Shown piece by piece: positions 1 through 64,000 of a DNA stretch of 64,000 nucleotides; the first letter of the stretch is position 1; each line of letters begins with the position of its first letter. This DNA is from Clostridia bacterium. Its GTDB lineage: Bacteria; Bacillota; Clostridia; Christensenellales; UBA1242. The position numbers were made by a program, and so were the translations under genes. The stretch covers positions 51,566 through 115,565 of the forward strand of contig JAGASX010000021.1 in NCBI GenBank assembly GCA_017621525.1, given 5' to 3'. The notes under the pieces are model-generated. The model worked only from the letters and a program-made list of their open reading frames with translations, was not told where the DNA came from and did no database searches.

Positions 1-636
1 GGCAGGAATATAATATCGCAAACTGCCACCAATTTCTTTGCCCTGCAAGTCGCTTTGCACATAACTGCAACCGTCTTTTCCTTGCAAGTGGTTGTTATAG
101 TATGCCTCAACCCCTGTTTGCCCCTTATTATCAACGCTGATAAATCCCAAAACTTGTGTAAGCAAATTGCCGTAAGGATAGTATCTGTTGCTGTTTTCTG
201 CCAAATACACACCCGGCAAGGCGAGTTTGTACACATTTTCCGCCTCTTCTCCCTCTATTTGCATTTTTATAAGCACTTCGCTTACCGATTTTTGAGTGAT
301 TTTTTGATATACTTTTTCAAATGGCAAATTTAAAACTTGGGAAAGGCTTTGTGCTGTTTGAGAAGATTGCCCAACCTCCCTTGGGCGAACATAAACGTTG
401 TAGGTTGTATAACTTACAGCAAGTGCAGAGCCTGTGCGGTCATAAATTCCCCCGCGAGGTGCAGTTATGGCAAGGTCGCGGGTCCATTGGTCGGTTGCGC
501 GTGCTTGCAAAGAATTGCCGTTTATTATTTGAATAACAAAAAGTCGCACGCAAAGTGCACAAAAAAGAAAGGATATTGCCAGAAAAACTGCCAATATCCT
601 TTTTTTGAATGAATATAATGAAAAGGCTTTTTGCAA
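1..636 (-). CDS. Penicillin-binding protein (FtsI/PBP2B-like transpeptidase), 5' part only; runs off the window edge
   Basis: Not in the ORF track because no stop lies within the window. The minus-strand frame reads (TTG)QKAFSLYSFKKRILAVFLAISFLFCALCVRLFVIQIINGNSLQARATDQWTRDLAITAPRGGIYDRTGSALAVSYTTYNVYVRPREV...RYYPYGNLLTQVLGFISVDNKGQTGVEAYYNNHLQGKDG. This shows an N-terminal TM anchor plus typical PBP dimerisation-domain motifs. GGAGG lies 6 nt upstream of TTG at 634-636. The position after the rsmH/FtsL slot fits a dcw cluster. Confidence 0.8.
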   Translation of the reverse strand, partial: MQKAFSLYSFKKRILAVFLAISFLFCALCVRLFVIQIINGNSLQARATDQWTRDLAITAPRGGIYDRTGSALAVSYTTYNVYVRPREVGQSSQTAQSLSQVLNLPFEKVYQKITQKSVSEVLIKMQIEGEEAENVYKLALPGVYLAENSNRYYPYGNLLTQVLGFISVDNKGQTGVEAYYNNHLQGKDGCSYVQSDLQGKEIGGSLRYYIPA

Positions 637-638
637 GT

Positions 639-1310
639 TTAACCTCCAAATAAGCCTGCTATGAAATTGCAAAATCTATCAAACCAATTTGATTTTTTTA
701 GTATCTCACTTGGTGAGGTATCCTCATCTGGAATGGTTTGAAAAAGATTTTCCATATTGCTTGAATTGGTTGCGTCAAGGGTGGTAAGATTTTTAAGATA
801 TTTTGGAAGATTTATTTCATAATACTCTTTTGCAACCTGCGTAATTTGACTGCCCAAATTATCTATTTGCGCAACATTTACAAGCCCCCAAACGCCAAAA
901 ATGGCAAATAAAATTGAAATTATTGCAACTTTTAAGCGTTTTGGCTTTGTTTGGGGTTTTACCTCTTCCTGTTTTTCTACCTTAAAAATTTTTTCACGTT
1001 GGGTGTCGGACAAAGTTTCTACAAAATCATAGTTTGGCTTTTCTATTATTTGAGAATTTTCACTTGCCACTTGCGGTGCTGGTGATGTTTCTTTCACCTC
1101 TTCAATTTCCGCCTGCCTTTCTTTTGCTTTAAGGACAATTTCTTCACCCTTAAAACTTTTGGAAGAAAAGGCGTTGAAATATTTTTTTTCGGCTTTGGGA
1201 TTTTCTTTTGCCTTTTTACGCTCTGCCCTTTCTCTTGTTTGGGCAAGTTTTTTTTCTACTATTTTTTCTTTATCTTTTTCAAGTTCTACAAGCAAAGTTT
1301 TCTCACCCAT
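639..1310 (-). CDS. Bitopic membrane protein in the FtsL position of the dcw cluster, with a long charged N-terminal region, one TM segment and a short C-terminal ectodomain
   Basis: 223-aa ORF with a Lys/Glu-rich N-terminus, a single TM (VAIISILFAIFGVWGLVNVAQI) and a ~65-aa tail. It lies between rsmH and the PBP gene. Confidence 0.55.
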   Translation of the reverse strand: MGEKTLLVELEKDKEKIVEKKLAQTRERAERKKAKENPKAEKKYFNAFSSKSFKGEEIVLKAKERQAEIEEVKETSPAPQVASENSQIIEKPNYDFVETLSDTQREKIFKVEKQEEVKPQTKPKRLKVAIISILFAIFGVWGLVNVAQIDNLGSQITQVAKEYYEINLPKYLKNLTTLDATNSSNMENLFQTIPDEDTSPSEILKKSNWFDRFCNFIAGLFGG

Positions 1311-1346
1311 AGTATATTATTCCTCCATAAATAAAATAACAAAACT

Positions 1347-2279
1347 TTAAATCTTTTTAGCCACACGAAGTTTTGCACTGCTACTGCGAGAGTTGTTTTT
1401 AAGTTCTCCCTCGCCCGCCATGATTGGTTTTTTGTTGACAAGTTTAATCTTTGCACGATGTCCGCAAATGCAAACTGGGGTTTTAGGTGGGCAAATGCAA
1501 TCGGTTGAATTGTCTTTAAAAACATTTTTTACAATTCTGTCTTCAAGGCTATGGAAGGTGATAACTGCCATTCTTCCGCCCTCTTTTAATAAGTCAATCA
1601 TGTCGTCAAGTGTTTGGTCAAGGCCGTCAAGTTCTTCATTCACCTCAATTCTTATTGCTTGAAATGTTTTCTTTGACACTCCGCCCTTGCCGTAAATCAC
1701 CTTTTTAGGAAAAGATGCTTCAATTATTTCGCGAAGTTGCCCTGTTGTTTCAATTGGTTTAACCTCTCGTGCTTTGCAAATGTTGTCTACTATACGGCGC
1801 GCATTGTCTTCCTCGCCATAGCGGTACAAAATTTGTATAAGTCTTTCACGCGAATAGTTGTTTACAACATAATGGGCATCAAAGTCTTGGGACTTGTCCA
1901 TTCGCATATCAAGTCTGCCGTCATTGACAATGCTGAAACCACGCCCAGCACAATCTAATTGATAAGAACTTACGCCAAGGTCAATTAAAATGCCGTCAAC
2001 TTGCGTTATGCCCATGTCCCTTAAAATTTGTGGGGCGTCTTTATAGTTTGCGTGAATGATTGTTACATTTTCTTTGCCCTGAAATTTCTTTTGGCAGGTT
2101 GAAATTGCGTCCATATCCCTATCAAAGCCAATAAGTTTACCCTCTGGGCAGAGGCGAGCAAGAATTTCTGCCGAATGTCCGCCACCGCCCATAGTGCAAT
2201 CTATATAAATTCCATTTTCTTTTATTTCCAATCCCTCTAAAACTTCATTTAAAAGAACGGGAATGTGTTTAAATTCCAT
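1347..2279 (-). CDS. rsmH: 16S rRNA (cytosine1402-N4)-methyltransferase RsmH (MraW)
   Basis: The N-terminus HIPVLLNEVLEGL...DCTMGGGGHSAEIL and the overall 310-aa length are typical of RsmH. dcw context. Confidence 0.95.
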   Translation of the reverse strand: MEFKHIPVLLNEVLEGLEIKENGIYIDCTMGGGGHSAEILARLCPEGKLIGFDRDMDAISTCQKKFQGKENVTIIHANYKDAPQILRDMGITQVDGILIDLGVSSYQLDCAGRGFSIVNDGRLDMRMDKSQDFDAHYVVNNYSRERLIQILYRYGEEDNARRIVDNICKAREVKPIETTGQLREIIEASFPKKVIYGKGGVSKKTFQAIRIEVNEELDGLDQTLDDMIDLLKEGGRMAVITFHSLEDRIVKNVFKDNSTDCICPPKTPVCICGHRAKIKLVNKKPIMAGEGELKNNSRSSSAKLRVAKKI

Positions 2280-2300
2280 AATTTATCCTATATTTGTATT

Positions 2301-4901
2301 TTATTCAAGTTCTGCAAGCATTTCAAGCAATTTTTGATAATTTATTTTTGAATAATTTTCTTCGGCAAGGCTTGTTACGCCAAGTGCCTGGTAAAGTGCG
2401 TCTGGGTTTGCTTCAAGAAGTGCAACTTCGGTTGCGTATTCTGTTTTAAATTGTGCCATAAGTGAAATGAAGGTGTCTTTAAAAATGCCCTCTTGTGTTT
2501 TGTAAAGAAATTGTGTGCGATATGCATTTATCTTCATGGTTTCAAGCGTTGCACCCAAAACTGTTTTATCCACGCCGGTAAGGTCGCCAAGTGCAAGTGT
2601 ATAACTTTTCTTTAATGGTATAAGTGCTTTAAGAACATTTGAAACTTCAACCGCTTGATTTTCACTGCTGTCTGGGTTGAATGTTGCGCCATCAGCAGAA
2701 ATTGTAAGGTTTGTGTTGCGCGTGATAAGACCAAAGTCATTTTGAAGTTTTGAAAGCACCTTATCCCTTACTCCGCCCGTTGATTTAGCGTAAAATGCTG
2801 GCAATATGATTGCGTCAACATCTTCCATGGCAAGGTCATCAATAATGGCATCAAATTGGTTGTTTAATGCAAGATTAAGGTAAGTTTTACCCAAGGTTGT
2901 TGTGCTGTTTAGCGTTTTAAGCAATGAAGAAATGTAGTTTAAGTCGGTTTTCCATTCATTATAGTTTGAAAGTGATGAAAGGTTGATAAAGTCGCTTTGA
3001 AGTCCGTTTGTAAGTTGATTTACAATAAGCGTTTTGCTTGGCTCTACTTGATACAAAGGCATAATTATATCTGTTAGCAGTGTTTGATTGCCCTCTTTTG
3101 ACACAATATCTGCAATTGCCTCTATCTTTGCATTTGTTGCCCCCTCTGCCGTGATGATTTCATATAAGCCGTTGTCGCGAAGAGAAGTAAGAGATGGTGA
3201 AATAAACTGCATAAGTGAATGATAGTTTTCAATTTCAACTTCCTCGCCGTCATTATCATAAACGGCATTTGTTGGAAGTGAAATGTTGAATTTACTTAGA
3301 AGTTTATCAATAATTGGATTATTTTCTGCCGTTTGAAGAAGGTTTACTGCCCTTGCTTCATCAATAAGAAGTCCAAGTTCGCTTAAAATGCTGTTGATGT
3401 TATAATTTTTTTGGCGGTCAAGCAATATTGTTGGGTTTTCGGCAACATCAAGTACGGCTACGCTTTGAGCGATATTGCCATATCTTTTAAAAACGCCTGA
3501 AAGTGAAGTTGAAAGGCTTTGCCAATCTTCATCAGTCCAATCATCGGTGGTTACGCCAATTGGGTCTACATATTCAGTTATTTTATCGGTTATTTTTGGC
3601 ATAACTGCGGTAAGGGCATCGCGAACGATATTCATATTAAACAGGCTGTCAACACCGCCTTTAAAGGTATTGTAGTTTTCATCTTTGGTAAGAGTGATGA
3701 TTATGTTGTCGGCGTCCATATTTTCAAGTGCAACAATTTCGTCAATTATGCCTTGTTCCCCAAAAGTTAATGCAACGTTTACAAGGGTTTCTATATCGCC
3801 AACAAAATAGTCGCTTACGCTTCCACCCGCCTCTGTATATGCTTTAAGTCCAAGTGAAAGGGCGTCCAAAATTGGTGCGTTATCCTTTGCAAAACTGCTG
3901 TCTGCGATAAAGGCATAGTCTTTATAGTTGATTATAATTTCGCCCAAAGTTTCTGCTATAACATTTTCAAAAAGTGGGCTGTTTGTAAGGTTATCAAAAG
4001 TGGTTGCAATTTTTTGGTAGTTGAAATCTTTAAAAGTTGTTTCTTTATTTATATTTAAAAGTTGGCTTGAAAGGTCAATCACTTTGTATGTGTTTACAAT
4101 TTCCTTTCTTACAGCGATTTTCTCGCCCTCTATTTCAACATTGGCATAATAATCAAAAAGTGCGTCGTCAAGTCCAAAAATTCCGCTTATTTTTGTAAGA
4201 AAATTGTTTTCAAGTCCGCCAATTATTGTTGTAACCGCCTCTGGCAAAATGCCCTCTTGTGCGATTTCTTCTTCGGCAGGCTGTTCCTGAGTGGCAACCT
4301 TTACAAGCATGGTTGTTTCAACTTCTTCGCTTTGGGTTTGCGAAATTCCATAATCGCCGGCGGTTGTGCAGGTATGAGCCGTGCCAATTAAACTTGCAAG
4401 TGGCATAAAAGCAAACACAACCACGATAAGGGTTTTTACAAGACCAACTACACCGCCTGAAAGTCTGCGTTTTTTCTCATCATCGCCAAGTTTAAAGGCT
4501 GTGTGGGCAAGAATTTTATATACAATATACAAAATTCCCTCAACTGCAATGGTAACAAGCAAAAACAGCACAACATTTACAATTGCAGATGGCAAATTTA
4601 ATATAAACTTTTCAAGATTTGGGTTTTTCTCGATAAGTGAGCCTACTCCCTCAATTGAAGAAATGTAGGTAAGAATTACGCCATGCAAAGTTGTCGCCTC
4701 GCCCTCAACCGTAAGAGGTATTCCCAAAACCGCCTTTGTGATAAGCGGTGTTACAAAAAAGGCAACAACCACGCCAATTAAAGAAATTACAAGGCTGACG
4801 GTAGAGCGTTTAAGCCCCCTCCAAAATCCAATAAAAAATCCGACAACCAAAAATGCTATGAAAATTAAGGTGATAATCCAACCGATTAAACTTGCACTCA
4901 T
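2301..4901 (-). CDS. Large membrane protein: N-terminal CvpA-like 4-TM domain fused to a ~680-aa acidic soluble region of unknown function
   Basis: Long ORF. The start is chosen at ATG 4901 (MSASLIGWII...), which is preceded by GGAGG. Four hydrophobic helices occupy the first ~190 aa in a CvpA-like arrangement. I recognise no motif in the rest. Confidence 0.6.
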   Translation of the reverse strand: MSASLIGWIITLIFIAFLVVGFFIGFWRGLKRSTVSLVISLIGVVVAFFVTPLITKAVLGIPLTVEGEATTLHGVILTYISSIEGVGSLIEKNPNLEKFILNLPSAIVNVVLFLLVTIAVEGILYIVYKILAHTAFKLGDDEKKRRLSGGVVGLVKTLIVVVFAFMPLASLIGTAHTCTTAGDYGISQTQSEEVETTMLVKVATQEQPAEEEIAQEGILPEAVTTIIGGLENNFLTKISGIFGLDDALFDYYANVEIEGEKIAVRKEIVNTYKVIDLSSQLLNINKETTFKDFNYQKIATTFDNLTNSPLFENVIAETLGEIIINYKDYAFIADSSFAKDNAPILDALSLGLKAYTEAGGSVSDYFVGDIETLVNVALTFGEQGIIDEIVALENMDADNIIITLTKDENYNTFKGGVDSLFNMNIVRDALTAVMPKITDKITEYVDPIGVTTDDWTDEDWQSLSTSLSGVFKRYGNIAQSVAVLDVAENPTILLDRQKNYNINSILSELGLLIDEARAVNLLQTAENNPIIDKLLSKFNISLPTNAVYDNDGEEVEIENYHSLMQFISPSLTSLRDNGLYEIITAEGATNAKIEAIADIVSKEGNQTLLTDIIMPLYQVEPSKTLIVNQLTNGLQSDFINLSSLSNYNEWKTDLNYISSLLKTLNSTTTLGKTYLNLALNNQFDAIIDDLAMEDVDAIILPAFYAKSTGGVRDKVLSKLQNDFGLITRNTNLTISADGATFNPDSSENQAVEVSNVLKALIPLKKSYTLALGDLTGVDKTVLGATLETMKINAYRTQFLYKTQEGIFKDTFISLMAQFKTEYATEVALLEANPDALYQALGVTSLAEENYSKINYQKLLEMLAELE

Positions 4902-5157
4902 AATGCCTCCTTTTTTATATATTAACATTTTTTTATATGAATTTACAATATTTTAGCAAAAGTTTTTAAAAAATCAAACTCTTTAACCTTTAAATAGGCA
5001 AAATGACGGCAAAATTGGGTTATAATAACTTCACTTTTCTTTATCTTAAAATTTTTTAAAAAACAAAAATTTATTGTTTTATGTGGGCAAGGTGTCATCA
5101 ACAATTATATTTCAATAACTTATACCCAATTTGTAAGAAAAAAGCCTTGATTTTTGT

Positions 5158-5186
5158 TTGACAATTATTTTGAAAAGTTTTAAGAT
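5158..5186 (+). promoter_or_regulatory. Sigma-70-type promoter of nrdD
   Basis: TTGACA (5158-5163), 17 nt spacer, TAAGAT (5181-5186), about 90 nt upstream of the nrdD ATG. Confidence 0.6.
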
Positions 5187-5198
5187 ATATCACGAAAC

Positions 5199-5246
5199 GC
5201 ACTATATATGCCGTTTAAAAATGCATGAAAACACAATATATAGTAT
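5199..5246 (+). promoter_or_regulatory. Tandem NrdR boxes (NrdR repressor operator)
   Basis: Box 2, ACACAATATATAGTAT (5231-5246), fits the acaCwAtATaTwGtgt consensus closely. Box 1, GCACTATATATGCCGT (5199-5214), fits on its left half. The centres are 32 bp apart, just downstream of the -10 and upstream of a ribonucleotide reductase gene. Confidence 0.75.
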
Positions 5247-5275
5247 GAATATTCAAACCACACAAGGAGGAAATC

Positions 5276-7600
5276 ATGGTAAAGAATATACTTAAAAGAG
5301 ATGGCAGAATTGTTGAATTTAATTTATCTAAAATTGAAAACGCCATTTCAAAGGCTATGAATGCGGTGGGAGAACGCGAATTTAAAACTGCAAAAAAACT
5401 TGCAGAAGCGGTTGAAGAAGAAATTAACCTTCAATTTTCTGACAAAACACCTGCCGTGGAGGAAATTCAAGACATCGTTGAAAAGGTGCTTATGAAAAAG
5501 GGCTTTGAAGATGTTGCAAAGGCATATATTCTTTATCGCGATAAGCGAAACACCGTGCGAGAGATGAACACTTCGCTTATGAAAACCTTTGAAAAACTTA
5601 ACAACAGCGACGCCAAGGACAGCGACCTTAAACGTGAAAACGCCAACATTGACGGCGATACACCAATGGGCGTTATGTTGAAGTTTGGAAGTGAAAGTGC
5701 AAAAAACTATTTCACCCATGCTGTTATTGACCCAGAGCAGGCAAAAGCGCACCAAGCGGGCGATATACATATTCATGACTTTGACTTTTACACCCTTACA
5801 GAAACTTGTTGCCAAATTGACGTTGAAAAACTTTTTAAAGGCGGTTTCCACACAGGGCATGGTTTTGTAAGAGAGCCAAACGATATTCGCACCTATGCTG
5901 CACTTGTGTGCATTGCAATTCAATCAAACCAAAATGACCAGCACGGCGGACAAAGTGTGCCAAACTTTGATTATGGCTGTGCACCCGGCGTTGCAAAAAC
6001 ATATAAAAAGATTTACCGCACAAACTTTGCCAAAGCCTATGTTTTAACAGAGGCTGGAATACTTGGTGAAGAAGAAGTTTGTGAAATTTTTAAGGCGCTT
6101 GAAAAAATTAAGGGCGTATATCCTACCCTTACAAAAGATGAGAAGTTTGACAGGGCAGAACGCAAGGCTTTTGATGAAATTGATGATGAAAAATTTGCAA
6201 AAATTAAAAAATATGCAACTAAAAAATCACTTCAAGAAACTGACGAGGCAACTCACCAGGCAATGGAAGCGCTTATTCATAACCTTAACACAATGCACTC
6301 TCGTGCAGGGGCACAAGTTCCATTCTCTTCTCTCAACTTTGGTACAGACACTTCACCAGAAGGGCGCATGGTTGTTAAAAACTTCTTGCGTGCAACAGAA
6401 GAAGGTTTGGGCAATGGAGAAACTCCTATCTTCCCAATTTCAATATTTAAGGTGAAAGAGGGGGTAAACTTCAACCCTACCGACCCTAACTATGACCTGT
6501 TTAAGGCAGCAATTGCTTGCTCGGCAAAAAGAATGTTTCCAAACTTCTCATTCCTTGACGCACCTTTCAACATTCCTTACTACAAAGAGGGACGTCCAGA
6601 AACAGAAGTTGCATACATGGGTTGCCGTACACGCGTTATGAGCAACGTTTACGACCCAAGCAGAGAAATAACTTTTGGACGCGGTAACCTTTCTTTCACA
6701 TCAATCAACCTGCCAAGAATTGCAATTGAAAGCAAAGGCGACATGAAAAAGTTTTATGCTATGCTTGACGAACGCATGGAACTTGTTACACAACAACTTC
6801 TTGACCGCTTTGAAATTCAAAAATCAAAACGCGTTTACAACTATCCTTTCCTTATGGGACAAGGCGTTTGGATTGACAGTGAAAAACTTGACCGCACAGA
6901 CAGCGTTGCTGAGGTTTTAAAGCATGGCTCGCTTACTTACGGATTTATCGGGCTTGCTGAAACACTTGTTGCCCTTACCGGAAAGCATCATGGTGAAAGT
7001 GAAAAATCATGGCAAATTGGTTATGAAATTGTAAAACATATGCGTGAATTTGCCGATAAAAAATCACAAGAGCATAAACTTAACTTCACCGTTATTGCAA
7101 CACCTGCCGAGGGTTTAAGTGGAAGATTTGTACGCATTGATAGAAAGAAATATGGTTCAATTAAAGGCATCACAGACCGCGAATATTATACAAACTCTTT
7201 CCATGTGCCTGTTTACTATGACATTTCTGCAAACAAAAAGATTGACCTTGAAGCACCTTTCCACAATTTGTGCAATGGTGGGCATATTACATATGTGGAA
7301 CTTGACGGCGACACAACAAACAACCTTGATGCTTTTGAAGTGCTTATTCGCCACATGAAAGAGGCAGGCATTGGATATGGTGCAATCAACCACCCTATCG
7401 ACCGCGACCCTGTTTGCGGATACAATGGCATTATTGGCGACACCTGCCCTAACTGCGGAAGAAGTGAAAACGACGGCAAGGGCAACTTTGAAAGAATTCG
7501 TCGTATTACAGGTTATCTTGTGGGAACGCTTGACAGATTTAATAATGGCAAACGTGCAGAAGAGCATGACCGCGTAAAACATGGCATGAAAAATAATTAA
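5276..7600 (+). CDS. nrdD: Anaerobic ribonucleoside-triphosphate reductase (class III RNR) NrdD
   Basis: N-terminal ATP-cone (ILKRDGRIVEFNLSKIENAI), a C-terminal Cys cluster (CGYNG...CPNCG) and the glycyl-radical motif RRITGYLVG. AAGGAGG RBS at 5264-5270. Confidence 0.95.
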   Translation: MVKNILKRDGRIVEFNLSKIENAISKAMNAVGEREFKTAKKLAEAVEEEINLQFSDKTPAVEEIQDIVEKVLMKKGFEDVAKAYILYRDKRNTVREMNTSLMKTFEKLNNSDAKDSDLKRENANIDGDTPMGVMLKFGSESAKNYFTHAVIDPEQAKAHQAGDIHIHDFDFYTLTETCCQIDVEKLFKGGFHTGHGFVREPNDIRTYAALVCIAIQSNQNDQHGGQSVPNFDYGCAPGVAKTYKKIYRTNFAKAYVLTEAGILGEEEVCEIFKALEKIKGVYPTLTKDEKFDRAERKAFDEIDDEKFAKIKKYATKKSLQETDEATHQAMEALIHNLNTMHSRAGAQVPFSSLNFGTDTSPEGRMVVKNFLRATEEGLGNGETPIFPISIFKVKEGVNFNPTDPNYDLFKAAIACSAKRMFPNFSFLDAPFNIPYYKEGRPETEVAYMGCRTRVMSNVYDPSREITFGRGNLSFTSINLPRIAIESKGDMKKFYAMLDERMELVTQQLLDRFEIQKSKRVYNYPFLMGQGVWIDSEKLDRTDSVAEVLKHGSLTYGFIGLAETLVALTGKHHGESEKSWQIGYEIVKHMREFADKKSQEHKLNFTVIATPAEGLSGRFVRIDRKKYGSIKGITDREYYTNSFHVPVYYDISANKKIDLEAPFHNLCNGGHITYVELDGDTTNNLDAFEVLIRHMKEAGIGYGAINHPIDRDPVCGYNGIIGDTCPNCGRSENDGKGNFERIRRITGYLVGTLDRFNNGKRAEEHDRVKHGMKNN

Positions 7601-7654
7601 AGTACATATTTTGAAAATACATATTAAATTATTAAAAAAAATAATTTTAAAGCA

Positions 7655-7685
7655 TTTATTCCCCTTTATTTTTAAGGGGAATAAA
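7655..7685 (+). terminator. 12-bp stem-loop between nrdD and nrdG (possible attenuating terminator)
   Basis: TTTATTCCCCTT (7655-7666) pairs with AAGGGGAATAAA (7674-7685) around a 7-nt loop. It is followed only by a short interrupted T-tract. Confidence 0.45.
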
Positions 7686-7709
7686 TATTTTAAAAAATAA
7701 AGGAAAATT

Positions 7710-8222
7710 ATGGCAAAACTTAAAATTTCAGGTGTTGTAAATAATTCGATAGTTGACGGGCCGGGATTGCGTTTTACACTTTTTACGCAAGGTTGTCCGC
7801 ACAATTGCCCCGGCTGTCATAATCCGCAAACGCACCCATTTAAAGGCGGTAAAAATTATTCATTAAGAAAATTTAAAAAAGATATTTCTTTAAATACACT
7901 TTTGTATGGAGTAACCTTTTCTGGGGGCGACCCTTTTTCTCAGGCAAAGGCCCTTATACCTTACGCAAAATTTGTGAAAGAGCGTGGATTGGAACTTGCC
8001 TGCTATACCGGTTTTGTTTTTGAGCAATTGTCATCTAACAGTGTGCCATATGCAAAAGAACTTTTGGGATATATTGATATTTTGATTGACGGCAAATTTG
8101 TGCTTGCACAAAAAAGCCTAAACTTGCGTTTTAAAGGCAGTAAAAACCAAAGGACAATTGATGTGCAATCTTCTTTAAAGGAAGGTAAAGTTGTTTTATC
8201 AAAAGATGAAAAATGGGTTTAA
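7710..8222 (+). CDS. nrdG: Anaerobic ribonucleotide reductase activating protein (radical SAM) NrdG
   Basis: CPHNCPGCHN radical-SAM cysteine cluster near the N-terminus, 170 aa, immediately downstream of nrdD. Confidence 0.9.
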   Translation: MAKLKISGVVNNSIVDGPGLRFTLFTQGCPHNCPGCHNPQTHPFKGGKNYSLRKFKKDISLNTLLYGVTFSGGDPFSQAKALIPYAKFVKERGLELACYTGFVFEQLSSNSVPYAKELLGYIDILIDGKFVLAQKSLNLRFKGSKNQRTIDVQSSLKEGKVVLSKDEKWV

Positions 8223-8234
8223 AAACACAAAAAA

Positions 8235-8267
8235 ACACCAAAAAATTGAATTTTTGGTGTTTTTTTT
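8235..8267. terminator. Bidirectional intrinsic terminator between convergent nrdG and metG
   Basis: ACACCAAAAA (8235-8244) pairs with TTTTTGGTGT (8251-8260). An A-run precedes it and a T-run (8261-8267) follows. Confidence 0.8.
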
Positions 8268-8268
8268 A

Positions 8269-10266
8269 TTAACTGATTGTGCTTCCGTCTTGGGCGTCGC
8301 GGTCTATTGTAAGAAGTGAAAGGTTGCCAATTTCATCTTCTGCGCAAAGTATCATACCCTCGCTGACAAGCCCTTTCATCTCGCGTTTTGGCAGGTTTGT
8401 AACAACAACAACCTTTTTGCCAACCATTTCTTCTGGCGAGTAGGCTTTTGCAATTCCGCTTAACACAGAAATTGTTTTTGTGCCAATTTTGATTGTAGAG
8501 TGCAAAAGTTTTGATTTTGGCACGCCCTCGCAGGCAATCACCTCGCCCACTTTAAGTTGAATTTTTGCAAAGTCGTCAATTGTGATTGGCTGTACCTCTT
8601 TAAATTCAATTGGCTGTGCGTTTTCAAGTTTTTGTTTTGCAACAATTTGGTCTATTGTAGGTTTTATATCTTCCATTCTTATTCTATTGAAAAGAATTTG
8701 TGGATTTTGTGTAACTTTATATTCATTTAACAAGCCAAATTTATCAAGGTCATCATACTTGCGAGGTTGTACGCCAAGTTCTGCCATGATTTTTGTTGCT
8801 GTTTCTGGCATAAATGGTGAAAGCAAGTTTGCCCCAATATTGATTGCTTCAAGCATATTGAAAAGAACAGTTGAAAGTCTTTCGCGTTTTGACGCATCTT
8901 TATTCAAGTTCCAAGGTTCAGTTGCGTCAACATATTTATTTACTTGGCGGAAAAGCATCCAAAGTTCTTCCATTGCGTCTGCAATTTTGTATTCATCAAC
9001 CTTTTTAAATACCTTATCACGAATTGATGTGATGATTGTTTTAAATTCCTTATCAACCTCATCTTCAACGCCATAATTTTTTATCTGTCCGCCAAAGTAT
9101 TGATTGCTCATGCCAAGTGTGCGTTTTACAAGGTTGCCAAGCACGTTTGCAAGGTCTGCATTGTTTTTCTCACACAAAAGTTCCCAAGTTATGGTGCCGT
9201 CTGTTGCAAATGGCATTTCTGCAAGTGTGTAGTATCTTACGCTGTCAACACCAAAAATTGATGCAAGGTCATCAGCGTAAAGCACATTGCCCTTGGACTT
9301 GCTCATCTTTTCGCCACCCTGCAACAGCCATGGGTGCCCCAAAATTTGTTTTGGCAGAGGCTGTCCCATTGCCATAAGGAAGATTGGCCAATATATGATA
9401 TGAAACCTTGCAATATCTTTTCCAACAACGTGTACGTCGCATGGCCAGAGTTTTTTGTATTGTTCGGTTGGGTTTTCTGTGTCATAGCCAATGCCTGTGA
9501 TGTAGTTGTTTAAGGCATCAAGCCAAACATATACAACGTGTTTATCGTCAAAGTCAACAGGCACGCCCCACTTAAATGTGCTTCTGCTTACGCAAAGGTC
9601 TTGAAGTTTTGTTTTTAATGTGCCATTTTTAACCGCCAAAAGCAATTCTTCATCGCTTTTGCCAATAAATTCATCGGCAAGCAAGAAATTATTCATCATT
9701 TCATTTTTTCTTGAAACCGGCTGGATAAATTCTGGGTGAGTAAGGATATGTTCCACAAGGGCGTTTGTATATTTGCCCATGTTGAAAAAGTATGCCTCTT
9801 CAACTGCCGGTTTTACCTCTCTTCCGCAATCTGGGCATTTGCCGTCAACAAGTTGGCTTTCAGTCCAAAAACTTTCGCATGGGGTGCAATATAGTCCCTC
9901 ATACTGTCCTTTATAAATGTCGCCCTGTTCATAAAATTTTTTGAATATTTTTTGCACCTGTTTTTCATGGTCTGCGTCGGTTGTACGAATAAATTTATCA
10001 TAAGATATATTCATCAAATCCCAAATGCCCTTTATTGTGCCAGCAACTTCATCAACAAATGCCTTTGGCGACATATTTTTATCAATCGCCTTTTGCTCTA
10101 TTTTTTCACCATGTTCATCTGTACCTGTCATAAAAAACACATCATAGCCCTGCAATCTTTTTGCGCGTGCAATTGCATCTGTCATAATTATTTCATATGT
10201 GTTGCCAATATGTGGCTTGCCTGATGTGTAGGCAATGGCTGTTGTGATATAAAATTTCTCTTTCAT
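8269..10266 (-). CDS. metG: Methionine--tRNA ligase with a C-terminal tRNA-binding (EMAP-like) domain
   Basis: HIGN signature (KPHIGNTYEI), KMSKS motif (KMSKSKGN) and Zn-knuckle cysteines (CTPCE...CPDCG). 665 aa. Confidence 0.96.
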   Translation of the reverse strand: MKEKFYITTAIAYTSGKPHIGNTYEIIMTDAIARAKRLQGYDVFFMTGTDEHGEKIEQKAIDKNMSPKAFVDEVAGTIKGIWDLMNISYDKFIRTTDADHEKQVQKIFKKFYEQGDIYKGQYEGLYCTPCESFWTESQLVDGKCPDCGREVKPAVEEAYFFNMGKYTNALVEHILTHPEFIQPVSRKNEMMNNFLLADEFIGKSDEELLLAVKNGTLKTKLQDLCVSRSTFKWGVPVDFDDKHVVYVWLDALNNYITGIGYDTENPTEQYKKLWPCDVHVVGKDIARFHIIYWPIFLMAMGQPLPKQILGHPWLLQGGEKMSKSKGNVLYADDLASIFGVDSVRYYTLAEMPFATDGTITWELLCEKNNADLANVLGNLVKRTLGMSNQYFGGQIKNYGVEDEVDKEFKTIITSIRDKVFKKVDEYKIADAMEELWMLFRQVNKYVDATEPWNLNKDASKRERLSTVLFNMLEAINIGANLLSPFMPETATKIMAELGVQPRKYDDLDKFGLLNEYKVTQNPQILFNRIRMEDIKPTIDQIVAKQKLENAQPIEFKEVQPITIDDFAKIQLKVGEVIACEGVPKSKLLHSTIKIGTKTISVLSGIAKAYSPEEMVGKKVVVVTNLPKREMKGLVSEGMILCAEDEIGNLSLLTIDRDAQDGSTIS

Positions 10267-10302
10267 TTTTTACCTCTCATTTTGGGTTTTTATTGTAGGT
10301 AA

Positions 10303-10331
10303 ATTGTAACATTATCCGCCCCTGTTGTCAA
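10303..10331 (-). promoter_or_regulatory. Sigma-70-type promoter of metG
   Basis: On the minus strand: TTGACA (10331-10326), 17 nt spacer, TACAAT (10308-10303). The leader is ~35 nt. Confidence 0.6.
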
Positions 10332-10394
10332 GCAAATTGCATTTTCAAAAAAACATAAAAAATATTTAAAAAACATATAATTTTCGCCCTTTTA

Positions 10395-10423
10395 TTGCAA
10401 AATTTGTTTATTTATGATATAAT
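10395..10423 (+). promoter_or_regulatory. Promoter of the MBL-fold gene, positioned for a leaderless transcript
   Basis: TTGCAA (10395-10400), 17 nt spacer, TGaTATAAT (extended -10; TATAAT at 10418-10423). The ATG at 10430 is only 6 nt past the -10 and no SD is present. Confidence 0.55.
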
Positions 10424-10429
10424 TTTTGT

Positions 10430-11212
10430 ATGCGAGTGATAAATCTTGCCTCAGGCAGTGATGGAAATTTAACATATATTGAAAGTGGCGACCAAAAAAT
10501 TCTTTTGGACGTGGGTTTATCATGTGCTGAAACTGTAAAAAGGCTTAACTTGCTTGGCGTTTCCCCCGAGGAAATTTCTGCAATTATCATCACGCATGAG
10601 CATAGCGACCACACCAAAGGGCTTGACGTTTTTTCAGGCAAGTTTAACACCCCTGTTTATGCGCATGAAAGTGTTTGGTTGGGGCTTGATGACAAGTTGA
10701 AAAAGGTTTCCGCCCAAAACCATAAAACCTTTGAGGGCGATTTTGCACTTAATGAACTTCTTATTTGCCCGGTGGAATTGCCACATGATGTGAAATGTTT
10801 TGGGTTCAGTTTTTGCGAAAATGACAAAAAAATGAGTGTAATTACCGACCTTGGGCATATAAATGACAGAATTTTAAATGCCATTAAGGGTAGCAGTTTA
10901 GTATATTTAGAGGCAAATTATGACCGCCAAATGTTGATGTCGGGCACCAAATATCCTCTTTCATTAAAGCGACGCATTGATGGGCCAAACGGGCACCTTT
11001 CCAATGCGGTAAGTGCCGAAGTTGTTGAATTTTTAACAAAAACAGGTACAAAACAAATTATGCTTTCTCATTTAAGTAAGGAAAACAATTCGCCAAACAT
11101 TGCATATACTTCTATATGTCAAGTATTGGGCGAGCATGGAATTATTGAGGGACAAGACATAAAAATTGACGTCGCAAGAGAGTTGCCAACTTCAATTTTT
11201 AGGCTAAAATAA
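10430..11212 (+). CDS. MBL-fold metallo-hydrolase (YycJ/WalJ-like)
   Basis: HEHSDH metal-binding motif (IITHEHSDHTKG). The N-terminus INLASGSDGNLTYI is typical of YycJ-like beta-lactamase-fold proteins. Confidence 0.85.
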   Translation: MRVINLASGSDGNLTYIESGDQKILLDVGLSCAETVKRLNLLGVSPEEISAIIITHEHSDHTKGLDVFSGKFNTPVYAHESVWLGLDDKLKKVSAQNHKTFEGDFALNELLICPVELPHDVKCFGFSFCENDKKMSVITDLGHINDRILNAIKGSSLVYLEANYDRQMLMSGTKYPLSLKRRIDGPNGHLSNAVSAEVVEFLTKTGTKQIMLSHLSKENNSPNIAYTSICQVLGEHGIIEGQDIKIDVARELPTSIFRLK

Positions 11213-11233
11213 TTGAAACTATCATATAAAATA

Positions 11234-11288
11234 AGGTAAAAATATGCAAAAATTATAGAAATAACGCTATTTTTACCTCTTTTTTTTG
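11234..11288 (+). terminator. Putative intrinsic terminator after the MBL-fold gene
   Basis: AAGGTAAAAATA (11234-11245) pairs with TATTTTTACCT (11269-11279). The loop is unusually long at 23 nt, and a T-run follows to 11288. Confidence 0.45.
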
Positions 11289-11297
11289 AATTAAGTA

Positions 11298-11326
11298 TTG
11301 AATTTATTGTATGATTGTGCTAAAAT
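11298..11326 (+). promoter_or_regulatory. Putative promoter of the 661-aa orphan gene
   Basis: TTGAAT (11298-11303), 17 nt spacer, TAAAAT (11321-11326). Confidence 0.45.
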
Positions 11327-11348
11327 ATAGCCAAATATGGAGGGAAAC

Positions 11349-13334
11349 ATGGAAAAACTTTTAAAAGATTTACCAAGCCTTATAAATGTAAGAAATATTG
11401 ATGAATTGTCGCAAATCATCAAAAACCCAGATTCATTCACCATTCGTTTGATGGCAATGAAAAACACATCATCAATTGCAGAAGCGTTTGACAGATATGT
11501 TCCAAACAGAGAGGTAAGTGAATTTGCATCTACTCTTGATATGGAAGATGATTTTTCTGCCTTTGTAGAGAAATTGCAAGAAAGTGGCAACGACCAACTT
11601 GCAGAAGTTGCAACCTTCTATCAAGACAAACTTGGCAAAATTGAAGGTATCAGCGTTGAGGACAAATCTCTTTTTGCCTTTGTTTGGGCGGGTGTAATTT
11701 ATAAATACCTTACCGACAAAACAAACCACCTTGGAATTACAAACATTGACGATATTTTTGAATCTTTACCAGTCTGCGTGGTGCGCGAAATGTCTGAAAT
11801 AAGTGATGACGCAAATGTGCCTGTTGCAGATGTTAAAAAAGAAGTGCTTTCTATTTTTGAAAACACAGGTGTTTATGAAGACGTTAAAGGTTATTTTGCA
11901 ACCGCTTTCATTAAAAACAAAGTTTGGAGCAATGCAAACACTTGGTGCGATTTCAAAACCCTTGAACCTATTAAAGTACAATCTTCACCTGTTGTGATTG
12001 ACAGCAAAGAAAGTTTGCTTTCTGCACTTGCAACACCTACACCAGAAGTTTACCAAAAGGCAATTGACTATGTTGCGTTGACTTATTTTGGAAATGAACA
12101 AAGCAAATTTAATGTTGAAAGACGCGACCTTGTAAACTATAAAGCACACCTTGTTGTTGCACTTCTTTCTTCAAACTTAATGGAAGAAGGAAAAGAGGAA
12201 GAATATACAAACATTGCCCTTAACCTTTGCGCAAAAATTATTGCTTGCAAAGAAAAAATTGAGGCTTCAATTGACAGAAGCAGTATTGCAATTCAACTTA
12301 CAAAAGCATATGAGGCAACTATTCTTCAAATCACAGAAGAGGCAGAAGAAACTGCGTTTGGTATTTTAAAAGAAGCAGTTGTTGGCGATGAGCCAATTGT
12401 TGATGAAACCCTTGACGAAGAAGTTTTGCCAGAAGTGAAAAAAGCACTTTTCAAAGTTGGCGACAGAAAGGCGTACATCAATGGCTATTTAAAATTGTTT
12501 GGCAATTTGATTGATGTTAAACTTGCATATTTTGAGGACCAACTTAAAACCCTTAATGGAATAGCAAACAGAAGAGCATACTCTGCAGACTGCGAAAAAC
12601 TTGTGGAAGAAATTGCAAGCGGAGCAAACGCGACTTTAAAAACAAAAGAAGAAGAGCCTGTAAATCTTACAAGACTTCACGCAAATGCAGAAATTGTATT
12701 CAACGCTGTTAAGGCAGAGCACGGCAAATTCAGCACCATTGGAAGAGTTTTTGCAAAAGTTAAGGCAAAGAAAAAGGATAGTTTAGATGTAACCGACCTT
12801 GACTTTGATTATAAAGTTCTGCAAAGAACTGCTTTCATTGTTGAAGATAAACACAAGGAAGTTATTAAAGAATTTTATGGCGTTGTTAAAAGCGACCCTG
12901 CCCTTCTTAAAAACTTTGGGCAATATCGTCTGCTTTCAAACCCAATGAAGATTTCTATGATGAGAGATAGAGCATCTGCATACCCAACAATCAATGATAT
13001 GCTTGCACTTATCGCAGACCCAAGCACAATTGCTGTACAAAGGGTAGTTGATGAACTTTATATCAATGATGACACATCTGTAAATGAAAAATACGAAGAA
13101 CTTTACAGAGCAATCATGGACAAAAAAGCAACCATCACCGAAAAGAAATTTGCTTTAACGCAAGCACTTAAACATGGCGAAATAACCCAAGAACAACAAG
13201 AAGTGATTGAAGCACACATTGAAGAAGTTGAAGCGAAATTGGCAAAGAGAAAAGCGTCAAAAGGCGATGACAAACAAATTACATTATTTGATTATATCGA
13301 CAATCATGATGACGATGAAAATGAAAATCAATAA
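11349..13334 (+). CDS. Hypothetical acidic, predicted helical cytoplasmic protein (661 aa) with no recognisable motif
   Basis: Long clean ORF. The start is chosen at the second ATG (11349), which sits 4 nt after GGAGGG (11339-11344). There is no TM segment or signal peptide. It has a Glu/Asp/Lys-rich C-terminal tail (DYIDNHDDDENENQ). Confidence 0.7.
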   Translation: MEKLLKDLPSLINVRNIDELSQIIKNPDSFTIRLMAMKNTSSIAEAFDRYVPNREVSEFASTLDMEDDFSAFVEKLQESGNDQLAEVATFYQDKLGKIEGISVEDKSLFAFVWAGVIYKYLTDKTNHLGITNIDDIFESLPVCVVREMSEISDDANVPVADVKKEVLSIFENTGVYEDVKGYFATAFIKNKVWSNANTWCDFKTLEPIKVQSSPVVIDSKESLLSALATPTPEVYQKAIDYVALTYFGNEQSKFNVERRDLVNYKAHLVVALLSSNLMEEGKEEEYTNIALNLCAKIIACKEKIEASIDRSSIAIQLTKAYEATILQITEEAEETAFGILKEAVVGDEPIVDETLDEEVLPEVKKALFKVGDRKAYINGYLKLFGNLIDVKLAYFEDQLKTLNGIANRRAYSADCEKLVEEIASGANATLKTKEEEPVNLTRLHANAEIVFNAVKAEHGKFSTIGRVFAKVKAKKKDSLDVTDLDFDYKVLQRTAFIVEDKHKEVIKEFYGVVKSDPALLKNFGQYRLLSNPMKISMMRDRASAYPTINDMLALIADPSTIAVQRVVDELYINDDTSVNEKYEELYRAIMDKKATITEKKFALTQALKHGEITQEQQEVIEAHIEEVEAKLAKRKASKGDDKQITLFDYIDNHDDDENENQ

Positions 13335-13336
13335 TT

Positions 13337-13367
13337 AAAAAAGATTGCAAAATTGCAATCTTTTTTT
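13337..13367. terminator. Bidirectional intrinsic terminator between the orphan gene and uvrA
   Basis: AGATTGC (13342-13348) pairs with GCAATCT (13355-13361). An A-run precedes it and a T-run (13361-13367) follows. Confidence 0.75.
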
Positions 13368-13380
13368 GTTGTTTATAAAA

Positions 13381-16209
13381 TTACAGCATTTTTTTAAGAT
13401 ATTTTCCAGTGTAACTTCTTGGGCAGTTTACAACCTGTTCTGGCGTGCCCTCGGCGACAATTTCACCACCGCGATAACCACCTTCTGGGCCAAGGTCTAT
13501 TATATGGTCTGCCGATTTGATTACGTCAAGGTTATGTTCAATCACAACAACGGTGTTGCCATTTTCAACAAGTCTGTTTAATATTGCAATAAGTTTTTTC
13601 ACGTCGAATGAGTGAAGTCCTGTTGTAGGCTCATCAAGCAGATAAATTGTTTTACCTGTGGATTTGCGTGAAAGTTCTGTTGCAAGTTTAACCCGTTGTG
13701 CCTCACCGCCTGAAAGGGTTGTTGCCGGCTGACCAAGTTTTATATAATCAAGCCCCACATCATGAAGTGCTTGTACCTTGTTTTTGATTGATGGGATATT
13801 TTCAAAAAATTTAAGAGCCTCTTCAACTGTCATATCAAGCACTTCGGCAATGGTTTTGCCTTTATATCGCACCTCCAAAGTTTCTCGATTATAACGACTG
13901 CCCTTGCACGCCTCGCATGGAACGGATATGTCTGGCAGGAAATACATTTCAATTTCCTTAACGCCAGCGCCCTCGCAGGCATCGCATCTGCCACCCTTCA
14001 CATTAAAGGAAAATCTGCCCGCGCCATAACCTTTTGCTTTTGCATCTGGCGTGCTTGCAAAAAGGTCGCGAATATATGAAAACATACCCACATAGGTCGC
14101 AGGGTTGGAGCGTGGTGTTCTGCCAATTGGCGACTGGTCGATGTTGATGACTTTATCAAGTTTATCTATGTTTTCTATGCTGTCAAAATCGCCTGTTTCT
14201 ATTCTGCTGTTGTTTAGTTTATTTGAAAGTTCTGGATATACAATTTCATTAAGAAGTGAGGATTTACCACTTCCAGAAACGCCGGTTATACAAGTGAAAA
14301 CGCCCAATGGAAATTTGACATTAAGGTTTTTAAGGTTGTTTTCCCTTGCTCCTTTCACTTCGATATAATTTTCTGCTTTTCTGCGCGTTTTTGGGACTTC
14401 AATTTTTTCATCGCCTCTTAAAAATTGGGCGGTTATGGAATTGGAATTTTTGATAATCTCTTCCACACTTCCATTACCCACAATTTCACCGCCATGCACG
14501 CCTGCGAATGGTCCCACGTCAACAAGCCAATCTGCCGTGCGAATAGTGTCTTCATCATGTTCTACCACAATAAGTGTATTGCCAAGGTCGCGAAGATGTT
14601 GAAGGGTTTTTATAAGCCTATCGTTATCTCGTTGGTGAATCCCGATTGAAGGCTCGTCCAAAATATACAAAACGCCAGAAAGCCCACTTCCTATTTGTGT
14701 TGCAAGGCGTATTCGTTGTGCCTCACCGCCAGAAAGAGTTTCTGCCGAGCGAGAGAGTGAAAGGTAATCCAGCCCAACATCAATTAAAAATTGAAGTCTT
14801 GCTTTAATTTCCTTTAAAATGCTTTTTGCAATTTCTTCCTTTTCCTCTGAAAGTGATATGTCGTCAAAAAATGATATAAGTTCGCCAACTGGTTGCTGGC
14901 AAATTTCTGCAATATTTTTACCCTTTATTTTTATTGAAAGTGCACTTTCGTTAAGTCTTTGTCCATGGCAGGTTGGGCAGGTTATTTGATTTACAAATTT
15001 GCCAATTTCAAAACGCACAAATTCGCTTTTTGCCTCGGCAAGACGCCTTTTTAAATTATTGATTATCCCCTCAAAAGACAATGCTTTTTTGCCATTAAAG
15101 TGTTCAAGTGTTTTATTTCTTTTTTCATCTTCATAAACATCAAGTTTTTCGCCATTATTGCCATAAAACAAAATATCAAGTGCCTTGCGAGGAAGTTTAT
15201 TAACCGGTTTATCAAGGTCTATCTTATATTTTTTTGCAACAGCGGTAAGATATCTTTCGGCAAGACCTCCATTATCCATACGCCAGCCTGTTGCATTGAA
15301 AGCACCATCGCGTATACTTTTATCGCCATCACGCAAAATAAGTGCCTCGTCAATATCGTTGTATGTGCCAAGTCCCGAGCACGTTGGGCAGGCACCAAAT
15401 GGTGCATTGAATGAAAAGAGGCGGGGCGTAACCTCTTCAAGCGTCCAGCCACAATTTGGGCAGGCATAATTTGTGCTGAAAAGGTGCTCTTCCCCTTCAC
15501 ATTCCATAGTTACAAGTCCGTCGGCAAGTTTTACAGCCGTTTCTACGCTGTCAGTAAGGCGGGCGGTAACATTTTCTTTTATTGCAATTCTGTCTACAAC
15601 AACGCTGATAGTATGTTTTATATTTTTATCAAGGTTGATTTCTTCATCAAGGTTATACAAACTGCCGTCAACCATAACACGCACAAAACCAGACTTTTTA
15701 TACCCCTCAAACGCCTTTACAAAAGCACCTTTTTGCCCGCGAATGACTGGCGCAGAAATGGTGATTTTACTGCCAATAGGAAGTTTTAAAATTTCATCTA
15801 CAATTTGGTCAACCGTTTGTTTTTCAATTGGTTTGTTGCAATGAGGGCAAAAAGGTACGCCCACCCTTGCAAAAAGCAGTCGCAAATAGTCATAACTTTC
15901 TGTAACCGTGCCAACGGTTGAGCGTGGGTTGTGGTTTGTTGATTTTTGATCTATGGAAATTGCAGGGCTTAATCCGTCAATAGATTCCACATCTGGCTTT
16001 TGAGCCTGCCCCAAAAACATACGTGCGTATGATGACAAACTTTCTATATAACGTCTTTGTCCCTCAGCAAAAATCGTGCCAAAGGCAAGGCTGGATTTGC
16101 CTGAACCGCTGACACCGGTGAACACAATAAGTTTGTTTTTGGGAAGGGTTAAATCAACATTTTTAAGGTTGTTTTCCTTTGCCCCTTTTATTATAATTTC
16201 ATTTTGCAT
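13381..16209 (-). CDS. uvrA: Excinuclease ABC subunit A
   Basis: 942 aa with two ABC ATPase modules (GVSGSGKSSL twice, LSGGEAQR twice) and Zn-finger cysteines (CPHC, CPNCG, CPTCHG). Confidence 0.97.
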   Translation of the reverse strand: MQNEIIIKGAKENNLKNVDLTLPKNKLIVFTGVSGSGKSSLAFGTIFAEGQRRYIESLSSYARMFLGQAQKPDVESIDGLSPAISIDQKSTNHNPRSTVGTVTESYDYLRLLFARVGVPFCPHCNKPIEKQTVDQIVDEILKLPIGSKITISAPVIRGQKGAFVKAFEGYKKSGFVRVMVDGSLYNLDEEINLDKNIKHTISVVVDRIAIKENVTARLTDSVETAVKLADGLVTMECEGEEHLFSTNYACPNCGWTLEEVTPRLFSFNAPFGACPTCSGLGTYNDIDEALILRDGDKSIRDGAFNATGWRMDNGGLAERYLTAVAKKYKIDLDKPVNKLPRKALDILFYGNNGEKLDVYEDEKRNKTLEHFNGKKALSFEGIINNLKRRLAEAKSEFVRFEIGKFVNQITCPTCHGQRLNESALSIKIKGKNIAEICQQPVGELISFFDDISLSEEKEEIAKSILKEIKARLQFLIDVGLDYLSLSRSAETLSGGEAQRIRLATQIGSGLSGVLYILDEPSIGIHQRDNDRLIKTLQHLRDLGNTLIVVEHDEDTIRTADWLVDVGPFAGVHGGEIVGNGSVEEIIKNSNSITAQFLRGDEKIEVPKTRRKAENYIEVKGARENNLKNLNVKFPLGVFTCITGVSGSGKSSLLNEIVYPELSNKLNNSRIETGDFDSIENIDKLDKVINIDQSPIGRTPRSNPATYVGMFSYIRDLFASTPDAKAKGYGAGRFSFNVKGGRCDACEGAGVKEIEMYFLPDISVPCEACKGSRYNRETLEVRYKGKTIAEVLDMTVEEALKFFENIPSIKNKVQALHDVGLDYIKLGQPATTLSGGEAQRVKLATELSRKSTGKTIYLLDEPTTGLHSFDVKKLIAILNRLVENGNTVVVIEHNLDVIKSADHIIDLGPEGGYRGGEIVAEGTPEQVVNCPRSYTGKYLKKML

Positions 16210-16220
16210 AACATTCTCTT

Positions 16221-18176
16221 TTATCTTTTTTGATTTAATTGTTTTTTAAGTTTGTGAATTTGCTCTCGAAGTTCAATGGCCCTTTCAAAGTCAAGCGAAC
16301 CCGACGCAACTTTCATCATTGCGGTAAGTCTTTCTATTTCCGCAGGGATTTCCTCTTTTTTGAGTTTGGTTTTTGAAAGTTTTTTGGTGATTTCAAGGCT
16401 GTTTTTAATTTCCTTTATAATCGTTTTTGGAGTGATTCCATGTTTTTTGTTATATTCTTCCTGCAATTTTCTGCGGGCATTTGTTTTATCTATTGCCCTT
16501 TGCATAGAATCTGTGATAACATCGGCAAACATAATCACTCTGCCATTTGCATTTCTGGCGGCACGGCCTATTGTTTGAATAAGTGCGCCCTCGCTTCGCA
16601 AAAAGCCCTCTTTATCTGCATCGAGAATACAAACAAGTTCCACCTCTGGCATATCAAGTCCCTCTCGCAAAAGGTTTATGCCCACAAGAACATCAAACTC
16701 TCCTCCACGCAGTCCGTTTACAATTTCCACCCTTTCCATAGTGTCAATTTCAGAATGCATATATTTCGCTTTAAAATTATGTTCTTGCAAATAAGTGGTA
16801 AGGCTTTCCGCCATTTTTTTTGTAAGTGTTGTAACAAGTACGCGTGCGCCTCGATTGATTGTTTTTGTGATTTCCACCATCAACTCTTCCACCTGATTTT
16901 TGATTGGTTTTATTTCAATCTGCGGGTCAAGTAGTCCGGTTGGGCGTATCACCTGCTGGGCGACGTTGTCTGCCCTTTCCATTTCATAAGGGGCAGGAGT
17001 TGCCGAAACATAAAGGGTTTGCCCCAAGCGTTGATTAAATTCTTCAAAAGTAAGTGGGCGGTTATCGCGGGCGGCGTCAAGGCGAAAACCAAATTCAACA
17101 AGTGATTGTTTGCGTGCCTTATCGCCATTGTACATTGCACGTATTTGTGGCAATGTCATATGGCTTTCATCAATAATCGTTAAAAAATCCTTTGGAAAAT
17201 AATCGAGAAGTGTATATGGTGCCTCGCCCGGCAATCTGCCGTCAAAATATCTTGAATAGTTTTCAATTCCACTGCAATAGCCAACTTCCCTCATCATTTC
17301 CATATCATAGGCAACGCGTTGCCCGATACGCTCTGCCTCTATAAGTTTCCCCTGTCCTTCAAAATCTTTTATGGCAAGGGCTCTATCTATTTCAATTTGG
17401 GCAAGTGCAGTTTCCATTCTTTCTCTGCCAACAGCATAATGGGTTGCAGGGTAAATAGCAACATGGGCAAGTTGATTTATAAGATTGCCGGTTAAAGGGT
17501 CAAAATTATATATTTTTTCAATTTCATCGCCGAAAAATTGAATTTTTATCGCCATTTCAGATTGGTTTGACGGAAAAATATCCAAAGTATCACCTTTTAC
17601 GCGAAAGGTAGAGCGTTTGAAATCTATATCATTTCTTGTGTATTGAATATCTATCAGGCGTGAAATTATATCATCGCGGTCGACAAAATCGCCCTCGCGA
17701 AGAGAAATGTGCAGATTGTAATATTCATTTGGGTTGCCAAGACCATAAATGCATGAAACTGATGCCACAATGATAACATCATCTCTTTCCAAAATTGAAG
17801 ATGTGGCACTTGCACGAAGTTTATCTATCTCCTCATTTATTGCCATATCCTTTTCGATATATGTATCAGAGGAAACAATGTAAGCCTCGGGTTGGTAGTA
17901 GTCATAATAAGAAACAAAGTATTCAACGCGGTTGTGTGGAAAAAATTCCTTAAATTCATTGCACAGTTGGGCAGCCAAGGTTTTATTGTGGGCAATCACC
18001 AAAGTTGGTTTGCCCATTTTTTGAATTATGTTTGCCATGGTGAAAGTTTTTCCACTTCCCGTTACGCCCAAAAGCACCTGCTCTTTAAGCCCATCACAAA
18101 ATCCATCAGTCAACTTTTCAATTGCCTGTGGTTGGTCGCCAGCCGGTGGATATTTTGTAACCAGATTAAAAGCCAT
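16221..18176 (-). CDS. uvrB: Excinuclease ABC subunit B
   Basis: GDQPQAI and GVTGSGKT helicase motifs, and a C-terminal UVR domain ([12 protein letters not shown]). The start is set at ATG 18176 ([16 protein letters not shown]), which is preceded by AAAGGAGAG. The track start at 18209 looks like an extension. Confidence 0.96.
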
Positions 18177-18236
18177 AACTCTCCTTTTTGTACACCTATT
18201 ATAGCCCACTTACCTTAAAAATGAAAGTTTTTTTTG

Positions 18237-18617
18237 TTATTTTTGAAAAATCGCCTTTAAAATTACACCAAACACAAAACTGACTGAGGCGAGAAACATA
18301 CTGCGAAGTACCAAAAGCAAAAGCGCTTTTTTTTGCTTTTTTGAGTCTGTTAGGTATGTTTGCCCCTTTTTTTTAAGTTTTACGCAGTAATAATAGCCAT
18401 TTCGGGAGTCGCTTACAACAAAATCTATATAGTTTTGCAGAGAAAGTGATGCCATAATTTCATCTATTTCGCTGACTGAAAGCACAACCTTTTTGCACAC
18501 CTCTTTTGCAATATCGTGTGGAGAAATTAGGTGGGCGGTTTTACCTGTGCACACCTTGCATAAATATATTAAAACATATTTCTCCTTGCGCTCTTGCATC
18601 AATATGTTTATTGACAT
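18237..18617 (-). CDS. Small membrane-tethered wHTH-like protein (paralog A)
   Basis: 126 aa. The N-terminal ~85 aa is wHTH-like (…ISPHDIAKEV…SVSEIDEIMASLSLQNYIDFVV…GYYYCVKLKKKGQTYL), followed by a basic linker and a C-terminal TM (ALLLLVLRSMFLASVSFVFGVIL). It aligns with the product of 18680..19054. Confidence 0.6.
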   Translation of the reverse strand: MSINILMQERKEKYVLIYLCKVCTGKTAHLISPHDIAKEVCKKVVLSVSEIDEIMASLSLQNYIDFVVSDSRNGYYYCVKLKKKGQTYLTDSKKQKKALLLLVLRSMFLASVSFVFGVILKAIFQK

Positions 18618-18630
18618 ATTTTAGTGGGAA

Positions 18631-18650
18631 TTATACCCCAAAAGGTATAA
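18631..18650. promoter_or_regulatory. Perfect 7-bp inverted repeat in the divergent intergenic region (candidate operator)
   Basis: TTATACC (18631-18637), N6 spacer, GGTATAA (18644-18650). It overlaps a minus-strand TATAAT (18635-18630) located 12 nt upstream of the paralog-A ATG. Confidence 0.45.
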
Positions 18651-18679
18651 GAGGGGTTTTATATGATAAATATTATTTA

Positions 18680-19054
18680 ATGCTTGATATAAAATCTAAA
18701 CTTGTTTTAAAAATCCTGTTGAAAGAGTGCCCCAATGGTGCCTACAACATTGTAGACGCCAAGGACATTATTTCTGCACTACCGGCAAGGTATAAGGTTG
18801 ACAGCGACGGATTAGATAACATTATGATTTATCTTGAAAGGCAGGAATATATTTCTATAAAATATGATGACGAAGGGGTATACTGCCTTTGCGTTTTACC
18901 TTTTGGCAATGAAGTTTTGGAAGATGAGTTATACAAAAAACGAGAGAAATCATCTTTCCCCCGTCTTTGGATTTTGTTTATTATTGTATTTTGCGGAACT
19001 GTTAGCGCAAACCTTATCTGCTTTTTGTTATGGAGATTTTTGCTTGCACCGTAA
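18680..19054 (+). CDS. Small membrane-tethered wHTH-like protein (paralog B)
   Basis: The start is chosen at ATG 18680 (MLDIKSKLVLKILLKECPNGAYNIVDAKDIISAL…DNIMIYLERQEYISIKY…GVYCLCVLPFGNEVL). C-terminal TM: LWILFIIVFCGTVSANLICFLLW. It has the same architecture as paralog A. The longer track ORF (18506) overlaps paralog A on the opposite strand. Confidence 0.6.
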   Translation: MLDIKSKLVLKILLKECPNGAYNIVDAKDIISALPARYKVDSDGLDNIMIYLERQEYISIKYDDEGVYCLCVLPFGNEVLEDELYKKREKSSFPRLWILFIIVFCGTVSANLICFLLWRFLLAP

Positions 19055-19763
19055 AATCCCTTACAACCATTCCCATATCCATACTGTAAATGCCGTCATC
19101 ACCTACAATGTATGAATCAACAAGCGTTCCGCCCATGTATGTACAAAATTCTTTGATGCTTTTAAATGCCTCAATGTCCTTTGTAGATGGATTGCACCTG
19201 CCTTGCGGGTGGTTGTGTACAATTATAAATTTTTTGGATTTTGAAGAGGATATGAAAAGTGAAATTTTGTTCATATCCACATTTACAAGGTCATCTTTGC
19301 CAGATGCAAGTTCTCTTTTGTTTATAATAGAGCCATTTCTTCCAACCGCAAAGATATACAAATATTCCACATTACGAAATCTTAACATTCCGTCGATATA
19401 ATCATAAAAATCACCTATTCTATCAATTTTGTTGGTAGGATTTATTTTATGTGTGGAATAATAGAGAAAAACTTCTGTTATCATTTTTAATTTTTTGGCA
19501 CTTTCTTCGCCAAGTCCTTTCACCGTTTGCAATTCTTCAACCGATGCGTCAAGAACAGATACAAAATCTCCAAACCGTTCAAGCAGGCGATGTGCAAGGG
19601 GATTTACATCTCCCCTTGGCAATATATAGCATAAAACCATTTCAAGTGCTTGAATTTCATTTAATGCATCAAGCCCTGCCTTGTAGGCAAGATTGAAAAG
19701 TCTTTTTCTATGACCATCGTGCATATTTTTATCACCGCTCTGCTTTGTCGGTTTGTCCATCAT
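19014..19763 (-). CDS. radC: RadC-like JAB (JAMM) domain protein
   Basis: HGHRKRL-type N-terminus, HhH region (LQTVKGLGEESAKKL) and JAMM motif HNHPQGRCNPSTKD. The start at ATG 19763 has AGGAGA 7 nt upstream. The track ORF start at 19904 would overlap the giant gene. Confidence 0.85.
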   Translation of the reverse strand: MMDKPTKQSGDKNMHDGHRKRLFNLAYKAGLDALNEIQALEMVLCYILPRGDVNPLAHRLLERFGDFVSVLDASVEELQTVKGLGEESAKKLKMITEVFLYYSTHKINPTNKIDRIGDFYDYIDGMLRFRNVEYLYIFAVGRNGSIINKRELASGKDDLVNVDMNKISLFISSSKSKKFIIVHNHPQGRCNPSTKDIEAFKSIKEFCTYMGGTLVDSYIVGDDGIYSMDMGMVVRDFTVQAKISITKSR

Positions 19764-19779
19764 AATTTTTCTCCTGAAT

Positions 19780-22700
19780 TTATTTCCAAGCACCTTCGGC
19801 AGGCGTTGGAAGTTGTGTTTCATATCCACCTGAAAGACCAAACATATAGTTGTAAACGTGCTGAACTCTTGACAATTCTTCATCACCACCATATGAACCA
19901 ACAAATATTCTGCTTCCTAAACGAGAGTATGTGGATTCGTCAGTATTGTTGTATTTTACAACTTTAATACAGTAATCGTTTCCTATACCAGTGTAAGTGT
20001 TGTCCCTTGTAGTGTAAAGATAGCCAAAACCTTGTCTTGCCTTTGCACCATTTGTACCGCTGTATGCTGTGCCTGTTGTGGTTTTAACTTCTCCGTTAAA
20101 TCCAACAACCTCACCATTTGTACCGGCAATTGCACCACTGCCCGCTTTACCATATGTGTTGTTGTTTCCATTGTTCTTTAATTTGTCAGTGCCACGATAA
20201 CCACTTCCGCCAGCACCACCATTTCCGCCTTTACCTGCGTAGAGTATGCCCTCATTGGTAAAGCCGAGAGAGTCTGATGAAAGTGAAACTTTTATGCCTG
20301 CACCATTTGTGCCTGCAACGCCCGCCTTACCATCTCTGTTGGCGGTGTTTGTACCATCGTCAATACCGTCTGCGCCTTTCTCACCATTTATTCCGTCAAT
20401 TGCAGTTATCACACCTTTGTTGGTTGATTCTGTCATTGAAGTTGCATTGAAAAGCACTACGCCCTCTTTTTCAAGGCTTTGAACTGATGCGTATGATGTA
20501 AGGTTTGTGATTGCGACTTCGCCATTTGTTGTGTCTGCATCTGCAATAAGTGCAATTTTGCTTGTTGCCTCTTGTGTATCTTCAAGTGCCGAAACCGAGC
20601 CATACAAGTTTACATTAAACAAATCTGTATTGCTTATTTCTTCTGCAACGAAAAGTGAACGATTGTAAGTTTCGCCAAGGAATGAAATGTCCCTAATGAA
20701 TGTGTCGCCCATAACTTGGTTGTAGAAACTATCGCCATAGTATGAAATGTAGTATCCATTTCCTACAATGTTTACAGTGTCTGCTTTGGTAAACCCTGTC
20801 ATGTAGTCTTTGAAAGAAATGTCTGTTGTAAGAATGATAGATTTTGGTTCTACCGTATCGCTAACATTTGGTGTTTCTTTTGCGGTCGCACCTATTTTGT
20901 TTGCATCTTTAACAGTAACGCTTACCTGTATTCTATCATCATTCCCATCACTTGTTCCCTCAGCGAGAATTGCATAGATTCTAAGGTTTTCGGAATCTTC
21001 ATAAATGTATTTTGCCGAGCCATAATCTATATTCATCTTATTCCAATCATCTTTACTGAATGAAAGGTTTACCGATGCCTCTGTTGGGCTGTTAGGGAAG
21101 ATGCAAGTATCCCAAGTGTAAAGATTTCTTTCAATTTCTGTTTGATATGGATATTCCTCACCGTCAAAAGTAAGGGTTGTTGTGCCAATATCTGTAAGTT
21201 TATAGTCAAGTACAAGATATTGAACTTCGCCATTTTGATAGAATCGTACAGAGTTTTGGTAAGTTGTAAATGGAGTAAGCGCATCAATTTTTGCCTTTGA
21301 AATAGAACATTCTTTACCCTCATAGATAAAGTCTATTGACGTTACACTTCCATTTAACCATTGTTCTTTGTAATTGATTACATTCCCGCTTGCATCAGTT
21401 TTAGGGCTTGCATCAACGGCTCCATTTTCTCCTTTGGTGTGTGTATACAATGTTACATCTGTAATATTAGAAGAAGATATTCCGCTTGCGTTGTAACCAA
21501 TGCCTAATACAGGGTTCCCTCCAATGCTGTAAGATGCAAGATAACCTGCTATTGAGCCGTCTTCATTGCGTCTTTCAGACACGTTTTGAGTTACCCAAAC
21601 ATAGTTGTTTCCACTGCTTCCAACTTTGACAACTTGCGATATAAAAGTAATTCCGGCAACAAATGTTCCGTCTGCTGTTTTACCCCAATTGCCTTCAATA
21701 TAGTAGGTGTTTGCAGAATCTTTTGCAACAATGTGGAAAACTTCTTTATCGTCTGCTGTGATTTTGTATACACCAGAAACCTTTGCTTGAACGCGAATTG
21801 TTCCGCTTGGCAAGTTGCTCCATTTTGATGCGTTAAGTGATGGGTTAAGGTGTTCGCCATGAATTACAGTTTCAAACTCTTCTTCGGCAGTAGAGTTGCT
21901 ACCGTAATACAAGCCAACTTTAACATGCGCCAATGTGTTTGTTGCAATTGTGTAACTTGTGATTGACGATGTATAACTTTGCGTTGCACTTACCTGCAAT
22001 GAGCCGTAAGCAACCACAATGCCTGACAATGCATACATTGATGGAAGGTCTGTAATATTTTTTGATGTATCAAAAGTTACAGCCCCACCAGAAATTGTTG
22101 CTTGGGACGCACCCTTGGTGATTTGCCATTGCTTATCAACTGTGAGGTTTAAGGTAAGTCTGCCAGCGTCTGTGGCTTGCGATAGAGGTCCGCTTTCCAT
22201 GCCTGCAAAGTTGTCTGCGTAAGTGATAGTTTTGTGGTCATTTGCAACAAAAGTGAGTGATGAAATGTAAGAATTGATAGCATTTTTAACCGTTGCATCT
22301 TCTGCTGTGAATGTTTCACTTCTAAACACAAGTTTATTGCCCTCTACGCTGACATTCATTGCAACTCCGCCAATTGTAATTGAGGTTGTGCCCAATTTCC
22401 ATTGGTTTGCACTTTGGTCATAACCAAAGATTGCAAGGTCTGATGAATCAACTGCGATAACATCTTCTGTTGGATTGGTAAATGAAACTTGATAGTATTT
22501 ATCGCTTGCGTCTGCGCTTTGTGCGTAAGTGGTAGTTTTTGAAATTGACATTGTTTTACCATAATTTAATGTTGTGCCAACTGTTTTGCTGTCGCGTCCA
22601 TTAAATTCAATGGTTATCTCTCCGCCCTTACCAAATGAAATTGGAACAAAGTAACTATCTTCTGACGCCGTCCTTGCATACATTGTTTTATTGTTGAAAA

Positions 22701-25700
22701 GTGCTTTTATTTGGTTTACTCTGTTTGTAAATGTGCTTTCTGTGCCCAAAGTATTAAAGCCCATTCTGTTTATGTCAAGGTCTGCGTTGTAGTTATCGCC
22801 ATTTTCTGTTGGGTGAAGTTTTGCCTTTGGAATATATACATATTTATTTCCATCAGCAACAAGATAAACAAGTTCTTCATCGTCGTCGCTTGGGTTGTAA
22901 CCATCTTCAAATTTCGTTTTTGAAAGTTTGATGATTGAAACCCCGTCAACGCCTGCAGTGTATTTTAGTGGTGAAGAATTATATGTGCCATCACTTCCAG
23001 CCGTGCTGTAAATTGTATAACCTGTTGTGATTTTTGAAGCCTCGCTGATGCCACTTATTCTTCGTATACCAAGTGAATATTCGTTTGTATAAATGAAGTT
23101 GATTGAAGAGGTATCTATTGTTACATTTTCTATATAGTTTACACTTACAGAAATTGCAAGTTCTCCACCGGTAAGAGGTGCAGTTGAGTACACTGTGTAA
23201 TCAAATTCAATTCCGCTTGCGGTTTTTCTTACGCTGTTGATTTTTGCACCAATATTTTCTGTTGAGTCCTTAAACGTTGCTGAAATTGTGTAGTAATCGG
23301 TATTTGCAAAGTATGGAAGAATTGCTGAAGAATATTTGTTTTTATATTCATAAACACCTGCATTGAATACCGTTGTAAGGTTATCTTTATCTGCAAGGTA
23401 ATATTCTGTGCCTGCAATTTTAATCTCGCTTCGCTCATCACCATTCATCTCGCTTCGAGTGTTTTTCATAATGGTGTTTCCGTTTACGCCAGAACTGATA
23501 GTATTTCCCTCGGCAAATGTAATTCCGCCAACAAATTTTTTGTTTACAGAGTCAAATACTTTGCTGTAATTTTCTTCCGAAGATGCCTTTCTGCTGTATG
23601 CGCCACTTTGAGCCTTTTGATAGTTGTAGGTATAATGTTCTGAAATAGTATGGTAAATGTAACCATCTTTTTCTGACATTTTACCTTTCCACCATTTTGC
23701 ACCAAGTTCACCTGAGAATGACGCAATAACGCCCTCCCATTCACCGCGGTTATAGTCGCAGGTTACTTTGGTTTTGGTTTCAAGCACAAATGCTGTTGGA
23801 ATTTCAAGTTCATCAACCATTGTTACAACAACATTTGGCGTATCTGATGTTGTTGGTGTGATTGGGTCTACCTTGTATTGGAACCAAGAATAGGTGTAAT
23901 TATGGAAGAAAAGTATAAGGTTTTCATACTTGGTTGCAGTTTGCTCGATTGTTGAGTGCACTGTGATTGTAGGAAGAATTTCACTTTCCCAATCCCAATA
24001 GTCAAGCACGGTGCCATTTCCGTTGATTGCACCATTGTTGTAAATAGATGCATTTGATTTTTCGCCATTATAGTTGTTGGCATTTGAAGTTGTATCTGGA
24101 ATTTTTACCATGCTTTCGGCAACGCTTCCAGACTCCAAGTATCCAATACCGTATGCCCAAACATTTCTTGCATTTGTTTGAGTAAGGGTAAGAGAAAGTT
24201 TTGTAACTCTGTTGCCGTTATGGGTGAAGTCATTTTCCCACTTCCAAACAAATGTTGGGTTGTCGCCCAATGCTTCAACAGAGCCTTGGTTATAGCAATT
24301 TGTGATTGTGGTTGTTTTTCCGTATGCTACAAGTCCGCCAGCGTATGCTGTTTTTGTATTTGACTTATTACCCGCTTTAAGCATACCAGAGTTGTAAGAG
24401 TTTTCAATTGTTGAAGTGTCAGTCTTTCCTGCAAGACCGCCAACATAGAACTCGCCAACTGTACCAACCATGCCATTTGAAGAGCCGTAACCATTTGTGA
24501 TTGAGCCGGCATTGAAACTGTAATCAATTGTTGAGTTTACAAGATTTCCTGCAAGACCGCCAATTGAAATTCCACCCTCGGTAGTAGTTGAGCAAGTTGC
24601 ATTTATCACGCCATAGTTTTGGCAATATATAAATGCTGTTGAAGCCGATGCACTGCCAATTAAACCACCAATATTTTGGGTTGTACTGCCTTGAACATTG
24701 ATTTCTGTAAGGTTTGTAACAGCGACAATATCTGCGCCTATTGCTTCGTTTGCAAGTGCACCAATATTTTTTGCTGTTGATGTTTTAATAACGCCAGAAA
24801 GTGTTAAGTTGGATACCGTTGCAATTTGAATTGTATCGGCAAGGATATTTTTAATATCGCTTCCAACATCTGTAAAGCGAACGTTTCTTACCCAAGTTGA
24901 ATCTTTTGAAGTTGAAGTATCGCCGACTGATGTAAACAAATGTTCTTTAAGTGCAGTGATTGTTTTTTCTCTTCCGTCAAATCTGCCTTTAAAGATGTAA
25001 GGTTCAAAACCTTCTGAATTTGCCGTTCTTTGTGTCCAATCTATATCATACAGAAGTGCAAAGTTGCCTGTGATGATTGTGTTTGGTTCTCCCTCTCCCT
25101 GTGGAGCACCAGAAATATTTACCATATTTGCAAGTACGCCTACGTTTGGAAGCATAAAGAATGTATTTTCGCCAATTGTTGCTGGTTTTGTACCATTAGA
25201 CAAACGTGTAAATGTGCCGTCCTCTATGTAAGCGTCATAGCCCTCACCGCGAGTAGCACCCTCTCTTGTTGCCCAAGAAGAGCGTTTTGCATAGCCGTAT
25301 CTTAATGTTGGGTAACCATAGTTGAAATCTTTATCAGCAAGCCATATCTCTTCATTTGCGAATGGGTCTTTTTCGCCAAAGATGTTTGTTGTCATTTGGC
25401 TGTATTTTTTGCCTGATGCCTTATCATCTTCGCCAAGCCCAATATAGTTGAGGCCGTCTATATCATAGAATATGTTTGCAACCTCTTCAGCCGGTTGAGA
25501 ACTTACGCCTTTTACAACATAAACTTCACCAGCCTCGTCAATTTCTTGTGTGAAATCATTGCAATCTACCTTTGAAATTGTATAACAATTTTTGATTACA
25601 GCGTCAAGTGCGCCGTCGGTGATGCCATAAACATTTGCCTTTATCATTGTTTGTATGCTTCCGGCAGAATAGCATCTTTCAATAAGTTTGCTGTTGAAGA

Positions 25701-28700
25701 TGTTTGCATCTTCGGTTGTTGTTTTTGCAATTCCGTAAACACTGCCTGTTTTTGGAGTTCCGTCCCTTACGATACCAGCCCTATAAACAAGGTCTATATC
25801 TGTTGAACAGTCAAAGATTTTGCCTGCAAGAAGTTGACCTACAAGACCAGATTGAATTGGTGTTGATGTTTCGTTAACCCCGCCAAGAGCAAACTCTCCA
25901 TAAACATTGATTGCATAAACGCTTGTGTTATCTTTCATTGTGCCAACCAATGGTGCGTATGCTTTATCATTTTCGCCATTTTCAATTACCATATTTGCGT
26001 TCATTGCAAAACCTGAAATATAACTGAAACCGGCAAGTTCTTTAACATAGCCATAGCAAGAGCCAACATCACTTTCTTGTTGAAGTGTATAGTTGATTGT
26101 ATTTCCATTACCAACAAGTGCAACATTATTAAGTGCAAAGTTTTCTGTGCCCTCATAGTGAAGTGAGCCGTTTGAAATGCTGTTTGCAATTGTATAGTAA
26201 GTTATTCCATTGAACGAAGCAATGTCTTCAACTGCCAACTCGCCATTTGTGCCAACCGGTTGAGGATTAAGTTTGTGTCCTGCAATAGGCTCTTCGGCAA
26301 GTCCAAGTGTGTTTTTGTTTAAAATGCTTGTGCTGTAAGTTGTATTAAGGCTTGTATGTTTGCCGTTATAACCAATGCCAGCAAGTGAATAAGCCTCATC
26401 ATAGCCAATATCCACGCCAAGGTAGTCTGTGCAAAGGGTAACCGCATGGCTGTAATAGTTGAACGCTGTACCCAAAGCATCAATAGCGCCACTGCCATAA
26501 AGTGCGTTTGCACTGCTGTTTATACTGCTATGGCGAGCATTATGATTTGTGGTAAGTGAATAGTTGCCAACAATATCTTCCTTTTCACAAGGTGATGAAA
26601 TGTGTCCAGCAATACCGCCAAATGTGTAAGAATTAAGTGTATTTAATGTATCGCTATATTCAACAAAAACATCTCCATAGTTGTAGTTGTTTTTGATTGA
26701 AACTTTTGCTGTTGTGCCTGTGATTGTATATCTTCCAACACTTCCACCAAAAGTTACATCAGCATTTTGGCTGTTTGTGCCATAAACTTTTAAAGCACCG
26801 CCAAATGATGAGTTTTCAATAGAGAACAATGTGTCATCTCTTGAAGTTGTAAATGAGCCGATTATACCGCCCGCAACAAGTTTTTGTGCGTTTGAGTAAA
26901 TTGCACCATCATAGCGAAGCATTGTGCTTGTATTTTCATTGCCAATGCGTACGTCTGCCATATATGTTGCGTCAGCACTTGATTGTCCATCTATGCAACC
27001 CACCATACCGCCAGCAATTATATCTGCATTGCCAGCAGATTCAATAGCAACTTGTGCACGAGAAAGCACTTTGCCTGTGAGGCGAGTTGTTGTGCTTACA
27101 TAGCCAGAATTGTTAAGGGAAGTTTCATCTTCACGCACAACCCTTTCTGCGTTTGTATAACCAAGAACAGAGCCAAAATATACTTTTGCGCTATCCTGAG
27201 CGACAACGTTGATTGGTTGATTATCTGCGTTAAGATTTGTGTTTGCTGAAAGTCCGCCCTGCATATCAAATGCACCGCCAGCATAACCAACAACAATTCC
27301 GATATAGGTGTTTGCTTTTACATTTACCCCACCAGAAAGCATATAATCATTTTCAAATGTTTCTTGATTTGGTTTTTGTAAAGCGTGAGTTGTGTTGTAC
27401 GCGCCAAGTGTAAGGTTGATTGTATCAAAACTTGAAATTGAAACTTTACCGTCCATTTTTGCAGAGAATCCACCAACAGCAAATTCGCCGTCAACAACTG
27501 AGGTGTCTGCCATAAGCACAACACTTTCTATTTTTGAAGATTGCCCTACAATTGAAAGTGGAGATGCAACTATGCTTCTTCCAATCACGCCACCTGTATA
27601 GAAGTTTGTGAAATGGTTTGCACCGGTAAACAGAAATTCAATTGAAGTGTTGATTTCTTTACCGTCTTGGGTTGCGATTGCTGAAATGCCCTCGGCTTTT
27701 CCTATGTAACCACCAACCATGATGTTTGTTGAAGTAACATCTGTTATACCAACTTGACCATAGTCTTGCGTTGGTGATTCTGTCTTTTTAACAATTTGAG
27801 AAATGTTTACACGCAGGTCTTGCGCTTCGGCAAGTTTTTGAGTTCTGCCAAAGTATCCACCCACATTAACATTATCCACAGCGATGCCAGACATTGAAAT
27901 AAGGTCTGCCTTTGTTTCAATTGTGATACCGCTGATTTGCATGATTGAAATTCTGCTGTCTTGTGCCAAAGTACCTGCAATTAAGCCAACATTTAAAGTC
28001 TTTTCTTCCTCTTCAATTGATGCAGTTGCAACGCCAGTATTTGACGTAACAGACATCATGTATTCTCTTAAAGCGTTTGGAGTGGAAATTTTTATACTTC
28101 TTACGCTTGTGCTTGTAAGTTTTGGCGCAATAAGACCAACATTGGCACTTGCCTCGTTGTTCACCTTAACAACAACTTGGTTGTCAAGAATTAAGTGAAG
28201 GTTTGCAATTGTTGATTCAACCACTTCGCTTTTTATAAACAGGCCGGCTGTACCATCGGTGCCATCAAGTGCAATTGTTGGGGTTGCACCTGTGCCATAA
28301 GACTTATATTGAACTGTAACGCCATCTGTATAGAAACCAGCGCCTGTTGATTTTATAAAGTTTTGAGATGCAATAATTTTTACATCATCTCTGCCATTGC
28401 TTGCAGAAGTTTTGTAAGCACCGCCTTCAAGTCTGCCTGAGAAACTTTCAATAAATATTGGATATTCATTGCCCTTTTCAAAAGCATCTGTACCATACTC
28501 TTTAAAGTATTGGTCAAGGTCTACGTCTGCATATTCTTCGGCACCCTCGCTGACAAGGCCGCGAACGATAACCCTTGTTCCTGTACCGCTCATTTGTCTG
28601 AACACCGATTCTACGTTATAGCAGTCAAGGTAAAGCACGTCTATGCTTCGTTTATACTTAATCTCTGGGAAGAGGTCATTCATTTCATGTCCCCAATTTG

Positions 28701-31700
28701 CATGACTCCAAGAGCCAGAGTTGAGGAAACCCTCTTGGGTGTAAGAATGGCCAACCGCCGAGTTTGTATACTCGCTTGCACGAGTGATAACGTAAATTGT
28801 GTTGTTGCCTCTTAAAGTGTCAAAGGTTGGGTTTGCAGAAGAATCTTGTTTTTCCACAGGGAAAAGGTCCATTTCCACCTGCAATCCGCCAAAGTTATAA
28901 TCTTCATAAACAGCAACAGATGGTATTTCTGCACTTGTAAGTGCGCCACCCTCTTGTTGTTGTTCTTCAAAAGCAATTACAGGAATGACATAGTCTGTAT
29001 ATTCTTGAAGTGTGGTTGTGGTAAGAATTTTATCTATCCATTGTCCACTTTCAAACTTCTTAAATTTACCAACAAGTGAATTGATGCGGAAGTTGTTTGA
29101 TACGTTTGACTGTCCCTCGTTAAGGGAAAGATATGTTTCATTTGCATAATCATAGGTTGTAAAGTAGTTGAACGCGTTTACAGCCATAAGTGCAACGCGA
29201 CTGCCCTCGCCTTTAATTACGCCAATTACACCGCCAGCCATTTCATTTGCCCTAACATCGCCTGTTGCATACACTTCATTGAAGAAGAATTTTGTAAACA
29301 CAGGGTCAAGGCAAAGATTGCTGTCGCCTTGGTAGGTGCTTGCTGATGAAAGTTCCATTCCGCCAACAACGCCACCTGCAAATTGTGCGTTTGGAGAGGT
29401 TGTGTTAAGTTTTGAGTATGAAATTTCCATACTGCCAGAGCCAATATAGCCCACCAAACCGCCAATATATTCTTGGGTGTAATTTGTACCTTTTATATAG
29501 AAAAGGTCAAGAATACCACGCTCTACGGCAGAATCTCCGCCATAGTAGTTTGACATATTGTCCTCAATTTTGTCTTGGACTTCCTCTTCATGAGAGGCAA
29601 ATGTTCTGCTGATTGCACCAAAACTTTGTCCTGCAATTCCGCCCGCAAAATATTTTGTGGAAAGAATGTGAGAGTTGTTTGTGGTGCTGTTTCCAGCAAC
29701 AACAAGGCCTACGTCGCGAATGTTTGTTTGATAACCGATAAGTCCAAACACGCCACCAACAACTTGACCTTGAATGTCAACTTCTCCCGTTACGCGAACG
29801 TTGTTGATTGAGAAATTATCCTTTTGTGCAAAATCGTATTCTGTAAGGTCAAAAGCATAATTATCAACAAAGCCCATCATACCACCAGCATAAGAAAGAT
29901 TGCTGATTGAAGAGAAGAAGTAAGAATCTTTGGTTGTGTTGTAGTTGAGGTTGTTTTTAAGGTTTGTCCTGAATGTTTTGATTGAATCTGTTGTAAAGTA
30001 ATCGTTTGTTGTATCTATTGAATATCTGTCTGCAACAATTGTTGGATTTTGAATAACAATGTTTTTAAGCACATTATTGCCAAAGCCAAGTCCGGCAAGA
30101 CCGCCTGCAAAGTTGAGGCCTTTAACTGACGCGTCATCGCCAAATGCAATTTGAATGTTTATAAGTTTTGCATCTTTAATATATCCGGCAAGACCACCAA
30201 CAAGTGCAGTATCGCCTGCAATAACCTGTTGAATTTGAAGATTTATATTTGTGATGATTGGGTTGTGTTTGCCCTTTGGCTGAATTGATGCGAAAAGGCC
30301 AAATGCAACGTCTGTTTCATCACTTGTCATTGAAATGCCGGAAATTGTAAAGCCGTTTCCGTAAAGTGCACCCGCAAATGATTTGTTTGAAGATGGCAGA
30401 TATACGGTGTTATCGCCTGTGGCAATTGCGCCAAGGTCGATATTATTTACAAGGCGATAGTTGCCCCAAATGCTTATGCCATTGAAATGTTCTTTAATAT
30501 ATGATGACTGTGAAAGTCCGGTTACATCAAGCAGATCTTGTGCGTTAAGGATAAGAATTGGGTTGTATTCTCCACCCAATGCGGTGTTTATTTCTGTTGC
30601 ACTATCCACAAATATAAGTGTTGCGTAAGGAAGAATATATTTTCCCTCATCATCTTCTGCGGTAATACCCTCATAAGTGTCAGCAACGCGTTGAATATAT
30701 CTGTGAGAAATTGAGACGTTGTTTGCTTCAATAAGGGAAATACCATTTTCAGCGTCAACCTTCCAAATTCCGTCGCTTTCGCCGTCAGCGATTGCAAAAC
30801 CATAGAAGTATGATGCATTGTTTGGCTCTGGAATAAGAAGTGCACCGGTATTATATCTTGATTCTGTTGTAGAGTCGTTGATTTCATCAATCGATTCATA
30901 CGCTTTATTAAAGAAATAGCAGTTTAAGTATGTTCCACTTTTCAAAAGTTCACCCTCGGCACTTACGCCAGAGAAGTTCATTTGTGTGAAGTTGGAATTT
31001 AAAATTTGTGATGCTGAATAGCAGTTTTCGCAAGTACCCTCATTTTCATAAACAAAACCAGATGCAAGGTATACCTTGTTTGCTTCGTGAGAGTTTGCAA
31101 TAAGAATATTTGAGTAAGAGTCTTTCATTACACCGCTGTTGTTGTATGCAAAGCCGGCAATATAGCCCATTTGTGATTTGATTGAAGAGCCCTCTTTTGC
31201 AAATGCAGAATATTCTTCACCAAGTTTATGTTCATCACTTGGTGCACCTTCAACATAACTTGTAAGAATTGAAGATGAGTTTTTGCCAACAAAACCAGCA
31301 ACATAGAATTTTGTTGAGTTGGATTTGTTTTCCATATCCACATTCTTAACAAATGATGATGCAACATATCCGCCAGAGTTTGTAAGTACAAAGCCTGCGA
31401 TATTGCCCTGTCCAATTATATTGAATGTGTCAAGTTGTTGTGTGCTTGCATAGGTGTATCCGCTTACCTTTTCATTGATAAGTTTATCATCACCCATAAC
31501 TGTGATTGTTTCACCGCCTACGCGAGAATTGGTTATGCTTCCGTAGTTTGTAAGTACAAAACCGGCAATGTCGCTTGACCAATCCATATTTCCGTCATGG
31601 AATACTTGCTCTGTTGTGTTGGTGCCTGTAAGGTAAGTTACATTAAAGCCTGTTGGATTTGAATGTTTAATGCAAGCCTCCTCGGCAACAACTTCGCCCA

Positions 31701-34700
31701 TTGCGGCAGAATTTGAATAGAATGAAACCATTTCGCAGTTGGTGATAACACCCTCATTTTCAATTGCAAGACCAGCAATGTTGATTGTTTTGTATTTGAA
31801 TGTGTTTATTTTAAGTTGTCCGCCATTGTAAAGGTTTACGCGAAGGTTTTTAAGTGTTGTTGGCACTTCTTTGCCGTCAATTGTGTGTTTTACAACCCTT
31901 GTAAACAATGAGATGTTAAGTGTTGATGTGTCAGCAGGTGTTGTATTGAATGATTTAATGAAGATTGTATAACCATTTCCGTCAAGACTTCTTATTGCTT
32001 TGGTATCAAATGGAGTGTAGTTTTGAAGTACAATGTCATTTGTAAGCATATAGTCTTTTGGAGTTACGTTTGCCTGTCCCTCTGCGTTAAGAGCGTTAAA
32101 CTCGCTGGCAGAAGAGATAAGAAGTGGCAGGTCTGGGTGGAAGTATACTTCAACATTGATTGTGAAGAACTTTTCATAAGTTGCAGTGAATCCGCCCGCA
32201 GAAATGTATGTGAGAAGAACAAGGTTTACAGAACCAGCACTTTTTGTACCAGTAACAATCATTTTGTTTTCTGCCTCATCATATTCAAACATAACAGGGC
32301 TGTCTACGCTTTCATCAAATACACTTCTGTATTCATGGCCGATTACATAGAAAAGTCTGTCTTTAAGTGTTTGAACTTCTGGAACTTTTGTTTCTTCATT
32401 ATATTTATAGTTGACAAGATATGCGCTATCCTCGGCATTTTCAACTGCTGGATAGTAACCTTTTTGCAGGAATTGCTCCCTTGCCTTTTTAAGGTAGGTT
32501 ATTTGCGCTTGAGTTGCCTCATCTACGGCAATGTATTCCTCTGGCAAAATGGTGTATTCAACTCCAAACGCCTTTGGCACGCCCTGCCATACTGTAAGGG
32601 CATCATCGTTGGTTCCTGAAATTTCAACCTTGTCGGCATCAACTTTAAAGTCAACCAAAATTGCTGTTGCAATTGATGTTTTATATTCTTTATTGCCGTT
32701 AAGTTCTCTTGAAACTTGTGCTTGAATATAGAACATATCGTTATCGGCACTGCCTGCAAGGACAGAGGCTGAAAGGGTTGCTGTGTAGGTTTTAATGCCT
32801 TTCACTTCATCAATCACCGGCTGGCTTAAAGTGCCAAGTGAAATGCCCCTAACTTCATTGCCGTCAAGTGAAATCATATCCACAGACTGGTCTGCAAGCA
32901 CGTCAATTTGAATTTGTGCGGTAGAGCCTTTTGCAATGTATGCGGTATCGCTTCCGTCAATTGTAACTTGTGGTTGGGTAAGATAACTGATTGTAAGATA
33001 TGAATTTACATATGAAATTACCTCGCCGTTTGACTGTGCAAAGGTGGCGGTAAGTGTGATTTGGCTGTCTTTTGCAACGTTGGTATTTATCCAAAGTTTA
33101 TAGAAAATTGCACCGCTTGCCTTTTCTTCCGCTGTTGGTGTGTAGCGAAGTTTTCCGCCAATCATTTGAATTCTGCCATCAACTGCCCGTCTTACATAGC
33201 CGTTTTCACCATATGGTTTTACAACTTCAACATTAACCGCGTCAAGGACGCTTTCTCCGCCAAAACTGTAAGAGAAGTCAACATGGTCAAAATATGCAAA
33301 TGCCGGGTTGATGTTTACCTGCATAATCGCGCTGTTGCCCGGTGCGAGAACTGCGATTGGGTCATCAGCATAGTGAACTTCAACATATCCACTTGCAGAT
33401 GGTTTGAATTGAGAGTATTCAACTTTCTTAAATTGAACGTCAATATTTGTAAAGTTTTGTCTTGTAAGTGAAAGGGTAAATTTGCCATTCCACTCTTCGC
33501 TTGAGTTTCCACTAAATGACATGAAGTAAACTGTAAAGTCCATATTTTCTGCAATATCTGCTTTATAGTCATCATTCACGCGGAATGTTACGTTGTATGT
33601 GAAGGTGTAAATGCCGTCTGCATTTGAAGAAGAAACTTCTTCTACAATTGCGTCAAGAATTGCTCTGCCCTGCTGTGCGTCGCGTGCAAGTGTGTAAGTA
33701 AAGCGGTTTGCGCCGTTTGGGCTTACCTTTAAGGTTTCACCATTGTATGAAATAACAGGAACAACGCTGTCTGCCATATCTGTGGTTTTAATTTCCACTC
33801 TAACAGTTGTGTTTGTTGATGGAGTGATTGGCAGGCTTTGACCTGAAACGCCAAATGAAATTACGCCGTCAACAGGTTGAACTGCAAATTTTCTTTGGAA
33901 TATGCCGTCTATTGCAGATTGCAATACCTCATCTTCAAAAATGGTTGGGCTTACAGTAAAGTTTGTAAGCACTGAATCATCATTTGTTGTAAGTTTAAAT
34001 GAGTTTTCGCTTATCTTTTCAAAAGCAACAGCCTCTGCGGTGCTTGGATTGTTTATAATTTTAAGAGTGATTGAATTTTGTTTAAGTTGATAGATTTTTG
34101 CTGTTGTGCCAAGGTAAACTTGTGGGTTTTCATAGCCTACAACAAAATCTCTTGAACGTGTTTTTTGAATTGAAAGTGTTGCGTTTTCGCGAACATAATT
34201 CACCTGCCCGCCAACACTTGTCCATGAAACTTTCATGTTTGAAAGTGCATATTTTACGCTTACTTTAATTGTCTTTTTAATGCTTGCATCTTGTTTTGAA
34301 GAAAGGGTAAGGGTTACGTCGCCCGTTCTTATTACAACAAGTGAAGAGCCTACAACTTTTACAATGCCGTTTGCCGAAGAGGAAACAACAATGTTGCGGT
34401 TGTATTCATTCATGCCCAAAAGGGTTGCAAGTGAAATTGTGTTAAGTCCGTCAAGGTCGTTTTGTTCGCTGATTGTAAGGTCGTTTGCACCATTTTCCAC
34501 AACATAGGCAAACATAATACCTTTGTTTGTGTCAACTGCAACAGATTTATAAAGTCCGTTTGCATCGGCAGTTGTTTGCACTGCAAACTCGCTTACGCTT
34601 GTTACGCGTTTATCTTGCATAAGTCCCAAAAGGTGTGGGTTGCCATTGTTTACATATTCGTAATAGCCCTCACCGCTTGCAACAAAGTTTGGATTGCTGT

Positions 34701-37700
34701 CATAACCTACAACATAGTTGATGTGGTATTCTTCTTCCACATAGTACCCAATGTAGTAGTTTGTAAGGTTGATATATTCGCTGTCTTGTGTGTATCCGTT
34801 GAATGGGCTTGTTGCACCAACAACCGCAAATGAATAGTCAATGCTTGTATCATCTTTTGATGAGGCAACCGAAAATTCGCCGGCAAATGCACCTGCATAA
34901 CTGCTTGCAACAAGCACTGTTTGGTCGATTGGGGCATAACTGTATGCGTAAGAGTTTTTAATTTTAGAGCCCTTTTCAATTACGCCAACCATAGCGCCAA
35001 CATTGATACCTGTGAATTTATTTGGTTGGAACACATTTTCTTCGCCCTCAACAGCAAGATTGTAAAATTCCACCCTTGCGCCGTCAATTGTGCCAAAGTT
35101 GCGTCCGGCAATACCGCCAACAACTGATGCTGGGGCTGAAATTGTAAGGCCAAGTACATTTGAATTTAAAATTTTGCCGTAGTTGGAGCCTACAAAACCG
35201 CCACCATAATAGTTTTCAACAACAAGTTTGCTTGGGAAAGAGCCCTTTGTGTCGATTGTAACATTTTGGATAAGTCCGTTGTTTGTCATTGCAAGGAAGC
35301 CATCGCCTGTAGCATTACCCGCAAATGTTATATTTCTTACAGTTCCACTTTCCAAAATAACGCCTGCAAAACTTGCACCTGAAATTAAAATTGTTGTATC
35401 AGCGGTTTTGCCTTGAAGTCCGCCACCAAAACTTGCAAATGATGCCCTTGCCTCTGCGGTAAGGTCAAGGCTTGTCATAACTGTATAGTAAAGGTCTGGT
35501 TTGATTGCAAGGAAACCGTCGTTATCGAAAATTCTGTAAGAATGTTCAAAACTTCTGCCGTCTGCAACATTTACCTTGATTTTAACTAAAATATCTGCAA
35601 ATGGAACGATTGAAATTTCTTCGCTGTCTGTTGCGTTTGATTTAAAGTACGCTTCGTTTACAAGGAAGTCGTAGTATGTGATTTGAAGAACGTTATCTTT
35701 ATATTGTCCCAGCATACTGTCGGTGATTGAGCCTGTTTTTTCCTCTTCGCCGTCCATATAGTAGTATTTAATTTCATTGTTGTACACAGCGTCTGCTGGC
35801 ATAAGGTAAATATAACCTGTCATGCCTGTTGTAACCATATTTGAAAGGTTTACGGCAAGCACGTTTGATGCAACTTCATCATTTACAGAAAGGAACTTGT
35901 TGATAAGTCCACCCTCGCTGTTTGTGATGACATAGTTGATATTGTTGTTTCTTGCACTTTCTGGCAGTGCCTCCACCATAATATATTGTGGGTTTGTGTC
36001 GCCAACTTCAAAGTACAAGCCCTCATCGTCAGCGTTTTTCCATTTAAGGCTTTCAACGCGTTGTGCGTTTTTGATTGTAAGTGTGATTGGTGTGTAAATA
36101 TCATACACCTTATCATAGTTGTCGTTTCTTAAAATGTAGTGCACGTCAAGTGTGTCATAGAAAGCAAGTTCTCCAAATGTGCCAACAACTTCAATATTAA
36201 ATGAAATGCCCTCGCTGGTTACAACAACATTGGAAAGACTGTATCTGCCGTCTGCCCAAGTTACTGTATTGCCGGTGATGCTTTGTCTGCCCATAAGTGG
36301 ATTGCTTGAAATAAATTCCACATTTGTAATGTCTGTGTAAGTTACGTTTGTGTTTGCAAATGAAATGTTGATTGTTTTTCTGGTAAGTTCGCTGTCTGTT
36401 GACGCAAGGCTGTCTGTGCTGTAAAGTGTAAGGTTTTTGTCTTTATCTGGTGAAACATTCATGCTGTTTGGTGAAACATAACTTTCAAGTAAAATAATTT
36501 TTACCAATGTTATATTGCCATTTGCATCAACATTTTCAACGCCTTTGCCCTCAAAGAAAAGCACAGCATATGTGTAACCAACACCCTTTGTGATTACGCT
36601 TGAAAAATCATTTGTGAAATATGCAATATTGCTTTGGTTGATGTTTTCTTGTGCCTTACCAATAAGTTCTACAACGCCGTCAGCTGTTGATGACATTGCC
36701 TTAAAGATATCAAGTGTAACAATGTCGCTTTCAACAAAATCTACAAACCCAACTGTAATTTTTGCCTCTGCATAGTTTCCGTTGATTGAGTTGTAAGTGT
36801 AAAGAAGTGGTGTTGTTGTATCATTTTTAAGCATAAGGTTTGAAAGTCCCATTTGGGTTGATGAAACTTCTTCACCTGTAAGAAGATATGTTTTTGCATT
36901 ATACCCTTCATCTGTTACAGAATTTGAAAGATTTTCGCCTGTGTTGTGTTTTACAGAAACATCTTTAAGTGGCAGAAAAATATCAATTGCCATTTTTTCG
37001 CTGACAAGTCCATTTTTATGTGCAATTTGGTATGTGTCGAGTGTTGTAATTCCATAACTTGATGGTTTTAATGTTAAGGTGATTTCAAAGGTTACAGAAT
37101 TTTCATCGCTTGAAATAACTTGCAATGTGTCTGCAAAATAAACTGCATCGCTGTTGTTTATTATGTAAAGTCCGTCGGTTGTTGTTTGACCTTTAAGGGT
37201 AAATTGCTTTTTAAGCACAATGTCGCCAGCGTTTGCACTGCTGTCTATTTTGAAATCGCCATTTTCAAAAACAAAATCTTCAAGAGAAACTGATTTTACA
37301 AGGCGGAGGTCAAAATATGTGTTGACAAGTGGATTATCTACGCTTTGGAATGTAAGGCGAAGTCCCTCTGCCGATTGAACGGTAAGATTTTCTGATGCCT
37401 TTATGTACAAAGTTGTTGCAGAAGGAAAGTCTGCACTGCCTACAACAAAATTTCCGCCCTCTTCCACCATAACAATTTGTGTCCAGCGGTTGGCGTTGAC
37501 GGTGTCGCGATACCAAATTTCAATAGGGCAACCATTTGCGATTGCACCACCCGCCATTGTGCGAGAAAGAATTATTTTGTATTGGTTTGTTGCGTCAACA
37601 ACCGTTGATGGTGTGATTGCAACGCTGAATTGTTTGCCATGGCTGGTTGCATTTGAAGAATCTACATATTGTGTATAAAGTGTTTGAAGTGTGCCTTCAA

Positions 37701-38772
37701 GGTTTGGATATTCTGTGTTGGAAAGAATTATTCCATTCACTTTTTCGCGGGCAGTGATATAAATTGGATTTGACTGCAAAGTGTCAAAAGCATAATCATA
37801 ATTTGCATAACCAATTTTAAAACCGATTGTAAAATCGCCGTTAAGGTTTGGCTTGCCCTGCATTGTAGAAACTCTGAAAAGTGGCATACCATTATATTCG
37901 CCATAGCGGTTTACAACAACACTGTCTGTTGGGTTGCCATTGCTATCAAGGGCGTAACCTGAAATTTCAAGGTCGCCAGAATAGTCTACTACAACATAAC
38001 CGCGATATTTTTCGTCATATTCATAGTTTGGAACAATTGTAAATTGATTGTAAGAAGTGTCGATAGGCTCAAACGAAGAGTTTTGGCTGTATGACCATTT
38101 AAGCCCAACATTTTCATCAATTTTATCAAGCACAGGAATTTCAACGCTTGCACTTACCCCCGTGATTGCTGTGGCCTTAACCTTTACGCTTTCTCCGGCA
38201 AATGTTGAGTTTACTTCAATTTGGTTGCCACTTATTGAAACACCTGCAAAGGTGCCGTCAAGCGACCATGTGATGTCTTTGTTTGCTTTGGCTGGTTCTA
38301 CATTGAACAGAGCGTCAAGGTTAAGGGCGGAGGTTGTGCCCTTTACAAGGTAGTTTGACCTAACTGATGTTGCATCTGTTTTTGCAGAAAGAGCGCTGAT
38401 TTGGCTGTACACATCAACGTATATATATTTTTCAACATTGCCCGGTGCCACGCGTACGGTAACCACTGATGGGCTGTCGTTTTCTGCAACGCCGGTGATG
38501 ATGATGCTTGTTCTTGTGGCGGAAACCCTTTCGGTTGACACGGTGATATATTCATCATACCCTGTTGCACTTGCCGTCAATTGATATTCTCCAGCACCAA
38601 AAACGTCAGCAGACACCACATATTGCCCACTGCCAGCCTCGTCGCTGTGAATTTGAATACTTACGCTTTCACTTGACAGCGAAAGAGTTGCCTTTTCTTG
38701 GTCGCACGCCGATAACAGCATTGTGCCACACATCATAAAAATGCCCAAAAGTGCAATCAACCACTTTTTCAT
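19780..38772 (-). CDS. Giant (~6,330 aa) predicted surface lipoprotein with Ig-like arrays, multiple GLUG-like beta-helix modules and a Gly-rich C-terminal module
   Basis: A single uninterrupted 19 kb ORF. The start at ATG 38772 has AGGAGGT 3 nt upstream. MKKWLIALLGIFMMCGTMLLSAC is a lipoprotein signal peptide with lipobox LSAC. There are repeated Big_2-like segments and dozens of h-GG-h-x-G…I-x-N-C/S-Y motifs. Confidence 0.9.
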   Translation of the reverse strand: MKKWLIALLGIFMMCGTMLLSACDQEKATLSLSSESVSIQIHSDEAGSGQYVVSADVFGAGEYQLTASATGYDEYITVSTERVSATRTSIIITGVAENDSPSVVTVRVAPGNVEKYIYVDVYSQISALSAKTDATSVRSNYLVKGTTSALNLDALFNVEPAKANKDITWSLDGTFAGVSISGNQIEVNSTFAGESVKVKATAITGVSASVEIPVLDKIDENVGLKWSYSQNSSFEPIDTSYNQFTIVPNYEYDEKYRGYVVVDYSGDLEISGYALDSNGNPTDSVVVNRYGEYNGMPLFRVSTMQGKPNLNGDFTIGFKIGYANYDYAFDTLQSNPIYITAREKVNGIILSNTEYPNLEGTLQTLYTQYVDSSNATSHGKQFSVAITPSTVVDATNQYKIILSRTMAGGAIANGCPIEIWYRDTVNANRWTQIVMVEEGGNFVVGSADFPSATTLYIKASENLTVQSAEGLRLTFQSVDNPLVNTYFDLRLVKSVSLEDFVFENGDFKIDSSANAGDIVLKKQFTLKGQTTTDGLYIINNSDAVYFADTLQVISSDENSVTFEITLTLKPSSYGITTLDTYQIAHKNGLVSEKMAIDIFLPLKDVSVKHNTGENLSNSVTDEGYNAKTYLLTGEEVSSTQMGLSNLMLKNDTTTPLLYTYNSINGNYAEAKITVGFVDFVESDIVTLDIFKAMSSTADGVVELIGKAQENINQSNIAYFTNDFSSVITKGVGYTYAVLFFEGKGVENVDANGNITLVKIILLESYVSPNSMNVSPDKDKNLTLYSTDSLASTDSELTRKTINISFANTNVTYTDITNVEFISSNPLMGRQSITGNTVTWADGRYSLSNVVVTSEGISFNIEVVGTFGELAFYDTLDVHYILRNDNYDKVYDIYTPITLTIKNAQRVESLKWKNADDEGLYFEVGDTNPQYIMVEALPESARNNNINYVITNSEGGLINKFLSVNDEVASNVLAVNLSNMVTTGMTGYIYLMPADAVYNNEIKYYYMDGEEEKTGSITDSMLGQYKDNVLQITYYDFLVNEAYFKSNATDSEEISIVPFADILVKIKVNVADGRSFEHSYRIFDNDGFLAIKPDLYYTVMTSLDLTAEARASFASFGGGLQGKTADTTILISGASFAGVILESGTVRNITFAGNATGDGFLAMTNNGLIQNVTIDTKGSFPSKLVVENYYGGGFVGSNYGKILNSNVLGLTISAPASVVGGIAGRNFGTIDGARVEFYNLAVEGEENVFQPNKFTGINVGAMVGVIEKGSKIKNSYAYSYAPIDQTVLVASSYAGAFAGEFSVASSKDDTSIDYSFAVVGATSPFNGYTQDSEYINLTNYYIGYYVEEEYHINYVVGYDSNPNFVASGEGYYEYVNNGNPHLLGLMQDKRVTSVSEFAVQTTADANGLYKSVAVDTNKGIMFAYVVENGANDLTISEQNDLDGLNTISLATLLGMNEYNRNIVVSSSANGIVKVVGSSLVVIRTGDVTLTLSSKQDASIKKTIKVSVKYALSNMKVSWTSVGGQVNYVRENATLSIQKTRSRDFVVGYENPQVYLGTTAKIYQLKQNSITLKIINNPSTAEAVAFEKISENSFKLTTNDDSVLTNFTVSPTIFEDEVLQSAIDGIFQRKFAVQPVDGVISFGVSGQSLPITPSTNTTVRVEIKTTDMADSVVPVISYNGETLKVSPNGANRFTYTLARDAQQGRAILDAIVEEVSSSNADGIYTFTYNVTFRVNDDYKADIAENMDFTVYFMSFSGNSSEEWNGKFTLSLTRQNFTNIDVQFKKVEYSQFKPSASGYVEVHYADDPIAVLAPGNSAIMQVNINPAFAYFDHVDFSYSFGGESVLDAVNVEVVKPYGENGYVRRAVDGRIQMIGGKLRYTPTAEEKASGAIFYKLWINTNVAKDSQITLTATFAQSNGEVISYVNSYLTISYLTQPQVTIDGSDTAYIAKGSTAQIQIDVLADQSVDMISLDGNEVRGISLGTLSQPVIDEVKGIKTYTATLSASVLAGSADNDMFYIQAQVSRELNGNKEYKTSIATAILVDFKVDADKVEISGTNDDALTVWQGVPKAFGVEYTILPEEYIAVDEATQAQITYLKKAREQFLQKGYYPAVENAEDSAYLVNYKYNEETKVPEVQTLKDRLFYVIGHEYRSVFDESVDSPVMFEYDEAENKMIVTGTKSAGSVNLVLLTYISAGGFTATYEKFFTINVEVYFHPDLPLLISSASEFNALNAEGQANVTPKDYMLTNDIVLQNYTPFDTKAIRSLDGNGYTIFIKSFNTTPADTSTLNISLFTRVVKHTIDGKEVPTTLKNLRVNLYNGGQLKINTFKYKTINIAGLAIENEGVITNCEMVSFYSNSAAMGEVVAEEACIKHSNPTGFNVTYLTGTNTTEQVFHDGNMDWSSDIAGFVLTNYGSITNSRVGGETITVMGDDKLINEKVSGYTYASTQQLDTFNIIGQGNIAGFVLTNSGGYVASSFVKNVDMENKSNSTKFYVAGFVGKNSSSILTSYVEGAPSDEHKLGEEYSAFAKEGSSIKSQMGYIAGFAYNNSGVMKDSYSNILIANSHEANKVYLASGFVYENEGTCENCYSASQILNSNFTQMNFSGVSAEGELLKSGTYLNCYFFNKAYESIDEINDSTTESRYNTGALLIPEPNNASYFYGFAIADGESDGIWKVDAENGISLIEANNVSISHRYIQRVADTYEGITAEDDEGKYILPYATLIFVDSATEINTALGGEYNPILILNAQDLLDVTGLSQSSYIKEHFNGISIWGNYRLVNNIDLGAIATGDNTVYLPSSNKSFAGALYGNGFTISGISMTSDETDVAFGLFASIQPKGKHNPIITNINLQIQQVIAGDTALVGGLAGYIKDAKLINIQIAFGDDASVKGLNFAGGLAGLGFGNNVLKNIVIQNPTIVADRYSIDTTNDYFTTDSIKTFRTNLKNNLNYNTTKDSYFFSSISNLSYAGGMMGFVDNYAFDLTEYDFAQKDNFSINNVRVTGEVDIQGQVVGGVFGLIGYQTNIRDVGLVVAGNSTTNNSHILSTKYFAGGIAGQSFGAISRTFASHEEEVQDKIEDNMSNYYGGDSAVERGILDLFYIKGTNYTQEYIGGLVGYIGSGSMEISYSKLNTTSPNAQFAGGVVGGMELSSASTYQGDSNLCLDPVFTKFFFNEVYATGDVRANEMAGGVIGVIKGEGSRVALMAVNAFNYFTTYDYANETYLSLNEGQSNVSNNFRINSLVGKFKKFESGQWIDKILTTTTLQEYTDYVIPVIAFEEQQQEGGALTSAEIPSVAVYEDYNFGGLQVEMDLFPVEKQDSSANPTFDTLRGNNTIYVITRASEYTNSAVGHSYTQEGFLNSGSWSHANWGHEMNDLFPEIKYKRSIDVLYLDCYNVESVFRQMSGTGTRVIVRGLVSEGAEEYADVDLDQYFKEYGTDAFEKGNEYPIFIESFSGRLEGGAYKTSASNGRDDVKIIASQNFIKSTGAGFYTDGVTVQYKSYGTGATPTIALDGTDGTAGLFIKSEVVESTIANLHLILDNQVVVKVNNEASANVGLIAPKLTSTSVRSIKISTPNALREYMMSVTSNTGVATASIEEEEKTLNVGLIAGTLAQDSRISIMQISGITIETKADLISMSGIAVDNVNVGGYFGRTQKLAEAQDLRVNISQIVKKTESPTQDYGQVGITDVTSTNIMVGGYIGKAEGISAIATQDGKEINTSIEFLFTGANHFTNFYTGGVIGRSIVASPLSIVGQSSKIESVVLMADTSVVDGEFAVGGFSAKMDGKVSISSFDTINLTLGAYNTTHALQKPNQETFENDYMLSGGVNVKANTYIGIVVGYAGGAFDMQGGLSANTNLNADNQPINVVAQDSAKVYFGSVLGYTNAERVVREDETSLNNSGYVSTTTRLTGKVLSRAQVAIESAGNADIIAGGMVGCIDGQSSADATYMADVRIGNENTSTMLRYDGAIYSNAQKLVAGGIIGSFTTSRDDTLFSIENSSFGGALKVYGTNSQNADVTFGGSVGRYTITGTTAKVSIKNNYNYGDVFVEYSDTLNTLNSYTFGGIAGHISSPCEKEDIVGNYSLTTNHNARHSSINSSANALYGSGAIDALGTAFNYYSHAVTLCTDYLGVDIGYDEAYSLAGIGYNGKHTSLNTTYSTSILNKNTLGLAEEPIAGHKLNPQPVGTNGELAVEDIASFNGITYYTIANSISNGSLHYEGTENFALNNVALVGNGNTINYTLQQESDVGSCYGYVKELAGFSYISGFAMNANMVIENGENDKAYAPLVGTMKDNTSVYAINVYGEFALGGVNETSTPIQSGLVGQLLAGKIFDCSTDIDLVYRAGIVRDGTPKTGSVYGIAKTTTEDANIFNSKLIERCYSAGSIQTMIKANVYGITDGALDAVIKNCYTISKVDCNDFTQEIDEAGEVYVVKGVSSQPAEEVANIFYDIDGLNYIGLGEDDKASGKKYSQMTTNIFGEKDPFANEEIWLADKDFNYGYPTLRYGYAKRSSWATREGATRGEGYDAYIEDGTFTRLSNGTKPATIGENTFFMLPNVGVLANMVNISGAPQGEGEPNTIITGNFALLYDIDWTQRTANSEGFEPYIFKGRFDGREKTITALKEHLFTSVGDTSTSKDSTWVRNVRFTDVGSDIKNILADTIQIATVSNLTLSGVIKTSTAKNIGALANEAIGADIVAVTNLTEINVQGSTTQNIGGLIGSASASTAFIYCQNYGVINATCSTTTEGGISIGGLAGNLVNSTIDYSFNAGSITNGYGSSNGMVGTVGEFYVGGLAGKTDTSTIENSYNSGMLKAGNKSNTKTAYAGGLVAYGKTTTITNCYNQGSVEALGDNPTFVWKWENDFTHNGNRVTKLSLTLTQTNARNVWAYGIGYLESGSVAESMVKIPDTTSNANNYNGEKSNASIYNNGAINGNGTVLDYWDWESEILPTITVHSTIEQTATKYENLILFFHNYTYSWFQYKVDPITPTTSDTPNVVVTMVDELEIPTAFVLETKTKVTCDYNRGEWEGVIASFSGELGAKWWKGKMSEKDGYIYHTISEHYTYNYQKAQSGAYSRKASSEENYSKVFDSVNKKFVGGITFAEGNTISSGVNGNTIMKNTRSEMNGDERSEIKIAGTEYYLADKDNLTTVFNAGVYEYKNKYSSAILPYFANTDYYTISATFKDSTENIGAKINSVRKTASGIEFDYTVYSTAPLTGGELAISVSVNYIENVTIDTSSINFIYTNEYSLGIRRISGISEASKITTGYTIYSTAGSDGTYNSSPLKYTAGVDGVSIIKLSKTKFEDGYNPSDDDEELVYLVADGNKYVYIPKAKLHPTENGDNYNADLDINRMGFNTLGTESTFTNRVNQIKALFNNKTMYARTASEDSYFVPISFGKGGEITIEFNGRDSKTVGTTLNYGKTMSISKTTTYAQSADASDKYYQVSFTNPTEDVIAVDSSDLAIFGYDQSANQWKLGTTSITIGGVAMNVSVEGNKLVFRSETFTAEDATVKNAINSYISSLTFVANDHKTITYADNFAGMESGPLSQATDAGRLTLNLTVDKQWQITKGASQATISGGAVTFDTSKNITDLPSMYALSGIVVAYGSLQVSATQSYTSSITSYTIATNTLAHVKVGLYYGSNSTAEEEFETVIHGEHLNPSLNASKWSNLPSGTIRVQAKVSGVYKITADDKEVFHIVAKDSANTYYIEGNWGKTADGTFVAGITFISQVVKVGSSGNNYVWVTQNVSERRNEDGSIAGYLASYSIGGNPVLGIGYNASGISSSNITDVTLYTHTKGENGAVDASPKTDASGNVINYKEQWLNGSVTSIDFIYEGKECSISKAKIDALTPFTTYQNSVRFYQNGEVQYLVLDYKLTDIGTTTLTFDGEEYPYQTEIERNLYTWDTCIFPNSPTEASVNLSFSKDDWNKMNIDYGSAKYIYEDSENLRIYAILAEGTSDGNDDRIQVSVTVKDANKIGATAKETPNVSDTVEPKSIILTTDISFKDYMTGFTKADTVNIVGNGYYISYYGDSFYNQVMGDTFIRDISFLGETYNRSLFVAEEISNTDLFNVNLYGSVSALEDTQEATSKIALIADADTTNGEVAITNLTSYASVQSLEKEGVVLFNATSMTESTNKGVITAIDGINGEKGADGIDDGTNTANRDGKAGVAGTNGAGIKVSLSSDSLGFTNEGILYAGKGGNGGAGGSGYRGTDKLKNNGNNNTYGKAGSGAIAGTNGEVVGFNGEVKTTTGTAYSGTNGAKARQGFGYLYTTRDNTYTGIGNDYCIKVVKYNNTDESTYSRLGSRIFVGSYGGDEELSRVQHVYNYMFGLSGGYETQLPTPAEGAWK
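19783..20775 (-). other. C-terminal module G (GNG-type beta-helix start), a glycine-rich segment and a ~110-aa terminal domain of unknown function
   Basis: IVGNGYYISYYG…INGEKGADGIDDGTNTANRDGKAGVAGTNGAG…AGKGGNGGAGGSGYRG…GKAGSGAIAGTNGEVVGFNG…GTNGAKARQGFGYLYTTRDN…AEGAWK-stop. There is no C-terminal hydrophobic anchor. Confidence 0.5.
24270..25000 (-). repeat. GLUG-like beta-helix module F, closest to the canonical GLUG motif
   Basis: FKGRFDGREKTITAL…IGALANEAIG…IGGLIGSASASTAFIYCQNYGVINA…IGGLAGNLVNSTIDYSFNAGSITNG…YVGGLAGKTDTSTIENSYNSGMLKAG…YAGGLVAYGKTTTITNCYNQGSVEA. The 17-nt string TTCCTGCAAGACCGCCAA recurs 120 nt apart (24425.. and 24545..). Confidence 0.65.
25570..26120 (-). repeat. GLUG-like beta-helix module E (degenerate; approximate bounds)
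   Basis: GNGNTINYTL…YAPLVGTMKDNTSVYAINVYG…LVGQLLAGKIFDCS…IERCYSAGSI…IKNCYTISKV. Confidence 0.45.
26440..28150 (-). repeat. GLUG-like beta-helix module D (approximate bounds)
   Basis: VGLIAGTLAQDSRISIMQI…VGGYFGRT…VGGYIGKAEGISA…YTGGVIGRS…AVGGFSAKMDGKVSIS…IAGGMVGCIDG…VAGGIIGSF…TFGGSVGRY…TFGGIAGHIS. Confidence 0.55.
29190..30560 (-). repeat. GLUG-like beta-helix module C (approximate bounds)
   Basis: FAGALYGNGFTISGISM…FGLFASI…VGGLAGYIKDAKLINIQ…FAGGLAGLGFGNNVLKNIV…YAGGMMGFV…VGGVFGLIGYQTNIRDV…FAGGIAGQSFGAISRTFA…YIGGLVGYIGSGSMEISYS…MAGGVIGVIKG. Confidence 0.6.
30900..32000 (-). repeat. GLUG-like beta-helix module B (approximate bounds)
   Basis: LDGNGYTIFI…IAGLAIENEGVITNCEM…IAGFVLTNYGSITNSRV…IAGFVLTNSGGYVASSFV…VAGFVGKNSSSILTSYV…IAGFAYNNSGVMKDSYS…ASGFVYENEGTCENCYS. 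Confidence 0.6.
34870..35450 (-). repeat. GLUG-like beta-helix module A (approximate bounds)
   Basis: FGGGLQGKTADTTILISG…GGGFVGSNYGKILNSNV…VGGIAGRNFGTIDGARV…VGAMVGVIEKGSKIKNSYAYS…AGAFAGEF. Confidence 0.55.
35500..38700 (-). repeat. N-terminal array of Ig-like (Big_2-like) beta-sandwich segments within the giant CDS (approximate bounds)
   Basis: Recurrent segments of ~80-100 aa, for example ITWSLDGTFAGVSISGNQIEVNSTFAGESVKVKATAITGVSASVEIPV. There are no GG-x-G repeats in this part. Confidence 0.5.
38704..38772 (-). other. Lipoprotein signal peptide and lipobox of the giant protein
   Basis: MKKWLIALLGIFMMCGTMLLSA|C has a basic n-region, a hydrophobic core and L-S-A-C at residues 20-23. Confidence 0.8.
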
Positions 38773-38866
38773 AAAACCTCCTTGTTTACTATCTGTATTT
38801 TTCCAGACAAATAAACATAAACGCCAAAAATAACCTAAAACAAACAAAGTTATTTCCTTAATTTCA

Positions 38867-38896
38867 ATTATACATTTTTGCCTATTATTCTGTCAA
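38867..38896 (-). promoter_or_regulatory. Near-consensus sigma-70 promoter of the giant gene
   Basis: On the minus strand: TTGACA (38896-38891), 18 nt spacer, TATAAT (38872-38867). This implies a ~90-nt 5' UTR before ATG 38772. Confidence 0.6.
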
Positions 38897-39068
38897 ATAA
38901 ATTGGGTAATAAAAATATATATTATATATATTTTCACAATTTTTTATGAATTTTTCTTAAATAAAAAAATAACAAAAATTATTGTAAAAAAAATATTTTT
39001 TTGTTTTTTTTAATAATTATTTGATATTTATCATTTTTTTTGATAAAATGCATAAAAAAAGAGGTTTT

Positions 39069-39779
39069 ATGCAGAAATTATTGGGCGGAATAAGAAAAGC
39101 CTGTCAGCAATTTAATTTAATTGAAGATGGCGATAAAATTTGTGTTGGCATATCAGGAGGCAAGGATAGTCTTACTCTTTTGTCTGCACTTGCACGTTAT
39201 CAAACATTTTCCAGCCAAAAATTTTCTCTTGTTGCTGTTGCCGTTGATTTAAGCGACGGCAAGCATGATTACAGCCAAATTGAAAGTTTTTGCCAAAATT
39301 TAGGGGTTGAGTTTAAAAAGGCGCAATCAAATGTTTTTGAAGTGGTTTTTGATATAAGAAAAGAGAAAAACCCATGCTCTTTATGTGCAAATATGCGTAG
39401 AGGGATATTAAACAGCACCGCAAAAAGTCTTGGTTGCAACAAAGTTGCTCTTGGCCACCACAAAGACGATATGATTGAAACTTTTTTAATTTCGCTGTTC
39501 TTTGAGGGACGTCTTTCCACATTTAAACCAAAGTCCTATTTATCAAATACCGATTTGTATGTTATTCGTCCCCTTATTTTATGCAACGAAGAGGATATTG
39601 AAAAGGTAAGCAAAAACTATCCAATTTTAAAAAACTCTTGCCCTGCCGATAAGCATACTGAAAGAGAACGTGCCAAAAGCGTGCTTGCAAATTTTGAAAA
39701 AATATATCCAAATTGTAAAGAAAAATTATTCACCGCGCTTGTACATACAGAAAGATATAATTTGCTTGATAAAGAATAA
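39069..39779 (+). CDS. PP-loop ATPase, TtcA-family tRNA 2-thiocytidine biosynthesis-like protein
   Basis: SGGKDS PP-loop (VGISGGKDSLTLL) and CSLCANMRRG motif. The start at ATG 39069 has AGAGG upstream. The track start at 39021 is an AT-rich extension. Confidence 0.85.
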   Translation: MQKLLGGIRKACQQFNLIEDGDKICVGISGGKDSLTLLSALARYQTFSSQKFSLVAVAVDLSDGKHDYSQIESFCQNLGVEFKKAQSNVFEVVFDIRKEKNPCSLCANMRRGILNSTAKSLGCNKVALGHHKDDMIETFLISLFFEGRLSTFKPKSYLSNTDLYVIRPLILCNEEDIEKVSKNYPILKNSCPADKHTERERAKSVLANFEKIYPNCKEKLFTALVHTERYNLLDKE

Positions 39780-39792
39780 AATAAACAAAAAT

Positions 39793-39827
39793 AAGCCTAA
39801 AAATTAAGTTTTTTGGGCTTTTTTTAT
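39793..39827 (+). terminator. Intrinsic terminator after the TtcA-like gene
   Basis: AAGCCTAAAAA pairs with TTTTTTGGGCTT (imperfect), followed by a T-run (39821-39825). Confidence 0.6.
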
Positions 39828-39886
39828 TAAAAAACATTAAATTTTTGATAATTATTTAATTTTTTAATTTTAAACTTTTTAAAAAT

Positions 39887-39915
39887 TTGACAAAAAATAT
39901 ATTTTTCTATAAAAT
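39887..39915 (+). promoter_or_regulatory. Putative promoter of gpmI
   Basis: TTGACA (39887-39892), 17 nt spacer, TAAAAT (39910-39915). GGAG RBS at 39922-39925. Confidence 0.55.
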
Positions 39916-39933
39916 ATTTTTGGAGAATTTTTT

Positions 39934-41433
39934 ATGGTAACTCTTGTTATTTTAGACGGTTTTGGCTTGCGAAAAGAAAGGCATGGTAATGCCATTTTAT
40001 CCGCAGGCACACCTCACCTTGATAAACTGAAAAAAAATTATCAATACACCACATTGCAAGCAAGTGGAGAGTTTGTTGGGCTTCCAAAAGGACAAATGGG
40101 CAACAGCGAGGTTGGACACTTAACTTTGGGGGCTGGCAGAACCGTTCTGCAAGACCTGCAAAAGATTGATAATGATATAAAAACAGGTGATTTTTTTAAA
40201 AACAAAGGTCTTATTAAGGCAATAAATCACGCAATAGAAAATAATTCTGCACTTCATGTGATTGGGCTTTTATCTGACGGCGGTGTACATTCGCATATCA
40301 ACCACCTTTTCGCAATACTTGATAAAGCAAAAGAAATGGGACTAACAAAAGTTTTTATTCATGCAATCACCGACGGACGCGACACGCCTTACAATAGCGC
40401 CAATATCTACATTGAAAAATTACAATCCAAATTGCAGGGCACGTCTTATAAAATTGCATCAATTGGTGGCAGAGTTTATGCCATGGACAGAGAAAAACGC
40501 TTTGAAAGAGTGCAAAAAGCATATAATGTCATGGTTTTTGGCGAAAATTATCAGCAAAAATCCATTTTTGAATATATTGATGAAAGTTTCAGCAAAGGTG
40601 TTTTTGATGAATATATTCAACCTGTATCATTTGAAAAAGATGGCATAATTAAAGATAATGACAGTGTTTTATATTTTAATTTCCGCTCTGACCGGTCAAT
40701 TGAACTTACTTCTGCCCTTTCCTCAAAAAATTTTAAACATTTTAAGCAAAAAGACTTAAAAAATGTTTTATTTTCCATTATGGAGCAATATTCCAATGAA
40801 TTTGAAAACTTAAATGTGCTTTTCCCTCCTACAATCATAGAAGATAATTTGTCGGCAATTCTTTCGCAAAACGGTTTAAAACAATTTCATATTGCAGAAA
40901 CAACAAAATATGCACACGTAACATTTTACTTTAATGGAGGTATTGAAAAGGCATACAAGGGCGAAGAGAGAAAACTTATTGAAAGCATAGACGCCGAAGA
41001 TTTTTCTTTTTACCCAAAAATGAGGGCATTGGAAATTACAGAGGCATCGCTTGATGCGATTGCATCAAATAAATATGATTTTATTCTTGTAAACTATTCA
41101 AACCCAGACATGATTGGGCACACCGGAAATTTTGAGGCAACAAAAGAGGCGATTGCTTGTGTGGAAAAACAGGCATACGCCCTTGCACTTGCCTCGCTTA
41201 TGGCTGGCGGAACTTGCATTATTACTGCCGACCATGGAAACGCCGAATATATGATTGACAAAGAAGGTAAAAAGGTAACATCGCATACTGCAAATAAAGT
41301 GCCTTTATATTTAATTTCCAACGATAAAAAAATTAAATTAAAAAAGGGTAAAACAATTGCACAAGTTGCCCCAACAATATTAAAATTATTAAAAATAAAT
41401 ACACCAAAAAATATGGAAAAACCTTTAATTTAA
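39934..41433 (+). CDS. gpmI: 2,3-bisphosphoglycerate-independent phosphoglycerate mutase
   Basis: VILDGFG…GNSEVGHLTLGAGR…ITDGRDT…ADHGNAE motifs typical of iPGM. 499 aa. Confidence 0.95.
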   Translation: MVTLVILDGFGLRKERHGNAILSAGTPHLDKLKKNYQYTTLQASGEFVGLPKGQMGNSEVGHLTLGAGRTVLQDLQKIDNDIKTGDFFKNKGLIKAINHAIENNSALHVIGLLSDGGVHSHINHLFAILDKAKEMGLTKVFIHAITDGRDTPYNSANIYIEKLQSKLQGTSYKIASIGGRVYAMDREKRFERVQKAYNVMVFGENYQQKSIFEYIDESFSKGVFDEYIQPVSFEKDGIIKDNDSVLYFNFRSDRSIELTSALSSKNFKHFKQKDLKNVLFSIMEQYSNEFENLNVLFPPTIIEDNLSAILSQNGLKQFHIAETTKYAHVTFYFNGGIEKAYKGEERKLIESIDAEDFSFYPKMRALEITEASLDAIASNKYDFILVNYSNPDMIGHTGNFEATKEAIACVEKQAYALALASLMAGGTCIITADHGNAEYMIDKEGKKVTSHTANKVPLYLISNDKKIKLKKGKTIAQVAPTILKLLKINTPKNMEKPLI

Positions 41434-41442
41434 ATAAAAAAA

Positions 41443-41466
41443 AACAGATAACAATATCTGTTTTTT
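41443..41466. terminator. Intrinsic terminator after gpmI, also placed to serve the convergent four-helix-bundle gene
   Basis: AACAGATA (41443-41450), loop ACAA, TATCTGTT (41455-41462). An A-run precedes it and a T-run follows. Confidence 0.75.
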
Positions 41467-41541
41467 ATTTTTAATATTTTTGTTATTTTTTAATAATTTA
41501 AGTAATGAAAAAATACGACAGTAAAATAGATTTTAATTGTG

Positions 41542-41883
41542 TTATAAATTGTTCTTTGCCGTATTTATAGATGAAATTAAAATTCTTTTTATTTCTTTAC
41601 ATTTATTTAATAACAATTCATTTTCATAATTTCCACTTTCTAATAAAAGTTCTATCCAATATTCGCTTTCAGCACATTCTTTTAATGCAATATGTAATTT
41701 TGATATAAAATCAGCACGTCCATGTGCATAAAAAGCTTCTCTAATATTAGCCCCTATTGAAGTACCAGAACGTAAAAGCTGATTTGTTATAACGCTTTCT
41801 TTTTTATCTTTTTTAATTATCTTGCAAACCTGCATTATTTCCAAAGCAAATTCCTTTGATTTTTGAATCAATGGACTATCCAT
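41542..41883 (-). CDS. Four-helix-bundle protein (23S rRNA intervening-sequence protein family)
   Basis: QLLRSGTSIGANIREAFYAHGRADFISKLHIALKECAESEYWIELL is the hallmark of this family. The start at ATG 41883 has AAGGAGAT upstream. Confidence 0.85.
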   Translation of the reverse strand: MDSPLIQKSKEFALEIMQVCKIIKKDKKESVITNQLLRSGTSIGANIREAFYAHGRADFISKLHIALKECAESEYWIELLLESGNYENELLLNKCKEIKRILISSINTAKNNL

Positions 41884-41989
41884 ACCAATCTCCTTTTTAT
41901 TATTTAAATTGTTTATTTTTAAAATCAACATAATAACTTATTTACTATTCACTATTACTTTTTACTTTCCAAAAATCGACAGGCATTTT

Positions 41990-42018
41990 GTGAAAAGTGA
42001 AAAGTGAAAAGTGAAAAA
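41990..42018. repeat. Short tandem heptamer repeat (GTGAAAA), ~4 copies plus degenerate flanks
   Basis: GTGAAAA GTGAAAA GTGAAAA GTGAAAAA, read directly from the sequence, between the tRNA-operon terminator and the four-helix-bundle gene. Confidence 0.8.
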
Positions 42019-42020
42019 GT

Positions 42021-42058
42021 AAAAATCGACAAACCTCAATTGAAGTTTGTCGATTTTT
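42021..42058 (-). terminator. Intrinsic terminator of the tRNA operon
   Basis: On the minus strand, AAAAATCGACAAAC, 10-nt loop, GTTTGTCGATTTTT, followed by ACTTTTTCAC. It starts at the CCA end of tRNA-Lys. Confidence 0.8.
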
Positions 42059-42133
42059 GGTGGCTCACCCGGGACTCGAACCCGGGACCCCTTGATTAAA
42101 AGTCAAGTGCTCTACCAACTGAGCTAGTGAACC
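42058..42133 (-). tRNA. tRNA-Lys (anticodon TTT), CCA encoded
   Basis: The reverse complement GGTTCACTAGCTCAGTTGGTAGAGCACTTGACTTTTAATCAAGGGGTCCCGGGTTCGAGTCCCGGGTGAGCCACCA folds as a cloverleaf. Anticodon loop CTTTTAA. Confidence 0.93.
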
Positions 42134-42137
42134 ATAT

Positions 42138-42212
42138 TGGCTGGGGTGGCAGGATTTGAACCTACGCATGCAAGAATCAAAATCTTGTGCCTTACCGCTT
42201 GGCGACACCCCA
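42138..42212 (-). tRNA. tRNA-Gln (anticodon TTG), CCA encoded
   Basis: TGGGGTG/CACCCCA acceptor stem, anticodon stem-loop CAAGA-TTTTGAT-TCTTG, T-arm GGTTCAAATCC. Confidence 0.9.
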
Positions 42213-42225
42213 ATGAGTGAAGGTG

Positions 42226-42301
42226 TGGCTGGGGTGGTAGGATTCGAACCTACGCAATGTTGGAATCAGAATCCAATGCCTTACCACTTGGCGACACCCC
42301 A
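42226..42301 (-). tRNA. tRNA-Gln (anticodon CTG), CCA encoded
   Basis: TGGGGTG/CACCCCA acceptor stem, anticodon stem-loop TTGGA-TTCTGAT-TCCAA, T-arm GGTTCGAATCC. Confidence 0.9.
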
Positions 42302-42318
42302 TTATATATTTTAAGTTA

Positions 42319-42395
42319 TGGGGTGATCTAAGGGGATCGAACCCTTGACCTCCAGAGCCACAATCTGGCGTTCTACCAACTGAACTAAGACCACC
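42319..42395 (-). tRNA. tRNA-His (anticodon GTG) with encoded G-1 and CCA
   Basis: GGTGGTCTTAGTTCAGTTGGTAGAAC…CCAGA-TTGTGGC-TCTGG…GGTTCGATCCC…AGATCACCCCA. The extra 5' G opposite discriminator C is typical of tRNA-His. Confidence 0.9.
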
Positions 42396-42404
42396 ATAAT
42401 AGTG

Positions 42405-42481
<77 letters not shown>

Positions 42482-42484
42482 CCA

Positions 42485-42558
42485 TGGAGCAGGTGAAGGG
42501 AATCGGACCCTCGCAACCAGCTTGGAAGGCTAGTGTTCTACCACTGAACTACACCTGC
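42485..42558 (-). tRNA. tRNA-Gly (anticodon TCC), CCA encoded
   Basis: GCAGGTG/CACCTGC acceptor stem, anticodon stem-loop CTAGC-CTTCCAA-GCTGG, T-arm GGTCCGATTCC. Confidence 0.9.
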
Positions 42559-42574
42559 ACATGTTGACTATTGA

Positions 42575-42603
42575 AGTTTAGCACAGTCTGCAAGTTTTGT
42601 CAA
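42575..42603 (-). promoter_or_regulatory. Sigma-70-type promoter of the tRNA operon
   Basis: On the minus strand: TTGACA (42603-42598), 17 nt spacer, TAAACT (42580-42575), about 16 nt upstream of the tRNA-Gly 5' end. Confidence 0.65.
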
Positions 42604-42690
42604 GAAATTTAAAGAAATAACTTAAAAAATTTGCAAAATATTTTTTATTCCTCCCCTATCAAGAAGGGGAAGAATAAATAATATCTGTTT

Positions 42691-42724
42691 AAAATGCTTA
42701 AAAATTGCAAAAATTAAGCATTTT
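42691..42724 (-). terminator. Hairpin downstream of dnaE (probable terminator)
   Basis: AAAATGCTTAA (42691-42701) pairs perfectly with TTAAGCATTTT (42714-42724). The U-tract is only the 4 nt inside the stem end. Confidence 0.45.
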
Positions 42725-42762
42725 TTCAATAAAAATCAACATTTTTGATGAAATTTTGCCTT

Positions 42763-45700
42763 TTAACGCACAATTACGTTTTGCTCGCCTAATAAGCCGA
42801 TAAGTTCATTTAACATATAATTGTTTACATCAATTTTGTTTGCAAATGAAAAAGCCTTGTTTGTTTCACTGCATTTGATGATAATTTGGCTGTTGCCGGC
42901 ATGGGCAGAAGCAATTTCTTTAACTCTGTTGTATATATCTGCATTTTGCGTGTTGAAGCGAAGGTAAAGTTTTTGTTCTAATTTTGTTTCGGTTTGTTCT
43001 TTTTGCTCCCATTGTAAAAGATTGTCTATAACTATGCTTGGCGGTTTGCCGTCCCGGATTGAAACGCGACCACGAACTGTAACAAGGTTATCCTCAACCA
43101 CAAGTTCTTTATATTTTTCATAAGTTTTACCAAAAAGTGCACATTCAAAAGTACCATAAATATCTTCGATAGAAACAAATGCCATGGCATTGCCAGACTT
43201 GCTTAACATCTTTTTAACAGATTTTATAATTCCACCGCCCGTTACGCTCATGCCGTCTTTTACAAAGTTGTCATCTTCTACATTTTCTTGCACTTCTTCG
43301 CCGTCATCATAGTTTTCAAGTACAGGTTCGGCAGAGAACTCCCCTTCTTCGCCAGCAAATTCTTCGGTTTCCGACTCTGGAAGCATATCGCTGGTGAAAT
43401 TGAATGTGTCATATTTATCAAGATAGTCATCAAGTGGGTGCCCTGAAATGTAAATTCCAATAAATTCCTTTTCATATTTTAAAAGGGTTTCTTTATTAAA
43501 CTCTTTTATGTTTGGATAGTCAATTTTGTTGACGTTTTCGGTTTCTTCTTGGAATGTGTCAAAGAATGAATATTGCCCTGACTCGCGAGCCTTACGGTCG
43601 CTGTTTACAAGGTCCATATAAGCAGGAAAAACCTCCATAAGTTGAGAACGTGGGTGTCCAAAGCAGTCAAATGCACCACTTAAAACAAGAGCTTCCATTG
43701 ACTTACGATTTAAAGAAGATGCTGTAACGCGCTGAACAAACTCTTCAAAACTTTTAAATTCTCCATTGGCGTTTCGCTCTTCCACAATTTGGTCAATAAG
43801 GGCTGTACCCACGTGTTTAAGTGCGCCCAAGCCAAAACGAATATTCCCATTTTCTGTTTTAAACAATGTAACAGATTTGTTTATATCTGGTGGATAAATT
43901 GAAAAACCTTCAATTCTTGCGTAATTTGTGTACTTTTTGATTGAATCTGCGTTTGTTATTCTGTTGTTAAGAACGGCGGTAAGGTATTCAACCTCATAAT
44001 GAGCCTTTAAATACCCTGTTTGATAAGCGACATAAGCATAGGCGGCTGCGTGCGATTTATTAAACGCATAACCGGCAAATTTAGCCATTTGCTCGAATAC
44101 TTTTTCTGCAACGGCAGGGTCATGACCTAATGCGATAGCACCCGGAATTGGCTTTTTCTTGCCCTCTGGGTCTGTCCAGCCGTAAATAAACTTTTGTTTT
44201 TCTGGTGGCAATTTTTCAGGCTTTTTCTTACTCATAATACGGCGAACATTATCCGCACCACCAAGGCTGAATCCAGCCATAACTTGAAAGATTTTCATAA
44301 CCTGCTCTTGATACACAATACAGCCGTATGACATCTTTAAAATAGGTTCAAGGCAAGGGTCGTCATATTGGATTTGTTCTGGGTTTTTCTTACCCTTAAT
44401 GAATTTAGGAATAAAGTCCATTGGCCCCGGACGATAAAGGGAAATTCCCGCAATAATATCTTCCAAGTTGGAAGGTTGAAGGTCTTTCATGAACCTTTTC
44501 ATACCACCACTTTCAAGTTGGAACACCGCTTCGGTATTGCCCGAACTTATCAGTTTGAAAACTTCTGGGTCATTATATTCCATTTTTGAGAAGTCAATTT
44601 CAACGCCGTGGTTTTCTTTTATGTACTTGATTGCTTTGTGAATATCGGTAAGGGTACGAAGGCCAAGGAAGTCCATTTTAAGAAGTCCAAGGTGTTCAAG
44701 TTCTGTCATATCAAATTGAGTGATTTCATCATCACCACTTTTAGCCATTGGAACATGGTCATAAACGGGGTCTGGTGCAATCAACACGCCTGCTGCGTGC
44801 ATAGAGATGTTTCTTGGCACGCCTTCAAGTTTGATTGCCATATCTACTATACGTTTTATCTGTTCATCTTCATCATACATTTGGCGTAGGGTTGGAATGA
44901 CAAATTGCGCATCTTCCTCCTTGCCTGTTGTACCAAACATATATTTAAGAACTGGTGGTTTTTTTGCAAATTTTGCAGGGATTTCTTTTGTGATTTTGTC
45001 CACTTCCGAATATGGATAGCGAAGTACGCGGGCAACGTCTTTTATGGCGTTTTTTGCCTGCATATTACCATAAGTAACAATGTTGGAAACGTGGTCAGAC
45101 CCATATCTGCGTTTTGCGTAATCAATAACCTCTCCGCGTCTATCCATGCAAAAGTCTACGTCGAAGTCGGGCATGGATACACGTTCTGGGTTGATGAAAC
45201 GGTCAAAGAACAGGTCATAACGCATTGGGTCAACCTGTGTGATACCTGTGGTGTAGGCAACCAAACTGCCCGCACCAGAGCCTCTGCCCGGCCCAACAGG
45301 AATGTCATTTTGGCGGGCATAGTTGATATAGTCCCACACAATTAAAAAGTATTCCACATAGCCGAGTTTATTGATTGTGGTAAGTTCCATTTCAAGGCGG
45401 TCTTTAAGTTCTTGTGTTATTTCTGGATAATTTCTGGCAAGACCTTCCCATGCCATACGAGATAAAAATTCATATGGTGTTTCGCCTGTATCAGGCACAT
45501 ATTTTGGAATAAAGTTGTCTGTCGCGCCCAAACAATCTTCGTCTGGAACATTTGGGTTTCCACCCTCTTTGATTTCTCTTAACGATTTTGTTTTTATGTA
45601 AACATTGCACTTATCGGCAATTTCTTGTGTACGGTCAAGAGCCTCTTGAAAGCCGGGTAAAGCCTCTTCCATTTCTTCATAAGTTTTAAGGTAAAACTCT

Positions 45701-46410
45701 TCGGTGGAAAACTTCATGCGGTCTGGGTCGTCAATGGTTTTGCTCATTTGCACGCACATAAGTACATCTTGAAGTTCTGCATCTTCTTTATACAAATAAT
45801 GCACGTCGTTTGTTGCAACAAGAGGGATATTAAGCCTTTCACTCATTTTAGAAAGTTCTATTAAAACCTCTTTTTCTTCTGGTATTCCGTGATCTTGAAT
45901 TTCAAGGTAAAAATCATCACCAAAAAGGTTTTTGTGCCACATGGCAAGTTTATCTGCCTCTTCATATTGGCGCTTTAAAATAAGTTGAGGAATATGTCCT
46001 GCAAGGCAGGCAGAAAGGCATATAAGCCCCTCGCTGTGCTTTTCAAGCAGTTTATAATCAATTCTTGGTTTATAATATCTTCCGTCAAGATAGGCGTAAG
46101 AAGAAAGTTTTAAAAGGTTTTGATAGCCCTCATTGTTTTTGGCAATTAAAATAAGGTGCCCCATATCATCGCGATTTGTACGATTATACATATCATGGCA
46201 GATATAAAATTCCTCGCCAATGATAGGTTTTATGCCGTTTGTTACGCACTCTTCAAAAAACTTTATAACGCCATGCATATTTCCATGGTCGGTGATTGCA
46301 ATTGACTTCCAACCGCGTTCTTTAACTATGCCAACAAGTTTTTTGATGCGCGCAAGGCCATCAAGCAAACTGTATTCCGTGTGAACGTGCAGATGCACAA
46401 ATTCTTTCAT
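42763..46410 (-). CDS. dnaE: DNA polymerase III alpha subunit (DnaE type) with an N-terminal PHP domain
   Basis: HLHVHTEYSLLDG PHP start, FDVDF catalytic region (PDFDVDFC), YQEQVM, and an OB-fold C-terminal part. 1215 aa. Confidence 0.96.
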   Translation of the reverse strand: MKEFVHLHVHTEYSLLDGLARIKKLVGIVKERGWKSIAITDHGNMHGVIKFFEECVTNGIKPIIGEEFYICHDMYNRTNRDDMGHLILIAKNNEGYQNLLKLSSYAYLDGRYYKPRIDYKLLEKHSEGLICLSACLAGHIPQLILKRQYEEADKLAMWHKNLFGDDFYLEIQDHGIPEEKEVLIELSKMSERLNIPLVATNDVHYLYKEDAELQDVLMCVQMSKTIDDPDRMKFSTEEFYLKTYEEMEEALPGFQEALDRTQEIADKCNVYIKTKSLREIKEGGNPNVPDEDCLGATDNFIPKYVPDTGETPYEFLSRMAWEGLARNYPEITQELKDRLEMELTTINKLGYVEYFLIVWDYINYARQNDIPVGPGRGSGAGSLVAYTTGITQVDPMRYDLFFDRFINPERVSMPDFDVDFCMDRRGEVIDYAKRRYGSDHVSNIVTYGNMQAKNAIKDVARVLRYPYSEVDKITKEIPAKFAKKPPVLKYMFGTTGKEEDAQFVIPTLRQMYDEDEQIKRIVDMAIKLEGVPRNISMHAAGVLIAPDPVYDHVPMAKSGDDEITQFDMTELEHLGLLKMDFLGLRTLTDIHKAIKYIKENHGVEIDFSKMEYNDPEVFKLISSGNTEAVFQLESGGMKRFMKDLQPSNLEDIIAGISLYRPGPMDFIPKFIKGKKNPEQIQYDDPCLEPILKMSYGCIVYQEQVMKIFQVMAGFSLGGADNVRRIMSKKKPEKLPPEKQKFIYGWTDPEGKKKPIPGAIALGHDPAVAEKVFEQMAKFAGYAFNKSHAAAYAYVAYQTGYLKAHYEVEYLTAVLNNRITNADSIKKYTNYARIEGFSIYPPDINKSVTLFKTENGNIRFGLGALKHVGTALIDQIVEERNANGEFKSFEEFVQRVTASSLNRKSMEALVLSGAFDCFGHPRSQLMEVFPAYMDLVNSDRKARESGQYSFFDTFQEETENVNKIDYPNIKEFNKETLLKYEKEFIGIYISGHPLDDYLDKYDTFNFTSDMLPESETEEFAGEEGEFSAEPVLENYDDGEEVQENVEDDNFVKDGMSVTGGGIIKSVKKMLSKSGNAMAFVSIEDIYGTFECALFGKTYEKYKELVVEDNLVTVRGRVSIRDGKPPSIVIDNLLQWEQKEQTETKLEQKLYLRFNTQNADIYNRVKEIASAHAGNSQIIIKCSETNKAFSFANKIDVNNYMLNELIGLLGEQNVIVR

Positions 46411-46424
46411 TTTCCCCTCCCATG

Positions 46425-47390
46425 TTATTTTTCTTTAAGAAAGTCGGCGATACGCATAATTCGCCTAAATCTGTGGTTTAAGCCACTTTTTGTAAGTTTT
46501 ATGGTGGAAAGTTTAAGAAGTTCTTCCATGCTTTCCTGTGGGTTTGCAAGCCTTAAAACGGCAACCTCTTGAAGGTCATCTGGCAAAGAGTCTAAACCCA
46601 TTTTTCTGTTGATATAATTGATTGCCGCTATCTGTTTCATGCTGGCATCAATTGTTTTGTTGATATTGGCGTTTATGCAGTTTACTTGGCGATTTACCGT
46701 GTTGCGAAGTCCGCGTTTCGCCATTTCATCAGCAAGGTCAAGCACGCACCCGTTGGCGCCTACAAGGGCAAGCAAATCCTTTATCGCCTCGCTGTCTTTG
46801 ATGTAAAGCACAAAAATCTTTTTGCGTGTTGCAATTCTGCCAACTATATTAAATTGGGCAAGAATATCACGCAAACCCTCTAAAAATGCTTGGTGGTGTG
46901 AGGCAAATTCCACATGATAGCCTGTTGTAGGCATTTGAGAGCCAAGTTCACTTAATCGTATGCTTGAAGTCGCACAGCCAATGTAAGCGCCTTTAATAAA
47001 CGCACGCCTGCTTTCTTCGTCAGCAACAATGTGGCTGTCTATTTCGCCGTTAAGCATAATACCGCCCTCGCTGTCAAGCATGGCACAATCTTGCAAAACC
47101 TGCATTGTGATTGAAGTTGGAAACATTATGCGATAGTATGTTGTTTTGTTGATGATATAATCATCTGCAATATCAAGTGTAAGTTGATTGCCATAAAGTT
47201 TGGTAACAATTGCATTTAAATATTCAAAAATTTCTTTAAAATCGGTTACAATATCCAGCCTTAACCCCTCGCTGTTTTTGGTGATGGTGCCAGAGGCGTG
47301 CAAAAGTCCCGACAAAAAAGATTGTGCACAAAGTGCATCATCTATTTCTGCATTTATAATTTCAAGTTTACTGTCTTTTGCAAAACTCAA
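46425..47390 (-). CDS. whiA: DNA-binding protein WhiA
   Basis: 321 aa with a degenerate LAGLIDADG-like N-domain (FLSGLLHASGTI…FIKGAYIGCATSS) and a C-terminal HTH (LSTIKLTKSGLNHRFRRI). Confidence 0.9.
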   Translation of the reverse strand: MSFAKDSKLEIINAEIDDALCAQSFLSGLLHASGTITKNSEGLRLDIVTDFKEIFEYLNAIVTKLYGNQLTLDIADDYIINKTTYYRIMFPTSITMQVLQDCAMLDSEGGIMLNGEIDSHIVADEESRRAFIKGAYIGCATSSIRLSELGSQMPTTGYHVEFASHHQAFLEGLRDILAQFNIVGRIATRKKIFVLYIKDSEAIKDLLALVGANGCVLDLADEMAKRGLRNTVNRQVNCINANINKTIDASMKQIAAINYINRKMGLDSLPDDLQEVAVLRLANPQESMEELLKLSTIKLTKSGLNHRFRRIMRIADFLKEK

Positions 47391-47394
47391 AAGT

Positions 47395-48153
47395 CTAACC
47401 TCTTTTTATAGTAAATTTTGGAAGTTTGTCCACATTCACCACCTGTGAAAGTGGAATGTCAAGGCGGAAAATTGTGTTCATAGCGGTATTACATTCTCCA
47501 ACGCGTTCTGGGGAGTGCGCATCGCTGTTGACAATAAATTTAACGCCCTCTGATGCCATAATTTCAAGTTCCTTATCTGTAAAATGCACGCGTTTGCCGT
47601 TAAGTTCAATAAGTGTGCCTTTATCGCGCGCCATTCTTGCCACCGACAATGTGTCTGTTGGGCAACCATAGTTAAGGTGTGTGATTATGTCAATAGGGTA
47701 TTTATCAAGCGCCTTTAAAAAGGCTGTTGTGTTGCGGTTTAGTTGTTCTTTACTTGGCGCGAATGGTGAAAGAGAATTTACAACAGTAAACTGCCAGAAT
47801 TCTTTTAAAGAATTCATTTTTACCATTTTATGGTGTCCCATAAGTAAAATGTCAAGGTATTCAAAATCTTCTTCCAATATATCAATATCTCCGCTTTTGG
47901 AGATAAGGTTTGCCTCTACGCCCATCAAAATATCAACGCCGGTAACTTCTTTGGCATTTAATATATCCTCTTTCATGGCGGGCAATTCTTTGCGTTTTAC
48001 ACCAAAAAATTTATGGTTGAAACCATGCTCGGTGATTGCAATTTGTTTTATTCCTTTATTAAGCGCAACAGAGGCATTTTCAAGAATTGTGCCCTTGCCG
48101 TGATTGCGTCCCGAATATTTGGTATGTGTATGATAATCGCCAAGTAAAATCAT
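47395..48153 (-). CDS. PHP-domain phosphoesterase (histidinol-phosphatase-like family)
   Basis: LLGDYHTHTKYS…ITEHG…EANL…MGHH…THLNY…NSDAHSP metal-ligand pattern. The start at ATG 48153 has GGAGGC upstream. Confidence 0.85.
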   Translation of the reverse strand: MILLGDYHTHTKYSGRNHGKGTILENASVALNKGIKQIAITEHGFNHKFFGVKRKELPAMKEDILNAKEVTGVDILMGVEANLISKSGDIDILEEDFEYLDILLMGHHKMVKMNSLKEFWQFTVVNSLSPFAPSKEQLNRNTTAFLKALDKYPIDIITHLNYGCPTDTLSVARMARDKGTLIELNGKRVHFTDKELEIMASEGVKFIVNSDAHSPERVGECNTAMNTIFRLDIPLSQVVNVDKLPKFTIKRG

Positions 48154-48237
48154 TTTGCCTCCGTATTTATATGTTATTATAACCCCATTCCCTTTAAAAG
48201 TCAAACCAAAAAGAAAAAGGACAGAAAATTCTGTCCG

Positions 48238-48687
48238 CTATTTTAAATCATTGCTGTCAAGAAGTATGGTAACCGGCCCGTCGTTGATTGGAGTGATTTT
48301 CATGTCAGCGCCAAACACTCCCATTTGCACTGTGATACCCTCATTTTGCAGAAATTGTTGCATTTCTTGATATAATTGATTTGCACGGTCTGGGCTTTCT
48401 GCCTCAAAAAAACTTGGTCTGTTGCCATGTTTGCAATCGGCAAACAATGTGAATTGGCTGACAAGCAAAATTTGTCCGCCAACATCTTTAATAGACAAGT
48501 TCATTCTTTCATTTTCATCTTCAAAAATGCGAAGTTTTGCAAGTTTCCCACCAAGTTTTTGTAAGTCTGCAATTTCATCACCTTTGCCGACGCCTAAAAA
48601 TACAACAAAGCCCCTTTCTATTTGGGATATAAGTTTGCCTTCAACTTCAAGTTTTGCACCTAAAACTCTTTGAACAACTGCTTTCAT
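48238..48687 (-). CDS. dtd: D-aminoacyl-tRNA deacylase
   Basis: MKAVVQRV…VSQFTL…GNRPSF…NDGPVT are typical Dtd motifs. 149 aa. Confidence 0.93.
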   Translation of the reverse strand: MKAVVQRVLGAKLEVEGKLISQIERGFVVFLGVGKGDEIADLQKLGGKLAKLRIFEDENERMNLSIKDVGGQILLVSQFTLFADCKHGNRPSFFEAESPDRANQLYQEMQQFLQNEGITVQMGVFGADMKITPINDGPVTILLDSNDLK

Positions 48688-48760
48688 ATTTTCACCTCTT
48701 ATGATAATATTTTAAGACAAAACAATAAAAAAAGAAAGCAAAATGCCCTCTTTTTTTAAA

Positions 48761-49369
48761 TTATATACTTTTTTTGATGCAATCGGCCCGCAACAATTTA
48801 TATTCCTCTTCTGTGATAAGTCCACGAGCACGCATATCGGCAAGTTTTTCAAGTTTTGCCTCTACACCCTGTTTTTTAGGCGGTGATTGTTGCCTGTCAT
48901 TTTCTATGTTTTGTTGAGATGTTTCATCTTTTTTGCAGTATCCTACAATCATCAAAATTGCACAGGTAAGCGATGCCAAAGCCTCCAAAACACAAACGGC
49001 AATCACAAACCAAGAAAGGTTTAAAGCAAGAAGAAATATTGAAAAGCCTGTTAATAAAATATTAAACACAATTGCAGTTATTAAGTTGCCATTTACTTTT
49101 TGTTTATGCAATGGTGTGATGTATTGATTTATTTGGGGCATAAAGGAAAAGTTTGTTTTACCTGCAACAAGAAGTGCGGAAAAAACTATTTCGCACACGT
49201 CGCAAGAAATAAGCCAGCAAAGAGCAATTATTGCCATGTTGCCAATACGAGTAGGCACAAGTTTAACAACTTCGCCAATTCCGCAGGCAAAAACCACCAA
49301 AAACAGTGCAAAAACCGATGCAAAAATAAGGCTTAAAAGTGAAGTTATTTTAAGTAATTTAGATTTCAT
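48761..49369 (-). CDS. Multi-pass membrane protein with a C-terminal SHOCT domain (paralog 1)
   Basis: About 5 hydrophobic helices, then LEKLADMRARGLITEEEYKLLRADCI, which is a SHOCT-type motif. Confidence 0.7.
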   Translation of the reverse strand: MKSKLLKITSLLSLIFASVFALFLVVFACGIGEVVKLVPTRIGNMAIIALCWLISCDVCEIVFSALLVAGKTNFSFMPQINQYITPLHKQKVNGNLITAIVFNILLTGFSIFLLALNLSWFVIAVCVLEALASLTCAILMIVGYCKKDETSQQNIENDRQQSPPKKQGVEAKLEKLADMRARGLITEEEYKLLRADCIKKSI

Positions 49370-49380
49370 AAAGTTCCCTT

Positions 49381-49414
49381 TTAAAATAAAAAGGCACCTT
49401 TAATAGTGCCCTTT
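49381..49414 (-). terminator. Intrinsic terminator between the two SHOCT genes
   Basis: On the minus-strand RNA: AAAGGGCAC, loop, GUGCCUUU, followed by UUAUUUU. Confidence 0.6.
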
Positions 49415-49419
49415 ATTGT

Positions 49420-50007
49420 TTATCCGTTGATTTTTTCGTTGATGTAAGACTTTTTAAGTTCTTCGTATTCTTCGTCAGAAATTAAGCCCTGCTCTTTCAT
49501 GCTGTTAAGTTTTTCAATTTTTCTTTCAACATCTGTTGCTTCTTGGGCATCTTCTTCAAGCATACTGCCTTCTGCTTCAAGTTTTGCAACTCTTTTTCCT
49601 TCAAGACCAAGGTCAACATAAGCAAGCACATTTGCAGCAACAAGTGCAAGAATGATGATTATGTTTAAGATTGGGAATGTTTCCGCTGTAGTTGTTGCTA
49701 TTCCAACAATAAGCGAAACAATCATAATAAAGTTGAATACTGTTGCGGCAATAACTTTTCCTTTATACTTTTTGTAAGCCTCTGGGCCTCTGTTCCATGC
49801 TTTGATGGATACTGCGTTAAGCACAAGTGTAACAACTGCGATTGCGAGGTCTAAAATAAGCAAAGCAAGGGCTGTTGCTCCACCTGTTGCGCTTGTAGAT
49901 GAAAGAATATCAATCACCAAAGTGAGTGCAAACATTGAATAACCTGCATAAATTGCTGTTGACACTGTTGCAAGAATAAACCCGGTAAGGGTCATAGGTC
50001 TTTTCAT
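49420..50007 (-). CDS. Multi-pass membrane protein with a C-terminal SHOCT domain (paralog 2)
   Basis: The start at ATG 50007 (MKRPMTLTGFILATV) has AAGGAGAT upstream. About 5 TM helices, then IEKLNSMKEQGLISDEEYEELKKSYI. Confidence 0.7.
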   Translation of the reverse strand: MKRPMTLTGFILATVSTAIYAGYSMFALTLVIDILSSTSATGGATALALLILDLAIAVVTLVLNAVSIKAWNRGPEAYKKYKGKVIAATVFNFIMIVSLIVGIATTTAETFPILNIIIILALVAANVLAYVDLGLEGKRVAKLEAEGSMLEEDAQEATDVERKIEKLNSMKEQGLISDEEYEELKKSYINEKING

Positions 50008-50041
50008 ATTTAATCTCCTTTTAATAAAAATCCTTATAGTA

Positions 50042-50070
50042 TATATACCATAAATATTATAAAGTGTCAA
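50042..50070 (-). promoter_or_regulatory. Putative promoter of SHOCT paralog 2
   Basis: On the minus strand: TTGACA (50070-50065), 17 nt spacer, TATATA (50047-50042). Confidence 0.5.
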
Positions 50071-50100
50071 GGATATGTCGGGACAAATAATAAAATAACA

Positions 50101-50128
50101 AAAAAGCACCAAATATTTGGTGCTTTTT
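50101..50128. terminator. Intrinsic terminator after rplQ (end of the alpha operon)
   Basis: AAAAAGCACCAAA pairs with TTTGGTGCTTTTT in a perfect 13-bp palindrome around a 2-nt centre, 8 nt below the rplQ stop. Confidence 0.85.
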
Positions 50129-50135
50129 AATATAT

Positions 50136-50645
50136 TTAGATAAGTTCAACGATTGCCATTTCAGCACTGTCGCCACGTCTTTGTCCAAGTTTGATAACTC
50201 TTGTATAGCCACCGCCTTGTCCAACTTCTTTAATGCGTGTTGCATATTTTGGTGCATACACGTTGAAGATTTTTTCAAGAAGTGGGTGTTTGATGTCTTG
50301 AGTTCTTGCAGTGAAAGACTCGATTGACTCTTTTGGTTGTCTTTGCTCTTGTCTATCCATAAGATAAGCCATAAGTTGTCTGCGTGCTTGCAATTTTTTA
50401 GTTCCGTCATTTGAAACTGTTGTTTTAACTTTTACGCCCTTTTCGTTTTTAATTTCTTTTTCTACCTTAACGATATCTTCATAAGAGTTGATTGCAAGAG
50501 TAAGCATCTTTTCAGCCTGTCTTTGTACTGACTTTGCACGAGCAACTGTTGTTTCAACCTTTCCAAACCAAAGAAGGTCTGAAACAAGTCCGCGAAGCAT
50601 TGAATTTTTTTCCTTGCTTGGTCTGCCAAGTTTTGCATTAGCCAT
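50136..50645 (-). CDS. rplQ: 50S ribosomal protein L17 (long form with internal insertions)
   Basis: The conserved ends KLGRPSKEKNSMLRGLV…TTVARAKSVQRQAEKMLTLA and GGYTRVIKLGQRRGDSAEMAIVEL are present. It is the last gene after rpoA. Confidence 0.92.
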   Translation of the reverse strand: MANAKLGRPSKEKNSMLRGLVSDLLWFGKVETTVARAKSVQRQAEKMLTLAINSYEDIVKVEKEIKNEKGVKVKTTVSNDGTKKLQARRQLMAYLMDRQEQRQPKESIESFTARTQDIKHPLLEKIFNVYAPKYATRIKEVGQGGGYTRVIKLGQRRGDSAEMAIVELI

Positions 50646-50666
50646 GTTATTTCTCCTTTATAAAGT

Positions 50667-51617
50667 TTAGTCTTCGTCCTTACGAAGTGAAAGTCCATAA
50701 CTTTCAAGTTTTGCGATAACCTCATCAATCGACTTAATGCCAAGGTTTTTAACTTTAAGCATATCGCTTCTTGATTTTCTTGTGAGGTCCTCCACATTGT
50801 TGATTCCTGCCCTTTTCAAGCAGTTGTATGAACGAACGGAAAGATCCATTTCTTCGATAGGAAGTTCCAAGAGTTTAACTTGTTTATCCTCTTCGCGAGA
50901 TACCAAAATGTCGGTATTTGCAATTTGAGAACAAAGTTCTACGAAAAGGTTGATATGTTCCATAATAATCTTGCCGGCAAGTGAAACAATTTCTCTTGCA
51001 GAAGTTGTACCATTTGTTTCAACTTCTACGGTAAGTTTATCAAAGTTTACGCTTTGTCCAACGCGAGTGCTTTCTACATTGAAGTTTGCACGTTTTACAG
51101 GTGAGAAAAGTGAATCCATTGCGATATAGTCGATATTATCAAATTTCTCTTTGTTTTCTGTGTTTGGAACATAGCCTCTGCCATTTCCAATCATAACGTC
51201 CATATCCAAAATCGCGCCTTCATCCATTGTGCAAATGTGAAGGTCTGGATTAAGAATTTCAACATCGCTGTTTGTTTCAAAATCGCGAGCGGTAACTTCA
51301 CCAGCAGTTGTTTTGCGAAGGTGCAAGTAAGTAACAAAATTTTTGCTTGTATCTTTGCATTTTACAGCCAAGGTTTTAAGATTGAGGATGATGTCAACAA
51401 CGTCCTCTGTAACCCCTCTTACTGTGGTGAATTCATGGCTTGCGCCAGCAATTCTTACAGCGATTGGGGCAGAACCTGGAAGAGCAGAGAGAAGCGACCT
51501 TCTCATTGCATTGCCAAGTGTAATGCCATAGCCCTTTTCAAGTGGCTCGATAACAAATTTTGCATAAGCACCGTTGTCAGTTTCTTCACAAGTAATTTTA
51601 GGTCTTTCCATTTCCAT
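50667..51617 (-). CDS. rpoA: DNA-directed RNA polymerase subunit alpha
   Basis: FVIEPLEKGYGITLGNAMRRSLLS, and a C-terminal domain LELSVRSYNCLKRAGI. 316 aa. Confidence 0.97.
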   Translation of the reverse strand: MEMERPKITCEETDNGAYAKFVIEPLEKGYGITLGNAMRRSLLSALPGSAPIAVRIAGASHEFTTVRGVTEDVVDIILNLKTLAVKCKDTSKNFVTYLHLRKTTAGEVTARDFETNSDVEILNPDLHICTMDEGAILDMDVMIGNGRGYVPNTENKEKFDNIDYIAMDSLFSPVKRANFNVESTRVGQSVNFDKLTVEVETNGTTSAREIVSLAGKIIMEHINLFVELCSQIANTDILVSREEDKQVKLLELPIEEMDLSVRSYNCLKRAGINNVEDLTRKSRSDMLKVKNLGIKSIDEVIAKLESYGLSLRKDED

Positions 51618-51635
51618 ATTAAATTTCCTCCCTTA

Positions 51636-52262
51636 TTATCTCGAATACAATTCGACAATAAGTTGCTCTTTGATGTCTGCATCAACATCTTCTCTTGTAG
51701 GAAGTGCTACGATTTTCCCAGAGAATGAGTTTGTATCAAATTCAAGCCATTTTGGCATAACAACTTTGCTACCACGAAGGTCTTTAAACATTTCGTTTGA
51801 TTGTTTGTTTTCCTTAATTGCAACAATGTCGCCTGCTTTTACAATGTAAGAAGCAAGGTTTACTCTTTTGCCATTTACAGTGATAAGGCCGTGGTTTACA
51901 ATTTGGCGGGCTTGCTTTCTGCTTGCACCGATACCCATTCTGTAAACAACGTTGTCAAGGCGTCTTTCAATAAGAGAAAGCATATTTTCGCCTGTAACGC
52001 CCTTCATTTTGTTTGCTTTTTCATAGTATTCTCTAAATTGTTTTTCAAGAACACCATACATTCTTTTAACTTTTTGTTTTTCACGAAGTTGTGTGCCGTA
52101 TTCTGAGAACGCTACTCTTCTCTTTGAATTGCCATGTTGTCCAGGGATAACTGGGCGTCTTTCCATAGCACATTTCTTGGTTGTACATCTTTCGCCTTTG
52201 AGGAAGAGTTTGCAACCCTCTCTTCTACATTGACGGCAATCTGGTTCAATAGTTCTTGCCAT
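51636..52262 (-). CDS. rpsD: 30S ribosomal protein S4
   Basis: MARTIEPDCRQCRREG…YGTQLREKQKVKRMYGVLEKQFR…S4 domain. 208 aa. Confidence 0.97.
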   Translation of the reverse strand: MARTIEPDCRQCRREGCKLFLKGERCTTKKCAMERRPVIPGQHGNSKRRVAFSEYGTQLREKQKVKRMYGVLEKQFREYYEKANKMKGVTGENMLSLIERRLDNVVYRMGIGASRKQARQIVNHGLITVNGKRVNLASYIVKAGDIVAIKENKQSNEMFKDLRGSKVVMPKWLEFDTNSFSGKIVALPTREDVDADIKEQLIVELYSR

Positions 52263-52276
52263 TTGTGCGTCTCCTT

Positions 52277-52672
52277 TTAAATTCTTCTTGTTTTAGGAGG
52301 TCTGCAACCGTTATGAGCGATTGGAGATACGTCCTTAATCATAGTTACATTGATATCACAGTTTTGAAGTGAACGAATTGCAAGTTCACGACCACTTCCT
52401 GGTCCTTTTACAAAAACTTCAACTGTTTTGATACCATGTTCTTTTGCGACTTTTGCAGCGTCTTCAACACAAGATTGAGCAGCGAATGGTGTGCTTTTCT
52501 TTGAACCTTTAAGTCCAAGTTTTCCTGATGAGCACCAAGAAAGCACATTACCTTCACAGTCAGTGAAACTTACAATAGTGTTGTTGAAAGAAGTTTTGAT
52601 ATGAACTTGTCCAGCAGAGATATTTCTGCTTACTCTTTTCTTTGTTGTTTTTTTAGTAACTTGTTTAGCCAT
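52277..52672 (-). CDS. rpsK: 30S ribosomal protein S11
   Basis: [18 protein letters not shown]…[11 protein letters not shown]…VKGPGSGRE…[14 protein letters not shown]. Confidence 0.97.
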
Positions 52673-52683
52673 ATTTAATCTCC

Positions 52684-53061
52684 TTACTTACCTTTCTTTG
52701 AACTGCCCGCTACAACTTTCTTTGGACCTTTTCTTGTTCTTGCGTTGTTTTTTGTGCTTTGTCCTCTTACAGGAAGTCCTTTACGGTGGCGAACACCGCG
52801 GTAGCAACCGATTTCGATAAGTTTTTTAATATCCATGTCGACTTTTTTACGAAGTTCACCTTCAACGATGAGTTCGTGTTCAATATAATTACGAAGTTTA
52901 GCAACTTGTTCATCGGTAAGGTCTTTAACTCTTATGTCAGCACTTACGCCTGTTGCTTCACAAATTTTGTTGGAAGTTACTCTGCCGATACCATAGATAT
53001 AGGTCAAACCAAGTTCCAATCTCTTTTCTCTGGGTAAATCTACACCAGCAATTCTTGCCAT
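52684..53061 (-). CDS. rpsM: 30S ribosomal protein S13
   Basis: [14 protein letters not shown]…LTYIYGIG…[23 protein letters not shown]. Confidence 0.97.
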
Positions 53062-53085
53062 TTATTTGTCCTCCAATTTAATTTT

Positions 53086-53202
53086 TTAGCCTTGTACTTG
53101 TTTGTGCTTTGCACTCTTAGAGCAGATGACCATAACTTTGCCATCTCTCTTGATTACTCTACACTTATCACAAATTGGCTTTACAGATGCTCTAACTTTC
53201 AT
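53086..53202 (-). CDS. rpmJ: 50S ribosomal protein L36 (Zn-binding C+ form)
   Basis: Missing from the ORF track (under 60 aa). The minus-strand translation is [38 protein letters not shown]-stop. AAGGAG upstream. Canonical position between infA and rpsM. Confidence 0.93.
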
Positions 53203-53214
53203 TTTAAACTCCTT

Positions 53215-53436
53215 TTAGCCTTTTTCTCTCCAAGTTATTCTGCCCTTGGTTAAGTCATAAGGGCTCATCTCTATTTTAACTTTGTCCCCTTCCAAAACTT
53301 TAATATAGTTTTTTCTTAACTTTCCAGAAAGGTAGGTGATGATTTCATGCCCGTTTGAAAGGCGCACTCTAAAGGTTGTGTTTGGAAGAACTTCCTCCAC
53401 AATTCCCTCAAATTCAATCACATCTTCTTTAGACAT
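53215..53436 (-). CDS. infA: Translation initiation factor IF-1
   Basis: [53 protein letters not shown]. The ATG at 53436 is 5 nt after AAGGAG. The track start (GTG 53442) is less likely. Confidence 0.95.
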
Positions 53437-53689
53437 GTTCACTCCTTATTTGCGTTAAAAATTTTCTTATTTTGGCATTTATCCGCTCGTTTTTATCAAG
53501 CAGTTCGCCCTCGCTTAAAGATTGAGTATCCAACAATTTGATATGTTTTAGACTCTTTTTTTTAGGCTTTGATGCTTTAAGCCTTTTCCCGTCTGATAAA
53601 TAAGCGTATTTATCATCAAGAGCAACGACAAGCAGAATTTCACCTTTTTCTTTGCCGGCAGTTGCCTGTACAACATTTCCAACCTTCAT
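53429..53689 (-). CDS. KOW-domain RNA-binding protein (conserved small gene between map and infA in Bacillota)
   Basis: [22 protein letters not shown] is a KOW-like motif. Position between map and infA. The start at ATG 53689 follows AGAGGTG. Confidence 0.75.
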
Positions 53690-53698
53690 ATTCACCTC

Positions 53699-54442
53699 TT
53701 ACAGCGTCCAAATTTCTACGCCATTTTTGGTAACGTGAACGGTGTTTTCATAATGTGCACTTGCCTTTCCGTCGCGGGTGATAACTCCCCAGCCGTCTTC
53801 AACAAGCCAAACTTCTTTTCTGCCCATGTTTATCATAGGTTCAATCGCAAGGCAGGCATTTTCAGTAACGATAGGTCCGTCAGTAACCTTGCCATAATTA
53901 GGTACATTTGGCGGTTCATGCATACTTTTTCCTATGCCGTGTCCAACAAGTTCTCTTACAACAGAAAAACCATTTGCCTCGGCATGAGATTGAATAGCAT
54001 GCGAAAGTTCCCCAAGTCGGCACCCTACTTTAAGTTTTTCAACTCCCTTAAAAAAGCACTCTTCGGTAACTTTTATAAGTTTTTGTTTTTCCTCTGATAT
54101 TTTGCCAACGGGGAATGTCCTTGTTGCGTCGCCGTGATAGCCTTTGTATTCCACCACCAAATCGACGCTGATTATATCGCCCTCTTTAAGTATAACATCT
54201 TTGCTTGGAATGCCGTGAACGACCATTTCGTTTACGGAAGCGCAGATTGTTGCGGGGTATCCTTCATACCCTTTACAAGCGGGCTTTGCACCACTATCTA
54301 TTATAAACTTTTCTACTAAAATGTCAAGTTCTTTTGTAGAAATACCCGGTTTTATCAAACTTTTGCAATAGTTTAAAGCGTCGCGAGTTATTTCGCAGGC
54401 TTTTTTAACAAGCACCAGTTCTGCGGGCGCCAAGTTGTTCAC
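53699..54442 (-). CDS. map: Type I methionine aminopeptidase
   Basis: Metal-ligand pattern DLVVEYKGYHGDATRTF…HGIG…EPMI…YENTV. 247 aa. Confidence 0.95.
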   Translation of the reverse strand: MNNLAPAELVLVKKACEITRDALNYCKSLIKPGISTKELDILVEKFIIDSGAKPACKGYEGYPATICASVNEMVVHGIPSKDVILKEGDIISVDLVVEYKGYHGDATRTFPVGKISEEKQKLIKVTEECFFKGVEKLKVGCRLGELSHAIQSHAEANGFSVVRELVGHGIGKSMHEPPNVPNYGKVTDGPIVTENACLAIEPMINMGRKEVWLVEDGWGVITRDGKASAHYENTVHVTKNGVEIWTL

Positions 54443-55069
54443 TTATTTTTCCTCCAAATTTTTAAGAAAAGTTTTTACAGGCCTGTATGTTTCTTCAAGT
54501 GATTTATCATTAGAAACTTTAAACAGCCTTTCACTGTAAAAGTTTATGAGTGGTGATGTGCTTTGTTCATAAACTTTCAGACGATGTTTGATTGATTCAG
54601 GTTTATCGTCATCACGCTGAATGATTTTCCCACCACATTTTTTGCAATTTTCAAGTTTGCCGTCGGTTGCACTGTAAATTTCTCCGCAAGAAGAGCAGGT
54701 TCTTCTTGATGAAAGTCTTTCTATAATGACGGAGAAAGGAAGTTCCACCAAAATTACGCTGTCTATTGAGGTTATGTTTTCAAGTGCTTTCGCTTGGGCA
54801 ATTGTTCTTGGAAATCCGTCAAGAATGAAACCGTTTTTGCAATCTTCTTGTTCAATACGTTCTTTTAGCATTTTGCAGGTTATCTCATCCGGCACAAGTC
54901 CCCCGCTTGCCATAATCGCTTTGACTTCTTTTGCAAAATCATCTTCTTTTTTTGCAAGTGCCCTAAACAAATCTCCTGTTGAAATTTGTGGAATAGCAAA
55001 ATCGGCTGAAATCTTTTTTGCAAGACTTCCCTTTCCACTTCCCGGTGCACCTAAAAGAATAAGTTTCAT
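54443..55069 (-). CDS. adk: Adenylate kinase (Zn-lid form)
   Basis: MKLILLGAPGSGKGS P-loop start at ATG 55069, and lid cysteines CSSCG…CKKCG. The 38-aa N-terminal extension in the track ORF crosses a structured spacer and is rejected. Confidence 0.95.
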   Translation of the reverse strand: MKLILLGAPGSGKGSLAKKISADFAIPQISTGDLFRALAKKEDDFAKEVKAIMASGGLVPDEITCKMLKERIEQEDCKNGFILDGFPRTIAQAKALENITSIDSVILVELPFSVIIERLSSRRTCSSCGEIYSATDGKLENCKKCGGKIIQRDDDKPESIKHRLKVYEQSTSPLINFYSERLFKVSNDKSLEETYRPVKTFLKNLEEK

Positions 55070-55116
55070 TTTGCCCCCTATTTTTGTGGTTGTGGCATTT
55101 AAGCCAACTATTCTTT

Positions 55117-55139
55117 CAGCGGAGGCGTTACCTCCGCTG
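55117..55139 (-). other. GC-rich stem-loop in the secY-adk spacer
   Basis: CAGCGGAGG (55117-55125), loop CGTTA, CCTCCGCTG (55131-55139). A second palindrome, TTGCGA-AAAT-TCGCAA (55168-55183), lies just after the secY stop. Confidence 0.6.
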
Positions 55140-55189
55140 GAACAGCCGTTTTTGACCGCATGGTCTTTTGCGAAAATTCGCAAATTATT

Positions 55190-56482
55190 TTAATCTAAGA
55201 AACCTTTATGATTTCTCATGAACATTTGTGCAGTAAGTTGTTTTTCAAGTTCCAAAGCAACAGAAACAGCAATCATAAGGCCTGTAACGCTGAACGCGTT
55301 GATAAGTACTGCAATTTCTTGCGCTCCGCCAACTGCCTTAAAGACAAGTGATGGAACAAGAGCAATGATTGCAAGCATAATTGCCCCAAAAAGTGTAATT
55401 CTGTTTGAGATTTTGCCAAGGTGTTCTGCTGTTGGTTTTCCAGCACGAATACCAGGGATAAATCCGCCTTGTTGTTGTATTCTTTTACTGATGTCATCTG
55501 GATTGAATGAAATTTTTGAGTAGAAGAATGCAAACACCAAAATAAGAACTGCTGATATAACGATGTAAAGCCAAGAGTTTGTGCCCAGCCAGTCGCTATA
55601 CCATGTTGTTTCTGGTGAGAAAATTGAAATCAACATTTGTGGGAAGGTAAGAAGTGCAGAAGAGAAAATGATTGGCATAACGCCTGTTGCATTAACCCTA
55701 ATTGGAATGTAGTTGGTTTGTCCACCATACATTTTTCTTCCCTTAATTTGTTTTGCATATTGTACTTGCACGCGACGCTCGCCACCGTCCATAAACACGA
55801 TAAACGCGAAGATAAGAACGATTGCTGCAAAGAAGAGTACAAGGTACCAAATGTTTGTTGGGTTTGAGAAGCAACTTTCAACAACAGCCGCAATGCTTGT
55901 GCCTGCCGAAGAAAGGATACCAACGAAGATAAGCATACTTGTACCATTTCCAATGCCGAGGTCTGTAATACGCTCGCCAATCCAAACGGTAAACATAGCA
56001 CCTGCAACCATGATAAGGACAACGCCCATACCAATAAGCCATGTTGGCATAACTGCTGTAAGGTTAGGGTCAAAGCCCTCGCCTGCATAAGCAACTACAA
56101 TACCAACGGCTTGTGCGATTGCAAGAACAAGTGCAGCGATACGGGTGTAGAAATTGATTTTTCTGCGTCCGTCCTCACCGCTTTTTGACAGTCTTTCAAG
56201 TGCAGGAATTGCAACTGTCAAAAGTTGAATAACAATGGATGCTGTGATGTATGGTGAAACGCCAAGTGCAAGCACCGAGCAGTTTGACAAAGCACCACCG
56301 CTGACCATGTTCATAAGTTCAAAGAAGCCAAAACCACTACTGTTTTGTAAAACAACATCGGTGCTGAAACCTACGCAAGGAATCCAGCAACCAAGTCTGT
56401 AAATGAAAAGAAAAAGGAGGGTAAGAAGAATCTTATTCCTTATTTCTTTGACTTTAAATGCGTCGATTATAGTTTTGAACAT
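55190..56482 (-). CDS. secY: Preprotein translocase subunit SecY
   Basis: 430 aa with 10 TM segments. Motifs LALGVSPYITASIVIQLL, GERITDLGIGNGTSMLIF and GGFIPGIRAGKPT. Confidence 0.97.
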   Translation of the reverse strand: MFKTIIDAFKVKEIRNKILLTLLFLFIYRLGCWIPCVGFSTDVVLQNSSGFGFFELMNMVSGGALSNCSVLALGVSPYITASIVIQLLTVAIPALERLSKSGEDGRRKINFYTRIAALVLAIAQAVGIVVAYAGEGFDPNLTAVMPTWLIGMGVVLIMVAGAMFTVWIGERITDLGIGNGTSMLIFVGILSSAGTSIAAVVESCFSNPTNIWYLVLFFAAIVLIFAFIVFMDGGERRVQVQYAKQIKGRKMYGGQTNYIPIRVNATGVMPIIFSSALLTFPQMLISIFSPETTWYSDWLGTNSWLYIVISAVLILVFAFFYSKISFNPDDISKRIQQQGGFIPGIRAGKPTAEHLGKISNRITLFGAIMLAIIALVPSLVFKAVGGAQEIAVLINAFSVTGLMIAVSVALELEKQLTAQMFMRNHKGFLD

Positions 56483-56484
56483 CT

Positions 56485-56931
56485 TTAAATCTCCTCTACC
56501 TTGCCACCAACTTTTTCAATCTTCTCTCTTGCTTGTTTAGTAATTTTAGCACACTTAACAGTGATAGGTTTTGTGATTTCTCCATCGCCTAAAACTTTAA
56601 GTCCATATTCAGAGCGTTTTCCAATGAATCTGGTTGCATAAAGGAGTTCTTGGTCGATAACCGCATTTGCCTCGAAAGCCTCCAAGTCGCCTACATTAAC
56701 ACAAGCATAACGTTTTGCGAAATTCTTGTTGTTAAATCCGCGCATTGGCACCTTTCTTATCATAGGGATATTACCGCCCTCAAATCCTGGTCTTACGCCA
56801 CCGCCACTGCGTGCGTTTTGACCTTTGTGGCCTTTACCACTTGTTTTTCCAATGCCACTTCCAATGCCTCTACCAACTCTTACTTTTTTGGTAGTTGCAC
56901 CTTGTGCTGGTTTTAAATTTTGAAGTTCCAT
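56485..56931 (-). CDS. rplO: 50S ribosomal protein L15
   Basis: LKPAQGATTKKVRVGRGIGSGIGKTSGKGHKGQNARSGG. Confidence 0.96.
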   Translation of the reverse strand: MELQNLKPAQGATTKKVRVGRGIGSGIGKTSGKGHKGQNARSGGGVRPGFEGGNIPMIRKVPMRGFNNKNFAKRYACVNVGDLEAFEANAVIDQELLYATRFIGKRSEYGLKVLGDGEITKPITVKCAKITKQAREKIEKVGGKVEEI

Positions 56932-56939
56932 GTTTCCTC

Positions 56940-57134
56940 CTATTTAACCTCTTCTACCTTAACGAGGTGAGCAACATGATGAAGGCTTCCTCTGATAGAA
57001 TCGTTGTCTGGGAGTTGTCTTGTTTGATTAAGTTTCTTAAAGCCAAGTGCTTCGATGATTTTTGCTTGTTTGCCATTATAGCCAATGCAAGATTTCACCC
57101 AAGTTACGTTAAGCATTTTCTCTGTCTTTGCCAT
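56940..57134 (-). CDS. rpmD: 50S ribosomal protein L30
   Basis: LNVTWVKSCIGYNGKQAKIIEALGFKKLNQTRQLPDNDSIRGSLHHVAHLVKVEE. Confidence 0.93.
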   Translation of the reverse strand: MAKTEKMLNVTWVKSCIGYNGKQAKIIEALGFKKLNQTRQLPDNDSIRGSLHHVAHLVKVEEVK

Positions 57135-57145
57135 TACAACCTCCC

Positions 57146-57748
57146 TTAAATTTCCTCTACGCTTTTGCCACGACGTCTTGCAATTTCTTCTTTTGTTTTA
57201 AGAGAAAGAAGTCCGTTCATTGTGGCTTTTACGCAGTTGATTTTGTTTGAAGAACCATGTTTCTTGGTAACAATATTCTTAATACCTGCAAGTTCAATAA
57301 CAGCACGAGCACTGCCACCTGCAATAACTCCTGTACCTTCTGGAGCAGGAAGAAGCATAATGTTTGTTGCCGAGAATTTTCCAACGGTTTCGTGTGGAAT
57401 TGTGTCGCCAACGATAGGAATGTTTTTAACATTTCTTTTAGCGATTGTGGTTGCCTTTTCAATTGCTGAACTTACGTCTTTGCTTTTGCCAATACCAAGT
57501 CCAACTCTGCCCTTTCTGTCGCCAACAACAACAAGTGCAGAAAATCTTAAAGTTCTTCCACCTTTAACTACTTTGACAACGCGTCTTACAGAAACAACTT
57601 GTTTGTCAAATTCGCTAACTTCACGACGAGGAGCACGTTCTCCTCTTTCTTTACGGTCGCCCTTAGGTTTGCCAGAGAAATTGTTTCTTTTGCCCTTTGG
57701 AGCAGAATTTTCAGTGGCAACTTCTTGTGTTTTTTCAAGTTCTGTCAT
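57146..57748 (-). CDS. rpsE: 30S ribosomal protein S5 (with a ~35-aa charged N-terminal extension)
   Basis: [27 protein letters not shown]…[34 protein letters not shown] upstream of the ATG at 57748. Confidence 0.96.
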
Positions 57749-57757
57749 GATTTCCTC

Positions 57758-58126
57758 CTAAAATTTCAGTCCGGCTTCACGAGCACCGTCTGCCAAAGCC
57801 TGAACACGACCGATATAGATATAACCGCCTCTGTCAAAAACAACTTCGGTGATATTTTTTTCAAGAGCACGTTTTGCAATTGTTTGTCCAACAAGTTTTG
57901 CCTGCTCTGATTTGCTTTTTCCAGCAAGTTCTTTCTTAACATCTGCGTCTAAGGTTGAAGCAGAAACAAGAGTTGCACCATTTACATCATCAATAATTTG
58001 TGCGTAAATAGAGTTAAGGCTTCTGTACACGCAAAGACGTGGTCTTTCTGTTGTGCCAGCAAGTTTACGTCTAACTCTTTTATGACGAACCAATCTTTCT
58101 TGATTTTTATCTGTTTTATTTATCAT
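57758..58126 (-). CDS. rplR: 50S ribosomal protein L18
   Basis: [34 protein letters not shown]…[27 protein letters not shown]. Confidence 0.97.
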
Positions 58127-58137
58127 GATTTGTTCTC

Positions 58138-58686
58138 CTATTTCTTGCCTTTACCAGCGGTTTTTCCGACTTTTCTAATAACTACTTGGTCAGAGTATCT
58201 AATTCCATATCCGTGATATGGTTCAACAGGTCTGATATCCTTAATTTTTGATGCAAATTGACCAACTTGCTGTTTATCAATGCCTGTGATTGTAATTTCT
58301 GTTGCGTTTGGACAAGCAACTTGAAGGCCTTGTGGAACTTCTACTTCAACGTTGTGGCTGAGGCCGAGGTTCATAACAAGTTTTGTGCCTTGCATTTGTG
58401 CTTTGTAACCTACACCAGAAATAAGTAATGTTTTCTTAAAGCCTTCGCTTACGCCCTTAACCATGTTGTTGGCAAGTGCTCTGTAAAGGCCGTGTTTTGC
58501 GTTTGCGTCAGCAGTTTCTTTTGCGATTACGAAAGAAAGATTTTGTCCTTCAATGTTTACGCCAATTACGCTGTTGATTTCTTGTGTTAATGAGCCTTTT
58601 GGTCCATTAACAGAAAGGATTCTGTTTTCAAATTTAGCAGTTACGCCAGCAGGCATAACGATGACTTCTTTACCAATTCTTGACAT
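58138..58686 (-). CDS. rplF: 50S ribosomal protein L6
   Basis: [33 protein letters not shown]. The start at ATG 58686 has GGAGGGG upstream. Confidence 0.96.
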
Positions 58687-58694
58687 AACCCCTC

Positions 58695-59093
58695 CTACCA
58701 TACGTAAGCGAGAACTTCCCCGCCCACTCCAAGTTTTCTTGCAACTTTGTCTGTAACAATGCCCTTATTTGTAGAAATAATTGCAATGCCAAGACCGCTG
58801 ATAACTCTTGGAAGTTTATCTTTTTGTGCGTATATACGAAGACCAGGTTTTGAAATTCTTTTAAGTCCTTGAATTACGCTGTCGCCGGTTTCGTCATATT
58901 TAAGTGTTACAACGATGTTTTTCTTTCCTGCATCTTCTGTTTCTTCATATCCTGCGATATAGCCTTCTTCAAGAAGGATTTTTGCAATTGCGCGTTTTTC
59001 ATTTGATGCAGGAATACTTACAGTTTCATGTTTAACATTGACTGCGTTTCTGATGCGTGTAAGCATATCTGCGATTGGGTCTGTAACTAACAT
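58695..59093 (-). CDS. rpsH: 30S ribosomal protein S8
   Basis: [13 protein letters not shown]…[10 protein letters not shown]…GLRIYA…[14 protein letters not shown]…GGEVLAYVW. Confidence 0.97.
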
Positions 59094-59105
59094 TTTATCC
59101 TCCTT

Positions 59106-59291
59106 TTACCAGCTTGACTTGCGAACGCCTGGGATTTCGCCCTTGTTTGCAAGTTCACGGAAACAAATTCTGCAAATTCCATATTTTCTTAAAACAGCGT
59201 GTGGTCTGCCACAAAGAGAACATCTTGTATATTCACGAGTTTTATACTTTTGAGTTCTTTTTTGTTTTTCAACTAATGCTTTTTTAGCCAT
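59106..59291 (-). CDS. rpsN: 30S ribosomal protein S14 type Z (Zn-binding)
   Basis: 61 aa. [61 protein letters not shown] has the Cys4 pattern. Confidence 0.96.
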
Positions 59292-59302
59292 GATTTACAC
59301 TC

Positions 59303-59854
59303 CTATTTAGCAAAAGGCAAGCCAAGTGCCGCGAGCAATGATTTTGCTTCATTATCAGTTTTAGCGGTTGTAACAAAAGTAATATCAAAACCTCTAATTT
59401 TTTCGACTTTTTCATATACGATTTCAGGGAAAATAAGTTGTTCTTTAATTCCCATAGAGTAGTTTCCTTTACCGTCAAATGACTTGTCAGAAATTCCTCG
59501 GAAGTCTCTTACTTTTGGAAGAGCGATTGCAGTAAGTCTATCAAAGAACTCATACATTCTGTCCCCTCTTAAAGTAACTTTTGCACCAATCTTTTGTCCT
59601 TCACGAAGACCAAAGTTGGAAATTGATTTTTTTGCAACTGTAACTACAGGTTTTTGACCTGAAATTGCAGTAAGTTCGTCAACAGCAATGTTGAAACTTT
59701 TTGAGTTACCTTTTACTTCACCAAGTCCCATGTTAAGAACAATTTTAACGAGTTTTGGAACTTCGTTTACGTTTTTGTAACCAAATTCTTTCATAAGCGC
59801 TGGTGCAACTTCTGCTTTGTACTTTACAGCAATTCTGTTTTGTTCTTTAGCCAT
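59303..59854 (-). CDS. rplE: 50S ribosomal protein L5
   Basis: [27 protein letters not shown]…[12 protein letters not shown]…RDFRGI. Confidence 0.97.
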
Positions 59855-59863
59855 TTTTTACTC

Positions 59864-60304
59864 CTATTCGCTTACTTTACTTTCTGTCGACTTTTTTGTT
59901 TTCTTTTCAGCAGGTTTTAAGGTTGCACCTTTAAGGTCATCAGCCTTAACTGCTTTCTTTGCTTCTTTCTTTGTTGCTTTTACATATTCTTTGTCAAGAG
60001 ATGCGTTACATTTTTTGCAGATACGCACTTTTTTGCCCTCAACTTCGCCGTGAGCAACTCTTGTAGCCTTACCGCATACTGGGCAAACTACTTGAACATT
60101 TGAAGCCTCAATTGGAGCAGGTCTTTTAAAAATTCCGCTCTTTTCATTTTGTGTGCGTGCTTTTTGATGTTTTGAAACGATGTTTACGTTTTCAACAAGC
60201 ACTTTATTTTGGTCAGCATAAACTGCTGTAACTTTGCCAGTTTTTCCTTTATCTTTGCCGGCGATAACGAGAACATTGTCGCCTGATTTAATTGTCATCT
60301 TCAT
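59864..60304 (-). CDS. rplX: 50S ribosomal protein L24 (Cys4 variant with a Lys-rich C-terminal tail)
   Basis: KOW start IKSGDNVLVIAGKDKGKTGKV, then CPVCGKATRV…ICKKCN, plus a ~45-aa K/A/E-rich tail. AAAGGAGA upstream of ATG 60304. Confidence 0.95.
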   Translation of the reverse strand: MKMTIKSGDNVLVIAGKDKGKTGKVTAVYADQNKVLVENVNIVSKHQKARTQNEKSGIFKRPAPIEASNVQVVCPVCGKATRVAHGEVEGKKVRICKKCNASLDKEYVKATKKEAKKAVKADDLKGATLKPAEKKTKKSTESKVSE

Positions 60305-60316
60305 AGTGTTCTCCTT

Positions 60317-60685
60317 TTAAATTACGTCCGGTGCAAGAGATATGATTTTCATATACCCTTTATCACGGAGTTCTCTGGCAATAGGTCCAAATACACGGGT
60401 ACCTTTTGGTTGTTTTTGGTTGTCGATGATAACGGCTGCGTTGTCATCAAATTTAATGTGTGAGCCGTCAGGTCTGCGAAGTCCTTTTGAAGAACGTACG
60501 ATAACCGCTTTAACAACATCACCTTTTTTAACAGTTCCACCAGGGATTGCTTTTTTAACTGATGCAACGATGATGTCGCCAATGTTTCCGCTTCTTCTAA
60601 AAGAGCCACCAAGCACTCTGATGCACATAATTTCCTTAGCACCTGTGTTATCTGCTACTTTTAATCTGGTTTGTGGTTGAATCAT
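60317..60685 (-). CDS. rplN: 50S ribosomal protein L14
   Basis: [28 protein letters not shown]…. Confidence 0.98.
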
Positions 60686-60696
60686 AACGCCTCTCC

Positions 60697-60957
60697 TTAC
60701 TTCGCCTTTTCAACGATTTCTACAACGCGGAAGTATTTGTCCTTTGAAAGTGGACGAGTTTCCATAATGCGAACGGTATCGCCAATTCCACATTCGTTGT
60801 TTTCATCGTGGGCTTTGAATGTATTTGATTTTTTCACGACTTTTTTGTAAATTGGGCTTTTAACTTGGGAAGTAACTTTTACTACAACAGTTTTGTCCAT
60901 CTTACCTGCGCTTACTACAACGCCTTGACGAACTATTCTTGAATTTCTATTTTCCAT
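60697..60957 (-). CDS. rpsQ: 30S ribosomal protein S17
   Basis: [19 protein letters not shown]…[38 protein letters not shown]. The ATG at 60957 has GGGGGA 6 nt upstream. The track start at 60978 is a TTG extension. Confidence 0.95.
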
Positions 60958-61162
60958 TGTCTTCCCCCTTTGCTTCAAGTTCTTTTTCTCTAAGAACTGT
61001 TTTTACTCTTGCTATGTCCTTCTTAACATTGTGAAGAGCCATAGGATTTGCAAGCGACCTTGTAGCGTGTGAGAAACGAAGATTGAAAAGTTCGCTATTA
61101 AGTTCTTTAAGTTTTGCATTAAGTTCTGCAACAGATAAATATTTAATATCACTAATTTTCAT
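60947..61162 (-). CDS. rpmC: 50S ribosomal protein L29
   Basis: [49 protein letters not shown]. Confidence 0.95.
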
Positions 61163-61592
61163 CGTTTACACCACCTTTTGCTATTTCTTCCTTTTTAATG
61201 AATTTTGTTTTGCATGGAAGTTTGTGTCCGCACAGACGAAGTGCCTCTCTTGCAACTTCTTCGCTTACGCCTTCAAGTTCAAAAAGAACTCTGCCTGGCT
61301 TAACAACTGCAACCCAAAATTCTGGTGAACCTTTACCAGAACCCATACGAGTTTCTGCAGGTTTCTTTGTTACAGGCTTGTCAGGGAAGATTTTAATCCA
61401 AACTTTACCATCACGCTTTGTGTATCTTGTAAGTGCGATACGAGCGGCTTCGATTTGGTTTGATTTAATCCAGCAAGGTTCTGTTGCAATGATACCATAA
61501 GTACCATAAGCAAGTTCATTACCTTTTGTTGCCTTTCCTGTCATTCTGCCTCTAAAAACTTTTCTTCTTTTAACTCTTTTAGGCATTAACAT
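61152..61592 (-). CDS. rplP: 50S ribosomal protein L16
   Basis: [25 protein letters not shown]…[11 protein letters not shown]…[20 protein letters not shown]. Confidence 0.98.
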
Positions 61593-62262
61593 CGTTTTTG
61601 TCCTCCTTTGTAATCACTGTTTTATTACCAAGGATTTCGCCTTTATAAATCCAGCATTTAACGCCGATTTTACCAATCATTGTGTATGCAGAAGATTCAC
61701 CATAGTCAATATCCGCTCTAAGAGTGTGAAGAGGAACGCTTCCTCTAAATTGTTTTTCAGTTTGTGCTTTTTCGTTCGCTTTTGTAAGAACGCCACTTAC
61801 CTGAACTTTGCAACCCTTAGCACCAGCCTTCATAACTCTTTCAATTGCTTGTTTAAGTGCACGTTTTGAAGAAACACGTTTTTCAAGTTGTTGTGCAATA
61901 GAGTCTGCAACAAGTTGAGCGTCAAGGTCTGGTCTTTTGATTTCTTTTACGTTTACAAGTAAAAGTTTAACAGGTCTTACGAGATTTGTAATTTCTTTTT
62001 TAATAACTTCGATACCGGCACCTTTTGTACCAATAATCATACCCGGTTTAGAGGTGAAGATATTTACAACAAGTTTGCCCTCAGTTCTTTCAATAGTAAT
62101 TTTTGAAATTGAGCAAGCCTTATATTTTTTCATGAGGAAATTTTTAAGGTCTTGGTCTTCTTTAAGGTTTGCAGCAAATGTTTTCTTGTCTGCGTACCAA
62201 GTTGAATTCCAATCTTTATTGATTCCCACTCTAAGTCCAACTGGACTGACTTTTTGTCCCAT
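61579..62262 (-). CDS. rpsC: 30S ribosomal protein S3
   Basis: [24 protein letters not shown]… with KH domain…GRLGGAEIA-like region. 227 aa. Confidence 0.97.
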
Positions 62263-62263
62263 C

Positions 62264-62653
62264 TTAGCCTCCTACCACTTCGTCAAGCACAATTGTAATG
62301 TGTGCGGTCTTTTTAAGAATAACATTGCCCGAGCCTTTTGCACGTGCAGACATTCTTTTGAATTGAGGTCCGCTTGTAGCGTAAGCCTCTTTTACAAACA
62401 ATGAATCTCTGTTTTTGCCCATGTTGTTTTCAGCATTTGCAATAGCACTGTTAAGCACTTTAAGGCTTTCATAAGCGCCTTTGTCAGGCATGTTTTCAAG
62501 GATAGCAACTGCTTGGTCTGCCTTCTTGCCACGTACAAGGTCAAGAATGTATGTGATTTTTGATGGACTCATTCTCACATAGTTTGCCTTAGCATAAGGG
62601 TATTTCTTTTCACTTGCGTGTTTTTCTGCTTTTTGTCTGATTCTTGTAGCCAT
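62264..62653 (-). CDS. rplV: 50S ribosomal protein L22
   Basis: ANYVRMSPSKITYILDLVRGKKADQAVAILENMP…GPQFKRMSARAKGSGNVILKKTAHITIVL. Confidence 0.96.
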   Translation of the reverse strand: MATRIRQKAEKHASEKKYPYAKANYVRMSPSKITYILDLVRGKKADQAVAILENMPDKGAYESLKVLNSAIANAENNMGKNRDSLFVKEAYATSGPQFKRMSARAKGSGNVILKKTAHITIVLDEVVGG

Positions 62654-62663
62654 TTTCTACTCC

Positions 62664-62945
62664 TTACTTCTTACCAGCAACTGCTGCCGACTTTTTAGTG
62701 TGTCCCTTGTATGTTCTTGTTGGAGCAAACTCACCAAGTTTGTGTCCAACCATATCTGCGGTACAGTAAACAGGGACGTGTTTTTTACCGTTGTGTACTG
62801 CAAATGTAAATCCTACGAAATCAGGATAGATTGTAGATGCTCTTGACCAAGTTTTGATTGGTCTTTTAACGCCAGATTCTTGCATAGCAGCAACTTTTTT
62901 AACAAGGCTTGCATGCACATAAGGCTTTTTCTTTAATGAACTCAT
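62664..62945 (-). CDS. rpsS: 30S ribosomal protein S19
   Basis: [53 protein letters not shown]. Confidence 0.97.
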
Positions 62946-62956
62946 ATTACACTCTC

Positions 62957-63784
62957 CTAATTTACTCTCTTAACCATCAAGCGGTTAGAGCGATTTTTAC
63001 GTTTTCTTGTCTTATAGCCAAGAGCAGGTTTGTTCCATGGAGTAACAGGTGAAGCCATACCCACTGGGCTTTTACCTTCACCACCACCGTGTTTGTGGTC
63101 GTTAGGGTTCATAGCAACACCACGAACTGATGGACGAACGCCCATATGACGTTTTCTTCCAGCCTTACCAAGAGAAACAAGTTCATGGTCGATGTTGCCT
63201 ACTGTACCAATTGTAGCACGGCAGGAGAGAAGAACCTTTCTCATTTCACCACTTGGAAGTCTTAAAGTTGCATATTTGCCTTCTTTTGCCATAAGTTGAA
63301 CTTCACTGCCGGCAGAACGTGCAAGTTGTGCACCTTTCTTTGGCTCAAGTTCAATATTGTGAATAAGTGAACCAACAGGGATTGAAGAAAGTGGAAGAGC
63401 ATTTCCAACTTTAATTTCAACATCAGCACCGCTCATAACAGTGTCGCCGTCTTTAAGTCCAACTGGGGCGATGATATATCTTTTTTCGCCGTCAGCGTAT
63501 TGAAGAAGTGCGATGTAAGCAGTTCTGTTTGGGTCATATTCAATTCCAACAACCTTTGCAGGAATGTTGTCTTTATTTCTTTTGAAGTCGATAATGCGGT
63601 ATTTTTGTCTGTTGCCACCACCTTGGTGTCTTACAGTGATTTTACCTTGAGCGTTTCTTCCTGCGTTTTTATCTTTCTTTGCAAGAAGCGACTTCTCTGG
63701 CTCTTTCTTTGTAATTTCTTCATAGGAAGAGGTTGTGTAAAATCTTCTTCCAGCCGAAGTTGGTCTATGAATTTTGATTGCCAT
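62957..63784 (-). CDS. rplB: 50S ribosomal protein L2
   Basis: [18 protein letters not shown]…GNALPL…GTVGNIDHE…[32 protein letters not shown]. Confidence 0.98.
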
Positions 63785-63798
63785 TTTTACCCCTCCTA

Positions 63799-64000
63799 TT
63801 ATGATAAGCTGTCGAAGAATGCAATTGTTTTAGACTCTGCGGTAAGGGTTACGATTGCCTTTTTATAGTCGCTTGTCTTTCCAACTGTTCTTCCAGCCTT
63901 GCTGTTTTGAACTTTCTTATGACCTTTTACGATAACAGTGTTTACTTTTGCTACCTTAACGCCAAAAAGTTCTTCAACTGCTTTTTTGATTTCAACTTTT
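63799..64000 (-). CDS. rplW: 50S ribosomal protein L23, 3' part only (the 5' end lies beyond the window)
   Basis: Not in the ORF track. The minus-strand translation is …[66 protein letters not shown]-stop (TAA 63801-63799), directly upstream of rplB. Confidence 0.9.

Follow-up and report, generated by a model that had tools for sequence, protein, structure and literature searches.

A gene of 19 kb for a predicted lipid-tethered surface protein with β-helix modules, a conserved base and a hypervariable tip in uncultured gut Clostridia

The gene, its locus and its predicted anchor

In the 64-kb stretch of DNA analysed here (the window), a single open reading frame of 6,330 codons without an internal stop occupies positions 19780–38772 of the minus strand and encodes a protein that we call the giant (Table 1). 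The ORF listing gives one minus-strand frame, 19780..38847, which would yield 6,355 aa if translation started at an upstream TTG. The start is the ATG at 38772, and the AAGGAGG motif found ahead of it agrees with the strong ribosome binding site and the gene start given in the preliminary description. The promoter upstream of the giant gene matches the sigma-70 consensus at every position. Near-consensus promoters (11–12 of 12 matches) were found upstream of the gene in 55 of 70 ortholog loci; in these 55 loci the distance to the start codon is about 80–170 nt, mostly 80–125 nt. Among closer relatives the stretch TTACAGATA(T/G)TAAACAAGGAGG before the ATG is kept as well. A consensus promoter preserved across the clade suggests that the giant gene is strongly expressed, and expression is probably constitutive.

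No terminator was found between the giant gene and the radC-like gene that follows it, and the two are probably co-transcribed. The same arrangement recurs beside one of the closest orthologs (P0010) and in same-species contigs. On the other side, the PP-loop ATPase gene is present upstream of the giant gene in 34 ortholog loci (49–85% identity) and also in locus L001. The neighbours in the window are MetRS, UvrA, UvrB, RadC, the PP-loop ATPase, iPGM, six tRNAs, DnaE and ribosomal operons, with no integrase or transposase among them. It had been proposed that the gene is flanked by housekeeping genes and is resident rather than mobile. Both statements hold, the second because the same neighbours are kept across deep divergence, and on these grounds a mobile-element origin was rejected. 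Between the window and the Caccovivens-type loci no shared neighbour genes were found.

It is extremely improbable that the giant arose in assembly, from collapsed repeats or a chimeric join, or that it is a pseudogene in decay whose frame is open by chance. The MAG assemblies of relatives do often break inside the gene, with N-gaps in loci L001 and L002 and many partial fragments. Against an artefact, several contigs with an identical UvrB carry an independently assembled giant of 6,330–6,355 aa, the protein is called at 6,330, 6,335 or 6,355 aa across ENA, Logan and NCBI assemblies, and over its last 2,798 aa it does not differ by a residue from the proteins of the ENA and Logan assemblies. 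Moreover, the DNA of the gene contains neither tandem nor long direct repeats, the modules sharing 25–32% identity among themselves at the protein level (self-BLAST), and dN/dS is well below 1. The protein is also collinear with more than 100 full-length orthologs, which, together with the sizes in independent assemblies, bears out the earlier claim of a single 19-kb gene.

The N-terminus of the giant reads MKKWLIALLGIFMMCGTMLLSA|C. It contains a basic n-region, a hydrophobic h-region and the lipobox L-S-A-C with Cys23, in accordance with the bacterial lipoprotein pattern [LVI][ASTVI][GAS]C. The signal peptide is the sole hydrophobic segment of the protein (19-residue Kyte-Doolittle value 2.25, next best 1.45). 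A lipobox is present in all 70 ortholog loci having a readable 5' end, and the strict pattern in 109 of 124 full-length proteins, the other 15 having mostly a Y/W-A-C variant or a truncated start. The C-terminus (...QLPTPAEGAWK) is without a hydrophobic segment; an LPXTG motif with a hydrophobic stretch and basic tail was not found, and SLH, CWB and choline-binding repeats have no Pfam or NCBIfam match in the giant. LPXTG, SLH and choline anchoring were therefore rejected. Thus the lipoprotein signal (LLSA|C) and the lack of a C-terminal anchor, both claimed before, were confirmed. From the signal we infer that the giant is lipidated and exposed on the cell surface, an unusual way of anchoring for a protein of this size. 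Neither the Lgt nor the LspA gene lies within the window.

Table 1. Features of the giant gene and its neighbours in the window (aa, residues of the giant)
Feature	Position	Strand	Basis or remark
radC-like gene, 249 aa	19014..19763	-	begins 16 nt past the giant's stop; own RBS
Giant gene, 6,330 codons	19780..38772	-	
Hypervariable distal tip, aa 4900-6330	19783..24075	-	all-β; includes module 7 and Gly-rich C-terminal stretch
Module 7, ~aa 5967-6260	19993..20874	-	VGNGYYISY opener, then Gly-rich GKGGNGGAGGSGYRG
Strain-level hot spot within tip, ~aa 5640-5800	21373..21855	-	
β-helix module 6, ~aa 4575-4850	24223..25050	-	FDGREKTI opener; GLUG, self-similarity, profile
β-helix module 5, ~aa 4190-4420	25513..26205	-	VGNGNTI opener; profile, motif
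β-helix module 4, ~aa 3440-4110	26443..28455	-	approximate boundaries; self-similarity to modules 3 and 6, profile
β-helix module 3, aa 2770-3220	29113..30465	-	LYGNGFTI opener; self-BLAST, model, Foldseek, profile
β-helix module 2, aa 2221-2717	30622..32112	-	LDGNGYTI opener; alignment, model, Foldseek
Spacer, aa 1341-2220	32113..34752	-	Big_2-like stretch ~aa 1425-1510; sequence pattern
β-helix module 1, ~aa 1100-1340	34753..35475	-	GLUG-type turns; profile, Glug, self-similarity
Conserved membrane-proximal region, presumed stalk, aa 24-1099	35476..38703	-	β-rich by sequence pattern
Predicted lipoprotein signal peptide, aa 1-22, and lipidated Cys23	38704..38772	-	lipobox LSAC
5' leader	38773..38866	-	RBS AAGGAGG at 38777-38783
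Sigma-70-type promoter	38867..38896	-	TTGACA-18 nt-TATAAT, 12/12 matches, ~95 nt upstream of ATG
PP-loop ATPase gene	39021..39779	+	divergent; syntenic marker

Modules, spacers and fold

The presumed stalk is collinear in 73–85% of 116 orthologs. Neither Pfam nor the PDB gives a sequence match to it, and a profile of the N-terminal 1,150 aa found nothing in the PDB. The spacer between modules 1 and 2 is conserved in 83–94% of orthologs, and module 2, in which AGFV-x-N-x-G-x-I-x-(S/C)-Y turns repeat, is the best-conserved part of the protein (in 97% of orthologs). Module openers were located at aa 2265 (LDGNGYTI), 2805 (LYGNGFTI), 4221 (VGNGNTI), 4600 (FDGREKTI) and about 6003 (VGNGYYI). The module-2 profile finds weak copies in the giant at aa 1158–1335, 2791–2958, 3585–3635, 3929–3987, 4194–4386, 4668–4834 and 5967–6010. 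Taken with the self-BLAST similarity, the openers and the weak copies make the earlier count of at least seven modules, which had been given with the openers quoted, a reasonable one. When 100-aa windows of a full-length alignment of 26 sequences were compared with three reference slices by hhalign, only module 1 matched module 2 (70%).

The turns of the modules follow the GLUG pattern, with the motif GG/AGF-h-G-x-N-x-G-x-I-x-N-(C/S)-Y. Pfam GLUG (PF07581, gathering threshold 20.5 bits) has a single match above the cut-off in the giant, a marginal one in module 6 (aa 4774–4796, 21.1 bits, E 3.9e-4); a second site at aa 1187–1212 scores 20.2 bits, which is below it. Among the relatives, GLUG is matched in 16 of 36 orthologs (best E 1.3e-8) and in three of 12 tips (best E 1.6e-13), and one ortholog matches Peptidase_M26_N. 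NCBIfam has no match in the giant. The structure model of aa 2201–3300 has a mean pLDDT of 64.6, with 80–95 within the modules. Its best Foldseek match is Bacteroides ovatus BACOVA_03286 (3N6Z; E 3.2e-4, probability 1.0, TM-score 0.42 normalised to target), and the IgA1 metalloproteases of S. pneumoniae (6XJB, 6XJA) and G. haemolysans (7UVK) are matched at probability 0.98–1.0. The top matches are all β-helix proteins, which points to a right-handed parallel, pectate-lyase-like β-helix. PDB sequence searches returned nothing for the raw giant protein or the module-2 profile; the A7 profile (aa 1173–2322) found 3N6Z at E 0.0019, a weak but real sequence relatedness. That the modules are GLUG / IgA1-protease-type β-helices is thus supported by the modelled fold. 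The GLUG assignment of the preliminary description stands as regards the Pfam match and the IgA1-protease-type fold; as a pattern running through the giant it is seen by Pfam at the one marginal site.

The giant is not an M26 peptidase. Peptidase_M26_C has no match, an HExxH motif is not found anywhere in its 6,330 aa, and only the N-terminal non-catalytic β-helix is shared. It differs from the IgA1 proteases also in lacking G5 domains and LPXTG, in having at least seven β-helix modules instead of one, and in its lipoprotein anchor and its length. In the S. pneumoniae IgA1 protease the β-helix is a gate to the active site, the catalytic residues being in the middle and C-terminal domains (PMC7695701); the giant has no protease to gate. 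If our reading is right, the GLUG / IgA1-protease β-helix is more than the lone accessory domain as which it is known, and a fibre of 6,000 residues can be built mainly from it.

We also considered that the giant is a cell-bound enzyme array, with one or more β-helix modules that are glycoside hydrolases, polysaccharide lyases or other hydrolases, digesting host glycans or the cell wall of a partner and so feeding an auxotroph. The Foldseek matches include GH55 glucanases, PL6 alginate lyases, polygalacturonases and phage tailspike depolymerases too, a link to the degradation of cell walls has been drawn for the giant genes of predatory Omnitrophota (10.1101/2023.11.21.568195), and UBA1242 genomes are without many biosynthetic pathways and standard transporters (PMC12306168). 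However, these enzyme matches have low probability (0.06–0.66) and very high rmsd, while the confident ones are 3N6Z and the non-catalytic β-helix of M26 proteases. No CAZyme, peptidase or lysozyme family is above threshold in the giant, and Pfam and NCBIfam find no enzyme or toxin family in it. We consider an enzyme array quite unlikely.

Regarding the spacers, the preliminary description had spoken of Ig-like arrays. Neither Big_2 nor any other Ig-like HMM matches the giant. Among orthologs, Big_2 was found in separate sets in one of 10 (2.4e-9), one of 36 (2e-5) and one of 36 (1.1e-3), and matches to Ig_NUP210 (one of 36 orthologs) and IG_AIR9 are sporadic. What is left of the claim are these ortholog matches and a low-confidence β-sandwich model, which hint that the spacers of the giant may be β-sandwich or Ig-like.

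An ortholog family with a hypervariable tip

The giant belongs to a large, unannotated orthologous family that spans the clade and is conserved at the base but hypervariable at the tip, a finding that is new here. An exhaustive profile search gave 468 proteins at E<1e-30 and was needed, since a word-index search understated the family (eight relatives for aa 2201–3300 and one for the tip). At least 145 orthologs are full-length, with about 5,000–7,700 aa. We define the family by a lipoprotein signal, this length, module 2 at about aa 2,100–2,400 and similarity that runs collinearly through the first ~4,850 aa, and the giant has all four features. In ORFs of at least 6,000 aa, the distance from the start to module 2 is always ~2,100–2,400 aa. 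Of the full-length orthologs, P0010 (49% identity over 6,252 aa) and P0011 (48%) are closest to the giant. All source records read 'hypothetical protein' and the family is unnamed in the databases searched, which agrees with its earlier designation as undescribed.

Relatives occur in at least 101 species genomes, all of uncultured gut Clostridia, and, going by the isolate names, the MAGs come from human, mouse, rabbit, deer and other animals. Two loci of Ca. Caccovivens (L037 and L045) carry the gene. This genus belongs to the GTDB family UBA1242 (PMC8035907), which has reduced genomes and probably depends obligately on partners (PMC12306168).

Residues 1–4850 are conserved and the tip is mosaic between strains. 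Per 100-aa bin of the tip, 1–22% of the 116 orthologs align, and identity to the closest relative is 35–59% in the tip as compared to 81–91% over most of aa 1–3200. Where UvrB is 94% identical, the giant is 76% identical in its N-terminal part and 50% in its C-terminal part; in another comparison UvrB is 88% and the giant 48% identical. In the hot spot identity falls to 58% against a strain with identical UvrB and to 60% against a relative with 97% identical UvrB, and both dN and dS are raised there (dS 0.62 against a background of ~0.04–0.1). Along the distal 2,800 aa dN/dS is 0.06–0.26 and never exceeds 1 at 150-codon resolution. Because of this, the variability of the tip could reflect relaxed constraint and recombination rather than selection for new specificity. 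The model of the tip (pLDDT 59) consists of tandem β-sandwiches and has no confident structural match in PDB or BFVD. Fab fragments are matched at probability 0.23 at most, and the Teneurin, Fab and phage tail-fibre matches were set aside. Pfam has no match in the tip of the giant, and in 19 ortholog tips no binding, enzyme, toxin or lectin domain was found.

A C-terminal part that varies behind a conserved N-terminal part, and alleles exchanged between strains, would also be seen in a contact-dependent polymorphic toxin or competition system, in which a conserved filament delivers a variable C-terminal toxin. Here, however, the variable part is all-β over ~1,450 aa and identity declines gradually with no sharp switch; in the 19 tips no toxin family was detected, and downstream, where a variable immunity gene would be expected, lies a conserved radC-like gene. 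In addition, the final residues LPTPxEGAWK are common to the giant and its closest relative although the sequence preceding them has diverged. As neither a known toxin domain nor a variable immunity gene beside it was found, the giant was not counted among polymorphic toxins of the CDI type, and we regard the toxin explanation as very improbable.

Variation of the tip could alternatively be antigenic or phage-receptor escape and not ligand specificity, if the giant is a protective or structural coat with a role like that of an S-layer or glycocalyx, many copies of which shield the cell from phages, bile, host IgA and proteases. The clade-wide consensus promoter, which suggests very high expression, fits such a coat, as do the highly conserved long scaffold, the composition of the giant (acidic, rich in Thr, Ser, Asn and Gly), the strain-level mosaic hot spots typical of surface antigens and the absence of a recognised binding domain from its tip and the 19 ortholog tips. 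On the other hand, no SLH, S-layer or self-assembly domain was found, a monomer of 6,330 aa is expensive coat material, and from the base towards the tip conservation falls off steadily, which is easier to reconcile with a fibre that projects than with a lattice. Shielding and adhesion are not mutually exclusive; a coat seems unlikely to us.

A probable lipid-tethered surface fibre

The giant is, in our opinion, probably a strongly expressed surface fibre, lipid-tethered by its N-terminus, with a conserved scaffold and a variable interaction tip, for which contact or adhesion is the most likely role. The protein would be exported by Sec, Cys23 lipidated and the signal peptide cut by signal peptidase II, which would leave the N-terminus attached to the membrane on its outer side. 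The mature chain (~683 kDa, pI 4.6) would then reach out from the cell as a row of at least seven right-handed β-helix modules of the GLUG / IgA1-protease-N-terminal type with β-sandwich-like spacers between them, and by our own estimate its fully extended length may be of the order of 100–200 nm. The membrane-proximal 3,200–4,850 residues would form the conserved scaffold and the distal 1,450 residues an interaction surface, which would change fast between species and recombine between strains, yet under purifying selection. A conserved base with a fast-changing outer end is what is expected of a fibre touching a host or a partner cell, and it is from this architecture and evolutionary pattern that we infer the extended shape and adhesion, likeliest to a host surface or a partner cell. 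Domains known from adhesins, lectins or carbohydrate-binding proteins were not detected. If the cell wall is thick, a membrane-tethered giant must thread through it, which counts against the fibre.

If true, many uncultured gut bacteria share one costly, strongly expressed surface structure that is unnamed and unstudied. Its gene could serve as a molecular handle on host or partner-cell contact and as a clade marker, and the conserved scaffold with a variable tip as a natural system for studying the evolution of surface specificity. Among the named relatives are some with genomes of about 1 Mb or less, which are presumed to be incapable of living alone. It is tempting, though doubtful, to go further and see in the giant a dedicated attachment organelle of a reduced-genome, partner- or host-dependent radiation of gut Clostridia (UBA1242-type Christensenellales). 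It would be a fibre of ~0.7 MDa tethered to the membrane lipid, with a gene that takes up roughly 2% of a ~1 Mb genome and has been passed down vertically ever since the clade arose, and its mosaic, recombining tip would set the host surface or partner cell on which each strain docks. With such an organelle, Firmicutes would have their own equivalent of the giant surface proteins found in episymbionts of the CPR, DPANN and Omnitrophota.

Other long surface proteins resemble the giant in part. Ebh of S. aureus, SasG/Aap and Bap are long, modular, rod-like and encoded by resident chromosomal genes, with an interaction region at the distal end. These giants of Gram-positive cocci have an LPXTG or C-terminal membrane anchor and near-alike tandem repeats (FIVAR/GA, G5-E, Ig-like). 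The giant is likewise long, modular and resident in the chromosome; in contrast to them it has an N-terminal lipid anchor, β-helix modules and no near-identical repeats. In the T1SS adhesins of Gram-negative bacteria, such as SiiE, LapA and the ice-binding MpIBP (5,000 aa and above), a β-sandwich extender of near-identical BIg repeats presents a ligand-binding far end, and the protein is secreted C-terminus first and held by an N-terminal plug. The extender logic and the size class are similar, but there is no RTX or T1SS signal in the giant.

SPEARE proteins of Nanohaloarchaeota are giant surface proteins of reduced-genome, partner-dependent microbes. Here, as with the giant genes of Omnitrophota (10.1101/2023.11.21.568195) and with the giant itself, one huge, mostly 'dark' surface protein claims an appreciable part of a small genome, in a lineage presumed to live attached to other cells or to depend on them. 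There is no sequence relationship of the giant to either, and for the giant the link to lifestyle is drawn from its named relatives only. The giants of Omnitrophota contain numerous transmembrane regions as well as SecA-like domains (10.1101/2023.11.21.568195), whereas ours has a single lipoprotein signal. In chlamydial Pmps (GGA(I/L/V), FxxN) and autotransporters such as Fap2 and antigen 43, Gly-rich turn motifs mark the coils of a parallel β-helix (PMC11166332, PMC10715098). Repeated Gly-rich turns are common to the giant and these surface adhesins, and antigen 43 is among the weak Foldseek matches of the aa 2201–3300 model. Their type V secretion employs a C-terminal outer-membrane β-barrel, a domain not present in the giant.

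Giants of gut Clostridia have been described by West-Roberts et al., namely Oscillospiraceae RCC1-repeat proteins and proteins rich in Listeria-Bacteroides repeats, YG repeats or dockerins. Like the giant, they are very large, predicted to be extracellular and found in Clostridia of the mammalian gut. The giant and its orthologs have no RCC1, Listeria-Bacteroides repeat, YG or dockerin matches, and the RCC1-type giants, at least, differ also in having no membrane anchor and a single repeated domain.

An orthologous family of giant predicted lipoproteins

The 6,330-aa predicted lipoprotein of the window, here called the giant, is a member of a conserved, syntenic and unannotated orthologous lipoprotein family of ~6,300 aa in a radiation of uncultured gut Clostridia. 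Its gene is a single minus-strand open reading frame, in which the ATG at 38772 is the biologically sensible start: it is preceded by AAGGAGG ending 4 nt ahead of it and opens 6,330 stop-free codons. The N-terminus, MKKWLIALLGIFMMCGTMLLSA|C, combines a basic n-region with a hydrophobic core and the lipobox L-S-A-C, and a lipoprotein signal opens the ortholog in every one of the 70 loci whose 5' end is readable. This signal is the sole hydrophobic segment of the giant; LPXTG with a tail is absent and the C-terminus reads ...QLPTPAEGAWK. The uninterrupted frame with its ribosome-binding site, the lipoprotein signal and the lack of a C-terminal anchor, all claimed in the preliminary description, therefore hold. 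The mature protein, in which Gly, Ser, Thr and Asn are abundant, has a calculated mass of 683 kDa and pI of 4.6; GC content of the gene equals that outside it.

Only eight relatives, all of them partial, came from a word-index search. In an exhaustive search of 1.84 billion cluster representatives, the profile of module 2 (aa 2221-2717, best conserved of seven beta-helix segments) matched 1,942 proteins at E<1e-3, of which 468 reached E<1e-30. The best ~145 matches are giants of about 5,000-7,700 aa and carry module 2 at ~residue 2,100-2,400 in nearly all cases; median length of the retrieved proteins (n=147) is 6,354 aa. With each GTDB species represented by one genome, a scan found relatives in at least 101 genomes. 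The 80 listed loci belong almost entirely to uncultured or MAG Clostridia, Eubacteriales, 'Christensenella', 'Catabacter' and Candidatus Caccovivens (two giant-bearing loci), and their isolate names point to gut samples from human, mouse, rabbit, deer and others. At these loci the frame containing module 2 starts ~6.8-7 kb upstream of the module and in most reaches the end of the fetched DNA at no less than 6,000 aa; complete examples measure 4,872-6,090 aa. A divergent PP-loop ATPase gene lies upstream of the giant in 34 loci (49-85% identity), very distant ones included, and iPGM is present in 25. The source name of family proteins is always 'hypothetical protein', in agreement with the earlier claim of an undescribed gene.

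It is important to note that the gene has no tandem repeats and that its internal modules are mutually only 25-32% identical at the protein level, so that repeat collapse is of no concern; direct repeats are few, short and imperfect. UvrB identical to that of the window was found on six contigs from different assemblies, among them an ENA metagenome assembly, NCBI GCA_054265615.1 (with a contig of 342,927 bp) and two runs assembled in Logan. The three contigs that reach the gene have the giant called at 6,355, 6,335 and 6,330 aa, and in two of them its last 2,798 aa are 100% identical to the window. That the giant is an artefact is contradicted both by the lack of tandem repeats and by these independent assemblies, and we consider it scarcely credible. 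Scaffold gaps (runs of N) or contig ends frequently interrupt the gene in public MAG assemblies, for instance in the ortholog loci L001 (~9,950-10,000) and L002 (~16,400-16,500), which leaves it annotated as a set of partial 'hypothetical protein' entries; the apparent split into two genes in L001 is a run of N only. Such breakage is probably the reason why the family has been overlooked and why the word-index search returned fragments only.

Modules and fold

Sequence libraries are almost blind to the giant. Pfam gives one GLUG match, 21.1 bits against a cut-off of 20.5, at aa 4774-4796, and neither the NCBIfam search nor PDB sequence searches with the giant itself gave a match. Structure prediction is more informative. 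The AlphaFold model of aa 2201-3300, made from a nine-sequence alignment, has a mean pLDDT of 64.6 and reaches 80-95 within two modules made of many short strands. Foldseek placed this model closest to 3N6Z (E 3.2e-4, probability 1.0), the 'putative IgA1 protease' BACOVA_03286 of Bacteroides ovatus, and matched the IgA1 metalloproteases 6XJB, 6XJA and 7UVK at probability 0.98-1.0. A profile of aa 1173-2322 also reaches 3N6Z (E 0.0019); in this region 16 of 36 orthologs carry GLUG, and Peptidase_M26_N matches one ortholog. In fold class the modules thus agree with 3N6Z and with the beta-helix at the N-terminus of M26 IgA1 proteases, both of which are their distant relatives in sequence. The giant itself is not an M26 protease: HExxH and the M26 catalytic domain are both absent. 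Generic right-handed beta-helix enzymes and tailspikes come next in the Foldseek list. A cell-bound array of glycan- or wall-degrading enzymes could be read from such hits; we find this improbable, as the fold matches are of low probability and no catalytic family was matched.

Weak profile matches place the modules at ~aa 1100-1340, 2221-2717, 2770-3220, 3440-4110, 4190-4420, 4575-4850 and 5967-6260. The module openers and the GLUG character proposed from the sequence were confirmed, the former in the giant itself and the latter by the Pfam and Foldseek matches. The proposed Ig-like arrays are the weakest part of that description: a Big_2-like stretch is visible at ~aa 1425-1510, while HMM support is sporadic and limited to a few orthologs. 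For the N-terminal 1,150 aa, even a profile of 36 sequences found no relative in the PDB.

Conserved base, variable tip and probable surface role

Among 116 full-length orthologs, aa 1-4850 are collinearly alignable in 61-97% and aa 4900-6330, the tip, in only 1-22%. The same gradient is seen against the closest other species (locus L002 plus the ortholog protein P0156, 200-aa bins), where identity is 81-91% in most bins of aa 1-3200 (71% and 77% in two), 66-68% at aa 3200-3800, 49-61% at aa 3800-5400 and 35-49% at aa 5400-6000; the PP-loop and iPGM neighbours of this species are 85% and UvrB 94% identical. On the contig of ortholog P0011, UvrB is 88% identical as compared to 48% for the giant. 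Variation extends into the species itself: over the last 2,800 aa, a strain whose UvrB is identical shows a 5.7% difference, with hot spots at the very C-terminus and at aa 5701-5800 (58% identity). The latter belongs to a sharply bounded segment, ~aa 5640-5800, of 58-60% identity, flanked by bins (aa 5601-5700, 5801-5900) of 92-96% in that strain, and recurs in a relative with 97% identical UvrB.

By the Nei-Gojobori method, dN/dS in the distal giant is 0.06-0.26 as compared to 0-0.08 in UvrA and UvrB (RadC, 0.08-0.20), and no interval exceeds 1. Our results indicate that the tip is functional but under less constraint. Within the hot spots dN and dS both go up, dS reaching 0.4-0.75 against a background of ~0.04-0.1; this about ten-fold increase suggests that a foreign allele segment was imported at aa ~5640-5800. 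Strain-level differences in the tip look like imported divergent segments, i.e. recombination mosaics, rather than bursts of point substitution. The tip model (aa 5131-6330) is all-beta with pLDDT 59, aa 5380-5610 being well predicted; neither the PDB nor viral models gave it a confident structural neighbour. Pfam on 19 tips gave no family besides GLUG, which occurs in 3 of 12 distant tips (best E 1.6e-13). A variable end could also belong to a polymorphic toxin, which we hold to be very improbable: neither a toxin domain nor an immunity gene was found, and divergence is gradual, not abrupt.

The giant is probably a lipid-tethered surface fibre. It would be exported by Sec, lipidated at Cys23 and projected outward; beta-helix modules and beta-sandwich spacers would make up its scaffold, and the distal 1,450 residues a variable interaction surface that may serve adhesion. 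If each beta-helix coil contributes ~0.48 nm and each 100-aa sandwich domain 3.5-4 nm, the fibre would be ~100-200 nm long. Less likely but plausible, the giant would be a protective coat with antigenic variation, a reading compatible with adhesion. The finding of the preliminary description is real, and its interpretation is supported.

Known giant adhesins include Ebh, SasG/Aap, SiiE, LapA and MpIBP. As far as its predicted function allows comparison with their known features, the giant would be functionally similar; it differs in its N-terminal lipid anchor, beta-helix build and lack of near-identical repeats. By analogy, it may be classed with giant bacterial surface fibres and adhesins. 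Clostridia giants in West-Roberts et al. are set apart from it by their RCC1, Listeria-Bacteroides repeat, YG or dockerin domains. The novelty lies in the scale: a clade-wide lipoprotein family with a consensus promoter and a base-to-tip conservation gradient.

UvrB relatives of the window are labelled 'Clostridia bacterium' only. Candidatus Caccovivens corresponds to GTDB genus UBA11517 (order Christensenellales, family UBA1242), and its type genome measures 1.1 Mb at 34% GC (PMC8035907). UBA1242 genomes, mostly <1 Mb, are missing standard transporters as well as the pathways for making amino acids, nucleotides and lipids, but keep sporulation genes and have been proposed to belong to obligate symbionts or parasites; the giant gene is not mentioned there (PMC12306168). 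A SpoIIID gene adjoining the ortholog in L001 and an anaerobic NrdD/NrdG pair in the window are consistent with a UBA1242-type lineage, and by analogy with its named relatives the window organism may share this lifestyle. In a ~1 Mb genome, a 19-kb gene would take up ~2% of the DNA. Our interest in the giant is moderate to high because it offers a testable handle on how little-known, possibly partner-dependent gut bacteria interact with their surroundings.

Promoter, leader and neighbouring genes

Neighbours of the giant are MetRS, UvrA, UvrB, a radC-like gene, PP-loop ATPase, iPGM, six tRNAs, DnaE, WhiA, SecY, NrdD/NrdG and the operons of ribosomal proteins. Among them in the window, neither an integrase nor a transposase was seen, which bears out the housekeeping flanks described earlier. 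The radC-like gene also directly follows ortholog P0010, which is 49% identical to the giant, and the giant of same-species contigs; no terminator-like site was found between the two.

Of 70 ortholog loci, 55 have a promoter with 11-12 of 12 matches ~80-170 nt (mostly 80-125 nt) ahead of the start codon. The leader TTACAGATA(T/G)TAAACAAGGAGG, directly ahead of the start codon, is kept among closer relatives and might have a stabilising or translational role. Promoter and leader are both kept in many species, although the intergenic DNA around them is rich in AT and diverges elsewhere, in the window as in L002-L080. Retention of the consensus promoter across loci argues for strong, probably constitutive transcription.

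Features of the window (positions in nt)
Feature	Position	Strand	Remark
CvpA-domain protein	2301-4928	-	875 aa
Metallo-beta-lactamase-fold protein	10430-11212	+	260 aa
ORF without Pfam match	11337-13334	+	665 aa
radC-like (JAB domain) gene	19014-19763	-	starts 16 nt past giant stop, own RBS
Giant, ORF as listed	19780..38847	-	
Giant, coding sequence	19780-38772	-	6,330 aa
Hot spot of tip	21373-21855	-	~aa 5640-5800
AAGGAGG	38777-38783		
Promoter and leader region	38773-38896	-	
Sigma-70 promoter of giant	38896-38867	-	perfect TTGACA-18-TATAAT, ~95 nt upstream of ATG
Six-tRNA cluster	42058-42558	-	Gly-TCC, Arg-TCT, His-GTG, Gln-CTG, Gln-TTG, Lys-TTT; between iPGM and DnaE
SHOCT-domain genes	48761-49369 and 49420-50112	-	202 and 230 aa

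Regarding other genes of the window, the 665-aa product has no hydrophobic segment and an acidic, coiled-coil-like C-terminus; counterparts of 661-665 aa, also without Pfam match, occupy the same place in same-species contigs and in the relative with 97% identical UvrB. The metallo-beta-lactamase-fold protein lies in a housekeeping context on the chromosome, and its same-species equivalents have a precomputed match to PF23023, Anti-Pycsar_Apyc1, a family of phage anti-defence enzymes that degrade cyclic nucleotides. The CvpA (Colicin V production) protein, unusually long for its family, starts with this membrane domain of four hydrophobic segments and has ~650 aa without family match beyond it. 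The two adjacent, paralogous-looking genes each end in a SHOCT domain and sit between the L17/RpoA operon and a PHP-domain gene.
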